A stretch of 64,000 nt of DNA, taken from the NCBI GenBank assembly GCA_963773045.1, contig CAVYZT010000003.1, positions 130,486-194,485 of the forward strand, given 5' to 3'. This document shows positions 1 to 64,000 of this stretch, piece by piece. The position numbers and the translations under genes are program-made. Position 1 is the first letter of the stretch; every line of letters begins with the position of its first letter. Below the pieces are notes generated by a model, which saw only the letters and a list, made by a program, of their open reading frames with translations, did no database searches and was not told where the DNA came from. The stretch comes from an uncultured Acidobacteriota bacterium. GTDB lineage: Bacteria > Acidobacteriota > Vicinamibacteria > Vicinamibacterales > UBA2999.

Positions 1-2443
1 GATCCGACAGCTCGACGCCGATCTTGGCCTGGCGGCGGCGGGCCTCACGGTCGATATTCGCCGGTCCGACCGCCGGGTCCATGCGCACGATGTCTCGGGC
101 CCTGACCATGGCGCCGGTGGGCGAGTACAGCGGCGTCCGGCCGATGGTCTCGAAGTCGTTGCGGAACTCGGGCGCGAGGCGAACGCGGATGTCGTACTCC
201 TTGTCGCCCTCTCGCAGCTTCGTCGGCACGACGCCTTCGACCATGCCGCGCAGCTGCATGGCGACCGCGCCGACATCGAAGCCCAAATCGGCGGCCAGCT
301 CGCGATTGACGCTGGCGAGCATCTCAGGCTGGCCCGATTCGAGCGAGCTGTCCACATCGACTGCTCCCGGGACGTGCCGAATCTTGTCGACGATCTCGTC
401 GTTCAACTTCAGCAGCGCGTTCATGTCGTCGCCGCGCACATAAACGTTGAGCGGCGCTTCAGACGGAGCGCCCTGCATGAACTCCGGGTCGGCGACGGTA
501 AGCTTGAGCAGCGGCAGCTGCTTGAGCCGCGTCCGCACGTCATCCTTGAGGACACCCAGCCGGCGATCGCGTGGACGCTGATCCTTCTTGGTCATCTTCA
601 CGCGAAGGGCCGCCTTCAGCGGGTTGCCCTCGACGCCCACCGTCGAAAAGATCTGCCGCACTTCAGGCAGCCCCTGGACGGTTTTTTCCACGTCGGCGAC
701 GTACTCGATCGTCCGCTCGAACGACGTTCCTGGCGGCACCTCGACGTTGACCATCATCTCGCCACGGTCTTCCTGCGGCACGAACTCGGTGCCCATCACC
801 CTCAGGGTGGACATACTGGCGAAGAACACCACCACGGCCGTCGCGACCACACTCCACGGATGACGGATCGCCCAGCCGAGCAGCCGGTGGTAGCGCGCGT
901 CGATGCCGTCGTAGAACGTGCCCCATCGCTCGAGCAACCGGCCGAAGGCCGTGCGCGTGCGCTCTTCGGGCGGAATGAACCGCACGAATCGAGACGACAG
1001 CATCGGATCGAGCGTGAACGCGACCAGCAGCGAGATCGACACCGCAAAGGCGATCGTCAGTGCAAACGACTTGAAGAACTGCCCGACGATGCCGGTCATG
1101 AAGCCGACCGGCAGGAAGACCGCGAGAATCGTGAAGGTCGTGGCCATCACGGCTAGACCGATCTCGCTCGTCCCCTTGCGGGCCGCGGTCATCGGATCTT
1201 CGCCGTGCTCCATGTGGCGGAAGATGCTTTCGCGAACCACGACCGCGTCGTCGATCAGGATGCCGATGACCAGTGACAGCGCCATCAGCGTCATCATGTT
1301 GATCGTGAATCCGACCAGATACATGAAGAAGAAGGTCGCGATCACCGAGGTCGGCAGCGCCAGCGAGGTGATGAGCGTGGAGCGCCAGTCGCGCATGAAC
1401 ACGAACACCACGAGCACGGCCATGATGCCGCCGAAGATGATGTTGCTGCGCACGTCGCTGACGTTCTCGCGAATGCCTTCGGCGTCGGTGTGCACCGGCC
1501 TGATCTGCAGCTGCGGGAAGCTTGGCGCGGCCTTGGCGAGCGCCGCGTCGAGCCGCTTCTGCACGTCCACCGTGTTGGCGCCCGACTGCTTGCGGACCGA
1601 GAACGAAACCGCGTCGGCGCCATTCAGCCGGGTGGTCGATCGGCGATCCTCGTAGCCATCCACGACTGTGCCGACGTCGCGGACACGAACCGTCGAGCCG
1701 CCGCGGGAGCGGAGAATGACGTTCTCAATCTGGCTGGCTGATTCGTATTCGCCTTTCGTTCGGAGCGAGACGGCTTTGCCATCACGTTTGATCTGGCCGC
1801 CCGGGACGTCGAGATTGTCGGAAGCGAGCTTGGCGGCGACTTCCGTGATCGGCAGGTTGAGCGCTTCCAGCCGCCGCGGGTCGAGATTCACTTGCAGCTC
1901 GCGCACCTCGCCGCCGTTCACCTCGACCGCCGCCACGCCGTCAATCTGGCCGAGAAGCGGCTTCAAATCGTCTTCCACGCTCCGGCGCGTCACGTCGGAG
2001 GGCTGGGTCGAACCGACGGCATAAACGGCGATGGGCAGCGTGGCGACGTCAAATCGCTGGATCGTCGGATCCTTGATTTGCTCCGGGAGCCGTTCTCGAA
2101 TCGCCGCGACCTTTTCACGAACCTCGGCCGTCGCGGCCTGCGGGTCGACTTCGAGCCGCAGCTCAATCCCGACGCGCGCCATGCCTTCGGTTGAGGTTGA
2201 GATGACGCGCTTGACGCCGTTGATGCCGGCGACGGCGTCTTCGATGGGACGCGTGACCAGCGTCTCGACTTCCTCTGGCCCGGCGCCTGGATACACGACC
2301 ATCACGTTGACGAACGGGAAGTTCACCTCTGGGAAGAGGTCGATGCCCAGTCGCGTCATCGAGACCGCGCCCAGCACCAGGAAGCTCACGATGACCATCG
2401 TCGCGAAGACGGGCCGTTTGATGGAAGTATCAGAGATCCACAT
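1..2443 (-). CDS. RND (AcrB/HAE1-type) efflux permease, N-terminal ~814 codons; 3' end runs off the left window edge
   Basis: Absent from the ORF track because it has no stop in the window. My minus-strand translation from the ATG at 2443-2441 reads MWISDTSIKRPVFATMVIVSFLVLGAVSMTRLGIDLFPEVNFPFVNVMVVYPGAGPEEVE..., a canonical AcrB-family N-terminus. It lies immediately downstream of the adaptor gene. Confidence 0.85.
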   Translation of the reverse strand, partial: MWISDTSIKRPVFATMVIVSFLVLGAVSMTRLGIDLFPEVNFPFVNVMVVYPGAGPEEVETLVTRPIEDAVAGINGVKRVISTSTEGMARVGIELRLEVDPQAATAEVREKVAAIRERLPEQIKDPTIQRFDVATLPIAVYAVGSTQPSDVTRRSVEDDLKPLLGQIDGVAAVEVNGGEVRELQVNLDPRRLEALNLPITEVAAKLASDNLDVPGGQIKRDGKAVSLRTKGEYESASQIENVILRSRGGSTVRVRDVGTVVDGYEDRRSTTRLNGADAVSFSVRKQSGANTVDVQKRLDAALAKAAPSFPQLQIRPVHTDAEGIRENVSDVRSNIIFGGIMAVLVVFVFMRDWRSTLITSLALPTSVIATFFFMYLVGFTINMMTLMALSLVIGILIDDAVVVRESIFRHMEHGEDPMTAARKGTSEIGLAVMATTFTILAVFLPVGFMTGIVGQFFKSFALTIAFAVSISLLVAFTLDPMLSSRFVRFIPPEERTRTAFGRLLERWGTFYDGIDARYHRLLGWAIRHPWSVVATAVVVFFASMSTLRVMGTEFVPQEDRGEMMVNVEVPPGTSFERTIEYVADVEKTVQGLPEVRQIFSTVGVEGNPLKAALRVKMTKKDQRPRDRRLGVLKDDVRTRLKQLPLLKLTVADPEFMQGAPSEAPLNVYVRGDDMNALLKLNDEIVDKIRHVPGAVDVDSSLESGQPEMLASVNRELAADLGFDVGAVAMQLRGMVEGVVPTKLREGDKEYDIRVRLAPEFRNDFETIGRTPLYSPTGAMVRARDIVRMDPAVGPANIDREARRRQAKIGVELSD

Positions 2444-2482
2444 GTCAGCTCTCGGCTATCGGCTTTCAGGTATCAGCGATCG
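2444..2482. repeat. Heptamer tandem array (minus-strand reading: cgatcgc tgatacc tgaaagc cgatagc cgagagc) filling the whole adaptor-permease spacer
   Basis: Period-7 words of the form NGANAGC read by eye. The array contains an 18-nt segment (2452-2469) identical in reverse complement to 11320-11337. Confidence 0.7.
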
Positions 2483-3640
2483 CTATCGGGGCGTTTGAGG
2501 CTCAACGCCGCGCACCTTGGCGCCATTGGGAACTTGTCGGCGAGCATCGGCGACGACCTTGTCACCGGTTGAGAGACCCTTGAGGATCTGCACACGAGTC
2601 CCGTCGTTCAGGCCTTCGGCCACTTCCACGGAGGACAAGGTGTCGCCCTCGATCTTCAGCGCGACGCGCTTGCCGTCTTTGGTCATCACGGCTTCGCGCG
2701 GCACGACGAGCGCATTGGCGACGGTCGCCTCGACGATGCGCGCAGTGGCATACATGCCTGAGAGCAACGCGCGTTTGTCGTTGGCAACGCGCACGTCGAC
2801 CATAAAGTGACGATTGCGTTCGTCGACTTCCGGTGCGATCGCCGCCAGCACGCCGTCGAAGGTCTCGCCGGGCTTCGCTTGTACTGAGACGACGGCTTTC
2901 ATGCCGACCCGAAGGCGTCCGGCTTCGAACTCCGAGACACCAGCTTCGAGCTTCATCTGACGAAGGTCTGCGACCACGACGATGGGTTTGTCGCCCGGCA
3001 TCGAGCCGGGGTCGTAGTTGCGCTCCACGACGAATCCGGTGACCGGCGACGAGACCGTCGCGTCTCGCTGCACTTCGGTCGCCCGTCGCAAGGATGCGTT
3101 CACCTGTGCCAGCGTGGCGGTGGCGAGATCGCGCTGTGCGATTGCGGAACGATGGGCGGTTTGCGCGGCGTCGAGGCGCTGGCGGGGCAGCGCGCCGTTC
3201 TCGAACAACACCTTCGCGCGGTCGTGTTCGAGGACGGCGTTGGCGAGCCCGGCTTCGGCATTCTCAAGCCCGGCCTTGGCGACGGCCACCGCCGCCGTGG
3301 CCGCGTCAACCTGCGCATCGATCTCGCGCCGATCGATCGTCGCAATCGTCTGACCGATCGACACTGGATCGCCAATGTCCACCAGCACGCGCTCCAGCGT
3401 TCCTGCCAACTTGGGCTTGACGCCGACCCGGCTGCGCGGCGCCAGCGCTCCCGAGATCTGGAGAGCGGACTCGAGCGTGGTCGGCGCGACCGACACCACC
3501 GGGATGTCCACCGACAACGGACTCACGGTCGTTTCCGGCGCGGCTTCGGCGGTGGTCGACGACGAACCACATCCAGCCAGAGCCAGAGGAAGAACGACGA
3601 ACGAAGACAGAAGTCGGAAAGAGGGATTAAGACGACTCAT
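2483..3640 (-). CDS. Efflux RND transporter periplasmic adaptor (membrane fusion protein, HlyD family), lipoprotein
   Basis: ORF 2483..3700. I prefer the internal start MSRLNPSFRLLSSFVVLPLALAGCGSS (lipobox LAGC). Coiled-coil and beta-barrel regions typical of MFPs follow. The gene sits between TetR and the RND permease. Confidence 0.85.
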   Translation of the reverse strand: MSRLNPSFRLLSSFVVLPLALAGCGSSSTTAEAAPETTVSPLSVDIPVVSVAPTTLESALQISGALAPRSRVGVKPKLAGTLERVLVDIGDPVSIGQTIATIDRREIDAQVDAATAAVAVAKAGLENAEAGLANAVLEHDRAKVLFENGALPRQRLDAAQTAHRSAIAQRDLATATLAQVNASLRRATEVQRDATVSSPVTGFVVERNYDPGSMPGDKPIVVVADLRQMKLEAGVSEFEAGRLRVGMKAVVSVQAKPGETFDGVLAAIAPEVDERNRHFMVDVRVANDKRALLSGMYATARIVEATVANALVVPREAVMTKDGKRVALKIEGDTLSSVEVAEGLNDGTRVQILKGLSTGDKVVADARRQVPNGAKVRGVEPQTPR

Positions 3641-4325
3641 GATTGCGCGCTCCGACGGGCACGGCGCCCGCATGATCACCGGCACACTCACACGGCACAA
3701 ACGTCAGGGACACACCGCTTTGCAAACCCGCCAAGGTCGTTTCCAACACGTCGCGGGCCAGGGCATCGCCGTCTTCGCCAGGCGCGAGGCGCTGACAATT
3801 GCCAATCACTGAGGGCCCCACGAGCGCGCCCCACAACACGTGCATCGCGACGTGAGGATTCATGTCGCGGGGGAAGTGGCCGGCGTCGGTGGCACGCTGC
3901 AGCGCCGCAACCGCGCGGCCCAGAAGCTCCTGCAGAATCTCGAAGCCTTCCCACTGCTCGCTGATCTTCGGGACCGAGCGGTCCACGAACATCAAGTCGA
4001 AGAACTCGCGTTGCTCCTTGGAGAACTCGTAGAAAGCCCACCAGCCCGTCCGAACGTCGGCCAGCGCATCGTCGGTGCCGTCACCGACCGCGCCGCGGAT
4101 TTTCTCGTCGAGGCGGCGAAAGCCTTCCTCGGCGAGGGCGTAGAAGATGTCGTCCTTGCTGGCGAAGTAGCTGTAGATCGCCGCCGGGCTGTATTCGATG
4201 CGTTCCGCAATCTTGCGGATGGAGACGTTGCGGTAGCCCTCTGACATGAAGAGGTCTCGGGCAGCGTCGAGGATAGAGGTCGTAACGGCTAATCGTTCGC
4301 GATCTTGGCGTTCTCGGATTCCCAT
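3627..4325 (-). CDS. TetR/AcrR family transcriptional regulator
   Basis: The N-terminal helix-turn-helix signature ILDAARDLFMSEGYRNVSIRKIAERIEYSPAAIYSYFASKDDIF is present. It is the first gene of the efflux operon and overlaps the adaptor start by 14 nt. Confidence 0.85.
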   Translation of the reverse strand: MGIRERQDRERLAVTTSILDAARDLFMSEGYRNVSIRKIAERIEYSPAAIYSYFASKDDIFYALAEEGFRRLDEKIRGAVGDGTDDALADVRTGWWAFYEFSKEQREFFDLMFVDRSVPKISEQWEGFEILQELLGRAVAALQRATDAGHFPRDMNPHVAMHVLWGALVGPSVIGNCQRLAPGEDGDALARDVLETTLAGLQSGVSLTFVPCECAGDHAGAVPVGARNHESS

Positions 4326-4330
4326 AGTTT

Positions 4331-4341
4331 GAACAGTGTTC
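4331..4341. promoter_or_regulatory. Perfect palindrome GAACAgTGTTC a few nt upstream of the tetR start; candidate TetR operator half-site pair
   Basis: The palindrome is seen directly in the sequence. Its position in the divergent tetR/DUF2085 spacer fits autoregulation. There is no experimental or comparative support. Confidence 0.3.
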
Positions 4342-4427
4342 GGAGGGCTAATGGTGTTAGACGCCGGCCCCTGCGATCAAGTTCCAGAATTTCACAAGCC
4401 GCCCAAGGGGCTCTTGCCGGGCGGCGA

Positions 4428-4472
4428 GGGGAGACAGTGGGGAGACAGTTGGGAGACAGCGGGGAGACAGTC
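4428..4472 (+). repeat. Four tandem copies of an 11-mer GGGGAGACAGT (units of 11, 12, 10 and 12 nt)
   Basis: Read directly: ggggagacagt ggggagacagtt gggagacagc ggggagacagtc. It lies in the divergent spacer between tetR and the DUF2085 gene. Confidence 0.85.
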
Positions 4473-4501
4473 CGACAAAGGGGCATACTGAGGACTCGAA
4501 T

Positions 4502-4987
4502 ATGGGCTGGATTCAGCGATCTTGGTGGTTTGCCCCAACTTTGACCGCGATCTCAGTCGGGTGGGCGGCTGCCATTGGAGCCGCCCCGGGCCTCGCTCAA
4601 GCGTCCCGCCCTGGCGCGCTGATCGCCGGCCTGGCTTATGTCGCCGGCTCAGTGCTCTGCCATCAGCGCCCCGAGCGCTCCTTCCACATCGCGGCGGCCC
4701 AGTTGCCGGTCTGCGCGCGCTGCACGGGGCTCTATGTGGGTGGCGCGCTCGGAGCTGTGGCGTGGTTGATCTGGCGACGCCTCCAACCCGAGGCGGCGTC
4801 GACGATCGATCCGAAGCGCGCAACCAGGATCCTGTTGATCGCGTCGGCGCCCACCGTGCTCACGGTGATGACTGCGGCCGCCGGCATCTGGGATCTTCCC
4901 AACGCCGGTCGTGCCGCGCTCGCGCTTCCATTGGGCCTCGCTGCGGGCGCAGTGCTCGCGGCCGTGGCGTCAAACGACCTGAGTTAA
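4502..4987 (+). CDS. DUF2085 family integral membrane protein
   Basis: The ORF contains the signature CHQRPERSF...CARCTGLY embedded in hydrophobic segments. Confidence 0.6.
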   Translation: MGWIQRSWWFAPTLTAISVGWAAAIGAAPGLAQASRPGALIAGLAYVAGSVLCHQRPERSFHIAAAQLPVCARCTGLYVGGALGAVAWLIWRRLQPEAASTIDPKRATRILLIASAPTVLTVMTAAAGIWDLPNAGRAALALPLGLAAGAVLAAVASNDLS

Positions 4988-4997
4988 ACTGCCCGTC

Positions 4998-5357
4998 GTG
5001 CCGCCCCCGGTCGTCGTTCTGCTGTCATGGTTGGTACCGGGAGCGGGTCACTTCGTCGTTGGCAGGCGACAAAAAGGCCTGATCTTCCTGATCGTGCTGC
5101 CACTGATGTTTGCCATTGGCCTCTGGCTCGACGGCAGACTGCCGTCATTTGATTTCTCCGATCCGCTGGTCGGGCTCATGGCCATCGCTAACCTCGGCAT
5201 GGGCATCCCGTACTTCATTGCCACGGCTCTCGATCTCGGCCACGGTGTCGTGACTGCGGCCTCATACGAGTACGGCAATACGTTCCTGATCGTGTCGGGA
5301 CTGTTGAACCTGCTCGTTGCGCTCGACGCCTACGACGTTCGCGTCGGCCGCAAATAA
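4998..5357 (+). CDS. Small integral membrane protein (SWLVPGAGHF motif), function unknown
   Basis: A 119-aa ORF with 3-4 hydrophobic spans, on the same strand 10 nt after the DUF2085 gene. Confidence 0.45.
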   Translation: MPPPVVVLLSWLVPGAGHFVVGRRQKGLIFLIVLPLMFAIGLWLDGRLPSFDFSDPLVGLMAIANLGMGIPYFIATALDLGHGVVTAASYEYGNTFLIVSGLLNLLVALDAYDVRVGRK

Positions 5358-5358
5358 C

Positions 5359-5529
5359 ATGAGCCACTTCGGACTCCTCGCGCTGTTCTCGTTTTTCGTG
5401 GCGCTGGTGTTTGCCGTGATCGCGAAGGACGCGCCGGAGGAACAGTTGCGTCTCGGCCTCAGGCTCTTTGGCGGGTTTCTCGCTGCCGGTTACGTGCTCG
5501 GGTGGGTGATGCTCGCCCTGCCACTGTAG
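5359..5529 (+). CDS. Small two-span membrane protein, function unknown
   Basis: The internal ATG of ORF 5317..5529 gives MSHFGLLALFSFFVALVFAVIAK... It starts 1 nt after the preceding stop. Confidence 0.35.
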   Translation: MSHFGLLALFSFFVALVFAVIAKDAPEEQLRLGLRLFGGFLAAGYVLGWVMLALPL

Positions 5530-5532
5530 GCC

Positions 5533-5559
5533 GCAGATGACGCACATGACGCAGACGCC
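5533..5559. repeat. Three nonamers: gcagatgac gcacatgac gcagacgcc
   Basis: Read directly. The same word in reverse complement (catctgcgt) is tandemly repeated at 62294-62320. Confidence 0.65.
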
Positions 5560-5592
5560 ACGCCAAAGGCCGTATGCGCCTTCCCCGGCTGC

Positions 5593-5976
5593 ATGAACGG
5601 GCGACGCCTCACGTGGTTATGGCTGCCGGTCGTGATCTACATGGCGGCTATCTTCTACCAATCGTCTCTATCCGAAGTGCCTGGCACCGAGGGGATCCCG
5701 GACACGTACCTCCACACCGTGGGGTACGCGGGACTGGCGCTGACGACGCTGCGCGCAACCGCTGGCGGACGCTGGTCCGGCGTGACGGTGAGAGCGGCCG
5801 CCCTCGCCTGGTTCATCACCACCGCGTACGGCGCGACCGACGAGTGGCACCAGTCGTATACGCAAGGCCGCACAGCAGAGATGCGCGACCTCGGCAACGA
5901 TGCGATCGGTGCCTTGGGCGCCGTGGGGCTCACGGGGTCGTGGGGTATCATGAGACGCAAGTCTCATGTCCTTTGA
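5593..5976 (+). CDS. VanZ-like family membrane protein
   Basis: Hydrophobic N-terminus LWLPVVIYMAAIFYQSS and the DEWHQSYTQGR motif typical of VanZ-like proteins. Confidence 0.6.
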   Translation: MNGRRLTWLWLPVVIYMAAIFYQSSLSEVPGTEGIPDTYLHTVGYAGLALTTLRATAGGRWSGVTVRAAALAWFITTAYGATDEWHQSYTQGRTAEMRDLGNDAIGALGAVGLTGSWGIMRRKSHVL

Positions 5977-6748
5977 CAATCTGCTGCTCGAGCGCGACGA
6001 CGCCATCGCTGTCGTCACTTTCAACCGTCCCAAAGTCCTGAATGCGCTCAACAGCCAGACCCTGAGCGAGCTCGAAACCGTCTTCACCGAATTCAAAGCT
6101 GACGCCGGCGTTCGCGCGATCATCCTCACCGGCGCAGGAGAGAAGGCGTTTGTCGCCGGCGCCGACATCAACGAGCTGGCCGTGCTGGCTCCGGTCGAGG
6201 GCAAAGAGCACGCGCGGCGCGGGCAACTGTTGTTCGATGCCATCGAGCATCTCGGCAAGCCCGTCATTGCCGCGATCAACGGTTTCGCGTTGGGTGGTGG
6301 TTGCGAATTGGCGATGGCGTGCACGCTTCGCATCGCCGCCGACACGGCCCGATTCGGCCAACCGGAAGTGAATCTCGGATTGATGCCGGGTTACGCCGGC
6401 AGCCAGCGCCTGCCTCGACTGGTGGGCAAGGGCGTCGCGCTCGAGATTCTCCTGACTGGCGACATGATCGGCGCCGCGCGCGCGTACGAGATTGGCCTGG
6501 TCAATCGCGTGGTACCAGCGGCCGAGCTCATGGCTGAAGCGAAAAAGCTCGCGCACCTGCTCGCCGCGAAGGCGCCGATCGCGATTCGCTACATTCTCGA
6601 CGCCGTCAATCACGGGCTCGAGACACCGTTTGCCGAAGGCGAGTATCTGGAGACGGCGCTGTTTGGCACGATCGCTTCGTCCGAAGACATGCGCGAAGGC
6701 ACGAAGGCGTTTCTCGAGAAGCGCAAGCCCGTTTGGCGAGGAAAGTAG
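5966..6748 (+). CDS. Enoyl-CoA hydratase (crotonase family)
   Basis: AIAVVTFNRPKVLNALN...ILTGAGEKAFVAGADI...AAINGFALGGGCELAMAC is a classical crotonase signature. Confidence 0.9.
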   Translation: MSFDNLLLERDDAIAVVTFNRPKVLNALNSQTLSELETVFTEFKADAGVRAIILTGAGEKAFVAGADINELAVLAPVEGKEHARRGQLLFDAIEHLGKPVIAAINGFALGGGCELAMACTLRIAADTARFGQPEVNLGLMPGYAGSQRLPRLVGKGVALEILLTGDMIGAARAYEIGLVNRVVPAAELMAEAKKLAHLLAAKAPIAIRYILDAVNHGLETPFAEGEYLETALFGTIASSEDMREGTKAFLEKRKPVWRGK

Positions 6749-6791
6749 ACAGGAGGCCAAGCCTCAAGCCCCACGCCCCAGGCCCGAGAGA

Positions 6792-7247
6792 ATGGCGAAA
6801 AGCAACCTGCGCATCGCAATTGTCGTATCCCAGTTCAACGACTTCGTGACCGACCGCCTGCTGGAAGGTGCGACGGCGGCGCTGCACGAAGCTGGTGTTG
6901 ACGGCACTGCGCTCGAGATCCTGCGCGTACCTGGGGCCTTCGAGCTGCCGATGGCGGCGCAGCGGATTGCAGAGACCGGGCGCGTCTCGGCCGTGATTTG
7001 TCTTGGCTGTCTGATTCGGGGCGCGACGCCACATTTCGAATACATCGCCTCGGCCTGCGCCACCGGCATCACGATGGCCGCCTCGACGACTGGCGTGCCG
7101 ATGGCGTTTGGCGTGTTGACGACGAATTCGGCTGAAGAGGCGTTGGAACGGGCCGCGCCCGGGCCGTCCAACAAAGGGCGCGAAGCGGCGCAAGCGGCGG
7201 TGGCGATGGCCCAACTGTTCGAGCAGATCGGCGACGGACGCCGGTGA
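6792..7247 (+). CDS. ribH: 6,7-dimethyl-8-ribityllumazine synthase
   Basis: The internal ATG of ORF 6492..7247 gives MAKSNLRIAIVVSQFNDFVTDRLLEGA...VPGAFELP...CLGCLIRGATPHFEYI. Confidence 0.9.
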   Translation: MAKSNLRIAIVVSQFNDFVTDRLLEGATAALHEAGVDGTALEILRVPGAFELPMAAQRIAETGRVSAVICLGCLIRGATPHFEYIASACATGITMAASTTGVPMAFGVLTTNSAEEALERAAPGPSNKGREAAQAAVAMAQLFEQIGDGRR

Positions 7248-7720
7248 TGGCCGACGCGGGCGACCCGCAGAAGCGCTGGGCGCCGCGTCACCGCGCGCGC
7301 CGGGCCGCGTTGCAGGCGCTGTATCAGTGCGAGGTCGGCGGCTTGACGGCGCAGCAAGCGCTTGGCGTCCTGCATCATGCCGGTCCGCCGGAAGTCGAGG
7401 ATCCCGGCAGCGCGGAGCATGGCTTCGTGATCGCGATGGTGACCGGGGCGATGCAGCATCGCGAGTCGCTCGACGAACGCATCGGCGACGCGGCGAAAAA
7501 CTGGCGGGTCGAGCGCATGTCGATCCTCGATCGTCTGGTGCTGCGTCTGGCGGTTCACGAATTGATGTCGCACCGGGACACGCCGCCCCGCGTCGTGATG
7601 AGCGAGGCGATCGAGCTGGCGCGTGAATACAGCGGCGACGAGGCGGCGCGGTTCGTGAACGGCGTGCTCGACGGCGTCTATCGCCGCCTCAAAGAGGAGG
7701 GCCTGGTCGTTCATGAGTAG
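7244..7720 (+). CDS. nusB: Transcription antitermination factor NusB
   Basis: RARRAALQALYQCEV...ILDRLVLRLAVHEL...INEAIELAREY-like motifs. ribH-nusB synteny is present, and the GTGA start/stop overlaps ribH. Confidence 0.9.
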   Translation: MMADAGDPQKRWAPRHRARRAALQALYQCEVGGLTAQQALGVLHHAGPPEVEDPGSAEHGFVIAMVTGAMQHRESLDERIGDAAKNWRVERMSILDRLVLRLAVHELMSHRDTPPRVVMSEAIELAREYSGDEAARFVNGVLDGVYRRLKEEGLVVHE

Positions 7721-9218
7721 CGAAGTCGTTCAGGTCGAACAGCGCAGAGCGAACCTCGAGGCGATCGTCCGCCTGGGATTTCCCGCCTACCCGAATCGGT
7801 TCGATACGACCGACACGGTGAGCCACTTGGTTCGCGTGCATGGCGGCAAGGAGGGAAGCGCGCTCGAACAGGCGCGCGTCGAGACGACGACCGCCGGCCG
7901 CATCGTCAGCATTCGCAGCTTCGGCAAGGCCAGCTTTCTCGTGCTGTCCGATGGCCTCAGCCGCATCCAGGTCTACATCCGGCAGGACGCCCTGACCGAT
8001 CGCGAATTTCAGCTGTCGAAGCTGTTGGACTTCGGCGATCACGTCGGCGTGGCGGGCCACCTGTTCCGGACGAAGACCAACGAGCTGTCGATCTGGGCGG
8101 CGCGGCTGGAGTTTCTCGCCAAGTGCTTCTTGCCGCTGCCCGAAAAGTGGCACGGTCTGCAGGATGTCGAAGTGCGCTATCGCCAGCGCTACCTCGACCT
8201 CATCGTCAGCCCCGATGTCCGCAGGGTGTTCGAGATTCGGAGCCGCACGGTGACGGTGATGCGGGATTTCCTGACCCGCCATGGATTCCTCGAAGTCGAG
8301 ACGCCGATGCTGCAGCCGATTGCCGGCGGGGCGCTCGCGCGGCCGTTTGTGACGCATCACAACGCGCTCGACATGAAGCTCTATCTGCGCATCGCGCCAG
8401 AGCTCTACTTGAAGCGGCTCACCGTTGGCGGCGTCGAGCGGGTGTTCGAGATCAACCGCAACTTCCGGAACGAGGGGATTTCGACGCAGCACAATCCCGA
8501 GTTCACGATGCTCGAGTTCTATTGGGCATACGTGGACTATCAGCGATTGATGACGTTCACGGAGGAATTGCTCTCGGCGGTGGCGCACGACGTCGTCGGC
8601 GGAGATCAACTCACCTTCGGCGAGCACAAGATCAGCCTCGCACCCCCGTTCCGCCGCTTGTCGCTGCGGCACGCGGCGGCAGAGGAGGCGGGCACACGGC
8701 TAGGCGTCCCGGTCAGCGTCGATGAATTGCGGAGCCTCGATTCCGCCCAGGCGATCGCCTCGCGCTTACGGGTCGACGTACCCAAAGGCGCAGGCGCAGG
8801 CAAGATCGCGAGCCTGATCTTCGAAGCACTGTGGGAAGACCAGTTGATCCAACCGACGTTCGTCTACGACTTTCCGACCGAGGTGTCGCCGCTGTCCAAG
8901 CAGCGGCCCGATGACCCCGACACGGTGGAGCGATTCGAGCTCTACATCGGAGGGTTCGAGATCGCCAATGCGTTCAGCGAGCTGAACGATCCGGTCGAGC
9001 AGCGGCGCCGCTTCGAGGCGCAACTGGCCGACCGCGCGGCCGGCGATCAGGAGGCGCACGCCATGGACGAAGACTACGTCCGCGCGCTCGAGTACGGGAT
9101 GCCTCCGGCCGGCGGCGAAGGAATCGGGATCGACCGCTTTGCCATGATCCTCTCGAACTCGCCGTCGATTCGCGACGTGATCCTGTTCCCCCTGATGCGC
9201 CCGCGAGCAGAGGAGTAG
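7713..9218 (+). CDS. lysS: Lysine--tRNA ligase (class II)
   Basis: 501 aa, with FLEVETPMLQPIAGGALARPF, YLRIAPELYLKRL and GIGIDRFAMIL motifs. Confidence 0.95.
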   Translation: MSSEVVQVEQRRANLEAIVRLGFPAYPNRFDTTDTVSHLVRVHGGKEGSALEQARVETTTAGRIVSIRSFGKASFLVLSDGLSRIQVYIRQDALTDREFQLSKLLDFGDHVGVAGHLFRTKTNELSIWAARLEFLAKCFLPLPEKWHGLQDVEVRYRQRYLDLIVSPDVRRVFEIRSRTVTVMRDFLTRHGFLEVETPMLQPIAGGALARPFVTHHNALDMKLYLRIAPELYLKRLTVGGVERVFEINRNFRNEGISTQHNPEFTMLEFYWAYVDYQRLMTFTEELLSAVAHDVVGGDQLTFGEHKISLAPPFRRLSLRHAAAEEAGTRLGVPVSVDELRSLDSAQAIASRLRVDVPKGAGAGKIASLIFEALWEDQLIQPTFVYDFPTEVSPLSKQRPDDPDTVERFELYIGGFEIANAFSELNDPVEQRRRFEAQLADRAAGDQEAHAMDEDYVRALEYGMPPAGGEGIGIDRFAMILSNSPSIRDVILFPLMRPRAEE

Positions 9219-9287
9219 CGGGCATGGGCGTTGTGCAGGCGGCGAAGAGCGAAGAGCGACCCTTCGACTGCGCTCATGTGTTTTTGC

Positions 9288-9357
9288 GAACAGCGATCAG
9301 CGAACAGCGAATAGCGAATAGCGAACAGCGGATAGCGAATAGCGAAAAGATAGCGAC
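9288..9357. repeat. Ten tandem heptamers GAAYAGC (gaacagc gatcagc gaacagc gaatagc gaatagc gaacagc ggatagc gaatagc gaaaaga tagcgac) ending at the lolC/E ATG
   Basis: Read directly. Two further GAAGAGC units lie at 9243-9260. There is no Shine-Dalgarno-like sequence between the array and the start codon. Confidence 0.85.
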
Positions 9358-10581
9358 ATGCCATTCGAACTCCAGATCGCACTGAGGTATCTGCTGGCCA
9401 AGCGCCGGCAGGTGTTCATCTCCGTGATCTCGCTCGTCTCGACGATCGGCGTCACGGTCGGCGTCATGGCGCTCGTGATCGCGCTGGCGCTGATGACCGG
9501 CCTGCAGCGCGAGCTTCGCGACCGCATCCTCGGGTCGTCGGCGCACATCTACGTCTGGAAGCCAAGCGGCATCCAGGACTATCACGCCGAAATCGCGCGT
9601 CTACGAAGCGTGCCTGGCGTGGTGGGCGGCGCGCCCGCCGTGATGGGCAAGGCGCTGATCCAGAGCGCCAAGGACGAGAACTTCATTTCAGTGAAGGGCA
9701 TCGATCCGGAGCTCGAGCCGGGCGTCACCGACATCGGCCGGTCGATTACCGCTGGCGCCTTGACGGATCTGAATCCCGCTTCCGACGAGGACTTTGCGGG
9801 AATCTTCCTCGGCAAGGATCTGGCCAGCCAGCTTGGCGTGTTGCCGGGTGACCTCGTGACGTTGGTGACGCCGCAAGGCACCTTGACGCCCATGGGCGTG
9901 ATGCCGCGACAGCGGCGGCTCAGGGTCGCGGGCACATTCCGGTTGGGCCTGTTCGAAGCCGACCAGTCGTCGGGGTTTGTGTCTCTCGAGACGGGTATGC
10001 GGCTGGCCGGCGCGGATCGTGTCGATCACATCGAGCTGCGAGTGGCCGACATCTATGAGGCGCCACGAATCGCCGACCAGATTACCGAACAGCTGGGCAA
10101 CCAATATGTGACGCAGGACTGGGCCGACATGAATCGGTCGCTCTATTCCGCGCTCTTGCTCGAGAAGATTGCGATGGGCATCGGTATTGGCCTCATCGTC
10201 ATGGTCGCGGCGCTGAACATCGTCGCTTCGCTGATTCTGCTGGTGATGGAGAAGACGAGGGACATCGCCATCCTCAAGACGATGGGAGCCTCGTCCCGGA
10301 GCATCACGCGGATCTTCCTGCTGCAGGGGCTGATCATCGGCGTGCTTGGCACGCTGGTCGGCGCGACCGCCGGCACGCTGATCTCGTTCGTGCTCGATCG
10401 CTATCGGGTGATCACGATCCCGAGCGACGTCTATCAGGTGAGTTATCTGCCGTTCAAGCTGCTGCCGTGGGATCTCGCCGTCATTGTGATTTCAGCGATC
10501 GTCGTCTGTTTTTTCGCGACCCTCTATCCGTCTCGTCAGGCCGCCCGCCTGGATCCTGCGCAAGCCTTGCGATATGAGTGA
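9358..10581 (+). CDS. Lipoprotein-releasing ABC transporter permease, LolC/LolE family
   Basis: MPFELQIALRYLLAKRR... N-terminus, a large periplasmic loop and a C-terminal FtsX domain. It is followed by lolD. Confidence 0.85.
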   Translation: MPFELQIALRYLLAKRRQVFISVISLVSTIGVTVGVMALVIALALMTGLQRELRDRILGSSAHIYVWKPSGIQDYHAEIARLRSVPGVVGGAPAVMGKALIQSAKDENFISVKGIDPELEPGVTDIGRSITAGALTDLNPASDEDFAGIFLGKDLASQLGVLPGDLVTLVTPQGTLTPMGVMPRQRRLRVAGTFRLGLFEADQSSGFVSLETGMRLAGADRVDHIELRVADIYEAPRIADQITEQLGNQYVTQDWADMNRSLYSALLLEKIAMGIGIGLIVMVAALNIVASLILLVMEKTRDIAILKTMGASSRSITRIFLLQGLIIGVLGTLVGATAGTLISFVLDRYRVITIPSDVYQVSYLPFKLLPWDLAVIVISAIVVCFFATLYPSRQAARLDPAQALRYE

Positions 10582-11254
10582 GCCGTTCGTCTCCGTCCGC
10601 GGGCTCAACAAGTCGTACCAGGTTGCCGGCCACCGGCTTCACGTGCTGCGCGACCTCGAGCTGTCGGTCGAGCGCGGGGAGATGGTCGCGATCATGGGCG
10701 CGTCCGGCGTGGGCAAGAGCACGCTGCTGCACGTGCTGGGCGGACTCGATACCATCGACTCCGGCGAGGTTCAGATCGGCGAGCACAACATCACGACGAT
10801 GTCGGACGAGGCTCGTGTCGCCTATCGAAACCGGCACGTCGGCTTCGTCTTCCAGTTCCACCATTTGCTGCCCGAGTTCACCGCGCTCGAGAATGCGGCG
10901 ATGCCCCTGCGGATCGCGCGGGTTTCGGTCGCCGAAGCGCAACCCAAGGCCATCGCGTTACTGAACCGGGTTGGGCTCGGCGAGCGGCTCGATCATCGGC
11001 CCGGCATGTTGTCCGGAGGAGAGCAGCAGCGGGTCGCCGTCTCGCGCGCGCTCGTCATGCAGCCATCGCTGCTGCTGGCGGATGAGCCCACTGGGGATCT
11101 GGATGAGGCCACTGCCGATTCGCTGCACGCGCTGTTGCGGGAGATGCATGGCGAATTCGGCCTGACGGCCGTCATCGCCACGCACAATCCGCGACTGGCG
11201 AGCCAGTGCGACCGCATTCTTCGACTGGAAGGCGGGCGGCTCGTGGACGGCTGA
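10574..11254 (+). CDS. lolD: Lipoprotein-releasing system ATP-binding protein LolD (ABC ATPase)
   Basis: Walker A GASGVGKST, signature LSGGEQQRV and Walker B LLLADEPTGDLD. It overlaps the permease gene by 8 nt. Confidence 0.85.
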   Translation: MSEPFVSVRGLNKSYQVAGHRLHVLRDLELSVERGEMVAIMGASGVGKSTLLHVLGGLDTIDSGEVQIGEHNITTMSDEARVAYRNRHVGFVFQFHHLLPEFTALENAAMPLRIARVSVAEAQPKAIALLNRVGLGERLDHRPGMLSGGEQQRVAVSRALVMQPSLLLADEPTGDLDEATADSLHALLREMHGEFGLTAVIATHNPRLASQCDRILRLEGGRLVDG

Positions 11255-11340
11255 GATCAGCTATCAACTATCGGCGCTCAGCTGTCAGCATGTTCTCGCC
11301 GACAGCCGACCGCCAAGAGCTGAAAGCCGATAGCCGATGG
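11255..11340. repeat. Twelve tandem heptamers filling the entire 86-nt spacer between convergent lolD and the GYD gene; includes an imperfect hairpin (about 11271-11313)
   Basis: gatcagc tatcaac tatcggc gctcagc tgtcagc atgttct cgccgac agccgac cgccaag agctgaa agccgat agccgat. The arms ggcgctcagctgtcagc / gccgacagccgaccgcc are largely complementary and may act as a bidirectional terminator. Confidence 0.75.
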
Positions 11341-11664
11341 CTATTTGGCTCCTGGCGCCTTGTAGCTGACCTTTGCCTGCGTCGCCCGGTCCACCTCTTC
11401 GGGCGAGATTAGCGGTGTGGTCTTGAGGGACACCGAGCCTGACGCGCTCACGTTCATCGACAGAGACAGCGCGGCTTCCGCGTTGGGCAATTCGCAGATC
11501 ACGATGGCATCGCGAATGCCGAAGGCGAAGTAGAAGGCTTCCAACTTTCCGCCCAGGCCCGTGATCGTGGCCTCGACGACCGACCGGCGCTTGCTTCCGC
11601 CCTCTGTGAGCAGACCCTTCGTGCCCTCTACCGAGTAATCGACCTCGAACATGTATTTCGGCAT
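11341..11664 (-). CDS. GYD domain-containing protein
   Basis: The internal ATG of ORF 11341..11718 gives MPKYMFEVDYSVEGTKGLLTEGGSKRR...LGGKLEAFYFAFGIRDAIVICELPN, typical of the GYD family. Confidence 0.7.
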   Translation of the reverse strand: MPKYMFEVDYSVEGTKGLLTEGGSKRRSVVEATITGLGGKLEAFYFAFGIRDAIVICELPNAEAALSLSMNVSASGSVSLKTTPLISPEEVDRATQAKVSYKAPGAK

Positions 11665-11692
11665 GACGTTCCTTTCGTTGACAGTCCACTCT

Positions 11693-11738
11693 AGAAAACT
11701 TGACTCCTGAAATTTCAACCAGTCGAGTCAAGTTTTCT
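11693..11738. promoter_or_regulatory. Perfect 14-bp inverted repeat agaaaacttgactc-N18-gagtcaagttttct in an AT-rich patch upstream of the GYD gene
   Basis: The arms are exact reverse complements by eye. The repeat is 29 nt upstream of the GYD start on the minus strand. It is a candidate operator or RNA hairpin. Confidence 0.4.
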
Positions 11739-11826
11739 CGCCCCGCCGGAGGCGGGGCAAAACCAACACTGTCGCTAGCGAGGCGGAGCCAGGAGTTCGC
11801 TTCCCACCAGTCTGGGCGGAGCCTCG

Positions 11827-12723
11827 CTAGCTGGTACGCACAGTCTTGTTGAAGAACTCGATCGTCCGATCCCAGGCCAGCTTCGCGGCGGCCTTGTCGA
11901 AGCGCGGAGTGGTGTCGTTGTTGAAGCCGTGTTGCGTACCCGGATAGAGGAAGCGCTGATACTTCACGCCCGCCGCCTTCAGCGCCGCCTCGTAGGCAGG
12001 CCAGCTGGCGTTGATGCGCTCGTCGACCTCAGCGGACTGAATCATCATCGACGCCTTGATCTTCGCGGCGTCCTCTGCGCTTGGCGAGGAGCCGTAGAAC
12101 GGCACGCCGGCGGCCATGTCCGTCAGCCGCGTCGCCAGCATGTTCACGATGCCGCCGCCATAACAGAAGCCGACGGCGCCGTATCGGCCGGTGCATTCCG
12201 GTCGCGCCTTCAGCCATCCGGCGGCCGCCACCATGTCCTCGCGGGTCTTGGCTTGGTCGAGTTTCGGGAAGAGGTCGCGAGCCTTTTCTTCGTCGCCCGG
12301 ATATCCGCCAAGCGGGAAGAGCGCGTCGGGCGCGAAGGCCACGAAGTTGTCAACCGCCAGCCGGCGCGCGATGTCTTCGATGTGCGGGTTGAGCCCGCGG
12401 TTTTCGTGGACGACGAGAATGCCGGGCAGCTTGCCCTTGGCGTTGGCCGGACGCGCGAAATAGCCGCGCATCTTGCCGTAGCCGCTCGGCGACGCGTACT
12501 CGATGTGCTCGGCCTTGATGCGCTTGTCGTCGGTTGCGACAACCTGCGCCTCGGCGAACTTCGGGCTCAGCTGATCGAGCAGCATGGCCGCGGTGACGCC
12601 ACCCACCGCATACTTTGCGGCCTTGTCGAGGAAGCCGCGGCGGTCGAGCGCGCCGTGCACGTAGGCATCAAAGAGGATCAGCAGTTCCTGGTCGAAATCG
12701 TGGGCGGTTTTGCGGGGTTCCAT
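11827..12723 (-). CDS. Dienelactone hydrolase family protein with Tat-type signal
   Basis: RRGFLDKAAKYAVGG twin-arginine motif, then ILVVHENRGLNPHIEDIARRLA and GAVGFCYGG typical of DLH-family hydrolases. Confidence 0.85.
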   Translation of the reverse strand: MEPRKTAHDFDQELLILFDAYVHGALDRRGFLDKAAKYAVGGVTAAMLLDQLSPKFAEAQVVATDDKRIKAEHIEYASPSGYGKMRGYFARPANAKGKLPGILVVHENRGLNPHIEDIARRLAVDNFVAFAPDALFPLGGYPGDEEKARDLFPKLDQAKTREDMVAAAGWLKARPECTGRYGAVGFCYGGGIVNMLATRLTDMAAGVPFYGSSPSAEDAAKIKASMMIQSAEVDERINASWPAYEAALKAAGVKYQRFLYPGTQHGFNNDTTPRFDKAAAKLAWDRTIEFFNKTVRTS

Positions 12724-12900
12724 GGGTGCCTCCGGAAGGGTGAAGCATACCCGCGTCCCAGGGAGAAAAGGAAGCTGATCGACCCGGTCATTGTCTGGTA
12801 AGCGCGCACACCGTTGTCGCCGTATGCTGCTAGTTGACCGGGCACGGTCCCGGCCCGGCAGTCGTAATACTCGGGACCTGACGTCAAACCAAAGGAGAAC

Positions 12901-13323
12901 GTGATGATTCGAAAGATGCTTTTCGGCGCGGCCCTGGTCGCGCTGAGCGTGCTGGCACTGCCGTCGATCTCGTCAGCTCAAGGCAAGGCGTCAACGCTCG
13001 ACACGGCCAAGGCCAAGCCGTTCATGGGCGAGTGGGTGCTCACCGTCGAAGGCCGGCGCGGACCGCAGGAGCGGCCGCTCAGCCTCACTGACGTCGGCGG
13101 CAAGGTCGCGGCCGAGCTGAGTGGCGGCCGTGGCGGGCCGGTATCGATCACCGACATCTCAATGGCGGGTTCCGACCTTGTCCTGAAGTGGAGTCAGCAG
13201 AGTCCGCAGGGAGAGATTCCGATCGTGATGACCCTCACCTTGAAGGACGGCGGCCTGGTTGTGAAGCAGGACATGGCCGGCGGCCAGTTCTCGGCGACCG
13301 GCACGGGAAAAAAGAAGGGCTAA
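12901..13323 (+). CDS. Secreted hypothetical protein (signal peptide ...LALPSISSAQG)
   Basis: A 140-aa ORF with the good RBS aaaggagaac upstream, a signal peptide and a beta-rich mature part. I recognise no family. Confidence 0.5.
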   Translation: MMIRKMLFGAALVALSVLALPSISSAQGKASTLDTAKAKPFMGEWVLTVEGRRGPQERPLSLTDVGGKVAAELSGGRGGPVSITDISMAGSDLVLKWSQQSPQGEIPIVMTLTLKDGGLVVKQDMAGGQFSATGTGKKKG

Positions 13324-13406
13324 CGCGAATCGCGAATCGCGAATCGCGAATCGAGCGAAAAGCGAATAGCGAAAAGCGAAAAGCGAATAGCGAAAAGCGA
13401 ATAGCC
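13324..13406. repeat. Heptamer array: CGCGAAT x4, then WAGCGAA-type units x8, filling the whole 83-nt spacer between two convergent genes
   Basis: cgcgaat cgcgaat cgcgaat cgcgaat cgagcga aaagcga atagcga aaagcga aaagcga atagcga aaagcga atagcc. It starts 1 nt after a TAA and ends at the stop codon of the opposite gene. Confidence 0.9.
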
Positions 13407-15773
13407 TTACGGCACATACCACTTCTGCAGTTGAGCCTGGGTCTCGGCAGACGCCTGGAAGAGGTCTGCCGGGTACCGCCGGAACTGCAGAATCGTTTGA
13501 AAGATCAGGAATCGCTCGTCGAAGTTGGCCGCGAGTCCGGCCAGATACTGCAATCGCAGATGCCGCTCGCGGTTGATGATTCCATCAGCCAGCCACGGGG
13601 CGAGGTCACGGCCTCGCCCCGCGTACGTCGCCAACAACGCTCCGGCCGACCCCAATGAGACCTCGGCCAGCGACGTGGCGACGTCGGCGTTTCGCGTGAT
13701 TCGTAGCCCGATCGCACGCTCGTTGATCGGTCCTCCGTCCAGACGTCCCAGCGCAACCAGGTCGTACCCCTCCTCGAGAAAGTCGGGACTCCACAGGGTT
13801 GTGTCCGGAAACACCGAAATAAACGTCGCCAGCTCGCTCTTCACCGAGGGCACGTTGGTCTCGTAGAGCGGCACCCACTGAGTGACGACACCGCCCGGAT
13901 TGAGATGCGCCCGCACCAGCTGCAAGTACTCCTCTGAATAGAGCGTCGCGGCGCCGCGGACCCACGGATGAATCGGATCGGACGTGATGATGTCGAACTT
14001 TTCCCTTGTCGTCTGCAGGAAGTGTCGCGCATCGTCAAACACGAGCTTCACCTTCGGGCTCTCGAAGACATGATGGTTCTCGGCGCCGAAGTAGAGGCGC
14101 GCACTCTCCGGCACTCTCGGCTCGATCTCGCAGATCACGAGCCGCTCGACCTCGGGATGAACGGCGAGCGCACCGGCGGTGACGCCGGCGCCGACGCCGA
14201 CGATCAGGATCGTCCGCGGATTGGGATGGAGCAGCGCAGGGAGATGGCCGAGCATGCGCTCGAGTCGCATGTCCACGTCCATGTTCGACGCTTCGACCTT
14301 GCCGGCGATGTGGAACTGTTTTGCGCCGGCGACATCTTCCGTGACCGCGATCGACGCCGTGGCGCCTTCGGACAGATAGAGGTACTTCTTGATCGAGCTC
14401 CACGACGACACCGACCGGCCATATGCGATCAGCCCACCCGGTGTCGGCGGAACGAAACGCACGATCGGAAGCGAAGCCACGGCCACACTCAGCAATACCC
14501 AAGACGACGACGCCCTTCGTAACAAGACCATCGTCGTGAGGACGGCGAGGGCGACGAGGACCTGCTGCGCGTGTTGGCTTCCGAGGTACGGGACGCCGAA
14601 CAGCGTGAAGAGCAGCGCGCCAAGCAAGGCGCCGATCGTGTTCACGGCGTTCACGCGTGAGACGCTTCGAGCCGGATCCGACGGACTCGCCGCGGCGGCC
14701 AGGGCAAGAGGAAAGCTCGCACCCCACAGGAACGTCGCGGGGAGCATCGCCGCGAGGCAACGCGCGGAGTCGAACGCGAACGTCAGCCAGGCCGATGAGC
14801 GGATGCGAGGGAGAAAGGTGTAGGTTGGCTGCCAGGTTGGCAGGACCGTGACGATCATCCACGCGGCAAACGCGATGGCCAGCGCCAGCGCGATCTGGCA
14901 GCGCGCAAACGCCATGGCCGCCGATGTCGTGCGACGAGCGATCACCGAACCGGCCAGACTGCCCAGGCCCAATCCAGTCAGGAACGTCGCGAGAATCAGC
15001 GTGAAGGTATACACGCTGGCGCCAAACAACAACGAGAGCTGACGCGTCCACACCACCTCGGCGCCAAGCGCGGTGAGTCCTGAAAGCGCGGCCGCGACGT
15101 AGACGGCTGTCGTGTCCGATCGCGTGGCGGCGTCTTCAACTCGTGACTGATCCGCCGGCGTCTCCACGGGAGGGTGATGAGGGACTCGCCTCGCGATGGC
15201 CAGGGCCGCCAGCGCGACCACCCCGTTGATGGTCACGGCCACTCCGCTGGCGATGACCGTGTCGTAGACCCGAAGGATATAGAAGCCCGCCAGTGCGGTT
15301 CCAAACGCAGCACCGGCGATGTTTGCCATGTAGAGGAAACCGATGTCGCCGGCCTTCCCCCCCAGACCGGCCCTCCACCGTGCGATCGCGGGCAACGTCG
15401 CACCCATCAACACCGTCGGCGGCAAGAGCACGATGGCGCAAACCAGCGCGCGAAGCAGCACGTTGGCATAGCCGTAACCGGCGAGCTCTACGTACGCATA
15501 TCGCACCAACGGGAGCGCTAGGGGAATCATGATCCCGAGGCCACCGATACCGGCCTCGAGCGCGGCCACGACGCGCAGTGGATGTCGCGGTTGACCGACC
15601 AGCCGTGGAAGCAGCGCGCTGCCAAGCGCCATGCCGCCCATGAAGCTCATCAGCAGAACCGCCATCGAGATCGATGAGGCGCCAACGACGAGTTGGACGA
15701 GATGAAACCAGACGAGCTCGTAGATGAGAGCGGCACAACCGCTCGCGAAGAAGAGGACGAAGAGAGCGGGCAT
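13407..15773 (-). CDS. Fused MFS-like membrane domain / spermidine synthase-like protein
   Basis: N-terminus MPALFVLFFASGCAALIYELVWFHLV... with about 12 TM spans, then an ILIVGVGAGVTAGAL...ITSDPIHPW...LNPGGVVTQW methyltransferase-fold spermidine-synthase-like domain. Confidence 0.8.
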   Translation of the reverse strand: MPALFVLFFASGCAALIYELVWFHLVQLVVGASSISMAVLLMSFMGGMALGSALLPRLVGQPRHPLRVVAALEAGIGGLGIMIPLALPLVRYAYVELAGYGYANVLLRALVCAIVLLPPTVLMGATLPAIARWRAGLGGKAGDIGFLYMANIAGAAFGTALAGFYILRVYDTVIASGVAVTINGVVALAALAIARRVPHHPPVETPADQSRVEDAATRSDTTAVYVAAALSGLTALGAEVVWTRQLSLLFGASVYTFTLILATFLTGLGLGSLAGSVIARRTTSAAMAFARCQIALALAIAFAAWMIVTVLPTWQPTYTFLPRIRSSAWLTFAFDSARCLAAMLPATFLWGASFPLALAAAASPSDPARSVSRVNAVNTIGALLGALLFTLFGVPYLGSQHAQQVLVALAVLTTMVLLRRASSSWVLLSVAVASLPIVRFVPPTPGGLIAYGRSVSSWSSIKKYLYLSEGATASIAVTEDVAGAKQFHIAGKVEASNMDVDMRLERMLGHLPALLHPNPRTILIVGVGAGVTAGALAVHPEVERLVICEIEPRVPESARLYFGAENHHVFESPKVKLVFDDARHFLQTTREKFDIITSDPIHPWVRGAATLYSEEYLQLVRAHLNPGGVVTQWVPLYETNVPSVKSELATFISVFPDTTLWSPDFLEEGYDLVALGRLDGGPINERAIGLRITRNADVATSLAEVSLGSAGALLATYAGRGRDLAPWLADGIINRERHLRLQYLAGLAANFDERFLIFQTILQFRRYPADLFQASAETQAQLQKWYVP

Positions 15774-15775
15774 TC

Positions 15776-16897
15776 CTACGGCTTCGCCCGGCGAAGCGTT
15801 TCGACTTCGATCGCGGCCAGCAGCGCCATCGCGCCGCCACGGTCGTCGGCGCCGTTCACCACTGGCCGATTCAAGTAGTACTCCTTGGTCGGGCCCGATC
15901 CTGTGCCCGAGCAGACATCGTGAACCGAGCCATCCGGATCGACGCGAGCGACAACCGCCTGCCAGCCGCGATCGACGACCGGACGAAACACCGCCGCGTC
16001 GAGCCAGCCCTTGGCGATACCGCGCGCCATGGCTGCAGTCGTCATCGCCGTGACCGTGAGCTCTCGATAGCTCGCCGGCTCATCGACGACCTGGCGCCAG
16101 CTCCCGTCATCTGACTGATGCTTGAGCAGAGCCTGAACGTGCGCGCGATAGATCTCCAGAACGGCCGTGCGCTCTGGCCAGGCGGCCGGCAAATGCGTCA
16201 GCGCTTCGGTCAGCCCGAGAAGCGCGAAGCCATTGCCACGGCCCCATGCGTACGGCCCATCGAGCGCGTGAATGAAGATTCCGTCGGGCCGCTGCAGCGA
16301 TTTCGCATACGAGATGAGAAGCTGCCCGACCGCGGCACCATACCTCGCGTCCTTGGTCGCGCCGCCGACGCGCGAGAGCAACGAAGACGCCATGAACATG
16401 TCGTCCGTCCATTTCCGGGGGAAGCGGACGATCTCGCCGGGACCTTGGGGAAGGATGAAATCTGCCGCTTTCCGGGCGAGTGCCGCGGCGTCGGCGTTCG
16501 CCTCCATGATGCCTGCGTCAGCAAAGGCGAGATGACCCGCAAGGCTCGTCAGCTGATAGGGCTCGGCGATCGCCGGCGTCGTGCCAGCGAGAAACGGCTG
16601 CATCTGCTGACGCGGCCTGTCCTTCCACTGCGGGTCGCCGGTCAGCGCCGCGAGGCGGAAGGATCCCGACCACGACAGCGCCGGGATGTAGCTCATGATG
16701 GGTTGCGCCGGGTATTTGGCGGCCAGCACGCGAGCGATCGCCAACGGAGAACGATCAGAGGTCGTCTGCCGCGCGCCGACACGGCCGTGGAACGCCAGCG
16801 AGATCAAGACGAGGCACGCAACGAGAGTCCCGGCACGTGCGCATGCGCCGTGCCATTGGGGCCTGCCCCCAACGGCACGCGCTTCGCCACGTTTCAT
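15776..16897 (-). CDS. Glycoside hydrolase family 88/105-like protein (unsaturated glucuronyl/rhamnogalacturonyl hydrolase type)
   Basis: Signal peptide, WTDDMFM and YAWGRGNGFALLGLTEAL motifs characteristic of GH88/GH105. Confidence 0.7.
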   Translation of the reverse strand: MKRGEARAVGGRPQWHGACARAGTLVACLVLISLAFHGRVGARQTTSDRSPLAIARVLAAKYPAQPIMSYIPALSWSGSFRLAALTGDPQWKDRPRQQMQPFLAGTTPAIAEPYQLTSLAGHLAFADAGIMEANADAAALARKAADFILPQGPGEIVRFPRKWTDDMFMASSLLSRVGGATKDARYGAAVGQLLISYAKSLQRPDGIFIHALDGPYAWGRGNGFALLGLTEALTHLPAAWPERTAVLEIYRAHVQALLKHQSDDGSWRQVVDEPASYRELTVTAMTTAAMARGIAKGWLDAAVFRPVVDRGWQAVVARVDPDGSVHDVCSGTGSGPTKEYYLNRPVVNGADDRGGAMALLAAIEVETLRRAKP

Positions 16898-17779
16898 AAA
16901 TTGGCGAGCTCGAAAATCACATCGGCGAGCGCGGAGTAGTCCTCCTCCCCACGACCAGCCGCCACTTGCGCTTGAACCAGTTGCGAGACGACCGCCGACG
17001 CCGGGGCGGGAACACCCAGCTCGGCGAGCGTAGCCATCGCAATTCCAAAATCCTTTCTGAAGAGCTTGCCCTTGAATCCTGGCTTGTAGTTCGCCGTGAT
17101 CATCCGCTCACCGTGCACCTCGAGCACACGGCTCTGAGCGAAGCCGCCCATCAGCGCGGCGCGCACCTTCATCGGATCGACTCCAGCCTTGCGTGAAAGC
17201 GCAATGGCTTCGGCCACGGCGGCCATGGTGCCACCGAGCACAATCTGGTTGCACGCCTTGCAGATCTGTCCAGCGCCGGATTCACCGACGTGCACGATCT
17301 TCTCTGGAGCTCCCATCGCGGCAAGGGCGGGTCTGACCGTCTCGAGCGCGTCGGCGTCCCCGCCGACCATGAACGTGAGCGTTCCCGCGATTGCGCCGAT
17401 CTCGCCGCCGCTCACTGGCGCATCGAGCATGCGCGCGCCCTTGCTGGCGGCGGCCGCGGCCAGGCGCCTGGCGATGGCGGGCGCGATCGTGCTGGAGTCC
17501 ACGATCACCGTGCCAGGCGACATCGCGCTGAAGACGCCATGCTCGCCTTCGAGTAACCAGAGACACGTCCGGGCCATCCGGCAGCATCGTCACGATCTGC
17601 TTTGCCGCCCGCGCGACCTCTGCGGGAGACGAGGCGGCGCGTCCGCCGGCGGCAACGATTTCGTCTACTGGCCCACGGCTCCGGCTGTGGGCGACGACAG
17701 AGAAACCCTTTTTGAGGAGGTTGAGGGCCATGGGTTTTCCCATGAGCCCAAGACCGATGAATCCGATCGTTTCAGGCAT
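16894..17779 (-). pseudogene. NAD(P)-dependent 3-hydroxyisobutyrate/2-hydroxy-3-oxopropionate reductase family gene interrupted by a 1-nt frameshift near 17554-17560
   Basis: ORF 17282..17779 gives a correct N-terminus, MPETIGFIGLGLMGKPMALNLLKKGF...QIVTMLPDGPDV, then becomes nonsense. ORF 16894..17577 continues in another frame with LLEGEHGVFSAMSPGTVIVDSSTI...PVSGG... The span is 886 nt, which is 3n+1. Confidence 0.8.
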
Positions 17780-17794
17780 CCGGGAATAATACTT

Positions 17795-17885
17795 GGTGCC
17801 TGAGAACAGTGCCTACGGTGCCCAAGGGTGCCTAGGGTGCCTAAGGTGCCTGCGGTGCCAAAGGTGCCGAGTGGGGTGGGTGCCG
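17795..17885. repeat. About nine tandem nonamers built on GGTGCC (ggtgcc tga..., tacggtgcc, caagggtgcc, tagggtgcc, taaggtgcc, tgcggtgcc, aaaggtgcc ...)
   Basis: Read directly. The array fills most of the spacer between two minus-strand genes. It shares a 16-nt string agggtgcctaaggtgc with 48148-48211. Confidence 0.85.
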
Positions 17886-17886
17886 G

Positions 17887-18810
17887 TTACTTCGTTACAG
17901 TGACAGTGACGTTCTGCGACGTGAACAACGAGCCGTCGCTGGCAATGGCTCGCAGCACGTACACTCCTGGCTCATCAAAAGTCGCGCGCACCGTCCACGT
18001 GTTGTTGGCCGGCGTCTCGGGAATGATCCATGGCGGCGACCACGGGGAGTTGGCGTAGGCTCGCGTGTCCGTCCAAGTCTTCATCTGGTCGGGATCCAAT
18101 CGGACGCGACCGGCAGGGCCGCGAAAAACGACCCACGAGAGCCGAAGGCCCGGTCCGCTCGACGCGACAATCGACGATGGCGGGCGATAGAGGGCCGCCG
18201 TTGCCGCCACAGTGGTTGCCGGCGGCCGCGTCTGACGTCTCGCCGGGATGTTGTCCGGATCTTTGGCGAAAGCCACCAAAGTCAACTGCTCGCCGACCTT
18301 GATGCTGCGACGAGGCTCACCTTCAAGCTCGAGGGACGGGGGAATGTTGGTTCGGAGCTCGTCTCGCAGGCTGCCGAAATCGCCGCCGACCTCGGTCGAG
18401 ATCACCTGCTTGTCGATTTGGTAGTCGCTCTTGAGCGACGCAAAGGCGCGCTCGGTCTTCCCATGCGTGGTCAGCGTCCAGATCAACTCCTTCGTTCCGA
18501 AATCCTTCGGCACGCGGACGGTGAAAAGAAATGGGTTGCGCCTGGGATAGAAGTGCGTCGGCTGCCCTTGATCGGGCCCCCCCGGCTCGATTTGATTGTC
18601 GGGGCCGAGGGGAATGTCGAACTCTTCTTCCCAGTTCGAGTTCATGTAGCCGAAGAACATCGTGAAGGAGCCGTCGTCGTTCGGCCACCACCCTTCGTAG
18701 GCAGGGGAGACGGTCTGGCCCTTGAGGTACATGAAACGCGTCTGCGCATCAGCGCCGCGCCCGAAGAGGACCAGCGCCGCCCACGCGACGAGAACGACGT
18801 AGACCTTCAC
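17887..18810 (-). CDS. Secreted hypothetical protein with C-terminal Ig/PKD-like segment, translationally coupled to the upstream cytochrome-domain gene
   Basis: I prefer the GTG start at 18810, which forms a GTGA overlap with the upstream stop and gives VKVYVVLVAWAALVLFGRGADAQ (signal peptide). The C-terminus YVLRAIASDGSLFTSQNVTVTVTK resembles Ig-like repeats. Confidence 0.6.
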   Translation of the reverse strand: MKVYVVLVAWAALVLFGRGADAQTRFMYLKGQTVSPAYEGWWPNDDGSFTMFFGYMNSNWEEEFDIPLGPDNQIEPGGPDQGQPTHFYPRRNPFLFTVRVPKDFGTKELIWTLTTHGKTERAFASLKSDYQIDKQVISTEVGGDFGSLRDELRTNIPPSLELEGEPRRSIKVGEQLTLVAFAKDPDNIPARRQTRPPATTVAATAALYRPPSSIVASSGPGLRLSWVVFRGPAGRVRLDPDQMKTWTDTRAYANSPWSPPWIIPETPANNTWTVRATFDEPGVYVLRAIASDGSLFTSQNVTVTVTK

Positions 18811-20276
18811 TGGTGTCCTGGCTTTGCCGTGGTTGTCTCGGTGACCACCGGCGGAGGAGCCCAGCACAGCGGACACCCGATGTCGTAGTCGTTGCGACTC
18901 TTCATCTTCTGCCGCCGCCGCGCCATCTCCGCCTGGAACTGGTCTTCGCTCAGCGAAACCGAGTAGCCAAGATCGATGAACATGTTGGCGATCGATCGGC
19001 GGCCGCCTCCCGCCCAGTTCCTCGCGTCCGCAGGATTCTTGTTGGCCGGAGTTGTATCGAGGAAGCCGATCAAGTGGACGATGGTGCCTTTGGGGAGAAG
19101 CGGGGCGGCATCGTCTTCGTAGACGTACTGTTTCACCCAGTTGTGGTCATAGCCGACGCAGTTGAGCGTCAGGATGTTGTGCCCCCAGATCGCTTCGAGA
19201 CACATCCGTACGCCGGGCGCGTGAAGATGCGGTTCGAACGCGACGATCTTCGTGTGCTCCTGCAGCGTCGCAAACGAATGCAACTCCTGGCCGGCCTGGT
19301 TGGGCTTCACGTCGATGTCGATGCCGTTGCCCAGGCGCAGCGTCGAGCGCCGGTACATCGGTTTGTAGCCTTTCGGGAAGAACTTGAAGGCGAATTCGAG
19401 ATGCGCTCTGGTGTCGCGGCCGTTCGAGTGCAGGTGATACGCGTCGAGCGATAAGGATGAATTCGCCGCAAGCAGCCTCCCGGCGGCCGCGGGGAAAATG
19501 TCGGCATTGCGGCCGACCTCGTGAATGGGCCAGCTCGTGCCGCCCTCGCCGCCGCCGTCGGGGTTCGCTTCACTCCCAACAACGCTGGAATACGTCATGT
19601 GATGGAAGCCGTAGCGCCCGCCGACCGTGCTGGTCGCACCGCCTTTGGGAATGTCGTTGACCTCTCGCACCTCGACGGCCGACACGTAGCGATCTTCGGT
19701 GAGACCGGTCGGTACCAGGCCAAGAGAGCCCCACTTGTCAGGGCCTGCCGCTGGCACGAGCACTTCGGCCGACCGAAGGATCAGATCGGGCTCCCCGATC
19801 GTCCACTTGTCGGCCTTGGCGAAGTCCCTGGCTGGCGGCGCATCGGCCGGATTGCCGCGGACCGCCCCGCTATCGGCCCATTTCGCAATCGTCGCAATCT
19901 CGACCTCGCTCAGCGAGGGGTCGTCCTTGAAGTGCTGGATGCCGATGTCCTTTTCGACGAACCACGGCGGCATCACGCCGGCGCGAGGCCCGAGTCCGGT
20001 TCGCAACTTCATCGCGCGCGCCCATGGCCGAACCTCTTCGTAGCTGACGAGCGACATCGGGGCGACACCTTCGGGGTGATGGCAGTGCTGGCAACTCCGC
20101 TGCAGGATGGGCGCGATGTCTCTGGTGAAGGTGACGCTTGCCGCGCCGCTCGATTGGGCCGTCGGAGCTGCCGGCGTCGACAGCACGAGCGCGAGGGGAA
20201 CGAGAGGAGCGACTCGCAAGGCCCGATTGACGAAACCGCCAGTGGCGTCCATGGAGATGCTCCTTTTTTCCGGCAA
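18807..20276 (-). CDS. Periplasmic c-type cytochrome domain (CxxCH) fused to a PHM/DBH-like putative copper monooxygenase domain
   Basis: Signal peptide, then FTRDIAPILQRSCQHCHHPEG, a PSCyt1-like heme-c motif. Downstream lie His225-His226, His281/283, His350-x-His352 and Met432, whose spacing resembles PHM copper ligands. The domain assignment is inference. Confidence 0.65.
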   Translation of the reverse strand: MPEKRSISMDATGGFVNRALRVAPLVPLALVLSTPAAPTAQSSGAASVTFTRDIAPILQRSCQHCHHPEGVAPMSLVSYEEVRPWARAMKLRTGLGPRAGVMPPWFVEKDIGIQHFKDDPSLSEVEIATIAKWADSGAVRGNPADAPPARDFAKADKWTIGEPDLILRSAEVLVPAAGPDKWGSLGLVPTGLTEDRYVSAVEVREVNDIPKGGATSTVGGRYGFHHMTYSSVVGSEANPDGGGEGGTSWPIHEVGRNADIFPAAAGRLLAANSSLSLDAYHLHSNGRDTRAHLEFAFKFFPKGYKPMYRRSTLRLGNGIDIDVKPNQAGQELHSFATLQEHTKIVAFEPHLHAPGVRMCLEAIWGHNILTLNCVGYDHNWVKQYVYEDDAAPLLPKGTIVHLIGFLDTTPANKNPADARNWAGGGRRSIANMFIDLGYSVSLSEDQFQAEMARRRQKMKSRNDYDIGCPLCWAPPPVVTETTTAKPGHQ

Positions 20277-20538
20277 CCTTACGCTCAGAATCCCCGCCCG
20301 TCAACGCGCCTGGGCTGCGGGCACCGACACGAGCCACAGGGAGGTACCGCAGGTCGCCCGGCGGGGTCTCGGGGAGCGACGCAAAGCCGTCGTGAGCCGT
20401 CGCCAGCAGTTCTGACGAGCCGCCTTCGGTTGATCCAAATCACCGAAGTCCCACATTTTTATCGACTTAGGACGATTGGAGCGGCCGAAGTACGCCGTTC
20501 GTGCCGTATAATGACGCAAAAGGGGGCTGAAGCGGCGG

Positions 20539-22986
20539 ATGTTCGAGCGGTATACCGAGCGCGCCAGGCGAGTGTTGTTCTTCGCCCGCTATGAGGCTAG
20601 CCAGCTAGGAAGCATTTCTATTGAGACCGAACACCTTCTGCTTGGGCTCATCCGGGAAGGCAAAGGCCTCACCAGCCGGATTTTTGCCAGGTCGCATCTC
20701 TCCCTGGAAAACATTCGGAAAGACATCGAAGGGCGCACTGTTTTTCGCGACAAAGTCTCTACCTCTGTAGAGATTCCCTTCAGCGCTGAAACCAAGCGCG
20801 TCCTCCAGTACGCCGCCGAAGAGGCGGACCGGCTCCTGCACAACTACATCGGCACCGAGCACCTGCTGCTCGGCATCCTCCGCGAAGAGCGCTCGGTCGC
20901 GTCGACCATCCTCATGGAGAAGGGGATGCGGCTGCACCAGGTGCGCGAGGACATCGTCCAGCTCCTCAACGAAAAGACGTCACTCACGCGCGTCAAAGAG
21001 ACACCGTTGCTTGCCGAGTTCAGCCGCGACCTGACCGAGGCGGCGATGAAGAACCAGCTTGACCCGCTGGTCGGGCGGGACTACGAGCTGGAGCGCGTGC
21101 AACAGGTTCTCTGCCGGCGGACCAAGAACAACGCCGTGTTGATTGGTGAACCCGGAGTCGGCAAAACCGCCATCGTCGAGGGCCTCGCCCAGAAGATCGT
21201 CTACGGCGACGTGCCGCACTTCCTCGCGGACAAGCGGCTGCTCGCGCTGGACATCTCGTTGATTGTCGCGGGCACGAAATATCGAGGGCAGTTCGAAGAG
21301 CGCCTGAAAGCGATCATGAAGGAGCTCATCGACAACCCGCATGTGATCGTCTTCATCGACGAGCTGCACACGCTGGTTGGCGCCGGTTCCGCTGAAGGCT
21401 CACTCGACGCCGCGAACATCCTGAAACCGGCGCTGAGCCGGGGTGAGATTCGCTGCATCGGCGCGACGACGCCGGCCGAGTACCGCAAGTACATCGAGAA
21501 GGATCGATCGCTCGAGCGCCGCTTCCAGGCGATCAAGGTGGATCCGCCGTCGGAAAGCGAAACGATTTCCATTCTCATGGGGATCAAGGATCGCTACGAG
21601 CAGTTCCATCGCGTCGAATACACGCGCGAGGCGGTCGAAGCCGCGGTGTACCAGTCGAGCCGCTACATCACCGATCGATTCCTGCCCGACAAGGCGATCG
21701 ATCTGGTCGACGAAGCGGGCGCGCGCGCCAAGCTGCGCGAAGCCGGCTACAGCGAAGAGTTCGGCGAGATCAACAAGAGCATTCGCGTCGCCGTCGAGCA
21801 GATGGAAAGCGCGGTCTCGGCCAAGGACTTCGACAAGGCGCAGTTCTATCGCGAGCAGGAACAGGTCGCGCGCGAGAACCTGCAGTTCGTGCGCGAGAAG
21901 TTCGACGTGCGGTCGAGCGCGCGCAAGGTCATCGTGTCGCGTGCCGAGATCGACGAAGTCGTCTCGAAGTGGACTGGCGTTCCGCTGTCGTCGATCAACC
22001 AGGACGAGGGCGACAAGCTGCTGCGCATGGAGGCGGAACTCCATCGCCGCGTCATCAGTCAGGATCGCGCGACCTCTGCCGTCTCACGGGCCATCCGCCG
22101 GTCGCGCGCCGGGCTGAAGAGCCCGAATCGTCCAGTCGGCAGCTTCATGTTCCTGGGGCCCACCGGCGTGGGCAAAACCGAGCTCGCACGGGCACTGGCG
22201 CAGTTCCTCTTCGGCAGCGAGAGCGCGCTGATTCGCTTCGACATGTCCGAATACATGGAGAAGCACTCGGTGTCGAAGCTGATCGGCTCGCCGCCGGGAT
22301 ATGTCGGCCACGAAGAGGGTGGTCAGCTCACCGAGAAGGTCAAGCGCAATCCGTATTCGGTGGTGTTGCTCGACGAAATCGAGAAGGCGCACCCCGACAT
22401 CTTCAACATCCTGTTGCAGGTGTTCGAAGACGGGCATCTGACCGACGGTCTGGGCAATCGCGTCAACTTCAAGAACGCGATCCTGATCATGACCTCCAAC
22501 ATCGGTGCGCGGTTCATTCAGAAGCGCGCATCGCTCGGCTTCCAGTCGGCCGACGCCGGCGACTCGCAGAAGAACGTGCAGGACATGGTGCTCGGCGAGG
22601 TGAAGCGCACGTTCAATCCCGAGTTCATCAATCGCGTTGACGAGCTGATTGTGTTCGAGGCGCTCTCGGATGAGGACCTGCGCAAGATCCTCTCCCTGCT
22701 GGTCGACCAGCTGAACGCCAACCTGGTGGATCGGCAGATGCGCGTCGCCTTGTCGGCTGAGGTCGCCGACTGGATCATCGACGTCACCTGCAAGGATCGA
22801 TCGTACGGAGCCCGCCCGCTTCGGCGCGCGATTCAGCGCTACATCGAAGACCCCCTGGCAGAGGAGCTCATCCGCGGGCACCTGCAGGGCGGGGAAATTG
22901 AGGTCTACCTCGATGGCGGCCAACTCGCCTATCGCCCGGCCCGAGAGGCCGTTGCAGCCGGCCGCAGGCTGACGTCGAACGTCTGA
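20539..22986 (+). CDS. clpC: ATP-dependent Clp protease ATP-binding subunit ClpC
   Basis: 815 aa, starting [24 protein letters not shown] (Clp N repeats). It has two AAA+ modules ([15 protein letters not shown]; [15 protein letters not shown]) and a UVR-like middle region. Confidence 0.95.
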
Positions 22987-23031
22987 ACCTACGGTAGGAT
23001 AGGTAGTTCGTTCCAGAGCCTGCGCCTGCAT

Positions 23032-25746
23032 TTGTACGTTGGTACCTTTGTGACTTTTGCGATTCTCGCGTTGACGGCGGCCGCAGTAGCGGCAACTCCA
23101 CAGGAGCCAACGGTCCTCGCTCAAGGGCTGATCGCTGCCAGTCAGGCTGTACAGGCGGACAGCAACCCGCAGGCTCCGGCTCAGCCGCAGGAACCGGCAG
23201 CACCGCCGGCGCAAACTCCGACCCGAATGCCTCCCGCCGGTTCGGCCACGGTCATTCGCACGACCGAGCTGCGATTCCATCCCGTCAACGAGTCGCTGAT
23301 CGAAGCGTCGACCTATCTGTATTACATCCAGACGCCCCTTAGCCGTCCGGCTGAGGGGGTGTGGGTGCCGTATACGGATGTGATTGAACGATCGCTGTTG
23401 GATGACTTCAAGCGTCTATGGGCGACGAACTTCCTCGACAACCTGTGGATCGAGACGGTCGACGATCCGTTCCCCAATGGCGTGCAGGGCAAGCGGATCA
23501 TCTACCACATGGAAGAGCGGCCCCGCGTCAAGATCGTGGACTACACCGGCTCGACCAAGGTCGAGCGCACGAAGGTCGACGAGAAGATGAAAGAGGCCGG
23601 CGTGTCGCTGCGGCTCGACTCGTTCCTCGACGAAGGCGTGGTCCGCCGCGTCAAGGGCATCGTCAAGTCGCTGATGTCCGAGAAGGGCTACGAGTTTGCC
23701 GAGGTGAATTCGTCGGTCGAGGCGCTGCCGAGCGGACCCAAGCTGGTCAAGGTGGTCTTCGACATCAAAGAAGGCCCGAAAGTCAAAGTGCGGGCGCTCA
23801 ACTTCGTCGGCAACACGGCGGTGAGCGACGGCGCGCTCAGCAAACAGATGAAGTCGACCAAGGCGCACGGGTGGTTGTCGTGGATCACTGGGAAGGGCAC
23901 TTACCAGGAATCCAAGTTCGAGGAAGACGCCGACAAGGTCGTCGAGTACTACCGGAACAAGGGCTACATCCAGGCGCGCGTCGGCCGGCCCGAAATGAAG
24001 ACGCTCGAGGACAGCAAGGACAAGGAAACACGTTGGGTGCAGCTCGACATTCCGGTGGACGAAGGTCCGCGCTACCGCGTCGGTGAGTTCAACTTCGACG
24101 GCAACAAGGTCGTCAAGTCCGAATTCCTGCGTCCGCTCTTCAAGCTGAAGACGGGCGACTGGTACGCCGAGAGCGCCATCCGCAAGGGCCTGGAGAAGGC
24201 GCGCGAAGTGTATGGCTCCGGCGGCTATTTCGAGTTCACCGGCTATCCGGATCTCGAACCAGTGGCCGCGGCCGAAGGCCCGATCGCCGGCCCGGCGGTG
24301 CCGACCGTCAAGGTGACGATGCGCATGCAGGAAGGCGAGATGTACTTCGTCAACCGCATCACCTTCGTCGGCAATACGACGACGCGTGACAACGTCGTGC
24401 GCCGCGAACTGCGACTGGTCGAAGGCGGACCGTTCAACACGGAGGCGCTCAAGTTCAGCGTGAAGCGTCTGAACCAGCTCGGCTACTTCAAGCCGCTCGA
24501 GAACGGCGCGGGCATCGACGTCCAGAAGACGCCGAACGAGAAGAATCAGGTGGACGTCACGCTCAAGCTCGAAGAGCAGAACCGCAACCAGCTCACCTTT
24601 GGCGCGGGCGTGTCGCAGTTCGAAGGGTTCTTCGGGCAGTTGTCGTTCTCGACGTCGAACTTCCTCGGCCGTGGCGAAGCCCTCACGCTGTCGCTGCAGG
24701 CCGGGTCCCGGTCCGAGAACTACCAGCTCTCGTTCAGCGAGCCGTTCCTGTTCGATCGCGCCATCACCGGCGGCGCCGACGTCTATCGGCGAACGATTCG
24801 CTTCATCGATCAGTTCACGCAGCAGTCGACCGGCGGCAACCTCACCACCGGCTTCCCATTGGCCGGCTTCTCGCGGATGTACTTCACCTACAGCTTCGAG
24901 GGCACGACGGTCAGCGATCTCAATCCGATCTACTACTCGCCTGAGATCCTGCAGCGGAATCCGTACCTCAGAGACTCGTTGCTGATCGGCGAAGGCGGCA
25001 AGCGCACCGTGAGCAAGGTGACTCCCAGCTTCGTTCACAACACCGTCGACAATCCGATCTTCCCGAACACGGGCAAGCGGGTCACCATGTCGATGGACTT
25101 CGCCGGACTGGGCGGCAACACGAACTTCCTGAAGCCGCGCCTCGAGGACTCGCAGTTCATGCAGCACACGCGCCGGACGTCGTTCGGATACCGCGGGCAG
25201 ATTGAATACATCCGGCCGTTCGGCAGCACGACCTTCCTGCCGATCACCGAGACGCTCTTCCAGGGCGGTGAGTACACCATTCGCGGCTACGACATTCGTT
25301 CGGTCGGTCCCCGCGATCAGAACGGTCTGGTGCTCGGCGGCAACAAGAGCCTCCTGTTCAACGTGGAGTATCTGATCTCGATAGCCGGCCCGGTTCGGCT
25401 GGTACTGTTCTACGACGCCGGCCAGGTGAAAGCGCAAGGCGTGCCCTTCAGCTGGAAGGAGGACATCACCAAGACCGTCTTCCCGAGCGCGCCGATTCTC
25501 GTCGACCCGTTTGCCACCGTCACGCTGATCGATCCCAATGCGCCCGGTCCGGAAGTCGTCGTGACCGGTCAAACCAACGCCTTCAAGACCTCGACCGGCG
25601 CCGAAATCCGCTTTTTCATGCCCGTCTTGAATGTGCCCTTCCGGTTGATCTTCGCGATGAATCCGTCGCGAGTGGGCGTCTACGACAACAACCTCCAGCC
25701 GGCGAAGAAATACACCTTCAAGTTTGCCGTCGGCTCGACCTTCTAA
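23032..25746 (+). CDS. bamA: Outer membrane protein assembly factor BamA
   Basis: 904 aa, with repeated POTRA-like segments (VKIVDYTGSTKV..., VRALNFVGNTAVSD..., INRITFVGNTTTRDNVVRREL) and a C-terminal Omp85 barrel ending ...FKFAVGSTF. The TTG start is uncertain. Confidence 0.9.
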   Translation: MYVGTFVTFAILALTAAAVAATPQEPTVLAQGLIAASQAVQADSNPQAPAQPQEPAAPPAQTPTRMPPAGSATVIRTTELRFHPVNESLIEASTYLYYIQTPLSRPAEGVWVPYTDVIERSLLDDFKRLWATNFLDNLWIETVDDPFPNGVQGKRIIYHMEERPRVKIVDYTGSTKVERTKVDEKMKEAGVSLRLDSFLDEGVVRRVKGIVKSLMSEKGYEFAEVNSSVEALPSGPKLVKVVFDIKEGPKVKVRALNFVGNTAVSDGALSKQMKSTKAHGWLSWITGKGTYQESKFEEDADKVVEYYRNKGYIQARVGRPEMKTLEDSKDKETRWVQLDIPVDEGPRYRVGEFNFDGNKVVKSEFLRPLFKLKTGDWYAESAIRKGLEKAREVYGSGGYFEFTGYPDLEPVAAAEGPIAGPAVPTVKVTMRMQEGEMYFVNRITFVGNTTTRDNVVRRELRLVEGGPFNTEALKFSVKRLNQLGYFKPLENGAGIDVQKTPNEKNQVDVTLKLEEQNRNQLTFGAGVSQFEGFFGQLSFSTSNFLGRGEALTLSLQAGSRSENYQLSFSEPFLFDRAITGGADVYRRTIRFIDQFTQQSTGGNLTTGFPLAGFSRMYFTYSFEGTTVSDLNPIYYSPEILQRNPYLRDSLLIGEGGKRTVSKVTPSFVHNTVDNPIFPNTGKRVTMSMDFAGLGGNTNFLKPRLEDSQFMQHTRRTSFGYRGQIEYIRPFGSTTFLPITETLFQGGEYTIRGYDIRSVGPRDQNGLVLGGNKSLLFNVEYLISIAGPVRLVLFYDAGQVKAQGVPFSWKEDITKTVFPSAPILVDPFATVTLIDPNAPGPEVVVTGQTNAFKTSTGAEIRFFMPVLNVPFRLIFAMNPSRVGVYDNNLQPAKKYTFKFAVGSTF

Positions 25747-26175
25747 GTGAAAGCATTGTTCATGCGAGTCAGCATCGCCCCAATCGCGCTCGTACTTCCG
25801 TTGGCCCTGATCATGATGGGCTGTGGCGACGACAACCCCGTCAGTATTCCCACGACCCCGACCCAGCCGACGGTCACCGAGACATTCACCGGCACGCTCA
25901 ACATCAACGGCGCGATCACCCACAGTTTCGTGGCGAACTCCTTCGGCACCGTGACCTCCACGCTCACGGTCGTGACGCCCGATACCGTACTGGGCATGGC
26001 GCTTGGGACTTGGAATGGCATCAGTTGTCAGTTGATCATCACGGCCGACAAGGCGGCGCTCAACACGTCGGTGACCGGCGGCGTGACGACGATTGGCAAC
26101 CTGTGCGTCAGGTTGTACGACGTCGGCAGTCTCACCGAGGCGACCTCGTACGAAGTCCAGGTTGTACATCCTTAG
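25747..26175 (+). CDS. Small lipoprotein of unknown function between bamA and skp
   Basis: Lipobox LIMMGCGDD. The mature part is Thr/Val-rich and beta-type. The gene starts directly after the bamA stop. Confidence 0.55.
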   Translation: MKALFMRVSIAPIALVLPLALIMMGCGDDNPVSIPTTPTQPTVTETFTGTLNINGAITHSFVANSFGTVTSTLTVVTPDTVLGMALGTWNGISCQLIITADKAALNTSVTGGVTTIGNLCVRLYDVGSLTEATSYEVQVVHP

Positions 26176-26317
26176 TGGCGTCGATCGCGAGCGGCGCGCC
26201 ACTGTCCACCCGCGCAGAATTGGGAAGGGGAGCGAATCGCCGAACGGCAGGGTGCTCCTGTCTCGGAACTGGTGTAGAATCACCAACTTGGCGTTATCTA
26301 TGAAAGGACCCACGGTA

Positions 26318-27016
26318 ATGAAAGCCCTTGTTGTTGCGGCCGCATTCGGCGTGCTCTTGGCGGCGTCTCCCACCTTCGCGCAGGCTCCGGCGCAAGCTCC
26401 CGCACAGACCCCGCCCAAACCGGCCGCACCCCAGACTCCGGCGCCCGCACCGCCTGCACCGGCGGTGCCACCAGCCGCAGCGCCGGCGCCGGGTCCGCCC
26501 CGAGAATTTCCGGCTGGCGCGAAAATCGCCTACGTCGTCCTTCAGCGTATCGCCAACGAGTCGGCCGATGGCCGCGTGGCGACGACCCGCATCCAGGCGC
26601 TTCAACAGAAGAAGGCGGCTGAGTTGAACGAGAAGCAAAAGGCCCTGACGACGGCGCAGCAGAAGCTCGACAAAGAAGGCTCGGTGATGAGCCTCAACGC
26701 GCAGGGCGATCTGCAGAAGCAGATCGAGCGGCTGAACCTCGAGGTTCAGCGGTTCACCCAGGACGCGCAGCAGGAGGTTCAGGAGTTGCAGCAGCAGCTC
26801 CAGACCGAATTCCAGCAGCGCCTCGAGCCGGTCCTCCAAGCCGTGGCTCAGGAAAAGGGCCTGCAGTTCGTCTTCAACGGACCCGACGCGGGCCTGGTTT
26901 GGGCCGACTCCGCATTGGACATCTCGACCGACGTCATTCGCCGCCTTGACGCCGCCAAGCCGCCGGCCGCCCCGGCGAAACCGCCGGCTGCGCCCACCAA
27001 GCCACCCGGACGGTGA
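26318..27016 (+). CDS. skp: OmpH/Skp family periplasmic chaperone with Pro/Ala-rich N- and C-terminal tails
   Basis: The internal ATG of ORF 26093..27016 gives MKALVVAAAFGVLLAASPTFAQ. A coiled-coil core (QALQQKKAAELNEKQKALTTAQQKLDKE...) follows. The position after bamA is canonical. Confidence 0.8.
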   Translation: MKALVVAAAFGVLLAASPTFAQAPAQAPAQTPPKPAAPQTPAPAPPAPAVPPAAAPAPGPPREFPAGAKIAYVVLQRIANESADGRVATTRIQALQQKKAAELNEKQKALTTAQQKLDKEGSVMSLNAQGDLQKQIERLNLEVQRFTQDAQQEVQELQQQLQTEFQQRLEPVLQAVAQEKGLQFVFNGPDAGLVWADSALDISTDVIRRLDAAKPPAAPAKPPAAPTKPPGR

Positions 27017-28266
27017 GCGTCGCGATCCCCGGCGTTCTCGATCGCCTCTGGTCCCGGTATCCCTCACTGCTGGTCGACGCGGTCGACGAGCACGAGCCCG
27101 GACGGCGGATGGTGGCGGTCAAGAACGTCACGGTCGGGGAAGACTTCTTTCAAGGACATTTCCCGGGCACGCCGCTGATGCCCGCGGTACTGATGATCGA
27201 GGCGCTCACGCAGGTGGCCACCTTGCTCCTGCTCGAGCGCGACTCGATGGGCCCGTTTACGTACGTCCGGCTGCGCGGCGTGGACCGTGCGAAGTTCCGC
27301 CGGCACGTCGTCCCTGGGGATCGGCTGCGGATCGAGGTCACCCTGTCGTCGCAGCGCGGCCCGCTGGTCCGTGCCCGGGCGCTGGCCGAGGTTGACGGCC
27401 AGCCGGTCGCCGAGGCCGACCTCGTCCTGGTCGTCACGCCCAACTGCGTCGAGGTTGATCCGCTCGCTCGTATCCATCCAGGCGCCGTCATCGGCGAGGG
27501 CACTCACGTCGGCCCCTTTGCCGTCGTGGGTCCGAACGTCAAGATCGGACGCAATTGCCGGATCGGCGCGTCAGCGGTGATCGACGGCCATACCGAGATC
27601 GGCAACGAGACCGAGATTTTCCCGTTCGCTTCGATCGGCCTTCCGCCACAGGACCTCAAATACAAAGGCGAACCGACCCGGCTGGTGATCGGTGAGCGAA
27701 ACATCTTTCGTGAGTGCGTGACCATCCACCGCGGGACCGCGGGCGGCGGAGGCGTTACCACCATCGGCAGTCACAACCTCTTCATGGGCTACGTGCACGT
27801 CGCCCACGATTGCCACGTCGGCAACCACACGATTTTCGGTCCTCACGCGACGCTCGGTGGTCACGTGTCGATCGAAGATCACGCCAACATCAGCGCCGGA
27901 TCGGCCGTGCACCAGTTCTGTCGAGTCGGGGTGCACGCCTTTATCGGCGGCTACTCGGTGATTACCAAGGACGCATTGCCGTACGGACGGACGGTGGGCG
28001 GCCGCCCCGCGCGCGTCTACGGCTTGAATATCATCGGCCTGCGCCGGCGCGGGTTTTCTGAGGAGAGCCTGGCGAAGTTGCGACGGGCCTATCGCTATCT
28101 CCTGCAATCGAAGCTCAACACCAGCCAGGCGTTGACCGAGATCGAACGCGACACGTCGTTGGCGTGTCCAGAAGTGGAGTACCTGGTCACGTTCATCCGG
28201 ACCGCCACGCGCGGCGCCATTCTGCGGCGCGCCGTCCGGCGGACGGACGAGGGTGCAGAGGACTGA
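27013..28266 (+). CDS. Bifunctional fusion: 3-hydroxyacyl-ACP dehydratase FabZ (N-terminal) / acyl-ACP--UDP-GlcNAc O-acyltransferase LpxA (C-terminal)
   Basis: The N-terminal part has SRYPSLLVDAV...KNVTVGEDFFQGHFPGTPLMPAVLMIEALTQ (FabZ His and Glu present). From about residue 150, IHPGAVIGEGTHVGPFAVVGPNVKIG... hexapeptide repeats begin, with HVAHDCHVGN...LRRRGFS (LpxA). It is one uninterrupted 417-codon frame. Confidence 0.85.
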   Translation: MSVAIPGVLDRLWSRYPSLLVDAVDEHEPGRRMVAVKNVTVGEDFFQGHFPGTPLMPAVLMIEALTQVATLLLLERDSMGPFTYVRLRGVDRAKFRRHVVPGDRLRIEVTLSSQRGPLVRARALAEVDGQPVAEADLVLVVTPNCVEVDPLARIHPGAVIGEGTHVGPFAVVGPNVKIGRNCRIGASAVIDGHTEIGNETEIFPFASIGLPPQDLKYKGEPTRLVIGERNIFRECVTIHRGTAGGGGVTTIGSHNLFMGYVHVAHDCHVGNHTIFGPHATLGGHVSIEDHANISAGSAVHQFCRVGVHAFIGGYSVITKDALPYGRTVGGRPARVYGLNIIGLRRRGFSEESLAKLRRAYRYLLQSKLNTSQALTEIERDTSLACPEVEYLVTFIRTATRGAILRRAVRRTDEGAED

Positions 28267-28322
28267 GCCGTGAGAACGTCTTCGTGTCCACTGACTGATC
28301 GACGGACTGAGGCGACAGTCGA

Positions 28323-29165
28323 ATGACCGGCCGACTGATTGGCCCGCACCAGAAGCTCGGACTGATCGCGGGCAACGGCCGGTTCCCCTTCCTGGTGCTC
28401 GACGCCGCCCGCGCGATGGGCTACGAGGTCACGATCATTGCGATCAAGGAAGAGGCGTTTCCCGATCTCGCACAGTCGGCGGCTCGCGCGCCTCGTGCGG
28501 CGCTGCATTGGGTGTCGCTCGGCCATCTCGGGACGGTTCTCGACGTCCTCAAGAAAGCCGGCGTGACCGAGGCCGTCATGGCGGGTCAGGTCAAGCACGC
28601 GAAGATCTTCGGCATCATTCCGGACATGACCGCATTCTCGCTGCTGCGCCGCCTGGGTTCACGGAACACCGATTCCTTGATTTCGGCCGTCGCCGACCTG
28701 ATGAGGGATCACGGGATCGAGCTCATCAACTCCACTCAGCTTCTGCAGCCGCTCCTGGCGTCACCCGGTGTGATGAGCGAGCGCCCGCCGAGCTCGGCCG
28801 AGCGCAAGGACATTGAATTTGGCTACCGGATGGCTGACGCCGTTGCGGCGCTCGACATCGGCCAGACGGTGGCGATCAAGCACGAAGCGGTGGTCGCGGT
28901 CGAAGCGATGGAGGGTACCGACGAAGTGATCAGCCGGGCAGGATTCCTGGCGGGACCGGGCGTGTCGATCGTGAAAGTGGCGAAGCCTCAGCAGGACATG
29001 CGCTTCGACGTGCCAGTCGTCGGACTGGCGACGATCCAGGCACTCCGTCGCGCATCGGCGACCGCGTTGTCACTGGATGCGGGCAAGACACTGATCTTCG
29101 ATCGCGACGACTTCTTTGCCTCCGCCAACGAAGCCGGCATTGCCATCGTCGGGAGAGAACGATGA
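28323..29165 (+). CDS. lpxI: UDP-2,3-diacylglucosamine diphosphatase LpxI (DUF1009 family)
   Basis: [16 protein letters not shown]-terminus and [14 protein letters not shown]...FDVPVVG motifs. It sits next to lpxA. Confidence 0.8.
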
Positions 29166-29187
29166 GGCCTCATCATGGGGGGGCGCG

Positions 29188-30117
29188 ATGAGGGCGGCCG
29201 TCATTGGCGTTGGCCACCTCGGCAAGCATCACGCGCGCATCCTCTCGACCCTGCCCGGCGTGACGCTGGTCGGCGTGGTTGACACCAATGCCGAGCGCGC
29301 CGAGAGAATTGCCGCCGATCACGGCACTCGCGCGTACTCCGATTGGCGCGAGCTTGCCGGCAAGGTCGATGTCGCCGTCGTGGCGGTTCCGACTGAAGCA
29401 CATGCGGAAGTGGGCGTGCCGCTCATCAAGTCGGGCATCCATGCCTTGGTGGAGAAGCCGCTGGCCTCGACCGTAGAGGAGGCGAATCGGTTGATCGCTG
29501 CGGCCAAAGACGGTCGTGTCGTGCTGGCGGTCGGGCACAGCGAGCGATTCAATCCCGCCTTCACGGCCGCGAAGCCGCACATTCAGGATCCACGCTTCAT
29601 CGAGGTCCACCGGCTGGGGACGTTCTCCGAACGCAGTCTGGACATCGATGTGGTCTTGGACCTCATGATTCACGATCTCGACCTGCTCTTGAGCCTCGTC
29701 AAGAGTGAGGTCGAGAGCGCCGAAGCGGTCGGCGTCCCGGTATTGACGCGCCGAATCGATATCGCCAACGTGCGGCTGAAGTTCAAGAACGGCTGCATCG
29801 CGAACCTCACGGCCAGCCGCATCAGCCGTGAGCCGGTGCGAAAGATCCGCTTCTTCGAGCGCGACTCGTACGTCTCGATCGATTCCGCGGCCCGGGAAGT
29901 CGAACGATGGAGTCTCGTGCGCCAGCCAGGGGCGCTGCCGAAGATCGAAGGCGGCAAGCTCGAGGTGAGCGGGGAAGAGCCGCTCAAGCGCGAGCTGGAG
30001 GACTTTGTGGGAGCGATCCGCGATTCGCGGGCTCCTGAAGTGACGGGTGATCAAGGACGGGCCGCGCTGCAGCTGGCGGTCAGAATCGTCGACCTTATGG
30101 GGCACGGGCTCTCGTGA
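29188..30117 (+). CDS. Gfo/Idh/MocA family NAD-dependent oxidoreductase (possibly GnnA-like)
   Basis: The internal ATG of ORF 29116..30117 gives MRAAVIGVGHLGKHHARIL..., a Rossmann N-terminus, with EKPLASTVEEA. It lies in lipid A gene context. Confidence 0.8.
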   Translation: MRAAVIGVGHLGKHHARILSTLPGVTLVGVVDTNAERAERIAADHGTRAYSDWRELAGKVDVAVVAVPTEAHAEVGVPLIKSGIHALVEKPLASTVEEANRLIAAAKDGRVVLAVGHSERFNPAFTAAKPHIQDPRFIEVHRLGTFSERSLDIDVVLDLMIHDLDLLLSLVKSEVESAEAVGVPVLTRRIDIANVRLKFKNGCIANLTASRISREPVRKIRFFERDSYVSIDSAAREVERWSLVRQPGALPKIEGGKLEVSGEEPLKRELEDFVGAIRDSRAPEVTGDQGRAALQLAVRIVDLMGHGLS

Positions 30118-30992
30118 ACGACCTGATGGAGATCAACACGGCGATCGCCGGCCGAGCGCGAGCCGGCCTGGCTTTGACGGCGGCCGAGATCGACGAGCTG
30201 GCGACGGCGGATGTGCTGTCGCTCGGGATGCTGGCCGACGATGTGCGGCGCGCGCGGGTGGGCGATCGCGTCACGTTCGTTCGCGTGCACGAATGGAAAC
30301 CGGGCGAGGACGAAGTGCCTCTCGCCGCGCGAGAAGTGCGCCTGACTGAGCTGCCGGGGACGCTGGAAGCAGCGACCGCAAGGATACGAGCGGCCCGCGC
30401 GGCCGGTGGCCAGAGGCGCCTGTCCGGCTTTTCGCTCGCGGCCGTGGTCGAGCGCGCGGGATCGGGTTGGGGCTCGCCGGTCGACGTCCTGAAACAGTTG
30501 AAGGATGCCGGTCTCGAAGCCATCGCCCACGCGCCGGTCGATGCGCTGGCGGAAGCATCATCTGCCCTGGGCGCGGTCTTCGAAGCCGGCCTGGCGGTTG
30601 GGTGCTTGTCTGTCCAGCGGCCAATCGAGTCTGACCGAACCGGCTTGCTGATCCGGATGCGAACGGTCGCCTCCGAATTCCCTGCGATCAAGACGTTGGC
30701 GCCATTGCCGCGGGAGCAGTCGACGATGGTGCCGACCACCGGTTACGACGATGTCCGAATGGTCGCGCTCGCAAGGCTGGTGGTGTCGACCGTGCCGCAC
30801 ATTCAGGTGGACTGGTCGCAGTACGGGCCGAAGCTGGCGCAGGTCGCGCTGACGTTCGGGGCCGACGACCTCGATCGCGTGTCGGCCATCGACGACGAAA
30901 GCGTCGGCCGCCGCCGAATGGCCGCCGAAGACGTCAAGCGCAACATCACCGCGGCCGGACTTGTGGCGATCGAACGAGACCTGCCGGCATGA
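30114..30992 (+). CDS. MqnC/MqnE/CofH-like protein lacking the radical-SAM CxxxCxxC motif
   Basis: The C-terminal part TGYDDVRMVALARLVVSTVPHIQVDWSQYGPKLAQVALTFGADDLD aligns by eye with TGIDYLRTLAVARLVLDNFDNLQASWVTQGGKVGQLSLAFGANDMG of the neighbouring radical-SAM enzyme. No Cys triad is present. It has a GTGA overlap upstream and an ATGA overlap downstream. Confidence 0.6.
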   Translation: MNDLMEINTAIAGRARAGLALTAAEIDELATADVLSLGMLADDVRRARVGDRVTFVRVHEWKPGEDEVPLAAREVRLTELPGTLEAATARIRAARAAGGQRRLSGFSLAAVVERAGSGWGSPVDVLKQLKDAGLEAIAHAPVDALAEASSALGAVFEAGLAVGCLSVQRPIESDRTGLLIRMRTVASEFPAIKTLAPLPREQSTMVPTTGYDDVRMVALARLVVSTVPHIQVDWSQYGPKLAQVALTFGADDLDRVSAIDDESVGRRRMAAEDVKRNITAAGLVAIERDLPA

Positions 30993-31780
30993 TGCGTCTA
31001 CGGCTCGGCGCCGTTTCGTATCTGAATACCAAACCGCTCGTCTACGGTCTCGACGCCAGCCGGGAACTCTTCTCGGTTCGCTACGACGTCCCGTCGCAGT
31101 GCGCCGCGCTGCTGCATAAGGGCCACGTGGACCTCGGCCTGATCCCATCGATCGAGTATCTGCGCGGGGACTACGCCATGGTCCCTGACGTTGCGATCGG
31201 CTCGAACGGGCCGATCGCGTCGGTCGCGATATTCACACGGGTCCCGATCGACCAGATTCGCACGCTCGCACTCGACACCAGCTCGCGCACCTCAGCAGCC
31301 CTCACCAAGATCCTATGCGCGAAGCGATGGCAGATCGCACCGACGCTGGTTCCGTGCAGGCCCGACATCACCACCATGCTTGCCAAGGCGGACGCGGCCC
31401 TGCTCATCGGCGATCCGGCGCTGGAGTTGAATCCTGAGACCCATGGAGTGTCGAAGGTCGATCTTGGCACCGAGTGGCATGCGCTGACCGGCTTGCCGTT
31501 TGTGTTTGCCGTGTGGGCGGGCCGGCCGGGTATTGCCACCACGGAACATTGCGCGGGCTTGCAGACGGCCCGCGATCGCGGCGTCGCGAATGTCGTGGCG
31601 ATTGCGCGCGAGAACGGGCGCGGCGATCCGGCCACCGCCGATCGGGCCCTGCGATACCTGCGTGATAATCTCAAATACGGTTTGGGCGATGCGGAGATCG
31701 CTGGGCTCCTGCAGTTTCATCTGTGGGCCGTCCAGTTAGGGATTGCTCCGCAGCTGAAGCCGCTTCGCGTCTACGAATGA
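30989..31780 (+). CDS. mqnA: Chorismate dehydratase MqnA (futalosine pathway)
   Basis: MRLRLGAVSYLNTKPLVYGL...LHKGHVDLGLIPSIEY...ALLIGDPAL is typical of the MqnA/MqnD (VitK2_biosynth) family. Confidence 0.85.
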   Translation: MMRLRLGAVSYLNTKPLVYGLDASRELFSVRYDVPSQCAALLHKGHVDLGLIPSIEYLRGDYAMVPDVAIGSNGPIASVAIFTRVPIDQIRTLALDTSSRTSAALTKILCAKRWQIAPTLVPCRPDITTMLAKADAALLIGDPALELNPETHGVSKVDLGTEWHALTGLPFVFAVWAGRPGIATTEHCAGLQTARDRGVANVVAIARENGRGDPATADRALRYLRDNLKYGLGDAEIAGLLQFHLWAVQLGIAPQLKPLRVYE

Positions 31781-33006
31781 CGACGACACTACTGGCGTTG
31801 CAGGAGCGCGTCGAGAACGGCGGCCGTCTCACCGCTGGCGAGGCGCTCCATCTCTACCGCCATGCACCGACCTACTGGCTCGGGCGGATGGCCGACCACG
31901 TGCGATGCCACAAGCATCCCGACGGCATCGTCACCTACATCATCGACCGCAACGTCAACTATACGAACGTCTGCGTCGCCCGATGTAACTTCTGCGCCTT
32001 CTATCGGCCCGTCGGTCACGGCGAAGGCTACGTGCTCGGATTCGAGGAGATTTTCCGGAAGATTGACGAGACGCGCGCGCTCGGCGGCGTCCAGTTGCTG
32101 CTGCAGGGTGGCCACAACCCCGACCTTCCGATTGCGTGGTACGAGGATTTGTTCCGTTCGGTGAAAGCCCGATATCCGGACTTCAAGCTGCACGCGCTGT
32201 CGCCCCCGGAAGTCATTCACCTGTCGCGTACGTCGAAGCTGCCGGTGCCCGCGGTCATCGATCGGTTGATTGCCGCCGGACTCGACAGCATCCCAGGCGG
32301 CGGCGCCGAGATTCTCGTCGATCGTGTCCGCAAGCTCCTGAATTGCTACAGCAAGGCCAGCGCGGATGAATGGCTCGACGTGATGCGCCATGCGCACCGC
32401 TCAGGCCTGCGAACCACCGCGACCATGATGTACGGGACGGTCGAAACCGACGAAGAACGGCTCGAGCACTTGCTGCGTCTGCGGGCGCTGCAGGACGAGA
32501 CCGGCGGCTTCACCGCGTTCATCACGTGGAGCTATCAGCCCGAACACACCGAACGCGGCGGCTCAGAAGCGACGGGCATCGACTACCTGCGGACGTTGGC
32601 GGTTGCGCGTCTGGTGCTCGACAATTTCGACAACCTGCAGGCCTCTTGGGTGACGCAGGGTGGCAAGGTCGGTCAGTTGAGCCTGGCGTTTGGCGCCAAC
32701 GACATGGGCAGCGTGATGATCGAAGAGAACGTCGTGCGGGCGGCCGGCGCGGCGTACTGCATGGACGAGGTCGAGATTGTCCGCAATGTCGAAGACGCGG
32801 GTTTCGTCGCCAAGCGCCGCAACATGCATTACGACCTGCTCGGCGATCCGTTCTTCCGCGAGCGCGAGGTGCCCCGGACGCTGGAGTTGGCGACGGCACG
32901 CGAGGCGGGCGATGCCTCCGTTCCTGCCGAGCTCGTCAACTATCCCGCACGCAGCGCCGCCGGCAAGCGCCAACGGGCCCGCCAGCCCGATTCGCCGGTC
33001 GCATGA
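31777..33006 (+). CDS. Radical SAM menaquinone biosynthesis enzyme of the MqnC/MqnE family (cannot be discriminated by eye)
   Basis: The internal ATG of ORF 31723..33006 forms an ATGA overlap with mqnA. The sequence has IIDRNVNYTNVCVARCNFCAFYR (CxxxCxxC) and GGVQLLLQGGHNP. Confidence 0.8.
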   Translation: MTTTLLALQERVENGGRLTAGEALHLYRHAPTYWLGRMADHVRCHKHPDGIVTYIIDRNVNYTNVCVARCNFCAFYRPVGHGEGYVLGFEEIFRKIDETRALGGVQLLLQGGHNPDLPIAWYEDLFRSVKARYPDFKLHALSPPEVIHLSRTSKLPVPAVIDRLIAAGLDSIPGGGAEILVDRVRKLLNCYSKASADEWLDVMRHAHRSGLRTTATMMYGTVETDEERLEHLLRLRALQDETGGFTAFITWSYQPEHTERGGSEATGIDYLRTLAVARLVLDNFDNLQASWVTQGGKVGQLSLAFGANDMGSVMIEENVVRAAGAAYCMDEVEIVRNVEDAGFVAKRRNMHYDLLGDPFFREREVPRTLELATAREAGDASVPAELVNYPARSAAGKRQRARQPDSPVA

Positions 33007-34256
33007 TCGTTTACCGGGCGGCTTGGGTCTGCCCGATCGATCGGCCCCCAATCCAGGACGGCTGGGTTGCGGTGGAAGACGGCCGGATTCTCCAACTCGG
33101 CGGTCTGTCCGACCTGCCGCCAAACTCAGCAAACCGTCCCTTACAAGAAGCCGGAGAGCGTCCCCAACTTCCAGTGACGCGGGATCTGGGCGCCGTGGCG
33201 TTGTTGCCGGGTCTGGTGAATGCTCACACGCACCTCGAGCTCTCCTGGCTCCGTGGGCGGGTGCCTCCGAGCTCGAGCTTCATCGGGTGGATCACGCAGC
33301 TCCTTGCGCTTCGCCGGAGGCCGGAGGATCCTTCGGACCCGACGGTGCTCGCCGCCGCCCTTGCCGCCGCCAGCGAAGCGTGCGAGTCGGGCACCGTCGC
33401 CGTCGGCGACATCAGCAATTCGCTCGCCTCGGTGGGACCGATGGCAGAGGCCGGGCTTGGCGGGCTGGTCTTTCACGAGCTGCTCGGCTTTGCCGAGCGC
33501 GACGGGAGCCCGGTCGAGCGGTCGATGAGCGCACGGCAGCGGGCCGCAGCGCTGGGCGCGCGTGTCTCGATTGCGCCGCACGCGCCGTATTCCACGTCGC
33601 CCGAGCTCTTCCGCGCCATACGCGCGGCGGTCAGCGCCTCGGAGCTGCCGATTACCAGCGTCCACCTCGGCGAGTCGCCCGAAGAAACCGAGATGCTCGA
33701 GCGAGGGACAGGACCCTGGCCCGCGATGCTCAAGATGGTTGGAGTCTGGCGCGATGACTGGAAAGTTCCGCACTGCGGGCCGGTCGAGTACCTCGACGGC
33801 CTTGGAGTGCTCGACGCCAGAACGCTCGTCGTTCACGGGGTGCAATTCGACCAGCCGGCGCTCGCACGGCTGGCCGAGATCGGTGCAACCATCGTCACCT
33901 GTCCGCGAAGCAACCAATGGGTGGGCGTCGGCGTTCCGCCCGTCGAACGCTTCTACCACTCTGGCGTGCCGGTAGCGGTCGGCACCGACAGCCTCGCCAG
34001 CGTCGACGATCTGAATCTCTTCAGCGAGCTGAAGACGATGCGCTGGCTGGCGCCGTCGGTGCCCGCGGGTGAGCTGTTGAAGAGCGCCACGCTCGTCGGC
34101 GCCCGAGCGCTCGGCCTTGACGCCGACCTGGGCACGCTGGCGCCCGGCAAGCTCGACGCGATGATCGCAGTAGAGTTACGTGCACCCATTGATGATGTCG
34201 AAGAGTACTTGGTAAGCGGGATCGAGCCGGTTCAGATCAAACTCGTGAAACCGTGA
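33003..34256 (+). CDS. Amidohydrolase family protein, putative aminofutalosine deaminase
   Basis: The internal ATG of ORF 32370..34256 forms an ATGA overlap. The sequence has MIVYRAAWVCPID..., LPGLVNAHTHLELS (HxH metal site) and VAVGTDSLASV. It lies in mqn operon context. Confidence 0.7.
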   Translation: MIVYRAAWVCPIDRPPIQDGWVAVEDGRILQLGGLSDLPPNSANRPLQEAGERPQLPVTRDLGAVALLPGLVNAHTHLELSWLRGRVPPSSSFIGWITQLLALRRRPEDPSDPTVLAAALAAASEACESGTVAVGDISNSLASVGPMAEAGLGGLVFHELLGFAERDGSPVERSMSARQRAAALGARVSIAPHAPYSTSPELFRAIRAAVSASELPITSVHLGESPEETEMLERGTGPWPAMLKMVGVWRDDWKVPHCGPVEYLDGLGVLDARTLVVHGVQFDQPALARLAEIGATIVTCPRSNQWVGVGVPPVERFYHSGVPVAVGTDSLASVDDLNLFSELKTMRWLAPSVPAGELLKSATLVGARALGLDADLGTLAPGKLDAMIAVELRAPIDDVEEYLVSGIEPVQIKLVKP

Positions 34257-34292
34257 ACCTGTGAACCCTTGAACCCTTGAATCCGTGACCCG
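34245..34292 (+). repeat. Six tandem octamers (gtgaaacc gtgaacct gtgaaccc ttgaaccc ttgaatcc gtgacccg) spanning the upstream stop codon and the downstream GTG start
   Basis: Read directly. The first unit encodes the last residues of the amidohydrolase, and the last unit carries the UbiA-family start codon. Confidence 0.8.
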
Positions 34293-35136
34293 GCTCTCCA
34301 CGTACCTCTCATTCGTCCGCTTCAGCCACTCGGTCTTCGCGCTGCCGTTCGCCTTGACCGGAGCGCTGCTGGCCTCGCGTCATCAGACGGTCGGCTGGCG
34401 GCAGGTGCTCTGGATCGTGGTGGCGATGGTCGCTGCGCGAAGCGCCGCGATGGGATTCAACCGCCTGGTGGACGCGCGATTCGACGCGCTCAATCCGCGT
34501 ACGGCGTCTCGAGAGCTACCCAAGGGCGTCATGTCGACCGCCGAGGCCGCCGGGTTCGTGATCGTCGCCTCGGCGCTGTTCGTGTTCGCCTCGTGGCAAC
34601 TGAGCCCGCTCTGCGCGATGTTGTCGCCGGTCGCGCTGGGGATTGTCTTCTGGTATTCGCTGGCCAAGCGATACACGACCTACACGCAGGCGTTTCTCGG
34701 TCTGGCGATGGCGGTGGCGCCGGTTGGCGGCTGGCTGGCCGCCGGCGGCCGCGGCGGGTGGGAGCCGTGGCTGCTTGGACTGGCGATCGGGTTGTGGGTG
34801 GGCGGCTTCGACATCCTCTACGCCTGCCAGGACGTCGATTTCGATCGCTCGCACGGGCTGCGCTCGATTCCGGTTCGGTTCGGGATCGCGCGCTCGCTCT
34901 GGCTGTCCCGGGTCGTTCACGTCCTGACCATCGTCTGCATGGTCGGGCTGGCGTGGCTCGTGCCGCTCGGGCCGGTCTATCTCGCGGGCGTCGCCATTGT
35001 CGCGCTGCTCTTGTTCTACGAGCAGTCGCTCGTGAGCCCGCACGATCTCTCGCAAGTGAAGCGCGCTTTCGATCTCAACGGCTGGGTCGGGATCGTGTAC
35101 TTCCTCACCGTGGGATTGGCGCTCTATGTCAGCTGA
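34285..35136 (+). CDS. UbiA family prenyltransferase (putative 1,4-dihydroxy-6-naphthoate polyprenyltransferase)
   Basis: LSFVRFSHSVFALPFALTGALLA N-terminus, multiple TM spans, Asp-rich motifs (NRLVDARFD, CQDVDFD). It lies between mqn genes and ubiE. Confidence 0.8.
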   Translation: MTRLSTYLSFVRFSHSVFALPFALTGALLASRHQTVGWRQVLWIVVAMVAARSAAMGFNRLVDARFDALNPRTASRELPKGVMSTAEAAGFVIVASALFVFASWQLSPLCAMLSPVALGIVFWYSLAKRYTTYTQAFLGLAMAVAPVGGWLAAGGRGGWEPWLLGLAIGLWVGGFDILYACQDVDFDRSHGLRSIPVRFGIARSLWLSRVVHVLTIVCMVGLAWLVPLGPVYLAGVAIVALLLFYEQSLVSPHDLSQVKRAFDLNGWVGIVYFLTVGLALYVS

Positions 35137-35848
35137 CGCGCCGCCGGACAAGTCGCCAGCGCGCGTTGCGGGCATGTTCGACGCGATCGCCGGCCGCTAC
35201 GATTTCCTCAACACCTTTCTTTCGGCCGGTCTCGATCGTCACTGGCGGCGTCGAGCGATCGGCACGCTGGCGCTCACCGGGCGCGAAACGCTCCTCGATG
35301 TCTGCACCGGAACCGCCGACATCGCGATTGGTGCAGCTCGTCGTTCGAGTGGGGCGCGCCACGTCGTGGGCGTCGACTTCTCGGGCTCGATGCTGGTTCA
35401 CGGCCTGGAGAAGGTCCGCGCCAACGCCCTCGAACCGCGAGTCCGGCTCGTTCGTGGTGATGCGATGAAACTGCCGGTGGCCGATGCGTCGGTCGACGCG
35501 CTCACCATCGGCTTCGGGATTCGCAACGTGCAGCACACCGAGACCGCTTGTGCGGAGTTATTTCGCGTGCTGAAGCCCGGTGGACGGCTGGCGATTCTCG
35601 AGTTCGGCCTGCCGACGGCGGCTGCCGTCCGTCCGCTTTACCTCTGGTACTTCAAGAATGTCTTGCCTCAGATTGGTCGTGCCGTGTCCCAACATACGTC
35701 GGCCTACAGCTATCTTCCCGATTCGGTGGGCAGCTTCCCGTGGGGCGAGGATTTCGCCCGGTTGCTTCGTGCTGCAGGATTTTCACAGGTGGAGTCGCGT
35801 CCGTTGACGTTCGGTGTCGTATATCTCTACAGTGCGCGAAAAACCTGA
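35126..35848 (+). CDS. ubiE: Demethylmenaquinone/ubiquinone C-methyltransferase
   Basis: VAGMFDAIAGRYDFLNTFLSAGLDRHWRR and LLDVCTGTADIA (SAM motif I), typical of UbiE/MenG. Confidence 0.9.
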   Translation: MSADAPPDKSPARVAGMFDAIAGRYDFLNTFLSAGLDRHWRRRAIGTLALTGRETLLDVCTGTADIAIGAARRSSGARHVVGVDFSGSMLVHGLEKVRANALEPRVRLVRGDAMKLPVADASVDALTIGFGIRNVQHTETACAELFRVLKPGGRLAILEFGLPTAAAVRPLYLWYFKNVLPQIGRAVSQHTSAYSYLPDSVGSFPWGEDFARLLRAAGFSQVESRPLTFGVVYLYSARKT

Positions 35849-35910
35849 GGTCGAACGACAAACCTGAAGGTTGGCCGCACTCCCCACTGCTATACTTTTG
35901 TAAATAGCTG

Positions 35911-36825
35911 ATGTACTTCGACTTCGACGATCGCTACACGGACATTGAGCCCGTTGGGCGGGCGATCAATCGCCGTGACGGCGTGGCCGTGTCTGTAGGG
36001 GTACACACGGCAATCCTGGTGGCCATTTTGTTTTTGCCCCAGTTCCTTCCCGACCGGCCATCCGCGAAGCCACTCGTGCCGCCAGATCGCAATAGGCCAC
36101 CGGAATTCGTCTTCGTGCAACCCAAGGTGGACCTGCCGGCGCTGCGCGCGCCGCAGCGCGCCGACATCTCTGACGCCGACCGCAAAGCGCGCTCGGTTGA
36201 ACGCGCTCCCGAGATCCGCAACCCGCTGCCGTTTGCGCGCGGCGATTCCCCTCAGCGAGTCGAGTCGAGTCCTGATGAACGCATGCGGGGCCGCGGGCCG
36301 GCCCCGGAGCCGGCGCCGCCGGCGCCCACGCCGAGCCCCGAGGTTCCCACACAAGCGGAGCAAGATCGACTGGCGCTGATGCAGAAGCCGGCAATGCAGC
36401 CGCCGGCGGGAGGATCGCTCGGCGAAGCACTCAAGAACCTGCAGAAGTACGTGCAGAACGAATCGTTCAACAATCGCAGCGGGCAGACGCAGGACTTCGG
36501 CCCCGCGATCCAGTTCGACACGAAAGGCGTCGAGTTCGGCCCGTGGATTCGAAGATTCGTGTCGCAGGTACGGCGGAACTGGTTCGTGCCCTACGCCGCG
36601 ATGTCGATGCGCGGGCGCGTGGTCATCACCTTCAACGTGCACCGCAGTGGCGCGATCACGGATGTCACCGTCGTCAGGCCCTCGGAGATCGACTCGTTCA
36701 ACACCGCGGCAGTGAACGCCCTTCTCGCCTCGAATCCAACCGAGCCGCTCCCGAAGGAATACCCGGACGACAAGGCGTTCTTCACGGTGACGTTCTTCTA
36801 TAACGAGTCTCCGCCGGGGCAGTAG
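35911..36825 (+). CDS. TonB family energy transducer-like protein
   Basis: One N-terminal TM span, a Pro-rich linker (PAPEPAPPAPTPSPEVP) and a C-terminal TonB-type domain (GRVVITFNVHRSGAITDVTVVRPSEIDSFNTAAVNAL). Confidence 0.75.
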   Translation: MYFDFDDRYTDIEPVGRAINRRDGVAVSVGVHTAILVAILFLPQFLPDRPSAKPLVPPDRNRPPEFVFVQPKVDLPALRAPQRADISDADRKARSVERAPEIRNPLPFARGDSPQRVESSPDERMRGRGPAPEPAPPAPTPSPEVPTQAEQDRLALMQKPAMQPPAGGSLGEALKNLQKYVQNESFNNRSGQTQDFGPAIQFDTKGVEFGPWIRRFVSQVRRNWFVPYAAMSMRGRVVITFNVHRSGAITDVTVVRPSEIDSFNTAAVNALLASNPTEPLPKEYPDDKAFFTVTFFYNESPPGQ

Positions 36826-36901
36826 AACCTGCAGAACCTGTAGAACCTGCAGAACCTGCAGAACCTGCAGAACCTGCAGAACCTGCAGAACCTGTGGACC
36901 T
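36822..36901 (+). repeat. Nine tandem nonamers G(C/T)AGAACCT running from the tonB-like TAG stop to the miaA GTG start
   Basis: gtagaacct gcagaacct gtagaacct gcagaacct x5 gtggacct. It generates the spurious QVLQVLQVL antisense ORF in the track. Confidence 0.95.
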
Positions 36902-37864
36902 GTGAAACGACTCATCGCTATCCTCGGCCCGACCGCGACGGGCAAGAGTGCGCTCGGTATCGCCATCGCGCAGCAACTGGACGGCGAGATCGTCAACTGC
37001 GATTCGACGGCTGTTTATCGTGGCTTTGATATCGGCACCGACAAAGTGCCGGTGGGCGAGCGTGGCGGGATTCCTCATCATCTGATCGACATCGCCAATC
37101 CGACCGACGAGTACACCGCGGCACAGTACGCGCGCGACGCGGCTCAGGTGATCCGAGAAATCCATGGGCGCGGCCGTCTCCCGATCGTGGTGGGCGGGAC
37201 CGGCCTCTACTACCGCGCGTTGACACGGGGATTGTTTCCGGGGCCAGGCAAGGATGCCGATCTTCGAAACCGGCTCGAGCGCGTCGCCGCTCGGAAAGGC
37301 ACTGAGGCGCTGCACCGGATGGTGTCGCGCGTCGATCCGCCGTCCGGCGATCGGATTCAACCGAGGGACCGCAAACGGCTGATCCGAGCGCTCGAGGTCT
37401 ACTTCGTCACGGGCCGCCCGCTCACCGCGCACTTCGCGGAGACGGTGTCGCCGCTCGATCCCGGTGTAAAGGTAACGGCTATTGCGCTGAATGCGCCGAT
37501 GTCATGGCTCGCCGATCGCCTGGCGCGACGCGTCGAGGCGCAGTTCGAGTCGGGACTGCTGGATGAGATCCGAGGGCTGCTCGCCTCGGGTATTCCCCCC
37601 GATGCACGCCCGTTCGGGGGACTGGTCTACAGGCAGGCGCTCGAGCACCTGCGCGGCGTGCGCGACGAGCCGGCGACCCGCGTGCTCATCACGCAGGAGA
37701 ACCGTCGCTACGCTCGACGGCAGTTGATCTGGTTCCGAAAAGAGCCTAACCTTGTTTGGCTTGACGGGCCTGGCGCGTCGCCGGCCGTTCAATCCGCAAT
37801 CATCCGCATGCTGGCCGATCAGCAAGCGCGGTCGAAGGACACGCGACATGTCGCCGATACCTGA
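36902..37864 (+). CDS. miaA: tRNA dimethylallyltransferase
   Basis: LIAILGPTATGKSALGIAIA P-loop, DSTAVYRGFDIGTDK, HHLIDI. It is followed by hfq as in many bacteria. Confidence 0.9.
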   Translation: MKRLIAILGPTATGKSALGIAIAQQLDGEIVNCDSTAVYRGFDIGTDKVPVGERGGIPHHLIDIANPTDEYTAAQYARDAAQVIREIHGRGRLPIVVGGTGLYYRALTRGLFPGPGKDADLRNRLERVAARKGTEALHRMVSRVDPPSGDRIQPRDRKRLIRALEVYFVTGRPLTAHFAETVSPLDPGVKVTAIALNAPMSWLADRLARRVEAQFESGLLDEIRGLLASGIPPDARPFGGLVYRQALEHLRGVRDEPATRVLITQENRRYARRQLIWFRKEPNLVWLDGPGASPAVQSAIIRMLADQQARSKDTRHVADT

Positions 37865-38105
37865 AACGAAAACCGGCGCACCAAACATCCAGGATGTCTT
37901 CCTGAATTACGCCCGCCGCGAGAAGCTGCCAGTCGTGGTGCATCTGCTCGACGGTCGAGAGTTCGAAGTGCGAATCAAGAACTTCGATCGCTTTGCGCTG
38001 ATCGTGGATCACGCCGGCATGGATCACTTGATCTTCAAGCACGCCATCGCGACCATTCGCACGCCTCGAAGCGTGCCGAACTACTTCTCGTCGCATCATC
38101 CCTAG
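37848..38105 (+). CDS. hfq: RNA chaperone Hfq
   Basis: The internal ATG of ORF 37752..38105 gives NIQDVFLNYARREKLPVVVHLLDGREFEVRIKNFDRFALIV...IFKHAIATI (Sm1/Sm2 motifs). Confidence 0.9.
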   Translation: MSPIPETKTGAPNIQDVFLNYARREKLPVVVHLLDGREFEVRIKNFDRFALIVDHAGMDHLIFKHAIATIRTPRSVPNYFSSHHP

Positions 38106-38139
38106 CGCACTTGACCCGCGAAGCGGAGCCTCGCTCGGC

Positions 38140-39315
38140 GTGTTTCGACGCGCCATTGTGATCGTGCTCGACAGCGTCGGCATCGGCGAATTGCCGGATG
38201 CCGCGCTGTACGGTGACGAAGGCAGCAACACGCTCGGCCACATCGCCGAGCACGTCCCGTTGGCGCTTCCAACTCTGAACGCGCTCGGGCTCGCCAACGT
38301 CATCGCGCTACCCGGATCACGACCGGCCGGCCGGCCGGCGGCAGCGTACGGACGACTCGCCGAGCGATCGCCCGGCAAGGATTCGGTCACCGGTCACTGG
38401 GAGCTCATGGGCGTCGTCCTGGACCGCGCGTTTCCCACGTTCCCCCACGGTTTCCCCACGTCGCTGATCGCCGAGTTCGAACGGCGCATCGGACGTCCGT
38501 CGCTCGGCAACGTGGTCGCATCCGGCACCGCGATCATCGACGAGCTTGGCCCTCGCCACATGGAGACCGGGTCGCCGATCGTCTACACGTCCGCCGACAG
38601 CGTGTTTCAAATCGCCGCTCATGAGGAGATCGTCGCGGTCCGGCAGCTCTACGAATGGTGTGAAGACGCATATGATCTTGCGGTGCGCGCGCTCGGCCTG
38701 GGACGAGTGATTGCCCGGCCGTTCGTCGGCCATCCAGGCGCCTTCGTGCGAACCTCCAACCGCCACGACTACGCCATGCCGCCGACCGCCGAGACGCTCC
38801 TCGATCGACTGAAAGTCGTCGGCCAGCCGGTGACGGCGATTGGCAAGATCAGCGACCTGTTTGCCGGCCGGGGCATCGGCGACGCATACCCGACCAAAAA
38901 CGACTCGGACGGCATGGCGCGCGTGACCCAGGTGATGGGAAGCCAGATTGGCGGCCTGATCTTCGCCAACCTCGTCGATTTCGACACGCTCTACGGGCAT
39001 CGCAACGATATCCAGGGGTACGCGACCAATCTCGAACGCTTCGACCGTGAGCTGGCGCCGCTTCTTGGAGCGCTGAACGACGACGACCTGTTGGTGATTA
39101 CGGCGGATCACGGCAACGACCCGAGCACGCCCAGCACGGATCACTCGCGGGAATATGTGCCGCTCCTGGTGACAGGACCAAGAGTTCGGCCAGGCGTCGA
39201 TCTTGGAACGCGGGACACGTTCGCCGACTTGGGCCAGACGTTGGCCGACCTCTTCCAGACGCCGCCTCTGGCCAACGGCGTGAGTTTCTTGTCGCAGATT
39301 CAGGGAACTGAATGA
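38140..39315 (+). CDS. deoB: Phosphopentomutase
   Basis: RAIVIVLDSVGIGELPDA...GKDSVTGHWELMG...ITADHGNDP motifs. Confidence 0.9.
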   Translation: MFRRAIVIVLDSVGIGELPDAALYGDEGSNTLGHIAEHVPLALPTLNALGLANVIALPGSRPAGRPAAAYGRLAERSPGKDSVTGHWELMGVVLDRAFPTFPHGFPTSLIAEFERRIGRPSLGNVVASGTAIIDELGPRHMETGSPIVYTSADSVFQIAAHEEIVAVRQLYEWCEDAYDLAVRALGLGRVIARPFVGHPGAFVRTSNRHDYAMPPTAETLLDRLKVVGQPVTAIGKISDLFAGRGIGDAYPTKNDSDGMARVTQVMGSQIGGLIFANLVDFDTLYGHRNDIQGYATNLERFDRELAPLLGALNDDDLLVITADHGNDPSTPSTDHSREYVPLLVTGPRVRPGVDLGTRDTFADLGQTLADLFQTPPLANGVSFLSQIQGTE

Positions 39316-40379
39316 GCGGCTCCTCGTCGATCGGGATCCGCCAGCAGCTCGAGGCCCGCGAGCGCGAGATCCTCGCCCCGCAGGCGGCCAAGAGTGCCGA
39401 CACGAAGGGGCGGCTGCGCCCCGAGGCCGAAGACCCGATTCGCCCGGCGTTCCAGCGCGACCGCGATCGGATCATTCACACCAAGGCGTTTCGCCGCCTC
39501 AAGCACAAGACGCAAGTCTTCTTTTCGCCGGCCGGCGATCACTACCGGACCCGGCTTACTCACACGCTCGAGGTTGCGCAGATCGCGCGGACCATCGCCA
39601 AAGTGCTTCGCCTGCATGAGGAGCTGACCGAGGCGATTGCGCTCGGGCATGACCTCGGCCACACGCCCTTCGGCCATGCCGGCGAGCGCGTGCTCAGCAC
39701 CCTCGTGCCTGGCGGCTTCAACCATTACGAGCAGAGCCTTCGCATCGTCGATGTCCTCGAGAACAACCGCGAGGGGCTCAACCTCACGTGGGAAGTTCGC
39801 GACGGCATCGCGCGGCATTCCAAGGGGAAAAGCGGGTTGCCGGTGGGAGCTCCGCCGGAACACCGCGCCAGCACGATCGAGGGCCAGATCGCACGTGTGG
39901 CCGACATCGTCGCCTACGTCAATCACGATATCGACGATGCGGTGCGCGCCGGCATTCTCGACGAAGCCAGCCTGCCGCGCGACGCGGTTCGGCTCCTGGG
40001 ACATTCGCCGTCCGAACGGATCGGCCGGATGGTCACCGACGTCGTCCAAGAGACCATCTCCGGCGATCTCGCCGAAATCCGGATGAGCGACGCGGTCCTG
40101 GAAGCCACGCTCGAGCTCAGGACCTTTCTGTTTTCGGCGGTCTACGAAAACCAGATCGCGACGGCGGAATTCGCCAAGGCGGAGAGCATCCTCGGCGGAC
40201 TCTGGGAAAAGGTGACGGAGCGCCCGGAGGACTTCCTCGATTTGCGGACGGTCAGCGCCGAAGGCGTCGGCGTCGCGGCCCAGGATTTCGTCGCGGGAAT
40301 GACCGATCGCTACGCCGTCAGCCTCTTCGAACGCCTCTTCATCCCCAAACCTTGGGTCGGGCCTAGCGTGGTATATTGA
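39312..40379 (+). CDS. Deoxyguanosinetriphosphate triphosphohydrolase-like HD-domain protein
   Basis: FQRDRDRIIHTKAFRRLKHKTQVF...RTRLTHTLEVAQIAR...GHDLGHTPFGH is typical of the dGTPase family. Confidence 0.85.
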   Translation: MSGSSSIGIRQQLEAREREILAPQAAKSADTKGRLRPEAEDPIRPAFQRDRDRIIHTKAFRRLKHKTQVFFSPAGDHYRTRLTHTLEVAQIARTIAKVLRLHEELTEAIALGHDLGHTPFGHAGERVLSTLVPGGFNHYEQSLRIVDVLENNREGLNLTWEVRDGIARHSKGKSGLPVGAPPEHRASTIEGQIARVADIVAYVNHDIDDAVRAGILDEASLPRDAVRLLGHSPSERIGRMVTDVVQETISGDLAEIRMSDAVLEATLELRTFLFSAVYENQIATAEFAKAESILGGLWEKVTERPEDFLDLRTVSAEGVGVAAQDFVAGMTDRYAVSLFERLFIPKPWVGPSVVY

Positions 40380-40410
40380 AAGGTCTTGGCTTCCGCCAAA
40401 AGGCGCGGGA

Positions 40411-40968
40411 GTGCGTACGATCATGCGCCTGGACCTGTCTCATATTCGGCAGTCGGAGACGCCGTTCGACCGACGGTATGAGCCGGACGCGTTTGCCGGA
40501 ACCGTAGAGGACTACCGGGTCATCGCACCGGTCATCCTCCGGATGACGATCCACAAGGACAAAGATCGCTTCCGGTTGGTTGGCACGGTCGAAACCCAGC
40601 TCGAGATCGAGTGCAGCCGGTGTCTCGAGCGATTTGCACTGCCGGTCGACCGGACGTTCGACTTGCGGTACCTCCCGACGGGCGAATCGGCATCGGGAGC
40701 CAAAGACGATGAGGACGAGATCGCAGACGATGACGTCTCGATCACGTTCTATCGGGACGATGCGATCGATCTCGGCGACGTGCAGCGGGAGCAGTTCTAT
40801 CTCGCGCTGCCGATGAAGCCGCTCTGTCGTCCCGATTGCCGGGGGATTTGCCCGCACTGCGGCATCAACCGGAACGTCGAGAGCTGTCAGTGTGAAAGCC
40901 GGTGGGAAGATCCCCGGCTGGCCGGTCTCAAAACGTTGATGACGAGTCGAAAGCCGAACGATGCCTAA
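40411..40968 (+). CDS. yceD: YceD family (DUF177) protein
   Basis: An acidic protein with ...CSRCLERF... and C-terminal CRPDCRGICPHCGINRN. It sits immediately upstream of rpmF. Confidence 0.8.
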   Translation: MRTIMRLDLSHIRQSETPFDRRYEPDAFAGTVEDYRVIAPVILRMTIHKDKDRFRLVGTVETQLEIECSRCLERFALPVDRTFDLRYLPTGESASGAKDDEDEIADDDVSITFYRDDAIDLGDVQREQFYLALPMKPLCRPDCRGICPHCGINRNVESCQCESRWEDPRLAGLKTLMTSRKPNDA

Positions 40969-41143
40969 TCCAAAACGCCGACATTCCAAGACCCGTGGCC
41001 GCAAGCGCCGGACCCACGACGCGCTCAAGGCGACCAACGCCGGCAGCTGCCCGCAGTGCGGCGAGCCGAAGGCCGCGCACCGCGTGTGCGCGTATTGCGG
41101 CTTCTACCGCGGCCGCCAGGTCCGTCCCGTCGATCAAGATTGA
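40961..41143 (+). CDS. rpmF: 50S ribosomal protein L32
   Basis: MPNPKRRHSKTRGRKRRTHDALK...CPQCGEPKAAHRVCAYCGFYRGRQV. Confidence 0.95.
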   Translation: MPNPKRRHSKTRGRKRRTHDALKATNAGSCPQCGEPKAAHRVCAYCGFYRGRQVRPVDQD

Positions 41144-42072
41144 TCGCCTTCATTTTTCCAGGCCAAGGATCACAGACCGTCGGCATGGGACAGGCGCTCG
41201 CCGAGCGCTTTCCCGTGTGCGCGGCGACCTTTGCCGAAGCCGATGCGGCGCTGGGCGAGCCTCTGAGCGACCTGATCTTCAACGGCCCCGCGGACCGGCT
41301 GACGCTGACCGAGAACACGCAGCCGGCCATCCTCACCATGAGCATTGCGGTGTCACGGCTCCTGGCTCAGCACGGGATGGAGCCGTCGATCGTGGCTGGG
41401 CACAGTCTCGGCGAGTACTCGGCGAACGTCGCGGCCGGGACCTTTGCCTTCAGCGACGCCGTTCGGCTGGTTCGCAACCGGGGCCGATACATGCAGGAAG
41501 CCGTAGCGGTTGGCGAGGGCGCCATGGCGGCCATTCTGGGCCTCAACGAGGACGGTGTCCGCAAGGCGTGCGAAGAGGCCGCCCAGGGCGAAGTCGTGAG
41601 TCCGGCGAACCTGAACGCGCCCGGTCAGATCGTGATTGCCGGAGCGACGGCGGCGGTGGGACGCGCCAGCAAGCGGGCGAAGGCCCTGGGTGCGCGCCGC
41701 GCCATTCCGTTGCGGGTGAGTGCGCCCTTCCATTGCGCGTTGATGAAACCGGCCGAGCGCCGGCTCGAGCCCGAGCTGCGATCGGTGCCAACCGTGACGC
41801 CGGCCGTGCCGATCGTGGCCAACGTCGATGCCGAGCCCAAGCGAACCGCAGAGGCAGCGATCGACGCGTTGGTCCAACAAGTGTCGCTGCCGGTGCGGTG
41901 GGAAGCCGTGGTTCGCCGTCTTGCGTCGGCCGGCGCCACCGCATATGTTGAGGTGGGTCCCGGCAGGGTGCTGTCCGGCCTCGTCAAGAAGATCGATCGC
42001 GAGGCCACCATCCTCAACGTCGAGGGGCCTGACGACCTCGCCGCGGTCGAGGCGTTGTTCAAGCCGGCGTGA
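41140..42072 (+). CDS. fabD: ACP S-malonyltransferase
   Basis: (L/M)IAFIFPGQGSQTVGMG...VAGHSLGEYSA...APFHCALM. The TTG start overlaps the rpmF stop. Upstream residues of ORF 41056 are an alternate frame of rpmF. Confidence 0.9.
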   Translation: MIAFIFPGQGSQTVGMGQALAERFPVCAATFAEADAALGEPLSDLIFNGPADRLTLTENTQPAILTMSIAVSRLLAQHGMEPSIVAGHSLGEYSANVAAGTFAFSDAVRLVRNRGRYMQEAVAVGEGAMAAILGLNEDGVRKACEEAAQGEVVSPANLNAPGQIVIAGATAAVGRASKRAKALGARRAIPLRVSAPFHCALMKPAERRLEPELRSVPTVTPAVPIVANVDAEPKRTAEAAIDALVQQVSLPVRWEAVVRRLASAGATAYVEVGPGRVLSGLVKKIDREATILNVEGPDDLAAVEALFKPA

Positions 42073-42090
42073 CGCGCAGCCACTGTACCC

Positions 42091-42161
42091 AGACATCTTT
42101 GAAGGGCCATAAAAACCACTGGTTATGAGTCAACTTTTTGAGGTGGCCCTTCAAGATGTCT
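42091..42161. other. Large hairpin: 19/18-nt arms (agacatctttgaagggcca / tggcccttcaagatgtct, one bulge) around a 34-nt AT-rich loop, in the fabD-fabG spacer
   Basis: The arms were checked by reverse-complementing by eye. The loop taaaaaccactggttatgagtcaactttttgagg has 12 of 34 G+C in an otherwise GC-rich locus. Confidence 0.75.
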
Positions 42162-42250
42162 CGCGCCGCGGCGCGGCGCAAGGCAAGATAGCCCTCGCGA
42201 GGCGAAGCCGCACGTGCGCCTCTCGGCTCGTTCACGCGGGGCCTCGCTAG

Positions 42251-42988
42251 ATGTCATTGCCGGACAAGGTCGCGATCGTGACCGGTGCGTCTCGCGGCAT
42301 CGGACGGGCGATTGCCGAACGCCTGGCCGCCGGCGGCGCCACCGTGGTGTGCGTCGCGCGCGAGTCGAACGCCCAGCCGACCGTGCAAGCGATTCAGGCT
42401 TCGGGTGGGAAGGCGTCGATGTTCAGCGCGGATGTGACCGATCGCGCCGCCATCGATCGCCTGGTGAAGGAGACCGTGGAGCAGCACGGGCGGCTCGACA
42501 TCCTGGTCAGCAACGCCGGCATTACCCGCGACCAGTTGATGCTGCGCATGAAGCAGGAGGACTGGGACGAGGTGATCTCGACCAACCTCACCGCGGCGTT
42601 TGTGCTCTGTCAGGCCGCACTGAAGCCGATGATTCGACAGCGATCGGGCCGCATCGTCGCGGTCAGCTCGGTCGTCGGCCAGATGGGCAACGCAGGACAG
42701 GCGAACTACGCCGCGTCGAAGGCCGGACTGATTGGTTTTTGCAAAGCGCTGGCGCGTGAGATCGCGTCGCGCCAGGTAACCGTGAACGTGGTGGCGCCGG
42801 GATTTGTCGATACCGACATGACCCGCGCGATCGCGGCGAACGCAAAAGTGGACTGGACGACGCAGATTCCACTCGGGCGTTTGGGGACACCCGCCGATGT
42901 TGCGGCGGCAGTGAGTTTCCTCGCGTCGGATGAGGCGTCGTATATTACTGGGCAGGTTCTCGCCGTCAACGGCGGGATCTACATGTAG
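42251..42988 (+). CDS. fabG: 3-oxoacyl-ACP reductase
   Basis: [16 protein letters not shown]...NAGITRD...YAASKAG...[12 protein letters not shown]. Confidence 0.95.
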
Positions 42989-42996
42989 GAGGTCAC

Positions 42997-43236
42997 GTGG
43001 CCGTTGCCGACAAGGTCAAGAGCATCATCGTGGAGCAACTCGGTGTCGACGAAGAAGAAGTGACACCGGATGCGTCGTTCGTGGACGACCTGGGCGCCGA
43101 CTCACTCGATACTGTCGAACTCGTGATGGCGTTCGAAGAGGAGTTCGGCATTGAGATCCCTGACGAGGAAGCGGAGAAGATCACGCGCGTCAAGGAAGCC
43201 GTCGACTACATCGAGTCGCACTCGAAAAAGAAGTAG
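42997..43236 (+). CDS. acpP: Acyl carrier protein
   Basis: [16 protein letters not shown]...[27 protein letters not shown]. The RBS is aggaggtcac. Confidence 0.95.
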
Positions 43237-43263
43237 TCGCTCGGCCCGGCGGACGGAGGACAC

Positions 43264-44505
43264 GTGAGCAGGCGAGTCGTCGTGACCGGTGTCGGACTGG
43301 TGTCCCCGGTCGGTATGGGCACGCAGGAAAACTGGGACGCGCTGTGCGCGGGCACCAGCGGTATCGGCCCGATCACGCGATTCAACGCGGACGCGTTTGC
43401 GACCCGCTTTGCCGGCGAGGTCAAAGACTTCGACCCGCTCCAGTTCATCGAGAAGAAGGAACTGAAGAAGATGGACATCTTCATTCAGTTCGCGGTCGCG
43501 GCCTCGCAGTTCGCGATGGACGACTCGCAACTGGCGATCACGCCGGAGATCGCGCCGCGCGTCGGCGTGTTCATCGGATCGGGTATCGGCGGGTTCACGA
43601 CCATCGAGGTCGAACATCAGAAGTATCTCGAAGGCGGGCCGCGGAAGATCTCGCCGTTCTTCATCCCCTCGGCCATCATCAATCTCGCGGCCGGACAGGT
43701 CTCCATCCGGTTCGGCGCCAAGGGCCCCAACCTGGCCACGTGCACCGCTTGCACGGCCTCGGCGCATGCGCTGGGCGACTCCTACGAAATCATCAAACGC
43801 GGCGCCGCCGATGTCATGATCGCCGGGGGCGCCGAAGCCGCCGTCTGCCACATGGGCATCGGAGGATTCGGCGCGCTGCGGGCCTTGTCGACGCGCAACG
43901 ACGAGCCGTCGCGTGCCAGCCGGCCGTTCGACAAGGATCGAGATGGCTTCGTGCTCGGCGAGGGCGCCGGCATCCTGATCCTCGAAGAGCTCGAGTTCGC
44001 CAAGCGCCGTGGCGCCAAGATCTATGCCGAGTTTGCCGGGTACGGCATGTCCGGTGATGCGTACCACATGACCGCCCCGACCGAGGACGGCGACGGCGCG
44101 GTGCGGACGATGCAGAATGCCATCGAGTCGGCGGGCATCCGGCCGGAGGAGGTCGATTACATCAACGCGCACGGAACCTCCACTCCGCACAACGACCGCA
44201 TCGAGACCACCGCTATCAAGACGGCGTTCGGCGAGCATGCGCACGCGCTCGTGATCTCGTCCACCAAGTCCATGACCGGACACCTCCTGGGCGCGGCCGG
44301 TGGCTTGGAGGCGGGCATCACCGTGATGGCCATCCACGACCAGCGCGTGCCGCCGACGATCAATCTGGACGTGCCCGACGAAGGGTGCGATCTGGACTAC
44401 GTGCCGCATACGGCGCGGGAGATGAAGATCCGCTACGCGCTGTCGAACTCGTTCGGCTTCGGCGGCACCAACGGCGCTCTTCTCTTCAAAAAGTTCGAAC
44501 CGTAA
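43264..44505 (+). CDS. fabF: Beta-ketoacyl-ACP synthase II
   Basis: RVVVTGVGLVSPVG...ATCTACTASAHA (active-site Cys)...INAHGTSTPHND...NSFGFGGTNGALLF. Confidence 0.95.
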   Translation: MSRRVVVTGVGLVSPVGMGTQENWDALCAGTSGIGPITRFNADAFATRFAGEVKDFDPLQFIEKKELKKMDIFIQFAVAASQFAMDDSQLAITPEIAPRVGVFIGSGIGGFTTIEVEHQKYLEGGPRKISPFFIPSAIINLAAGQVSIRFGAKGPNLATCTACTASAHALGDSYEIIKRGAADVMIAGGAEAAVCHMGIGGFGALRALSTRNDEPSRASRPFDKDRDGFVLGEGAGILILEELEFAKRRGAKIYAEFAGYGMSGDAYHMTAPTEDGDGAVRTMQNAIESAGIRPEEVDYINAHGTSTPHNDRIETTAIKTAFGEHAHALVISSTKSMTGHLLGAAGGLEAGITVMAIHDQRVPPTINLDVPDEGCDLDYVPHTAREMKIRYALSNSFGFGGTNGALLFKKFEP

Positions 44506-44513
44506 CGGACGTT

Positions 44514-44666
44514 GGCCGCGGAGGCGCGGAGGCGCGGAGAAGATTTGGATCAGGCCCTTTTGAGAGCAACGTCACCCGATCGTGCGGCCGTGGTGTCGTC
44601 GTGGGTTCGACGAAGGTAATGGATATGCCTACGAATAGTCCTCCGCGTCTCCGCGACTCCGCGGCC
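44514..44666. repeat. Inverted arrays of GCGCGGAG-type octamers (about 27-nt arms, 24/27 complementary) flanking a 98-nt core, in the fabF-etfB spacer
   Basis: The left arm is ggccgcggaggcgcggaggcgcggaga (44514-44540). The right arm is tcctccgcgtctccgcgactccgcggcc (44639-44666). Complementarity was checked position by position. Confidence 0.8.
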
Positions 44667-44683
44667 ACGCACGTGGGGTTCGC

Positions 44684-45465
<782 letters not shown>

Positions 45466-45469
<4 letters not shown>

Positions 45470-46437
45470 TTCTCGTCATCGCCGAGCAGCACAACGGGAA
45501 ACTTCATCGCGCCAGCTGGGAGGCGATTGCCGCGGCTCAGCAGCTCGCGGGCGGCGCGACGCCGATCGCCGTTGCGATCGCCGGAGGATCGGTTGCCGAC
45601 GTGGCGAGAGAGCTCTCACAGGCGGCCGTGCAGGATGTCGTGACGTTGGAGGATTCGAGCCTCGAGGTCTACACCCCCGACGCGTTCGTTCAGGCTCTGA
45701 CTCAGCTCATCGGACAGGTGGCCCCCCGTCACGTGCTGCTTCCGCACACCTACCAGACGCGCGATTTCGCTCCGACCCTGGCCACGCGGCTCGACCGCGC
45801 GCTGGTGACCGATGTGACGGCGATCCGCGGGGCAGGGGATGCCGCGAGGTTCTCGCGGCCGATGTTTCAAGGCAAGCTCGTCGCCGAGGTCGAGTTGTCG
45901 GGCCCTGCTCCACACTTCGTGAGCGTCCAGATCGGCGCGTTCAGAGCCGATGCCGCGCAGAAGGGCTCGGCTGCGGCCCCGGTGAAGGCAGTCGCGATCC
46001 AGATCGACCGGGCGGCGATTCGGCAGAAACCGGAAGCGCCATTCCAGGAGGCCAAGCAGGCGGTCGATCTGTCACAGGCCGAGCGCATCGTTGCGGTCGG
46101 TCGTGGCATCAAGTCACGGGAGAACATCGCCGTCGCCGAAACCCTCGCCAAGGCGGTTGGCGCAGAGCTGGCGGCCTCACGCCCGATCTGCGACAACGGC
46201 TGGTTGCCGATGGAACGCCAGATCGGCAGCTCAGGCCAGACCGTCGCCCCGAAGCTCTATGTGGCGTTGGGGATTTCGGGGGCGATTCAGCACTTGGTGG
46301 GGATGAAGGGCGCGCGTACGATCGTCGCGATCAACAAAGACGCCGACGCGCCGATTTTCGAGATCGCCGATTACGGCATCACCGGTGATCTCTTCGAGAT
46401 CGTCCCGGCCCTCACGGCTGAACTGCAGAAGGGCTGA
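45466..46437 (+). CDS. etfA: Electron transfer flavoprotein alpha subunit
   Basis: The GTG start within ORF 45163..46437 forms a GTGA overlap with etfB. VILVIAEQHNGKLHRAS...YVALGISGAIQHLVGM...IVAINKDADAPIF. Confidence 0.9.
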
Positions 46438-46482
46438 TGACCGGCCGTCTGTCGAACCCAATGCGGCCGTGTGGGCTGGTCG

Positions 46483-48147
46483 ATGGCTGAGCGAGAGATC
46501 TTAGACGTCGATGTGCTGATCGTCGGGGGCGGCCCCGGCGGGCTGTCGACCGCGCTGCGCCTGGCGCAGCTGCAAAGCGAAAAAGGCGGCGAGCCGCTCT
46601 CTGTCGCCGTGATCGAGAAGGCGCGCGAGGCCGGCGCGCACTCGCTCTCGGGCGCGCTGCTGGATCCCTCCACGCTTCACGAGCTGATCCCGGATTTCGA
46701 GCGCAAGGGCGCCCCGATCGGCACGCCGGTCCGCCAGGACAACATCTATTTCCTGACGCCGCAGCACAAGTTGCGGCTGCCGATCACGCCGCCGCCGTTT
46801 CGCAACCACGGCAACTACATCATTTCGCTCAGCCACTTCACCAAGTGGCTCGCCGAACAGGTCGAGGCCGCGGGCGTCGACCTCTTCATGGGCTTCCCTG
46901 GGCGTTCGGTCCTCTTCGAGGGCTCGCGAGTGGTCGGCGTCCGCACCGGCGACCGCGGGGTCGGTAAGGACGGCAAGCCGAAGGGCACGTTCGAGCCGGG
47001 CGCGGACATTCGGGCCAAGGTCACGATCTTTGCCGAGGGCGTGCGCGGCCACCTGACCAAGGAACTGATCAGCGCGCTTGGTCTCTACGACGAGGATTCG
47101 GCGCCGCCGCAATTTGCCATCGGCCTCAAAGAGTTGTGGGAAGTGCCGCGCGGCCGGCTCGAGCCGGGCACCGTCATTCACACCCTGGGCTATCCGCTGC
47201 GGCAAGAGGAGTTCGGCGGCAGCTTTCTCTACGCGATGTCCGACGAGCGCATCTCGATCGGATTCGTCGTCGGCCTGGACTATCAGGATCCTTTGTTCGA
47301 TCCCCATGCTGCGTTTCAGCGCTTCAAGCTGCATCCGTTCATCAAGGGCATCCTCGAGGGTGGGCACATGCAGCGCTACGGCGCCAAAGCGCTGCCTGAG
47401 GGTGGATGGCATACGCAGCCTCGCCTCTATGTCGACGGCGGCTTGATCGTCGGCGATTCGGCGAACTTCGTGAACTCGTTGCGGCTCAAGGGCATTCACC
47501 TCGCGATGCGAAGCGGCATGCTCGCCGCCGAGACGGCGTTTGGCGCGCTTCGCGCCGGAGACACGTCGGCCGCGACCTTGTCCAGATACAAGACCCTGGT
47601 CGACGACAGCGCCATCAAGACCGAGCTCTATCCCGTTCGCAACGTGCACCAGGCATTCGAGAACGGCCTGATCGCCGGGAGCTTCTCAGCAGGGATTGCC
47701 ATGCTGACCGGCGGCCGCTCGATTGAGGACTCGCACGGCCATCCCGGACACAAACGGATGGTCACCATCGCCGACTACTACGGGATGGAAAAGCGTGACC
47801 TGCTCGCGCCGTCCAACGCCGTCGTTGCGGATCGCCAGATCACGTTCGACAAACTGACCAGCGTGCACTACTCAGGCACGCATCACGAGGAAGATCAGCC
47901 GGTGCACTTGCTCGTGCACACCGAAGTCTGCCACTCGATCTGCGGCAGCGAATTCGGCTATCCCTGCGTGCGTTTTTGCCCGGCCAGCGTCTACGAGATG
48001 GTGGACGACGGTCAGGGCGGGAAGCGGCTGCAGATCAACGCCTCGAACTGCGTGCACTGCAAGACGTGCGACATCATGGACCCGTACGGAGTGATCACCT
48101 GGGTGCCGCCAGAGGGCGGTGAAGGGCCGCAGTACGACGGCATGTAA
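46483..48147 (+). CDS. Electron transfer flavoprotein-ubiquinone oxidoreductase
   Basis: DVLIVGGGPGGLSTA FAD motif and C-terminal ferredoxin-like CPASVYE...NCVHCKTCDI. It follows etfBA. Confidence 0.9.
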   Translation: MAEREILDVDVLIVGGGPGGLSTALRLAQLQSEKGGEPLSVAVIEKAREAGAHSLSGALLDPSTLHELIPDFERKGAPIGTPVRQDNIYFLTPQHKLRLPITPPPFRNHGNYIISLSHFTKWLAEQVEAAGVDLFMGFPGRSVLFEGSRVVGVRTGDRGVGKDGKPKGTFEPGADIRAKVTIFAEGVRGHLTKELISALGLYDEDSAPPQFAIGLKELWEVPRGRLEPGTVIHTLGYPLRQEEFGGSFLYAMSDERISIGFVVGLDYQDPLFDPHAAFQRFKLHPFIKGILEGGHMQRYGAKALPEGGWHTQPRLYVDGGLIVGDSANFVNSLRLKGIHLAMRSGMLAAETAFGALRAGDTSAATLSRYKTLVDDSAIKTELYPVRNVHQAFENGLIAGSFSAGIAMLTGGRSIEDSHGHPGHKRMVTIADYYGMEKRDLLAPSNAVVADRQITFDKLTSVHYSGTHHEEDQPVHLLVHTEVCHSICGSEFGYPCVRFCPASVYEMVDDGQGGKRLQINASNCVHCKTCDIMDPYGVITWVPPEGGEGPQYDGM

Positions 48148-48211
48148 GGCAAGGTGCCGACGTGACAAGGGTGCCTAAGGTGCTTAGGGTGCCTAGGGTG
48201 CCAGGGGTGCG
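48148..48211. repeat. GGTGCC-based nonamer array (aaggtgcc gacgtgaca agggtgcc taaggtgct tagggtgcc tagggtgcc aggggtgcg)
   Basis: Read directly. It starts right after the ETF:QO stop and overlaps the 5' end of ORF 48162..48920. Confidence 0.8.
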
Positions 48212-48920
48212 ACAGAATACCGACGTGCCCGAACCGAACTCGCCCGATTGGCACCTGTCGAGGCGCAAGCGTCTCCAGGTCGCCGCGATCGCGAATCTCG
48301 GCTATCCGGTCCTTAAAGCCCTGGGATCGACGTGGCGATGGCGAGTGTCTGGCGCCGAGCACATCGACGCGATCCGCGCCGCCGGTCATCACCCTATCCA
48401 CTCGTTCTGGCACGGCCGCATTCTGCCGGGGACGCTCTACTTCCAGCGTCGCGGCATCATCGTGATCACCAGCGAGAACTACGACGGCGAATGGATCGCC
48501 CGGATCATCAGCAAGTTCGGCTATGGGACGGCCCGAGGCTCGAGCTCGCGCGGCGGTCCACGGGCGCTGCTGCAGCTGGTTCGTGACGTGCGCTCTCGTG
48601 GCGTCGCCTTTACGCTCGACGGCCCGCGAGGCCCGGCCATGATCGCGCAGCCAGGCGCGGTCTGGCTCTCGAAGGCCACCGGTAACCCGCTGCTGCCGTT
48701 TCATCTGGAGGCGGGGAAGAGCTGGACGCTGAACAGCTGGGATCGGACGCAGATTCCCAAGCCGTTCACGACCGTGGCATTGGCCATCGACACGCCGCTT
48801 TACGTCCCTCGCGACGCCGACGAGCAGCAGCTCGAAGAGTGGCGGCTGAAGCTGCAGCAGTCGCTCACCGCCTGCCGGACCAGGTGCATGGAGCTGCTGC
48901 GGCCTCGAGATCAGGAGTAA
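48162..48920 (+). CDS. DUF374 domain protein (lysophospholipid acyltransferase-like); true start probably downstream (e.g. GTG 48225)
   Basis: IHSFWHGRILPG...ITSENYDGEWIARIISKFGYGTARGSSSRGG...FTLDGPRGP is typical of DUF374. The first about 21 codons (VPKVLRVPRVPG) are just a translation of the repeat array. Confidence 0.7.
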   Translation: MTRVPKVLRVPRVPGVRQNTDVPEPNSPDWHLSRRKRLQVAAIANLGYPVLKALGSTWRWRVSGAEHIDAIRAAGHHPIHSFWHGRILPGTLYFQRRGIIVITSENYDGEWIARIISKFGYGTARGSSSRGGPRALLQLVRDVRSRGVAFTLDGPRGPAMIAQPGAVWLSKATGNPLLPFHLEAGKSWTLNSWDRTQIPKPFTTVALAIDTPLYVPRDADEQQLEEWRLKLQQSLTACRTRCMELLRPRDQE

Positions 48921-48960
48921 ACAAGTTCTCGCTCGCGACAGGATCGCAGAGACTACTCCG

Positions 48961-49887
48961 ATGCCACTCTCCATCGTCACCTCGGAACGATTTGCCGATC
49001 ATCTCACTCCGGTTGGTCACCCCGAACGCGCCGAGCGCGCCGAGGTGATGCAGGCGGTGACGATGAAATGGCAGGAGAGCGGAGGCGTCGTCCTCGAGCC
49101 GCGGGCCGCGACCGACAATGACCTCGCGCGGGTGCACACACGTGAGCACATTGCCGACATCGCCAGCCGTCGCGGTCGCGCGTCGATGCTCGACGAGGAC
49201 ACCTACACCTCACCCGAGTCCGACGAGGTGGCACGACTGGCCGCAGGCGCCGTGTTGACGGCGGTCGATCACGTGCTCGACGGCCGGCCGCCTTCCCGCG
49301 CGCTCGTGATGGTGCGGCCGCCGGGTCATCACGCGGAGGCTGGCCGGGCGATGGGCTTCTGCCTCTACAACAACATCGCCGTCGGCGCGGCACACGCGCG
49401 GTCGCGCGGCTGCCAGCGCGTCGCCATCGTGGACTATGACGTGCATCACGGCAACGGCACGCAGTGGATCTTTTACGAGGATCCAACCGTGCTGTTCGTC
49501 TCTTCGCATCAGTACCCGTTCTACCCAGGAACCGGAGCCGCAGGAGAAACCGGGCGGGGATCCGGGCTCGGCTTTACGCTCAACCTGCCGCTCACCATCG
49601 GCACCAAGGACGAGGAAATCCAGCGGGTCTACGAAGAGCAGGCGCTGCCCAAGGTGCGAAGCTTCGCGCCCGGCCTGATCCTGGTTTCGGCCGGATTCGA
49701 TGCGCACGAGCGCGATCCTCTCGGGCAACTCCGGATGACGACCTCTGGGTTCGCGCGTCTGAGCCAATCGCTGGTCGAACTGGCCGACTCCGTCTGCGGC
49801 GGGCGGATCGTCTTTGTCACGGAAGGTGGCTACGATGCACGCGCCCTCGCAGAGTGTCTGGAAGCCGTCATTGAGGTCGCATCCTGA
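48961..49887 (+). CDS. Histone deacetylase family protein (acetoin utilisation/acetylpolyamine amidohydrolase-like)
   Basis: HPERAERAE..., RPPGHHAE, DYDVHHGNGTQ, SAGFDAH motifs. Confidence 0.85.
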   Translation: MPLSIVTSERFADHLTPVGHPERAERAEVMQAVTMKWQESGGVVLEPRAATDNDLARVHTREHIADIASRRGRASMLDEDTYTSPESDEVARLAAGAVLTAVDHVLDGRPPSRALVMVRPPGHHAEAGRAMGFCLYNNIAVGAAHARSRGCQRVAIVDYDVHHGNGTQWIFYEDPTVLFVSSHQYPFYPGTGAAGETGRGSGLGFTLNLPLTIGTKDEEIQRVYEEQALPKVRSFAPGLILVSAGFDAHERDPLGQLRMTTSGFARLSQSLVELADSVCGGRIVFVTEGGYDARALAECLEAVIEVAS

Positions 49888-49968
49888 GCGTTCCAGACGA
49901 CCCGGATCTCCGACTTTTGGCCGATGTGACGCGCGGCGGAACCGCCGGATAATTGGGGAGGAGGGAAA

Positions 49969-51270
49969 GTGGCCTCGACGACTTCGACTTGTAATTCCTG
50001 GACAGTCCCGGACGAACGGCAGGCGGCCGTCGAGGGGCGGATTGCCGAGCTCGAGCGGAAGCTGCGCGATGAAATCAACGAGCGCCGCCGGGCCGAGTGC
50101 CAGGCCCACATCCAGGACCAGGCGTCGCAGCTGACGCTCGACCTGATCGCCAAGGAGCCGGACATTGCTGGCTTCTTTGCCGGCTTCACCAAGAAGCTGG
50201 TCGAGGAAACCGAGAGCCACGCGTGTGGAGTCTGGTTGCTCGACGAGGGCCAGGCGACTTGCGATCTCTGGCTCGCGCACCTTCACAACAGCCTGTTCAC
50301 ACCTGGCCAGGAAGGGTGGGACGACATCTCGATTCCACGAGCGGCGATGTCGAAACATCTGTTCGACTACCAGCCCGGCTGGACCGAGACCATCCTCTAC
50401 ACGAGCCAGGACGCGCGACTTCCCGAGGCCGTAAAGCAGTTCAACGTTGCTGAGAGCGTCGAGGCCGTGGCGGTGGCGCCGCTGGTGCTGGGCGCCAATA
50501 CCCTGGGCTGGATCGCGTTGTCCACGCACGACGCGTCAGTGTGCGAGCAGCAATGGGCGCGCGCGCTGCTCGCCGCCATCGCCCGCCAGGCGACGCTCGT
50601 GCTGCATCAGGAACGGCTGGCCGACCAGCGCCGGATCGAAGATCGGCGGAGTGCCGTCCTCGAAGAGCGCAACCGCCTGGCGCGGGACATCCACGACACG
50701 CTCGCACAAGGCTTCGGCGCGATCCTGATGCAGCTGCAGGCGGCTCAACGCGAAGCCGGCGCACTGCCCGAGAATGTGGCGGCCAACCTGGACGTCGCCG
50801 TGAGCCTCGCGCGGATGCATCTGGTCGACGCGCGCCGCTCGGTGACGGCGCTCCGACCGCTCGCCGGCGGCGGCCGCGACATCACCGCGGGATTGAAGCG
50901 GCTGGCAGACACCACGCGCCTCACCACGAACGTGCCGATCGACGTCATGCTCGACGAGCTGCCGACCTTCGACGCCGGGGTCGAGCGTGAGATTCTCGGC
51001 ATCGCCCAGGAGGCGCTGAGCAATGCGGCGCGCCACTCCCGCGCTCGGCGAATCACGCTTCAGGCATCGGCTCAGCGGGCCGACGGCTTCCGGCTCCTCG
51101 TGACCGACGATGGGCGGGGGATTGCGAACGACCGTCGCGACACCGGCTTCGGGATGACCAGCATGCAGGAACGGGCCAATCGGATCGGCGCGTCGCTGAC
51201 CATCGTGACCGCGCCGCGGTCGGGCACTCAAGTGGTGCTGGCATGGGAACCGGAGTCGCCCGCGAATTGA
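49969..51270 (+). CDS. Cytoplasmic GAF-domain sensor histidine kinase (HisKA_3 / NarX-type)
   Basis: N-terminal coiled coil, a GAF-like region, the H-box ERNRLARDIHDTLAQGF, and a C-terminal HATPase (ALSNAARHS...DDGRGI...GFGMTSMQERA). Confidence 0.85.
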   Translation: MASTTSTCNSWTVPDERQAAVEGRIAELERKLRDEINERRRAECQAHIQDQASQLTLDLIAKEPDIAGFFAGFTKKLVEETESHACGVWLLDEGQATCDLWLAHLHNSLFTPGQEGWDDISIPRAAMSKHLFDYQPGWTETILYTSQDARLPEAVKQFNVAESVEAVAVAPLVLGANTLGWIALSTHDASVCEQQWARALLAAIARQATLVLHQERLADQRRIEDRRSAVLEERNRLARDIHDTLAQGFGAILMQLQAAQREAGALPENVAANLDVAVSLARMHLVDARRSVTALRPLAGGGRDITAGLKRLADTTRLTTNVPIDVMLDELPTFDAGVEREILGIAQEALSNAARHSRARRITLQASAQRADGFRLLVTDDGRGIANDRRDTGFGMTSMQERANRIGASLTIVTAPRSGTQVVLAWEPESPAN

Positions 51271-51926
51271 TGCAGATGACTTCCGCAGCAGCCATGGCTC
51301 CCTCCGTTCGTTCGAGCGTCTTGGTCGTGGACGATCATGCGCTCCTGCGCACCGGCGTGGCCAACATCATCAATCAGGAGAAGGATCTCTTCGTCGTGGC
51401 GCAGGCGGCGAACGGGATTGAAGCCGTGGAGGCGTACGAGCGCCATCATCCGGACGTCACCCTGCTCGACCTGCGGATGCCCGAAATGGAAGGCGTCGAG
51501 GCGGTGCGGCAGATTCGCGAGCGCGACCCTCAGGCGAAGCTCATCGTGCTGACGACCTACGACACTGACGAGGACATCACGCGGGCCCTTCGCGCCGGCG
51601 CGAAGGCGTATATCCTCAAGGACATTGCTGCCGACGCGTTGATTGCGTGCATTCACGATGTGCTCGCCGGAAAGACGTACCTGGCCCCCGCCGCCGCGGC
51701 GAAGCTGGCGGAAGGTGTGGCCCGCGTCCAACTGACACCGCGAGAGTTGTCGACGCTGCGCTTGCTGGCCGACGGTCAATCGAATAAAGAGATTGCCAAC
51801 ACGCTTGGGATCAGCGAACGCACCGTGAAGACTCACCTCAGCCATCTGTTCGAAAAGCTCGGCGTCACCAGCCGCACCGAAGCCGTTCGCGTCGCGACCA
51901 GACGTGGACTCGTGCGGCTCGACTGA
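51270..51926 (+). CDS. NarL/FixJ (LuxR-type HTH) response regulator
   Basis: VLVVDDHALLRTG...PDVTLLDLRMPEMEG receiver domain and LTPRELSTLRLLADGQSNKEIANTLGISERTVKTHL output domain. The start is 51270 or 51276. Confidence 0.9.
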   Translation: MQMTSAAAMAPSVRSSVLVVDDHALLRTGVANIINQEKDLFVVAQAANGIEAVEAYERHHPDVTLLDLRMPEMEGVEAVRQIRERDPQAKLIVLTTYDTDEDITRALRAGAKAYILKDIAADALIACIHDVLAGKTYLAPAAAAKLAEGVARVQLTPRELSTLRLLADGQSNKEIANTLGISERTVKTHLSHLFEKLGVTSRTEAVRVATRRGLVRLD

Positions 51927-51935
51927 GCGCAGGCC

Positions 51936-52088
51936 CAGACGTACGGGCCACAGAGACACCGAGACACAGAGCAAACCTGCCGAAGAGCTAGACGGTGCGC
52001 GCTCTCGAGCGCGGTGAACTCTTAGATTAGATATCTCTGTGTTTCTGTGCCTCGGTGGCCTGTACGTGTTCCTCTGCATCTGTACGTT
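51936..52088. repeat. Imperfect long inverted repeat of CACAGAG/GTACG words (left 51936-51971, right 52035-52076), plus a low-GC patch, upstream of leuS
   Basis: The left arm is cagacgtacgggccacagagacaccgagacacagag. The reverse complement of the right arm is cagaggaacacgtacaggccaccgaggcacagaaacacagag. The ends match and the middle is permuted. Confidence 0.6.
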
Positions 52089-52105
52089 AATCTAGATAAT
52101 TCACG

Positions 52106-54586
52106 GTGGCCGACTATCACCCGCAAGAACTCGATAAGAAATGGCAGGCGCACTGGGCGCGCACGCGCGCGTTCGAGGTCACCGAGGACCGATCGAAGCC
52201 GAAGTTCTATTGCCTCGAGATGTTCGCGTATCCGTCCGGGCACGCGCATGTCGGGCACGTCCGCAACTACATCATCGGCGACGTCGTCGCGCGGCTGAAG
52301 CGGCTGCAGGGTTTCAACGTGCTGCATCCGTTTGGCTGGGACGCGTTTGGACTGCCGGCGGAGAACGCGGCGATCAAGAGCGGGATTCATCCCGAGACCT
52401 CGACGCTCGACAACATCGCGCACATGAAAGGGCAGTTGCAGCGGCTCGGGATCAGCTATGCGTGGGCCCGCGAGCTGGCCACCTGTCTCCCCGATTACTA
52501 CAAATGGAATCAGTGGCTGTTCATCCGCATGTTCGAGCGGGGGCTGGCGTACCGGCGGCGCTCGACCGTGAACTGGTGCCCGGTGGACCAGACCGTTCTG
52601 GCCAACGAGCAAGTGATCGACGGCGCGTGCTGGCGCTGTGGGACGACGGTCGAGCAGAAGGATCTCGAGCAATGGTTCTTCCGCATCACCGCCTACGCCG
52701 ACGATCTGCTGCAGGGCATCGACGGACTCGCGCAGTGGCCGGAAAAAGTCCTGACCATGCAGCGGAACTGGATCGGGCGATCGGAGGGCGCGCGCGTCCA
52801 CTTTCCGCTCGACGGCAGTTCGCAGACGATCGAAGTCTTCACGACTCGCATCGACACGATTTACGGCGCCACGTTCGTCATGCTGGCCCCGGAGCACCCG
52901 CTGGTGAATCAGTTTGCCGACGAAGCCGAAGACGGCCACACGATTCGCACGCAGGCGCAGCGGTTCCGCACCCAGGATCGGGCAGGCCGGGTCAGCGGGG
53001 AGGTCGAGAAGGAAGGCTTCTTCACCGGCCGATACGCGGTCAATCCGTTCAACGGGCAGCGCGTGCCGATTTGGGTGGCCAACTACGTCCTGGGCGAGTA
53101 CGGCACCGGCGCGGTGATGGCGGTGCCGGCGCACGACGAGCGCGACTTCGAGTTTGCGAAGAAGTACAACCTGCCGATCGTGCCCGTGGTTCGTCCGTCC
53201 GACGGTCCGACGCCAGACTCTCGCGACTTCAACCAGGCAGTGTCGAACGACGGTGTCCTGGTGAACTCGGGTGAGTTCGACGGGCTCGAGTCGGACCAGG
53301 CCCGGCGCCAGATCACGGCGGCGGCCGAGAGTCGTGGAATCGGCGAACGGGCGGTGCAGTTCAGGCTCAAGGATTGGGGCATCTCGCGTCAGCGGTACTG
53401 GGGGACGCCCATCCCGATGATCCACTGCCCGAACGATGGGGTGGTGCCGGTGCCCGACGAGCAACTACCGGTCACCCTGCCGAAGGTCGCGGAGTTCAGC
53501 GGCCGAGGTGATTCACCGCTGGCGAGCGTACCCGAGTTCGTGAACGTGGTGTGCCCGCTCTGCGGCGGGACGGCGCGCCGCGAGACCGACACGATGGACA
53601 CGTTCGTCGACTCGTCCTGGTATTTCTACCGCTTTGCCGATGCGCACAACGATCGGCTGCCGTTCGATCCGGCCAAGGTCGCCTACTGGTGTCCGGTCGA
53701 TTTCTACAGCGGCGGCGTCGAGCACGCCATCCTGCACCTGATCTACTCGCGGTTCTTCGCCCGCGTCTTCCACGACCTCGGCATGATTCAACACACCGAG
53801 CCGTTCACCCACGTGCTGACGCAAGGCATGGTGCTCAAAGACGGCGCGGTGATGTCCAAGTCCAAGGGCAACGTGGTCGATCCGGACACGATGACCGAGA
53901 AGTACGGCGCCGATGCGCTTCGGTTGTACGTGATGTTCGTGGCGCCTCCCGAAAAGGAAGTTGAGTGGACCGACACCGGCCTCGAGGGCAGCTTTCGCTT
54001 CCTGGCGCGCGTGTGGCGGGCGGCGGAGCACTGGCGCGAAGTCGGTGACAGCAGGCCGATCGACCAGGCCACGCTCACCGGCGACGAGCGCGCCCTGCGG
54101 CGCAAGACCCACGAGACCATTCACCGCGTCACCGTCGACCTCGACGTGCGTCAGCAGATGAACACGGCAGTGTCGGCGGTCCGTGAGCTGATCAACGAGC
54201 TCTACTTGTTCGCGGAGAAGGGCGAGCGTTCGGCGCAGGCGGAGCGCGTGGGGCGAGAGGCGGTTGAAGCGGCCATCATCATGCTGTCGCCGTTTGCTCC
54301 CCACACCATGGAAGAGCTGTGGCAGATGTACGGACATCAGGAGGGTCTGGCGGCCGCCACGTGGCCGGCCTACGATCCAGAAGTCGCCAAGGCCGAGCTT
54401 CTGGTGATTCCAGTGCAGGTGAACGGGAAACTGCGCGGTCGAATTTCCGCCGCGCCTGGCTCCCCGGACGCCGAGCTCGAACGTCTGGCCCTTGCGGACG
54501 CCAACGTGCGGGCGCACACTGAGGACAAGACGATCCGGAAGGTTGTGATCGCAAAGGATCGGCTGGTCAGCATCGTTGTCGGTTGA
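52106..54586 (+). CDS. leuS: Leucine--tRNA ligase
   Basis: 826 aa, with [18 protein letters not shown] (HIGH region), the CP1 editing domain, and VMSKSKGN (KMSKS). Confidence 0.95.
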
Positions 54587-54602
54587 AGAAGCACAAAGGG
54601 CG

Positions 54603-55202
54603 ATGAAGAAGGCGATGAAGAACGAAGACCGGGGAGCGAAGAAGGAGAGTGTCGGGCTGACACGACGACAGGCGTTGAGAGCGCTTCCGGTGGTGGCGTT
54701 CGGCGTCGGGGCGGGATCGTGCGGCTACGCGCTGTCCGGGCGCGGATCGTTCCTGCCGTCGTACATCAAGATCCTTGGGATCCCGATGTTCACGAATGCG
54801 ACGCCCTATCAGGCCGTCGAGCAGCTGTTTACGCAGCAGGTCCGGGTCCACTTTCAGAGCAGCGGACGCTACACCATCGTCCCGACGGACGTTGGCGCCG
54901 ACGGCATCGTGCGCGGGGAGATTCTCTCGATCCAGGCGACGCCGGCGGGCCTCAGCGACGCGCAGCTGGCCTCGCGCTATCGGTTCACGGTCATCGTCAA
55001 GGTGAAATTCGAGGACGTCAAGCAGGGAAAGACGCTGTGGGAGAACCCGGCGCTTTCGTTCTCGGATGAGTACGAGTTGACCACTCCCGGCAGCGCCGGT
55101 CGTGATGCCTCGGCGTTCATGGGACAGGAGCGAGCCGCGCTCGACCGCATGTCGCAGGATTTCGCCCGCTCGGTCGTGAGCGCCATCCTGGAGGCCTTCT
55201 GA
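54603..55202 (+). CDS. lptE: LPS-assembly lipoprotein LptE-like
   Basis: RRQALRALPVVAFGVGAGSCGY (Tat-like signal plus lipobox). The leuS-lptE-holA order matches E. coli. The start codon is uncertain; the N-terminal codons lie in a GATGAAGAA-type repeated stretch (54587-54650). Confidence 0.65.
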   Translation: MKKAMKNEDRGAKKESVGLTRRQALRALPVVAFGVGAGSCGYALSGRGSFLPSYIKILGIPMFTNATPYQAVEQLFTQQVRVHFQSSGRYTIVPTDVGADGIVRGEILSIQATPAGLSDAQLASRYRFTVIVKVKFEDVKQGKTLWENPALSFSDEYELTTPGSAGRDASAFMGQERAALDRMSQDFARSVVSAILEAF

Positions 55203-55206
55203 CGCG

Positions 55207-55290
55207 CGAGATCAGGAGTAGTAGCAGGAGGTCAAGAGATCACGAGAGTTGGCTTTCTCCTGACCTTCCAATCTCCTGTTTGACCCTCTT
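55207..55290. repeat. Direct and inverted copies of CAGGAG / CTCCTG words in the lptE-holA spacer
   Basis: gatcaggag tagtagcaggag gtcaagagatcacgagag ... ttctcctgacc ... atctcctgtttgaccctctt. It shares the 13-mer gagatcaggagta with 48908-48920. Confidence 0.55.
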
Positions 55291-55350
55291 AGCCTCGCTC
55301 CGAACGGGACTGCGGATGTCGCAGATCCCACGACCGGGTTCCTGAACTCA

Positions 55351-56337
55351 GTGGCCACACCGACCGACGTCCGCAAGCAGATCAAATCCGGCGATACCCG
55401 GCCGCTTTACCTCGTCGAGGGCGGAGACGTGCAGTCGCGCAACGATCTCGCCCAGGAATTCCTTGCCGTGGTCGAGGAGGGGTTGCAAGCCTTCAACGTC
55501 GAGATCCTCCACGCCGCCGATGCATCGAGTGCAAGCGCGCGTGAGGAACTGATCAACGGGCTGCTGGCCGCGGCACGCACGCTGCCGATGATGTCGCCAA
55601 GGCGCGTCATCCTAATCCACGATGCGGAGCGGCTGCTCTCGCCAAAGCGGGGGCAGAACGAAGAGGAAGCGCCGGTGGCCGCGTCGCCCGCCGGCAAGCG
55701 GAAGCGCGCGTTGACGCCGCTGGAGGCACTGGAAGCCTATTTCGAGTCGCCTGAGCCGATGACCACCGTTGTCTTCGCGGCGGGTCAAATGGATGCGAAT
55801 CGCCGCCTGGTGAAGCTCCTGCGGCAGCACAGCGTGGTTGTGGATTCCGGGTCGCTGGCCTCGGCGGCTGACGCGGCTCGGTGGATCAAGGCTCGGCTCG
55901 AGAAGGATGAGATGGGGATGGAGCAGAAGGCGATGTCGCTTCTGCTCGAAGCGACTGGCCTGGATCTGGGCAGCATCCGGTCGGAGGTCGAGAAGCTGGT
56001 TCTCTATGCGTCAGGCGAGACCTCGATTACCAGCAACCACGTGCGCGACGTCGTCATTCCGCAGGAGGAGCCAGGCGAAGGCTTTGTGATGGGCGAGGCG
56101 TTCAGGGCCGCCGATGCTCGATTGGCCCTGAAGGAGGTTGGCGCCCAGCTCGATGCCGGCATCCAGCCACCGCAGGTCCTCGGTCAGATTCGTGCGGCGA
56201 GTCACTGGCTGCGGCCCGAGTCGAGACTGAAACCCGCATTGGCCGCGATCTTTCAGACCGACCTCGCAATCAAGTCGTCAGCCGGCACTCCGCGGCATCT
56301 GCTCGAGCGTCTGGTGATCGAGCTCTGCGCGCGGTAG
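55351..56337 (+). CDS. holA: DNA polymerase III delta subunit
   Basis: 328 aa, with RPLYLVEGGDV...VILIHDAERL... typical delta-subunit architecture. Synteny after lptE supports the call. Confidence 0.8.
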   Translation: MATPTDVRKQIKSGDTRPLYLVEGGDVQSRNDLAQEFLAVVEEGLQAFNVEILHAADASSASAREELINGLLAAARTLPMMSPRRVILIHDAERLLSPKRGQNEEEAPVAASPAGKRKRALTPLEALEAYFESPEPMTTVVFAAGQMDANRRLVKLLRQHSVVVDSGSLASAADAARWIKARLEKDEMGMEQKAMSLLLEATGLDLGSIRSEVEKLVLYASGETSITSNHVRDVVIPQEEPGEGFVMGEAFRAADARLALKEVGAQLDAGIQPPQVLGQIRAASHWLRPESRLKPALAAIFQTDLAIKSSAGTPRHLLERLVIELCAR

Positions 56338-56357
56338 AGGTGGTATCTGCGAGTCTT

Positions 56358-56461
56358 CCCGCCTTCACGCGGAGCGCTTCCGCCTTCGCAGATGCTTCGG
56401 CGGACGGCCGTAGCTTTGGCGGAGGCTGGTCGGCGGACCGCCGTAGGCCTATGGCGGAGGC
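56358..56461. repeat. GC-rich repeated words, including a ~30-nt direct repeat (56397-56426 and 56430-56461) and CCGCCTTC x2
   Basis: tcggcggacggccgtagctttggcggaggc versus tcggcggaccgccgtaggcctatggcggaggc, read directly. Confidence 0.6.
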
Positions 56462-56521
56462 CGGTTGGACTCGCCTTCGAGGGCCATCAGATTCCCTTTT
56501 AGGCAGGTCTGGAGACCGGCG

Positions 56522-56779
56522 CTACTCGGTACGGAGGATCTCGACCGGGTCTGCGTTGGCCGCCCGCCGGGCGGGCAGGTAGCACGCGACGGCCGAGATC
56601 GCGAACATCAGCACCGCGGCTCCGCCAATCGCGATCGGATCGGTGGGCACGACGCTGAACAGAAACCGGGTGAGCAGGCGCGCGCCGCCCAACGCTCCCA
56701 CCAGACCGGCCGTGAGGCCAACCGTAGACACGGCCAGCCCGCGTGCGACCACGAGCGCCGAGGGGTCGGTATGGCTCAA
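56522..56779 (-). pseudogene. Remnant of the C-terminal end of an FtsX-family (MacB-like) ABC transporter permease
   Basis: The 85-aa ORF ends ...LLTRFLFSVVPTDPIAIGGAAVLMFAISAVACYLPARRAANADPVEILRTE, the conserved last TM span and tail of FtsX-domain permeases. No upstream permease body or ATPase gene is present. Confidence 0.6.
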
Positions 56780-56849
56780 AAGAGCGGGGTCGAATCCGGT
56801 CGTGCTAGACTTACAGTTTGCATTTTTCTCGGATCGAGGTCACAAGAGC

Positions 56850-57110
56850 GTGGCAAAGCGAAACAAGTCAGCACTGAAAGCCAACCGGCAGAACATCAAA
56901 CGGCGCGAGCACAATCGAGCTCTTCGGTCGAAGTTGCGGACCGGACTGAAGACGCTGCGTCAATCGGCCGCGGCCAAGGACGCCGGCGCCGCGCAGACAG
57001 CGATGACGGGGATGCAGTCGCTCGTGGACAAGATGGCGGCGAAGGGCATCATCCACAAGAACACCGCCTCCCGCCTCAAGTCGCGCCTGGCTGCCCGCGT
57101 CGCAAAGTAG
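56850..57110 (+). CDS. rpsT: 30S ribosomal protein S20
   Basis: The GTG start within ORF 56643..57110 gives VAKRNKSALKANRQNIKRREHNRALRSKLRT...KGIIHKNTASRLKSRL. Confidence 0.9.
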   Translation: MAKRNKSALKANRQNIKRREHNRALRSKLRTGLKTLRQSAAAKDAGAAQTAMTGMQSLVDKMAAKGIIHKNTASRLKSRLAARVAK

Positions 57111-57134
57111 TTACGTTCGACGCCGGGATCGCGG

Positions 57135-57186
57135 GGCACCCGGCACCAACCCCTTGACACTTCTGGCACCAGGCACCCCTGGCGCC
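57135..57186. repeat. Cluster of GGCACC words (reverse complement of GGTGCC) between convergent rpsT and the transglycosylase gene
   Basis: ggcacc at 57135, 57142, 57165 and 57172, and ggcgcc at 57181, read directly. Confidence 0.6.
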
Positions 57187-57890
57187 TAATTTCTGCCGAC
57201 GACGGTATAGGCACCCGAAGCAGGGCGCTTGTTCGAATAGCGGTGAACCGGCTGGCCATTGACCAGATCGACCCATGTGTAGATGACTCTGGGCGGGGGC
57301 GGTGGCGCAGCCTGTGCGCTGGTGGCGCTCGCGATCTTCCTCACATATCGCCGCGTCTCGGGGAAGGGCGGCACGTCGCCGTACTTCTCGACACTTCCGG
57401 GACCAGCGTTGTACGCGGCCAACGCCAGCTCGACGTTGTCGTCATACCGATCGAGCAGGCTCTTGAGGTAGCGCACCCCAGCGGTGATGTTCTGCTCCGG
57501 GTGAAACGGATCGCTCACGCCGTATTCGCGCGCGGTGGCGGGCATGAGTTGCATCAGACCCATCGCGCCTTTCGACGAGACGGCAATCGGATTGAACGCC
57601 GACTCGGCTTGAATCACGGCGCGGACGAGATCTGCAGACACACCCTGCCGCGCCGCTTGATCTTCGATGGTGTCGTTGAAGCGGCCGCCCCCCGGAGCCG
57701 GACGTGACGACCGCACGACCGACGTTCCGGGCACCTCGTACGTCGTCATCGCACCGTTGTCCGAACGAGGCTTGTTGGAAACGACGAGCGTTCCGTTCGT
57801 GTCGCGCCACGAGTAAATCTGCGCAGCGGCAGGACCCGGAATCGCACAAAGGAGTAGAGCGACCACCGGGACCGTGCGAAGAGTCACCAC
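57186..57890 (-). CDS. Lytic transglycosylase (SLT domain) with DUF4124-like segments at both ends
   Basis: Signal peptide, IYSWRDTNGTLVVSNKP, the SLT core AESAFNPIAVSSKGAMGLMQLMPATA...AYNAGPG, and C-terminal VIYTWVDLVNGQPVHRYSNKRP. Confidence 0.85.
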   Translation of the reverse strand: MVTLRTVPVVALLLCAIPGPAAAQIYSWRDTNGTLVVSNKPRSDNGAMTTYEVPGTSVVRSSRPAPGGGRFNDTIEDQAARQGVSADLVRAVIQAESAFNPIAVSSKGAMGLMQLMPATAREYGVSDPFHPEQNITAGVRYLKSLLDRYDDNVELALAAYNAGPGSVEKYGDVPPFPETRRYVRKIASATSAQAAPPPPPRVIYTWVDLVNGQPVHRYSNKRPASGAYTVVGRN

Positions 57891-57940
57891 GCACTGGGGG
57901 TATCGGCACCAGGGTGGCCTCGCTCCATGTGAAAAACTGT

Positions 57941-60638
57941 TCAGCTCAACAGCTTTTCCACGAGACTTCGCGCTTCGGTCAGCAGTTGCGGGATTTTGGA
58001 CGCGTCCTTGCCGCCGGCTTCGGCGAAGTCGGGCCGGCCGCCGCCACCGCCGCCGACGATGGGCGCGAGCTGCTTGACCAGTTGACCCGCCTGCGCCTTC
58101 TTGGTCAGGTCTGGCGTCACCGACGCGATGATCACCACCTTGCCGTCGCTCATCGGCGCCGCCAGAACGATGACGCCGCTCTTCATGCGCGACTTCAGCG
58201 TGTCGGCCAGTGCCCGCAGCGACTCTTTGTCCACGTCGTCCACTCGCCGGGCGATCAGCGTCGACCCGTTGAGCTGGATGTGATCGCTGTCGGCTGACGC
58301 GCCACCGCCGCCGCCAAGGGCGAGCTTGGTCTTGAGTTGCTGAATCTCTTTCTGGGCCTTGCTCGACAATGCCTGCTGCGCCCGGATCCAGGTCGTCAGC
58401 TCGCCGCTCTTGGCGCCACTTTCGGCGATCGCCCCGCTCACATCGTCCAGCGCTTTCCTGGCGAGGGCGAGCGCACCGAGTCCGGTGAGCGCTTCGATTC
58501 GGCGAACTCCGGCGGCGACTCCGGATTCCTCGGTGATCAGGACCGCGCCGATATCACCTGTCGCCTTCACGTGCGTTCCACCGCACAGCTCGGTACTGAA
58601 ACGGCCATCGCCGATCGACACGACGCGCACGCGATCGCCGTATTTCTCGCCGAAGAGGGCCATCGCGCCGGCCGCGATCGCTTCCTGAGTATCGCGAATC
58701 GCGGTCACGACCGGTTCGTTCTTGAGCACGCCCTCGTTGACGATGCGCTCGACCTCCGCCCGTTGCTCGCGAGTAAGTGGCGAGAAGTGGACGAAGTCGA
58801 ACCGCAGCCGGTCGGGTGCCACCAGCGAGCCGGACTGCTTGACGTGCGAGCCGAGGGCCGATCGCAGCGCCGCATGCAACAAGTGAGTGGCCGTGTGGTT
58901 GCGCCGGGTCGCATCGCGGAGCGACACATTTACTTTCGCGGTCACGAGGTCGCGAACCGTGAGCTCGCCGTCGACCTTCTCTACCCGGTGAGCGCGCGGG
59001 AGGCCGGGACCAAGTCGAACGACGCCGGTCACGCTCGAGCGTCCGCCTGCCGGATGCTCGATCCAACCCTGATCGGAGACCTGCCCACCCGCTTCGACAT
59101 AGAACGGCGTTCTGGCCAGCACCACGTATCCGCTCTTGCCGTTGCCGAGCTGCTTGACCGGTTGCTTCTGATCGTCGAAGAGCGCGAGGACGGGAACGCC
59201 CTGCACGGTGGTCTGGTCGTAGCCCTCGAACTTGTCTCCGACTTCCCGAAACGATTCCCGCTCGTCACCTGAGGCGAAGGTGAACTCCTCGCCCTTCTTG
59301 CTTTCAAACGCGCTTCCGGCGCGGGCCTTGACGCGCTGGCCCTCCATGGCCTCTTCGAACCCGCGGGCGTCGAAGAACAGACCCTGGGCGCTGGCCAGGT
59401 CCTCGATGAAGTCGCGCGGGATGCCAAAGGTGTCGTAGAGCTTGAACGCCTCGTCGCCCGGTACGGTCTTCGACCCCTTGGCCGCCCTGTCGAGCACGTC
59501 CTCGAGTCTCGGCAAGCCGTTGGTGAGTACTGCGTCGAAGCGCTCTTCTTCGCTTCGAACCACCCGGACGATCGATTCATGGCCGGCCTTCAGCTCGGGG
59601 TACGCGTCGCCCATTTCGGCGACGACGACATCGACCAGGGAAAAGAGAAACGGCCGCGCCAGCCCGAGCTTGCGGCCGTGCCGCATGGCCCGGCGCATGA
59701 TCTTGCGCAGGACATAGCCGCGCCACTCGTTCGAGGGAACGACGCCATCGGCGATCAGGAATGTCGCCGCGCGAACGTGGTCGGCCACCACCCGCATCGA
59801 GACGTCGGCGGGTGACATCGAGGCCGCGTAGGCATGGCCGGCCATCGAGCCGAGCGCCGAGAGAATGGGCATGAACAGCGGCGTGTCGTAGTTCGAGAGC
59901 GTGCCCTGCATCACCGCCGAGATGCGCTCGAGGCCCATGCCGGTGTCAATCGACGGCGCGGGCAGGGGCGTCAGCTTGCCGTCACCGTCCCGCTCGAACT
60001 CCATGAAGACGTTGTTCCAGATCTCCACGAAGCGCTCGCTGCCCGACTCGACATCCTTGATGAAGTCTCCGGTTCCGGGCACGCCAGAACCGCGGTCGTA
60101 ATAGATCTCCGAGCATCGTCCGCACGGCCCGGTGTCGCCCATCGCCCAGAAGTTGTCGGCCATGCCGAGCTCGCCGACGTGCGCCTCGGGGAGAAAAGCG
60201 CGCCAGCGCTTGTGGGCCTCATCGTCCCGCGGGATGCCTTGCTCGCCGTTGAAGACGGTGGCGTAGAGCTTGGAGGGATCGAGTCCCCATTCTTTGGTCA
60301 GCAGCGTCCAGGCCAACTCGATCGCGTCCTGCTTGAAGTAGTCGCCGAACGAAAAGTTCCCGAGCATTTCGAAGAACGTGTGGTGCCTCAGCGACGGCCC
60401 GACGTTCTCGAGATCGTTGTGCTTGCCGCTGACGCGCATGCATTTCTGAGACGAGGCCGCGCGCGAGTACGGGCGCTTCTCGCGGCCCAGGAACACATCC
60501 TTGAACTGATTCATTCCCGCGTTGGTGAACAGCAGCGTGGGATCGTCGCCAGGCAGCAGCGGCGAGCTGCGGACCACACGATGGCCGTGCTTCTCGAAGG
60601 TACTGCAGGAAAGATGAGCGTATCTGCCCGGGGTGCAT
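57941..60638 (-). CDS. alaS: Alanine--tRNA ligase, with an apparent 1-nt insertion (frameshift) after codon 13, near 60599-60600
   Basis: ORF 57941..60577 covers AlaS from ...[27 protein letters not shown] onward. The true N-terminus MHPGQIRSSFLQY lies in another frame (ORF 60219..60638). Deleting one c from cag tac c ttc gag restores [15 protein letters not shown]. Confidence 0.9.
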
Positions 60639-60691
60639 CTCAGTATCTTAACCGGCCGAGTGGTGGCTGGCCGGTTCGAGTCGACAGCTCA

Positions 60692-60715
60692 ATCGGTCGA
60701 TCGGTCGATCCGGCA
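60692..60715. repeat. Octamer repeat atcggtcg atcggtcg atccggca in the recX-alaS spacer
   Basis: Read directly. It is preceded by an 8-bp stem, aaccggcc-N11-ggccggtt (60650-60676). Confidence 0.55.
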
Positions 60716-60742
60716 GCGGGTCAGCGAGGGTCGAGAGTGCCG

Positions 60743-61189
60743 TTACGGCCTCAGACGCTTCAAGATGTCACCCGTTCGAAAGCCCTGCGCCATCAGTCCA
60801 CGAACGATCCGGGCGCGGGCCCGTTCGTCGAGTTGATCGACACTGGCACCCTTCAGCCGCCGCTCGAGCGCGCTATCGAGTAGCGCCTGTTCGTCGACTT
60901 CGCCGAAGACCTCGTCAACGGCCGCCTCGGCAATGGACTCTGCGATTCCGATCTCGCGAACCTTCTGCAGCACCCTCACCCGGCCGCGATGCCGAACAGC
61001 GCTTTCGCGCCGCGCGACGGCGACGGCGACGCGCCGATCGTTGACGGTGCCGTCCTCTCGGAGCCGCTTCAGTGCCTCGTCGATGTCATCCGAATCGCAC
61101 TTCCGTCGGGCCAGGCGCTCCCGCAGCTGATACTCAGAAAGTTCTCGCCCCGAAAGCAGGGTTAGCGCGATCTGAAACGCACTCGCCAT
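60743..61189 (-). CDS. recX: Recombination regulator RecX
   Basis: 148 aa, with LLSGRELSEYQLRERLARR...VNDRRVAVAVAR... helical repeats. It is adjacent to alaS as in many bacteria. Confidence 0.85.
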   Translation of the reverse strand: MASAFQIALTLLSGRELSEYQLRERLARRKCDSDDIDEALKRLREDGTVNDRRVAVAVARRESAVRHRGRVRVLQKVREIGIAESIAEAAVDEVFGEVDEQALLDSALERRLKGASVDQLDERARARIVRGLMAQGFRTGDILKRLRP

Positions 61190-61258
61190 GGCACCCCTGG
61201 CAGCCTCGCACCCGAAACCTTGGGCACCTTAGGCACTGTAGGCAATGTAGGCTCCATG
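61190..61258. repeat. Nonamer array of GGCACC-type words (ggcacccct ggcagcctc gcacccgaa ... ggcacctta ggcactgta ggcaatgta ggctccatg)
   Basis: Read directly. It is the reverse-complement orientation of the GGTGCC family at 17795 and 48148, and it begins at the base after the recX start codon. Confidence 0.75.
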
Positions 61259-61276
61259 GACTCTATTTGCCGAAGG

Positions 61277-62218
61277 TTATCGCACTCCCGCAGGGGAGCG
61301 GACCGGCGTGAGCCATGCGTGCGTGTCCGGCAGCGTGCCGTTGATGATCCCGAAAAAACGATCCTGAAGGGCCTTGGTCACCGGTCCTCGAGATCCGACG
61401 CCGACGGTGATCTTGTCGATCGAACGAATCGGCGTGACTTCGACGGCGGTGCCGCAGAAGAACGCCTCGTCGGCCATGTACAGGACTTCGCGAGGAATCG
61501 CGCACTCGCGCAGCTCGTACCCGAGGTCGCTGGCCATCGTGATCACGCAGTCTCGCGTGATGCCTTTGAGCACCGACGAATCCAGGGTCGGCGTGAAGAT
61601 CACGCCGTCCCGAACCAGGAACAGATTCTGGCCGCTGCCTTCGCTCACGAGGCCACGCTCGTCCAGGGCGATACCGTCACCGTAACCGTCGAGCGTCGCC
61701 TGCATCTTGATGAGCGCGGAGTTCGCATAGTTGCCGGTGGCCTTGGCCAGGCCCGGCATCGTGTTGGGGGCAATCCGTGTCCACGAGCTGACGCCGACGT
61801 CGATCCCCTTTTCGAGCGCATCGGAGCCCATCATCTGGTTCCATTCCCAGACGACGATCGCGACGTCCACCGGGTTGAGCATCGGGTTGAGCCCGAGCTG
61901 CTCGTAGCCGCGGTAGACGAGCGGGCGGATGTAGCAGCCCTTGAAGCGGTTGACGCGAACCGTCTCGACCACCGCGTCTGACAGTTCCTGCTGCGACCAG
62001 CGCGGCTCCATGCGATAGACGCGGCAGGAATCCATCATCCGTCGCATGTGCGGTTCGAGGCGGAAGACGTTCGTGCCGTGAGGTGAGTCGTACGCGCGAA
62101 TGCCCTCGAACACGCCTGTGCCGTAGTGCACGACGTGCGAAGCAATGTGAATGGTGGCGTCTTTCCACTCCACCATCGAACCGTTCATCCAAATCTTGCC
62201 GGTGCCAGCAAAAGCCAT
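61277..62218 (-). CDS. ilvE: Branched-chain amino acid aminotransferase
   Basis: IWMNGSMVEWKDATIHIASHVVHYGTGVFEGIRAY...GNYANSALIK...EVTPIRSID motifs. Confidence 0.9.
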   Translation of the reverse strand: MAFAGTGKIWMNGSMVEWKDATIHIASHVVHYGTGVFEGIRAYDSPHGTNVFRLEPHMRRMMDSCRVYRMEPRWSQQELSDAVVETVRVNRFKGCYIRPLVYRGYEQLGLNPMLNPVDVAIVVWEWNQMMGSDALEKGIDVGVSSWTRIAPNTMPGLAKATGNYANSALIKMQATLDGYGDGIALDERGLVSEGSGQNLFLVRDGVIFTPTLDSSVLKGITRDCVITMASDLGYELRECAIPREVLYMADEAFFCGTAVEVTPIRSIDKITVGVGSRGPVTKALQDRFFGIINGTLPDTHAWLTPVRSPAGVR

Positions 62219-62293
62219 GGCTGTGCTCTTTCTCGTGTGTGGTTAGGGTCAGGCCGCGTCTGCTGGTTCCAGGCTCTGCCGTTGCCTGAAAAC

Positions 62294-62320
62294 CATCTGC
62301 GTCATCTGCGTCATCTGTAG
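62294..62320. repeat. Three nonamers: catctgcgt catctgcgt catctgtag
   Basis: Read directly. It is the reverse complement of the gcagatgac words at 5533-5559. Confidence 0.7.
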
Positions 62321-62398
62321 CCCAGGCCGAGCACGATCGATGCATCGGCCAGTTGGGAAGCGACCGACGTGGTGGGAATTATCCCAAAAAAGGAAATG

Positions 62399-63382
62399 TC
62401 ATTGCGGCTCGCCACAAAACGGACAGCGGTCGGTCCGCGCGTGCAACGCCTTGCCGCACTTCCAGCAGAACCGGGACTGGACGGTCTCGCGCGCCTTGAG
62501 GCGCGTCTGGATCTCTTGCGCCTCGTCCACGGCCGCGCCTCCGGCCGCCATTGGCGCCGCGCGCCACAGGCGTTTGGGAGGAGTAGTCCGGCGAGCGGTC
62601 AGCACGGCATCCAGCAGATCCGACGCGCGCTGATAGCGGGCGGAGATGTCGGCGGCGATCGCCTTCATCACGATGTCGCTGATCGCCTTGGGCAGCTTGG
62701 GATTCTTCAGCCTGGGCGGCGAGGCCAGCTCGCCCCGCATCAGGCGTTCGAGGTCGGCCGGCGCCGGTGTGGCGTATGGCAGGACGCCGGTGAACATCTG
62801 GTACATCGTGATGCCCAGCGAGTAGATGTCGGAGGCAAAGACCGCCTTGCCATGAAACTGCTCGGGCGCCATGTACGGCGGGCTGCCGATCACGGTGGTC
62901 CCGTGCGCGGCGATCTCCAGAAAGCGCGAGGTTCCGAAGTCGGCGACCTTGACGATGCCCTGTTCGGTGACGAGCACGTTTCCCGGCCGCAGGTCCCGGT
63001 GGATGATCCCCTGGCTGTGCGCGTGATCCATCGCATTGCAGATCTGGCACGTGTAGTCCAGCGCGCGCGGCAGATCGAGCGCGCCCTCCCGCTCGACGAT
63101 CGCTTCGAGCGTGTCGCCGGGCACGTACTCCATCACGATGAAGAAGATGTCGTCCTGCTTCTCCGCCGTAAGGACGGTGACGATGTTGGGATGACTGAGC
63201 GACGCGAGCAGACGCGGTTCGCGGGCCAGCTCGCCGAAATCGAGATTCTGTTTGTGTGGAACCTTGATCGCGACCTTCTTTTCGATCCAGGTGTCTTCGG
63301 CCAGGTAAACGCTTCCGAACCCGCCACTTCCCAGCGGCGAGAGAATGCGGTACTTCCCGACCGTCTGCCCGCGAAAGAACAT
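62399..63382 (-). CDS. Ser/Thr protein kinase (Hanks type) with C-terminal zinc-ribbon
   Basis: GKYRILSPLGSGGFGSVYLA, VAIK, HRDLRPGNVLV, DFGTS, and the C-terminal CWKCGKALHARTDRCPFCG. I see no TM segment. Confidence 0.85.
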   Translation of the reverse strand: MFFRGQTVGKYRILSPLGSGGFGSVYLAEDTWIEKKVAIKVPHKQNLDFGELAREPRLLASLSHPNIVTVLTAEKQDDIFFIVMEYVPGDTLEAIVEREGALDLPRALDYTCQICNAMDHAHSQGIIHRDLRPGNVLVTEQGIVKVADFGTSRFLEIAAHGTTVIGSPPYMAPEQFHGKAVFASDIYSLGITMYQMFTGVLPYATPAPADLERLMRGELASPPRLKNPKLPKAISDIVMKAIAADISARYQRASDLLDAVLTARRTTPPKRLWRAAPMAAGGAAVDEAQEIQTRLKARETVQSRFCWKCGKALHARTDRCPFCGEPQ

Positions 63383-63407
63383 TGGTGTCGATGAGTATAC
63401 TCTCCGC

Positions 63408-64000
63408 GTGCGGCCGCGCTTTTACATCCCGGACGTCGATCCTGCGGCGGCACAGTTCGAGTTGCCCGAAGACGAAGCGGCGCACCTGGTGCGCGTGCTC
63501 CGGCTTGGCGAGGGCGACGAGATCGAAGTGTTCGATGGACGCGGCGGCGCGTGGCAGGCCAACATCGTCCGCACGGACAAGCACAGCGCAACCGTGCGGC
63601 GACATGCGCCCGCCGATTCAGCCGTCGAAACGGGCGTGCCCGTGACGATCGTCATCAGCGTGCCGAAAGCGGGGAAGATGGACGAGATCGTCCGCGACAC
63701 GGTGATGATCGGCGCGGCGGCGATTCGGCCCGTCATCAGCGCTCGGTCCGAAGCGAATCGTGACGCGCTCGCCGATGGCCATCGCGTCGCACGGTGGCAG
63801 CGCATTGCCGTTGCCTCGGCGAAGCAGTGCCGGCGAGCGGTTGTGCCGATCGTTCATGACGTCGTGGCGCTGCAGCAGTATCTGGGCGAGGCGCGCGACG
63901 GTACAAGGATCATGTGCGTGGAGCCGGGCGCATCGAAGACCGGTGTCACATCCGCACACGGCATCCAGAGGCCCGACGCGGCCGACGTCCTCATCGGCCC
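63408..64000 (+). CDS. rsmE: 16S rRNA (uracil1498-N3)-methyltransferase RsmE, N-terminal part; runs off the right window edge
   Basis: Absent from the ORF track because it has no stop in the window. My translation from the GTG at 63408 reads VRPRFYIPDVDPAAAQFELPEDEAAHLVRVLRLGEGDEIEVFDGRGGAWQANIV...KMDEIVRDTVMIGAAAIRPVIS...WQRIAVASAKQCRR. Confidence 0.8.
   Translation, partial: MRPRFYIPDVDPAAAQFELPEDEAAHLVRVLRLGEGDEIEVFDGRGGAWQANIVRTDKHSATVRRHAPADSAVETGVPVTIVISVPKAGKMDEIVRDTVMIGAAAIRPVISARSEANRDALADGHRVARWQRIAVASAKQCRRAVVPIVHDVVALQQYLGEARDGTRIMCVEPGASKTGVTSAHGIQRPDAADVLIG

Follow-up and report, generated by a model that had tools for sequence, protein, structure and literature searches.

Intergenic tandem word arrays and array-built hairpins of a Vicinamibacterales chromosome are a lineage-wide form of known bacterial repeat DNA

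Long simple sequence repeats (SSRs) with units of 5 to 11 nt, among which heptamers predominate, were described by Mrazek (2007), as cited in PMC4679880 and PMC4692102; as summarized in these two papers, the heptamer is the commonest unit of prokaryotic long SSRs, and the genomes richest in them are large, high in GC, and non-pathogenic. A first-pass annotation of the 64,000-nt stretch of DNA analyzed here (the window) had pointed out tandem words in its spacers and had found only loose analogues for them. The known systems are closer than that: long SSRs of 5 to 11 nt and the heptamer arrays of Xanthomonas and Nostoc match most features. The arrays, with words of 7, 8, or 9 nt and only rarely of 11 nt, resemble long-unit SSRs of the cyanobacterial STRR or Xanthomonas heptamer type, and the hairpins built from arrays are REP-like. 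The arrays are a real, lineage-wide form of known bacterial repeat DNA and not a new kind of system. The window itself is ordinary core chromosome of a soil acidobacterium (Vicinamibacterales, Acidobacteriota), in which the neighbors of the arrays are the housekeeping genes lysS, lolE/lolD-like (ABC transporter), miaA, fabF, ETF, ETF-QO, leuS, and recX.

An array was defined as a TRF row with a score of at least 30 and a strong array as one with a score of at least 50; genes were called with a crude codon-model caller, which leaves 5.0 kb of the window intergenic. TRF rows were obtained in 18 of the 20 intervals previously listed as tandem-word spacers, mostly at the periods given for them, and so the repeats are real. 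It was found that the spacers contain 20 arrays, whereas 100 dinucleotide-preserving shuffles of the same spacers, the composition-matched control that had been suggested, gave far fewer (mean 1.6, maximum 5). When only strong arrays were counted in the concatenated spacers, the values were 7 and 0.2, respectively. Over the whole window, 8 strong arrays were intergenic and 1 was located in the 59 kb of coding DNA, a density per base about 90-fold greater in intergenic than in coding DNA, which bears out the impression that arrays are confined to spacers and that coding regions hold nothing comparable. The description of the spacers as systematically filled was an overstatement: an array is present in 18 of the 40 spacers of at least 25 nt, just 6 spacers are at least 60% array, and about 16% of intergenic bases are array. 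The repeats of the window are as follows.

2444..2489: period-7 array of GCTATCG / CGATAGC that fills a 39-nt spacer between two minus-strand genes (TRF 2448-2489, score 35).
4428..4471: period-11 array of GGGGAGACAGT x4 (TRF score 74); among strong arrays, it alone is located in a divergent spacer, and its RNA has no structure (z +0.7).
5532..5559: period-9 array of about 3 units of the GACGCAGAT family, beginning 3 nt past a stop codon (TRF 5532-5553, score 37).
6757..6785: period-7 array of CCAAGCC x4, occupying 67% of a 43-nt co-directional spacer (TRF score 37).
9242..9357, plus strand: heptamers GCGAAGA x2.6 and then GCGAAYA x~10 within the lysS-lolE junction, reaching up to the ATG of the LolE-like permease gene (TRF scores 36 and 80/94, including 9286-9346).
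11255..11340: inverted pair CAGCTATC... / ...GATAGCCG (inverted repeat I6) that fills the convergent spacer following the LolD-like gene (TRF 11298-11337) and folds as an RNA hairpin (-39.1 kcal/mol, z -3.8).
13324..13406: period-7 array (CGCGAAT)x4 + (GCGAAWA)x7 that fills a convergent spacer exactly, from one stop codon to the other (98% of the spacer; TRF 13325-13405, score 95); no significant RNA fold (z -1.3).
17795..17885: period-9 array of about 9 units in which the GGTGCC core is constant and the 3-nt linker varies (TRF scores 69/83, 17809-17868), adjoining the stop of a minus-strand gene at 17887; the pattern GGTGCC-N3-GGTGCC matches exactly four times and once more with a mismatch; mismatches by unit position 0,0,0,0,0,2,1,3,0.
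34240..34292, plus strand: period-8 array of GTGAACCC x6.8 (TRF score 57; 100% of the spacer) that overlaps the end of an amidohydrolase gene, provides its TGA stop, and reaches the start of a UbiA-family gene (Pfam).
36822..36902, plus strand: period-9 array (G[C/T]AGAACCT)x8 bridging the TAG stop of a TonB-like gene and the miaA start codon, GTG (Pfam; TRF 36824-36902, score 135, 96% matches), with the palindrome CTGCAG inside and a ladder-like RNA fold (z -6.5).
44513..44667: 155-nt element between the fabF-like and ETF-beta genes (inverted repeat I2), with a (CGCGGAGG)x3 arm, a 101-nt center, and a (CCTCCGCG)x3 arm; 27-nt arms, 93% complementary, fold z -4.8; the arms are period 8 by TRF (44517-44539, score 46; 44641-44663, score 39).
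48148..48211, plus strand: period-9 GGTGCC-core array that extends between the ETF-QO stop codon and the start of the next gene (TRF scores 58/63, 48162-48210; four pattern matches).
51939..52067: 129-nt element upstream of leuS (inverted repeat I1) with arms of CACAGAGA / TCTCTGTG words; 33-nt arms, 85% complementary, fold z -4.3.
56358..56465: GC-rich palindrome, duplicated at period 33 and carrying a GTAGG tag (TRF score 103), which we rejected as a member of the 7-9-mer array class and consider to be a REP-like element.
57135..57186: GGCACC words, reverse complements of the GGTGCC family, loosely clustered within a convergent spacer, with one pattern match (57172-57186); listed earlier as a period-9 array, it is irregular and gives no TRF row at a score of at least 30.
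60692..60715: short period-8 array of ATCGGTCG x2.4 (TRF 60692-60710, score 38).
61190..61258: period-9 array of GGCACC / CTTAGGCAC adjoining the start codon of the minus-strand recX-like gene (TRF scores 35 and 39, including 61217-61252), with GGTGCC-type pattern matches; the gene spacing here, 87 nt, is identical in two other assemblies.
62294..62320: period-9 array of CATCTGCGT x2.7 (TRF 62294-62317, score 48, 100% matches).

The heptamer array of the lysS-lolE junction is also present in an independent JGI metagenome contig (L001, about 99% identical), and the same kind of arrays was found on contigs of 0.2-2 Mb from relatives of the window, which are Vicinamibacterales MAGs. Therefore, the arrays are not an assembly artefact. 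The comparison beyond the window covered about 80 Vicinamibacterales loci (1.43 Mb over 81 loci, about 21 kb per relative genome), and the density of arrays in 80 of these was 0.80 per kb of intergenic DNA, in comparison to 0.055 in coding DNA. On the basis of these loci and of the 64 kb of this genome that were covered, the proposal that the pattern extends genome-wide was supported, the arrays being a property of the genome and the clade. Over the 81 loci, intergenic arrays numbered 45 for period 7, 26 for period 8, and 9 for period 9, with 0-2 for periods 5, 6, and 10; coding arrays had periods that were mostly multiples of three. Control stretches of E. coli, Sinorhizobium, and Ralstonia contained almost no arrays and no multi-copy 7-9-mers. 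It may be added that slippage alone gives no reason for a preference of periods 7 and 8 over 5 and 6, a point against the explanation that we favor below.

Arrays are biased toward the 3′ ends of genes, with 1.59 per kb in convergent, about 1.0 in co-directional, and 0.16 in divergent spacers. Of the 78 arrays in co-directional spacers, 31 adjoin the upstream stop and 19 the downstream start codon. The sense strand had more A than T in 65 arrays versus 28 (p = 1.6e-4), and stop-proximal arrays were 62% purine on that strand, a bias that was absent from non-array spacer. The avoidance of divergent promoter spacers had been missed in the first-pass annotation. This avoidance bears on the idea that the arrays are contingency loci, that is, SSRs through which the expression of neighboring genes is switched on and off by phase variation; the differences in unit number between strains would speak for it. 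This idea, already disfavored, is very improbable, given that arrays keep away from divergent promoter spacers, lie outside ORFs, are degenerate (many with 72-90% matches) rather than perfect, and have housekeeping neighbors such as lysS, miaA, and leuS.

Arrays change rapidly between strains. In L001 the array upstream of the LolE-like permease gene, the counterpart of 9242..9357, is 17 nt longer and has 5 substitutions, which amounts to 6.9% mismatches and a 17-nt indel, whereas the coding DNA differs by 0.45%. Among genomes about 95% identical, 31% of array columns were variable, in comparison to 15% for other intergenic DNA and 6.6% for coding DNA, and octamer and nonamer arrays differed by gaps of 8 or 9 nt. 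Length differences between strains are thus on the scale of the unit, as are those of 14 and 17 nt seen in other comparisons. The lysS-lolE junction is only 0-30 nt long in most relatives, most often 2 nt, and holds different heptamer arrays in L002, L025, L036/L040, L037, L051, L057, and the window; these are independent gains that fill a short junction. Most orthologous spacers are without an array.

The explanation that we favor, and consider reasonably probable, is that STRR-like arrays changing by slippage are combined with REP-like hairpins built from arrays, the latter probably acting at RNA 3′ ends, a predicted role. Units would be gained and lost via strand slippage or unequal exchange, the 7-9-nt loops evading mismatch repair, and a 2-nt gene junction could swell in this way to 35-140 nt. 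Arrays would survive only at sites without a reading frame and without a promoter, and therefore would accumulate beside stop codons wherever a spacer is co-directional or convergent. A less likely explanation, to which we give perhaps one chance in several, is that arrays and hairpins are a pure mutational by-product, the functionless debris of neutral slippage and quasi-palindromes at weakly selected gene 3′ flanks. It would account for the scarcity of arrays in orthologous spacers, for their faster evolution relative to the remaining intergenic DNA, and for the arbitrary words (in public viral contigs, permuted control heptamers occur at about the frequency of GCGAANA, with 38, 41, and 13 matches), and the 3′-end bias could be a mere constraint on promoters. 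The A-over-T and purine asymmetry of the sense strand argues against it, as does the conservation of a core in some arrays: a conserved core with a variable linker was found in 6 of 34 arrays at p<0.05 (Fisher combined p = 3e-5), which could reflect selection on a motif and not neutral slippage and in this respect also weighs against the favored explanation.

The recurrence of word families in both orientations, noted earlier by eye, was confirmed by pattern counts and a word-sharing test. The pattern GGTGCC-N3-GGTGCC had 15 matches versus 0.63 expected, with four spacers accounting for 12 of the matches, and the terminal unit GCCAGGGGTGC of the 48148..48211 array is common to the arrays at 57172 and 61190. 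The words at 5532 and 62294 are reverse complements of each other, and an exact 18-nt reverse-complement match (0.03 expected) joins 2452-2469 and 11320-11337, in spacers 8.8 kb apart. Arrays of the same period shared a word (with at most 1 mismatch) in 25% of pairs within a locus, 6.4% between loci, and 2.2% after shuffling of letters. It had been suggested that arrays arise by slippage seeded at gene ends; the unit-size length changes are in accord with slippage, whereas local seeding is contradicted by the same words and multi-unit strings at different gene ends and by unrelated words in one orthologous spacer across lineages. The word families are specific to a genome and have copies in different spacers; in the favored explanation, they would result from the copying of array segments among the spacers of one genome. 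Identical strings in different spacers are left unexplained by simple slippage, which counts against that explanation.

Many arrays are paired. A reverse-complement partner was present within 200 nt for 44 of 128 arrays (34%), in comparison to 0 in the reversed-sequence control. These inverted pairs, situated just past gene ends, fold as long interrupted hairpins; the z-scores range from -3.8 to -4.8 in the window and from -5 to -10 in relatives. The RNA of direct arrays has no structure (z 0 to +1.9). Folding was more stable for the sense than for the antisense RNA (-59.6 versus -55.4 kcal/mol, Wilcoxon p = 0.013), and G-U pairs were in excess in the sense folds (83/997 versus 54/969); by count the sense advantage is modest (15 versus 11 hairpins), and some of these hairpins are orthologues. 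One hairpin with CAGAAGRY arms, located at a convergent junction, persists down to about 82% nucleotide identity; in L070 it has A- and T-runs on its flanks. At one spacer, three unrelated hairpins occur across four genomes about 95% identical, such that the hairpin form persists although the sequence has been replaced three times. This persistence, the long conservation of the one hairpin, and the sense-strand stability with its G-U excess argue against a mere by-product. Inverted pairing into hairpins, which involves a third of the arrays, had not been noticed earlier.

About one-third of arrays thus lie beside their own reverse complement, and according to the favored explanation their transcript forms a hairpin of short perfect helices broken at the variable linkers. 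Such hairpins may be REP/BIME-like elements at RNA 3′ ends, with a role in non-canonical termination or 3′-end protection, and the free-standing direct arrays would probably be half or expanded versions of hairpin material without a sequence-specific function. The hairpins have no U-tracts and hence are not canonical terminators, and their stems are far longer than canonical terminator stems; both points count against the favored explanation. The suggested terminator or insulator role is plausible for the inverted pairs only.

The abrupt swap of different hairpins at one spacer would also be expected of small non-autonomous mobile elements (REPIN- or MITE-like), whose arms would be tandem transposase-binding words, which would insert beside stop codons or into existing hairpins, and whose decayed halves would be the direct arrays. 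The 155-nt and 129-nt elements with array-built terminal inverted repeats, the identical multi-unit strings in different spacers, and the genome-specific word families are consistent with this, and in L053 one hairpin of the GGCTTC...GAAGCC type is present at two spacers that contain other words in its sister genomes. The flanks of 44513-44667 (CGGACGT / CGCACGT) match at 6/7 positions, but clear target-site duplications were not seen, and neither a transposase among the 20 window proteins scanned nor a clean pair of empty and filled sites was found. Copies mostly share words and not unit order or loop sequence, and the unit-wise indels indicate that slippage occurs in place as well. We regard mobile elements as an unlikely source.

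We also considered that the arrays may serve a protein or ribonucleoprotein as regularly spaced binding sites, by which translation or chromosome structure would be tuned. Candidates would be a nucleoid protein or, in this lineage where Shine-Dalgarno sites are scarce, ribosomal protein S1 or cold-shock-type proteins bound to leaders without structure. For the TAACTGA arrays of Beggiatoaceae, something comparable has been proposed (PMC4679880). The conserved 5-6-nt core with variable linker in some arrays, the lack of RNA structure in direct arrays, and the arrays that adjoin start codons could be understood in this way, and only about 18% of genes have an SD-like motif ahead of them. However, a single genome has dozens of unrelated words, and the words differ between strains about 95% identical, so that no single specific binder fits; moreover, arrays are commoner at stops than at starts, are present in convergent spacers, and occur in both orientations. 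Binding sites are thus improbable as the explanation, and the binding-array role put forward earlier is unlikely as a general account, given that the choice of words is arbitrary and varies between close strains.

Two of the looser word clusters recorded earlier were reclassified. The 55207-55290 interval is a weak inverted repeat (z -0.9) instead of a word cluster, and at 54587-54650 a repeat was supported by TRF (54599-54622), but with period 12 and at a gene start. Two arrays that were absent from the earlier list, CCAAGCC x4 at 6757-6785 and GCGAAGA x2.6 at 9242-9259, were recovered in the present analysis.

The first-pass annotation had described the spacers of the window as runs of short tandem words, and Tandem Repeats Finder (TRF) supported 18 of the 20 intervals that it named, with the periods as stated. 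TRF gave no support at 57135-57186, where the GGCACC words are irregular, or at 55207-55290, which is a weak inverted repeat (RNA fold z-score, z, of -0.9), and the supposed short-word cluster at 56358-56465 is a period-33 duplication of a GC-rich palindrome with a GTAGG tag (CGGCGGACCGCCGTAGGCC), which resembles REP-type elements and is separate from the 7-9-mer arrays. Arrays at 6757-6785 and 9242-9259 were missing from the original list. When the spacers were compared to 100 dinucleotide-preserving shuffles, as had been proposed, it was found that they contained 20 arrays (TRF score of at least 30), compared to 1.6 (maximum of 5) in the shuffles. The claim that coding DNA holds nothing comparable was also upheld: at a score of at least 50, coding DNA had a single array in 59 kb and the spacers had 8. 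However, although arrays are present, the phrase "systematically filled" was too strong, because 18 of the 40 spacers of at least 25 nt carry one. About 16% of the intergenic bases of the window lie under arrays, and six spacers (at 2444, 6749, 13324, 34257, 36826 and 48148) are at least 60% array.

The window has a GC content of 64% and, according to our codon-model gene call, 62 genes and 5.0 kb of intergenic DNA. The true intergenic DNA is somewhat less than 5.0 kb, because some called spacers probably belong to genes. Among them are 40969-41139, which encodes a ribosomal-protein-L32-like CxxC...CxxC peptide, and 22987-23226 and 26176-26464, which resemble N-terminal extensions of the downstream genes. 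The neighbors of the arrays have ordinary core-chromosome functions.

Array-flanking genes in the window, as identified with Pfam
Lysyl- and leucyl-tRNA synthetases; LolE/MacB-type permease and its ATPase
MiaA; FabF; ETF-beta; ETF-QO
TonB-like protein; UbiA prenyltransferase
RecX; response regulator; Ser/Thr kinase

In GTDB contigs with one genome per species, the permease found its best-matching relatives in Vicinamibacterales or Acidobacteriota MAGs, with 58-81% amino-acid identity. The JGI metagenome contig L001 is an independent assembly with about 99% DNA identity to the window that encodes an identical permease, and the ATG of its permease gene is preceded by the same GCGAAYA array. Relative to the window, the L001 array has 17 extra nt and 5 differences in 72 aligned positions, and its spacer contains an additional 14-nt indel; in coding DNA of this contig, 0.45% of positions differ. 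An assembly artefact was rejected because of this array and of the arrays in contigs of 0.2-2 Mb from relatives, which have the same array pattern as the window. Exact-protein look-ups for further assemblies of the same species gave no match in four of six cases.

The arrays are not confined to the window, as the density across 80 related loci plus the window (1.43 Mb; score of at least 40, at least 2.8 copies) was 0.80 per kb of intergenic DNA versus 0.055 per kb of coding DNA. Control genomes gave lower values, and there were no multi-copy 7-9-mers among the arrays in their 50-kb stretches. Therefore, chance or base composition was rejected as the source of the arrays on the basis of both the shuffles and the control genomes.

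Arrays per kb of intergenic DNA (same pipeline, score of at least 30; controls are 50-kb stretches)
E. coli K-12, control: 0
Sinorhizobium pSymB, control: 0.22
Ralstonia megaplasmid, control: 0.65
Vicinamibacterales loci: 2.54
This window: 4.18

In the 80 loci and the window, the intergenic periods were 7 (n = 45), 8 (n = 26) and 9 (n = 9) or multiples of these, with only 0-2 intergenic arrays of periods 5, 6 and 10, and coding arrays had mainly periods that are multiples of three (9, 12 and 18). Within spacers of the Vicinamibacterales loci, the density rose with the number of gene 3' ends bordering the spacer, from 0.16/kb between divergent genes through about 1.0/kb between co-directional genes to 1.59/kb between convergent genes; the arrays are excluded from ORFs and from divergent promoter regions. 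Phase variation is therefore scarcely credible as an explanation, because contingency loci are perfect repeats in the promoter or 5' coding region of a surface or virulence gene, whereas these arrays are degenerate, depleted from divergent spacers and flanked by housekeeping genes. At the edges of co-directional spacers, 31 of 78 arrays adjoin the upstream stop and 19 of 78 the downstream start. The stop codon itself lies inside the array at 34240 and 36822, and arrays extend to the start codon at 9357, 36902 and 61190.

On the sense strand, A exceeded T in 65 arrays versus 28 with the opposite bias (p = 1.6e-4), and stop-proximal arrays were 62% purine, with neither bias found in non-array spacer DNA. 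Rho-utilization-type C-rich tracts were rejected, since the sense-strand G/C skew is about zero overall and the arrays are G-rich near stops. Words with a stop codon on the sense strand only outnumbered those with one on the antisense strand only (21 versus 6, p = 0.006), but a general role as frame-independent stop-codon traps was rejected because 68 of 98 words are free of stops on both strands. The nonamer array at 36822-36902 reads (Q/stop)-N-L when translated in frame with the TonB-like gene, and the TAG stop of this gene is a C-to-T variant of the CAG found in the other units; unit variants therefore set the end of this protein.

Several arrays hold a core of 5-6 nt and vary a contiguous linker of 2-3 nt, as in GGTGCC+NNN and GTTCGT+NN(N). 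A first test of core versus linker had only 8 qualifying arrays, none of them significant; an improved version covered 34 arrays, of which 6 reached p<0.05 (Fisher combined p = 3e-5). Within hairpins, the paired segments are the cores, and the internal loops are the linkers.

The sharing of words was evaluated by comparing arrays of the same period, with sharing defined as at most one mismatch in any rotation or on either strand. It was found that 25% of array pairs within a locus share a word, compared to 6.4% between loci and 2.2% after letter shuffling, and that 14 of the 23 word-sharing pairs lie kilobases apart. The earlier proposal that word families recur in both orientations was borne out. 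In the window, exact copies of CTGAAAGCCGATAGCCGA lie on opposite strands, at 2452-2469 (minus) and 11320-11337 (plus), with 0.03 expected. In the window, GGTGCC-N3-GGTGCC occurs 15 times versus 0.63 expected, and the terminal string GCCAGGGGTGC is common to three arrays. In L053, a related locus, two spacers carry GGCTTC...GAAGCC-type hairpins, whereas the words found there in sister genomes are of GGGAT type. Word families are thus copied within genomes and not reinvented. A genome-wide word bias like that of uptake sequences was rejected, because GGTGCC occurs 46 times in coding DNA, versus about 70 expected from composition. That the arrays are periodic protein-binding sites is quite improbable, given words that are diverse and strain-specific.

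The turnover of arrays is evident at the lysS-lolE junction, which in most relatives spans 0-30 nt (often 2 nt), and which has been filled independently by unrelated heptamer arrays in several lineages.

Heptamers at the lysS-lolE junction, by locus
L002: AAGGCAR
L025: TTCTTCG
L036 and L040: CTGGAGC
L037: CTCCAGG
L051: GCTGTCA
L057: CCCAGGC
Window: GCGAAYA

At the same junction in L059 (about 9908-10000) there is a 93-nt near-perfect palindrome (GGGGGACAGACCCTATTTTTACGTTTTCCGTAA...) where other lineages hold heptamer arrays. A column-by-column comparison was made of four genomes with DNA 94-97% identical.

Variable and gapped alignment columns in L053, L055, L065 and L069
Arrays: 31% variable, 21% gapped
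Other intergenic DNA: 15% variable, 14.5% gapped
Coding DNA: 6.6% variable, 0.8% gapped

The gaps in octamer and nonamer arrays of these genomes were whole units of 8 or 9 nt. At a single spacer, the four genomes had three unrelated sequences, each of which forms a very stable hairpin of repeated words (z -5 to -10). Some arrays are longer-lived: a CAGAAGRY hairpin with three units per arm, at a convergent junction, is shared by six genomes and is still present at a nucleotide identity of about 82%. Covariation is uninformative for this hairpin, as its cores do not vary and its linkers are mismatched. In L070, A- and T-runs flank the hairpin, an arrangement like that of a bidirectional terminator.

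It was found that 44 of 128 arrays (34%) have a reverse complement within 200 nt, compared to 0 in a reversed-but-not-complemented control. The top three intergenic inverted repeats of the window are such pairs, which fold with z of -3.8 to -4.8.

Inverted array pairs in the window
11255-11340: inverted pair
44513-44667: array-built inverted termini, possible 7-nt flank repeat (6/7 match)
51939-52067: array-built inverted termini, no such flank repeat

Direct arrays lack structure (z 0 to +1.9), except where the word holds a palindrome, such as CTGCAG in the array at 36822 (z -6.5). Long hairpins that are not array-built were seen in co-directional spacers at 11665-11826 (AGAAAACTTGACTC...GAGTCAAGTTTTCT) and 42073-42250 (CAGACATCTTTGAAGGGCCA...TGGCCCTTCAAGATGTCT), and therefore other kinds of intergenic hairpin coexist with the arrays.

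Mobile elements of REPIN or MITE type, with arms built of words, would best account for the identical strings across spacers and for the abrupt replacement of one sequence by another, but we judge this explanation unlikely. MITEs are multicopy elements of 50-500 nt with TIR and target-site duplication. Both 44513-44667 and 51939-52067 have array-built inverted termini, the former with a possible 7-nt flank repeat (6/7), and no second full copy of either was present in the window. Neither clear target duplications nor clean insertion polymorphism was found, and there was no transposase among 20 window proteins scanned.

The placement of array hairpins downstream of genes suits intrinsic terminators, but their arms of 20-70 nt and, in the window, the absence of a T-run do not fit the canonical form, in which a short GC-rich stem-loop precedes a U-tract. 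Within positions 1-20000, consensus terminator sites (hairpin plus T-run) were not in excess (17 versus 13.8 in shuffles) and were nearly all inside genes, and consensus sigma-70 promoter-like sites were at the chance level (2 versus 2.4). Sense folds exceeded antisense folds in stability (p = 0.013) and contained more G-U pairs. The position at gene 3' ends and the hairpin form that persists through sequence replacement are only suggestive of an RNA-level role, as are the stability and G-U excess of sense folds and the near absence of consensus hairpin-plus-U-tract terminators from spacers of the first 20 kb. We hold only tentatively that the array hairpins have a real 3'-end function; that all of the arrays are neutral debris without function appears rather doubtful.

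Arrays of this kind have been described as long simple sequence repeats (LSSR), with units of 5-11 nt (Mrazek, Guo and Shah 2007). According to the accounts in PMC4679880 and PMC4692102, these are head-to-tail repeats of above-chance length with heptamers commonest, are confined to non-coding DNA when the unit is not a multiple of three, are richest in large, high-GC genomes of free-living bacteria, and are proposed to originate by slippage. The arrays here share the excess over composition, the 5-11-nt units with heptamers predominant, and the whole-unit differences between strains (8- and 9-nt gaps in relatives, 14- and 17-nt indels between the window and L001). Unlike LSSR, octamers nearly match heptamers, there are many word families per genome, a third of arrays are inverted pairs, and there is a strong bias to gene 3' ends.

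The GGGAATC arrays of Xanthomonas and GGGGAYT arrays of Nostoc are about 90% intergenic and on both strands, are much nearer to the upstream ORF end than to the next ORF, form occasional inverted pairs at convergent genes, and differ in sites between sister species (Rehm et al. 2015, PMC4692102). The arrays here are likewise intergenic, mostly stop-proximal, on both strands, sometimes in inverted pairs and mostly not site-conserved. Those genomes have one dominant G-rich, G-quadruplex-capable word, in contrast to the diverse words here, most of which are not prone to form G4; periods 8 and 9 are also present. Cyanobacterial STRR arrays and the TAACTGA arrays of Beggiatoaceae and cyanobacteria are dispersed intergenic heptamers of few word families, with 7-nt-step indels between strains and shorter, repeat-free spacers in relatives, and can directly precede start codons lacking a Shine-Dalgarno site (PMC4679880). 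Dispersed intergenic heptanucleotide arrays occur here too, along with periods 8, 9 and 11, but in a different phylum (the organism is Vicinamibacterales-like) and with GCGAAYA, GCTATCG, GGTGCCNNN, AGAACCTGC and other words, and mostly stop-proximal, in contrast to the mostly start-proximal, forward-oriented TAACTGA arrays. The specific STRR words, which belong to heterocystous cyanobacteria, are thus different from those of the window.

By analogy, REP/BIME elements would be the closest functional counterpart of the array hairpins. REP, BIME and REPIN are dispersed, genome-specific extragenic repeats (imperfect palindromes that can form hairpins) near the 3' ends of genes, frequently between convergent or co-directional ones, with a thought role in termination or mRNA 3' protection; REPs are single palindromes of 20-40 nt with a GTAG or CGTC tag at one end, linked to RAYT (e.g. 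PMC3733652). A RAYT is a Y1 transposase, and the repeats number hundreds of near-identical copies in a genome. Here, 34% of arrays are in inverted pairs (z -3.8 to -10) with arms of tandem 7-9-mers instead of a single 20-40-nt palindrome, and no GTAG/CGTC tag was seen at the ends of the array hairpins read, GTAGG being present only on the separate 56358-56465 repeat. Borg tandem repeats evolve fast, arise independently, are A-enriched on the coding strand, and have intergenic units mostly indivisible by three (PMC9879509). The A-bias and rapid turnover are common to both, but Borg repeats have no mismatches between units, with unit lengths that include 18-21 nt, and about half of them are in ORFs (PMC9879509), whereas the arrays here are short-unit, degenerate and absent from ORFs. 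CRISPR arrays (23-50-nt repeats with unique spacers of similar length) were ruled out by the directly abutting 7-11-nt units, and a known RNA family or tRNA-derived repeat was rejected because neither Rfam families at gathering score nor tRNAs were found in the window.

Changes in the arrays come in whole units, and their turnover is faster than that of spacer DNA that looks neutral; the arrays are also copied inside genomes and often fold into hairpins. We consider them probably to be STRR-like simple sequence repeats accompanied by REP-like array hairpins. Strand slippage or unequal exchange would generate the arrays, hairpin-templated synthesis may mirror one arm onto the other, and the array-armed hairpins might act on RNA in non-canonical termination or 3'-end protection. 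Mismatch repair corrects loops of at least 4 nt poorly (PMC4060949), and a suggestion by Mrazek, as relayed in PMC4679880, is that about 7 nt corresponds to a polymerase contact length. It is not likely, in our opinion, that the hairpins are an undescribed class of self-propagating Vicinamibacterales elements, with stems of strain-specific 7-9-nt words, which would be copied between 3' ends independently of sequence (possibly by hairpin-templated synthesis or a structure-specific transposase) and replace missing terminators, leaving direct arrays as by-products. The rival explanations (neutral debris, mobile elements, protein-binding sites and phase variation) do not all exclude the STRR-like and REP-like classification.

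A full-text search found no literature linking Vicinamibacter with tandem repeats. The many coexisting word families, the use of octamers almost as often as heptamers, the large proportion of array-armed hairpins and the quantified 3'-end gradient appear to be new for this class of array. Vicinamibacterales are among the most abundant soil bacteria. If the hairpins mark or protect transcript 3' ends, this would explain how transcription units are separated in a lineage where consensus terminators and Shine-Dalgarno sites are both scarce. The marked preference for units of 7 and 8 nt and the quick swapping of words at fixed positions provide a clean natural data set on why heptamers dominate long bacterial microsatellites. 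The arrays also serve as hypervariable strain markers, and they endanger short-read assembly and the calling of gene starts and stops in these MAGs, the latter because some arrays supply the stop codon or adjoin the start codon.

Across all Vicinamibacterales loci, only about 18% of called genes have a Shine-Dalgarno-like motif (GGAG, GAGG or AGGA) at -5 to -17, and several genes begin right after an array with no such motif. GTAGG palindromes similar to that at 56358-56465 are present downstream of a LolD-like gene in three relatives (L002, L004 and L005). Six MAGs titled "uncultured Bifidobacteriaceae" (L003, L009, L013, L017, L018 and L070) have a Vicinamibacterales-type locus with 61-81% protein identity and a GC content of 64-69%, and these labels are probably wrong.

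Four-unit GCGAANA arrays, frequently in inverted pairs, were present in over 120 metagenome contigs with a GC content of 36-70%; in the inverted pairs of contigs L082-L201, the purine-rich array came first in 17 and second in 5. GCGAATA was rejected as a special, universally conserved word because permuted heptamers are about as common (in viral contigs, 38 for GCGAANA versus 41 and 13 for two letter-permuted controls) and heptamer arrays are generically common. In the IMG/VR contigs L202-L292, four-unit GCGAANA, GGCAANA and GACGANA arrays were each found in 13-41 viral contigs, giant-virus MAGs included, and therefore heptamer arrays of arbitrary words are common well beyond Vicinamibacterales. 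The metagenome contigs L118, L144 and L179 each contained 10-16 different short-word arrays, and array-rich genomes therefore exist in other, lower-GC taxa.
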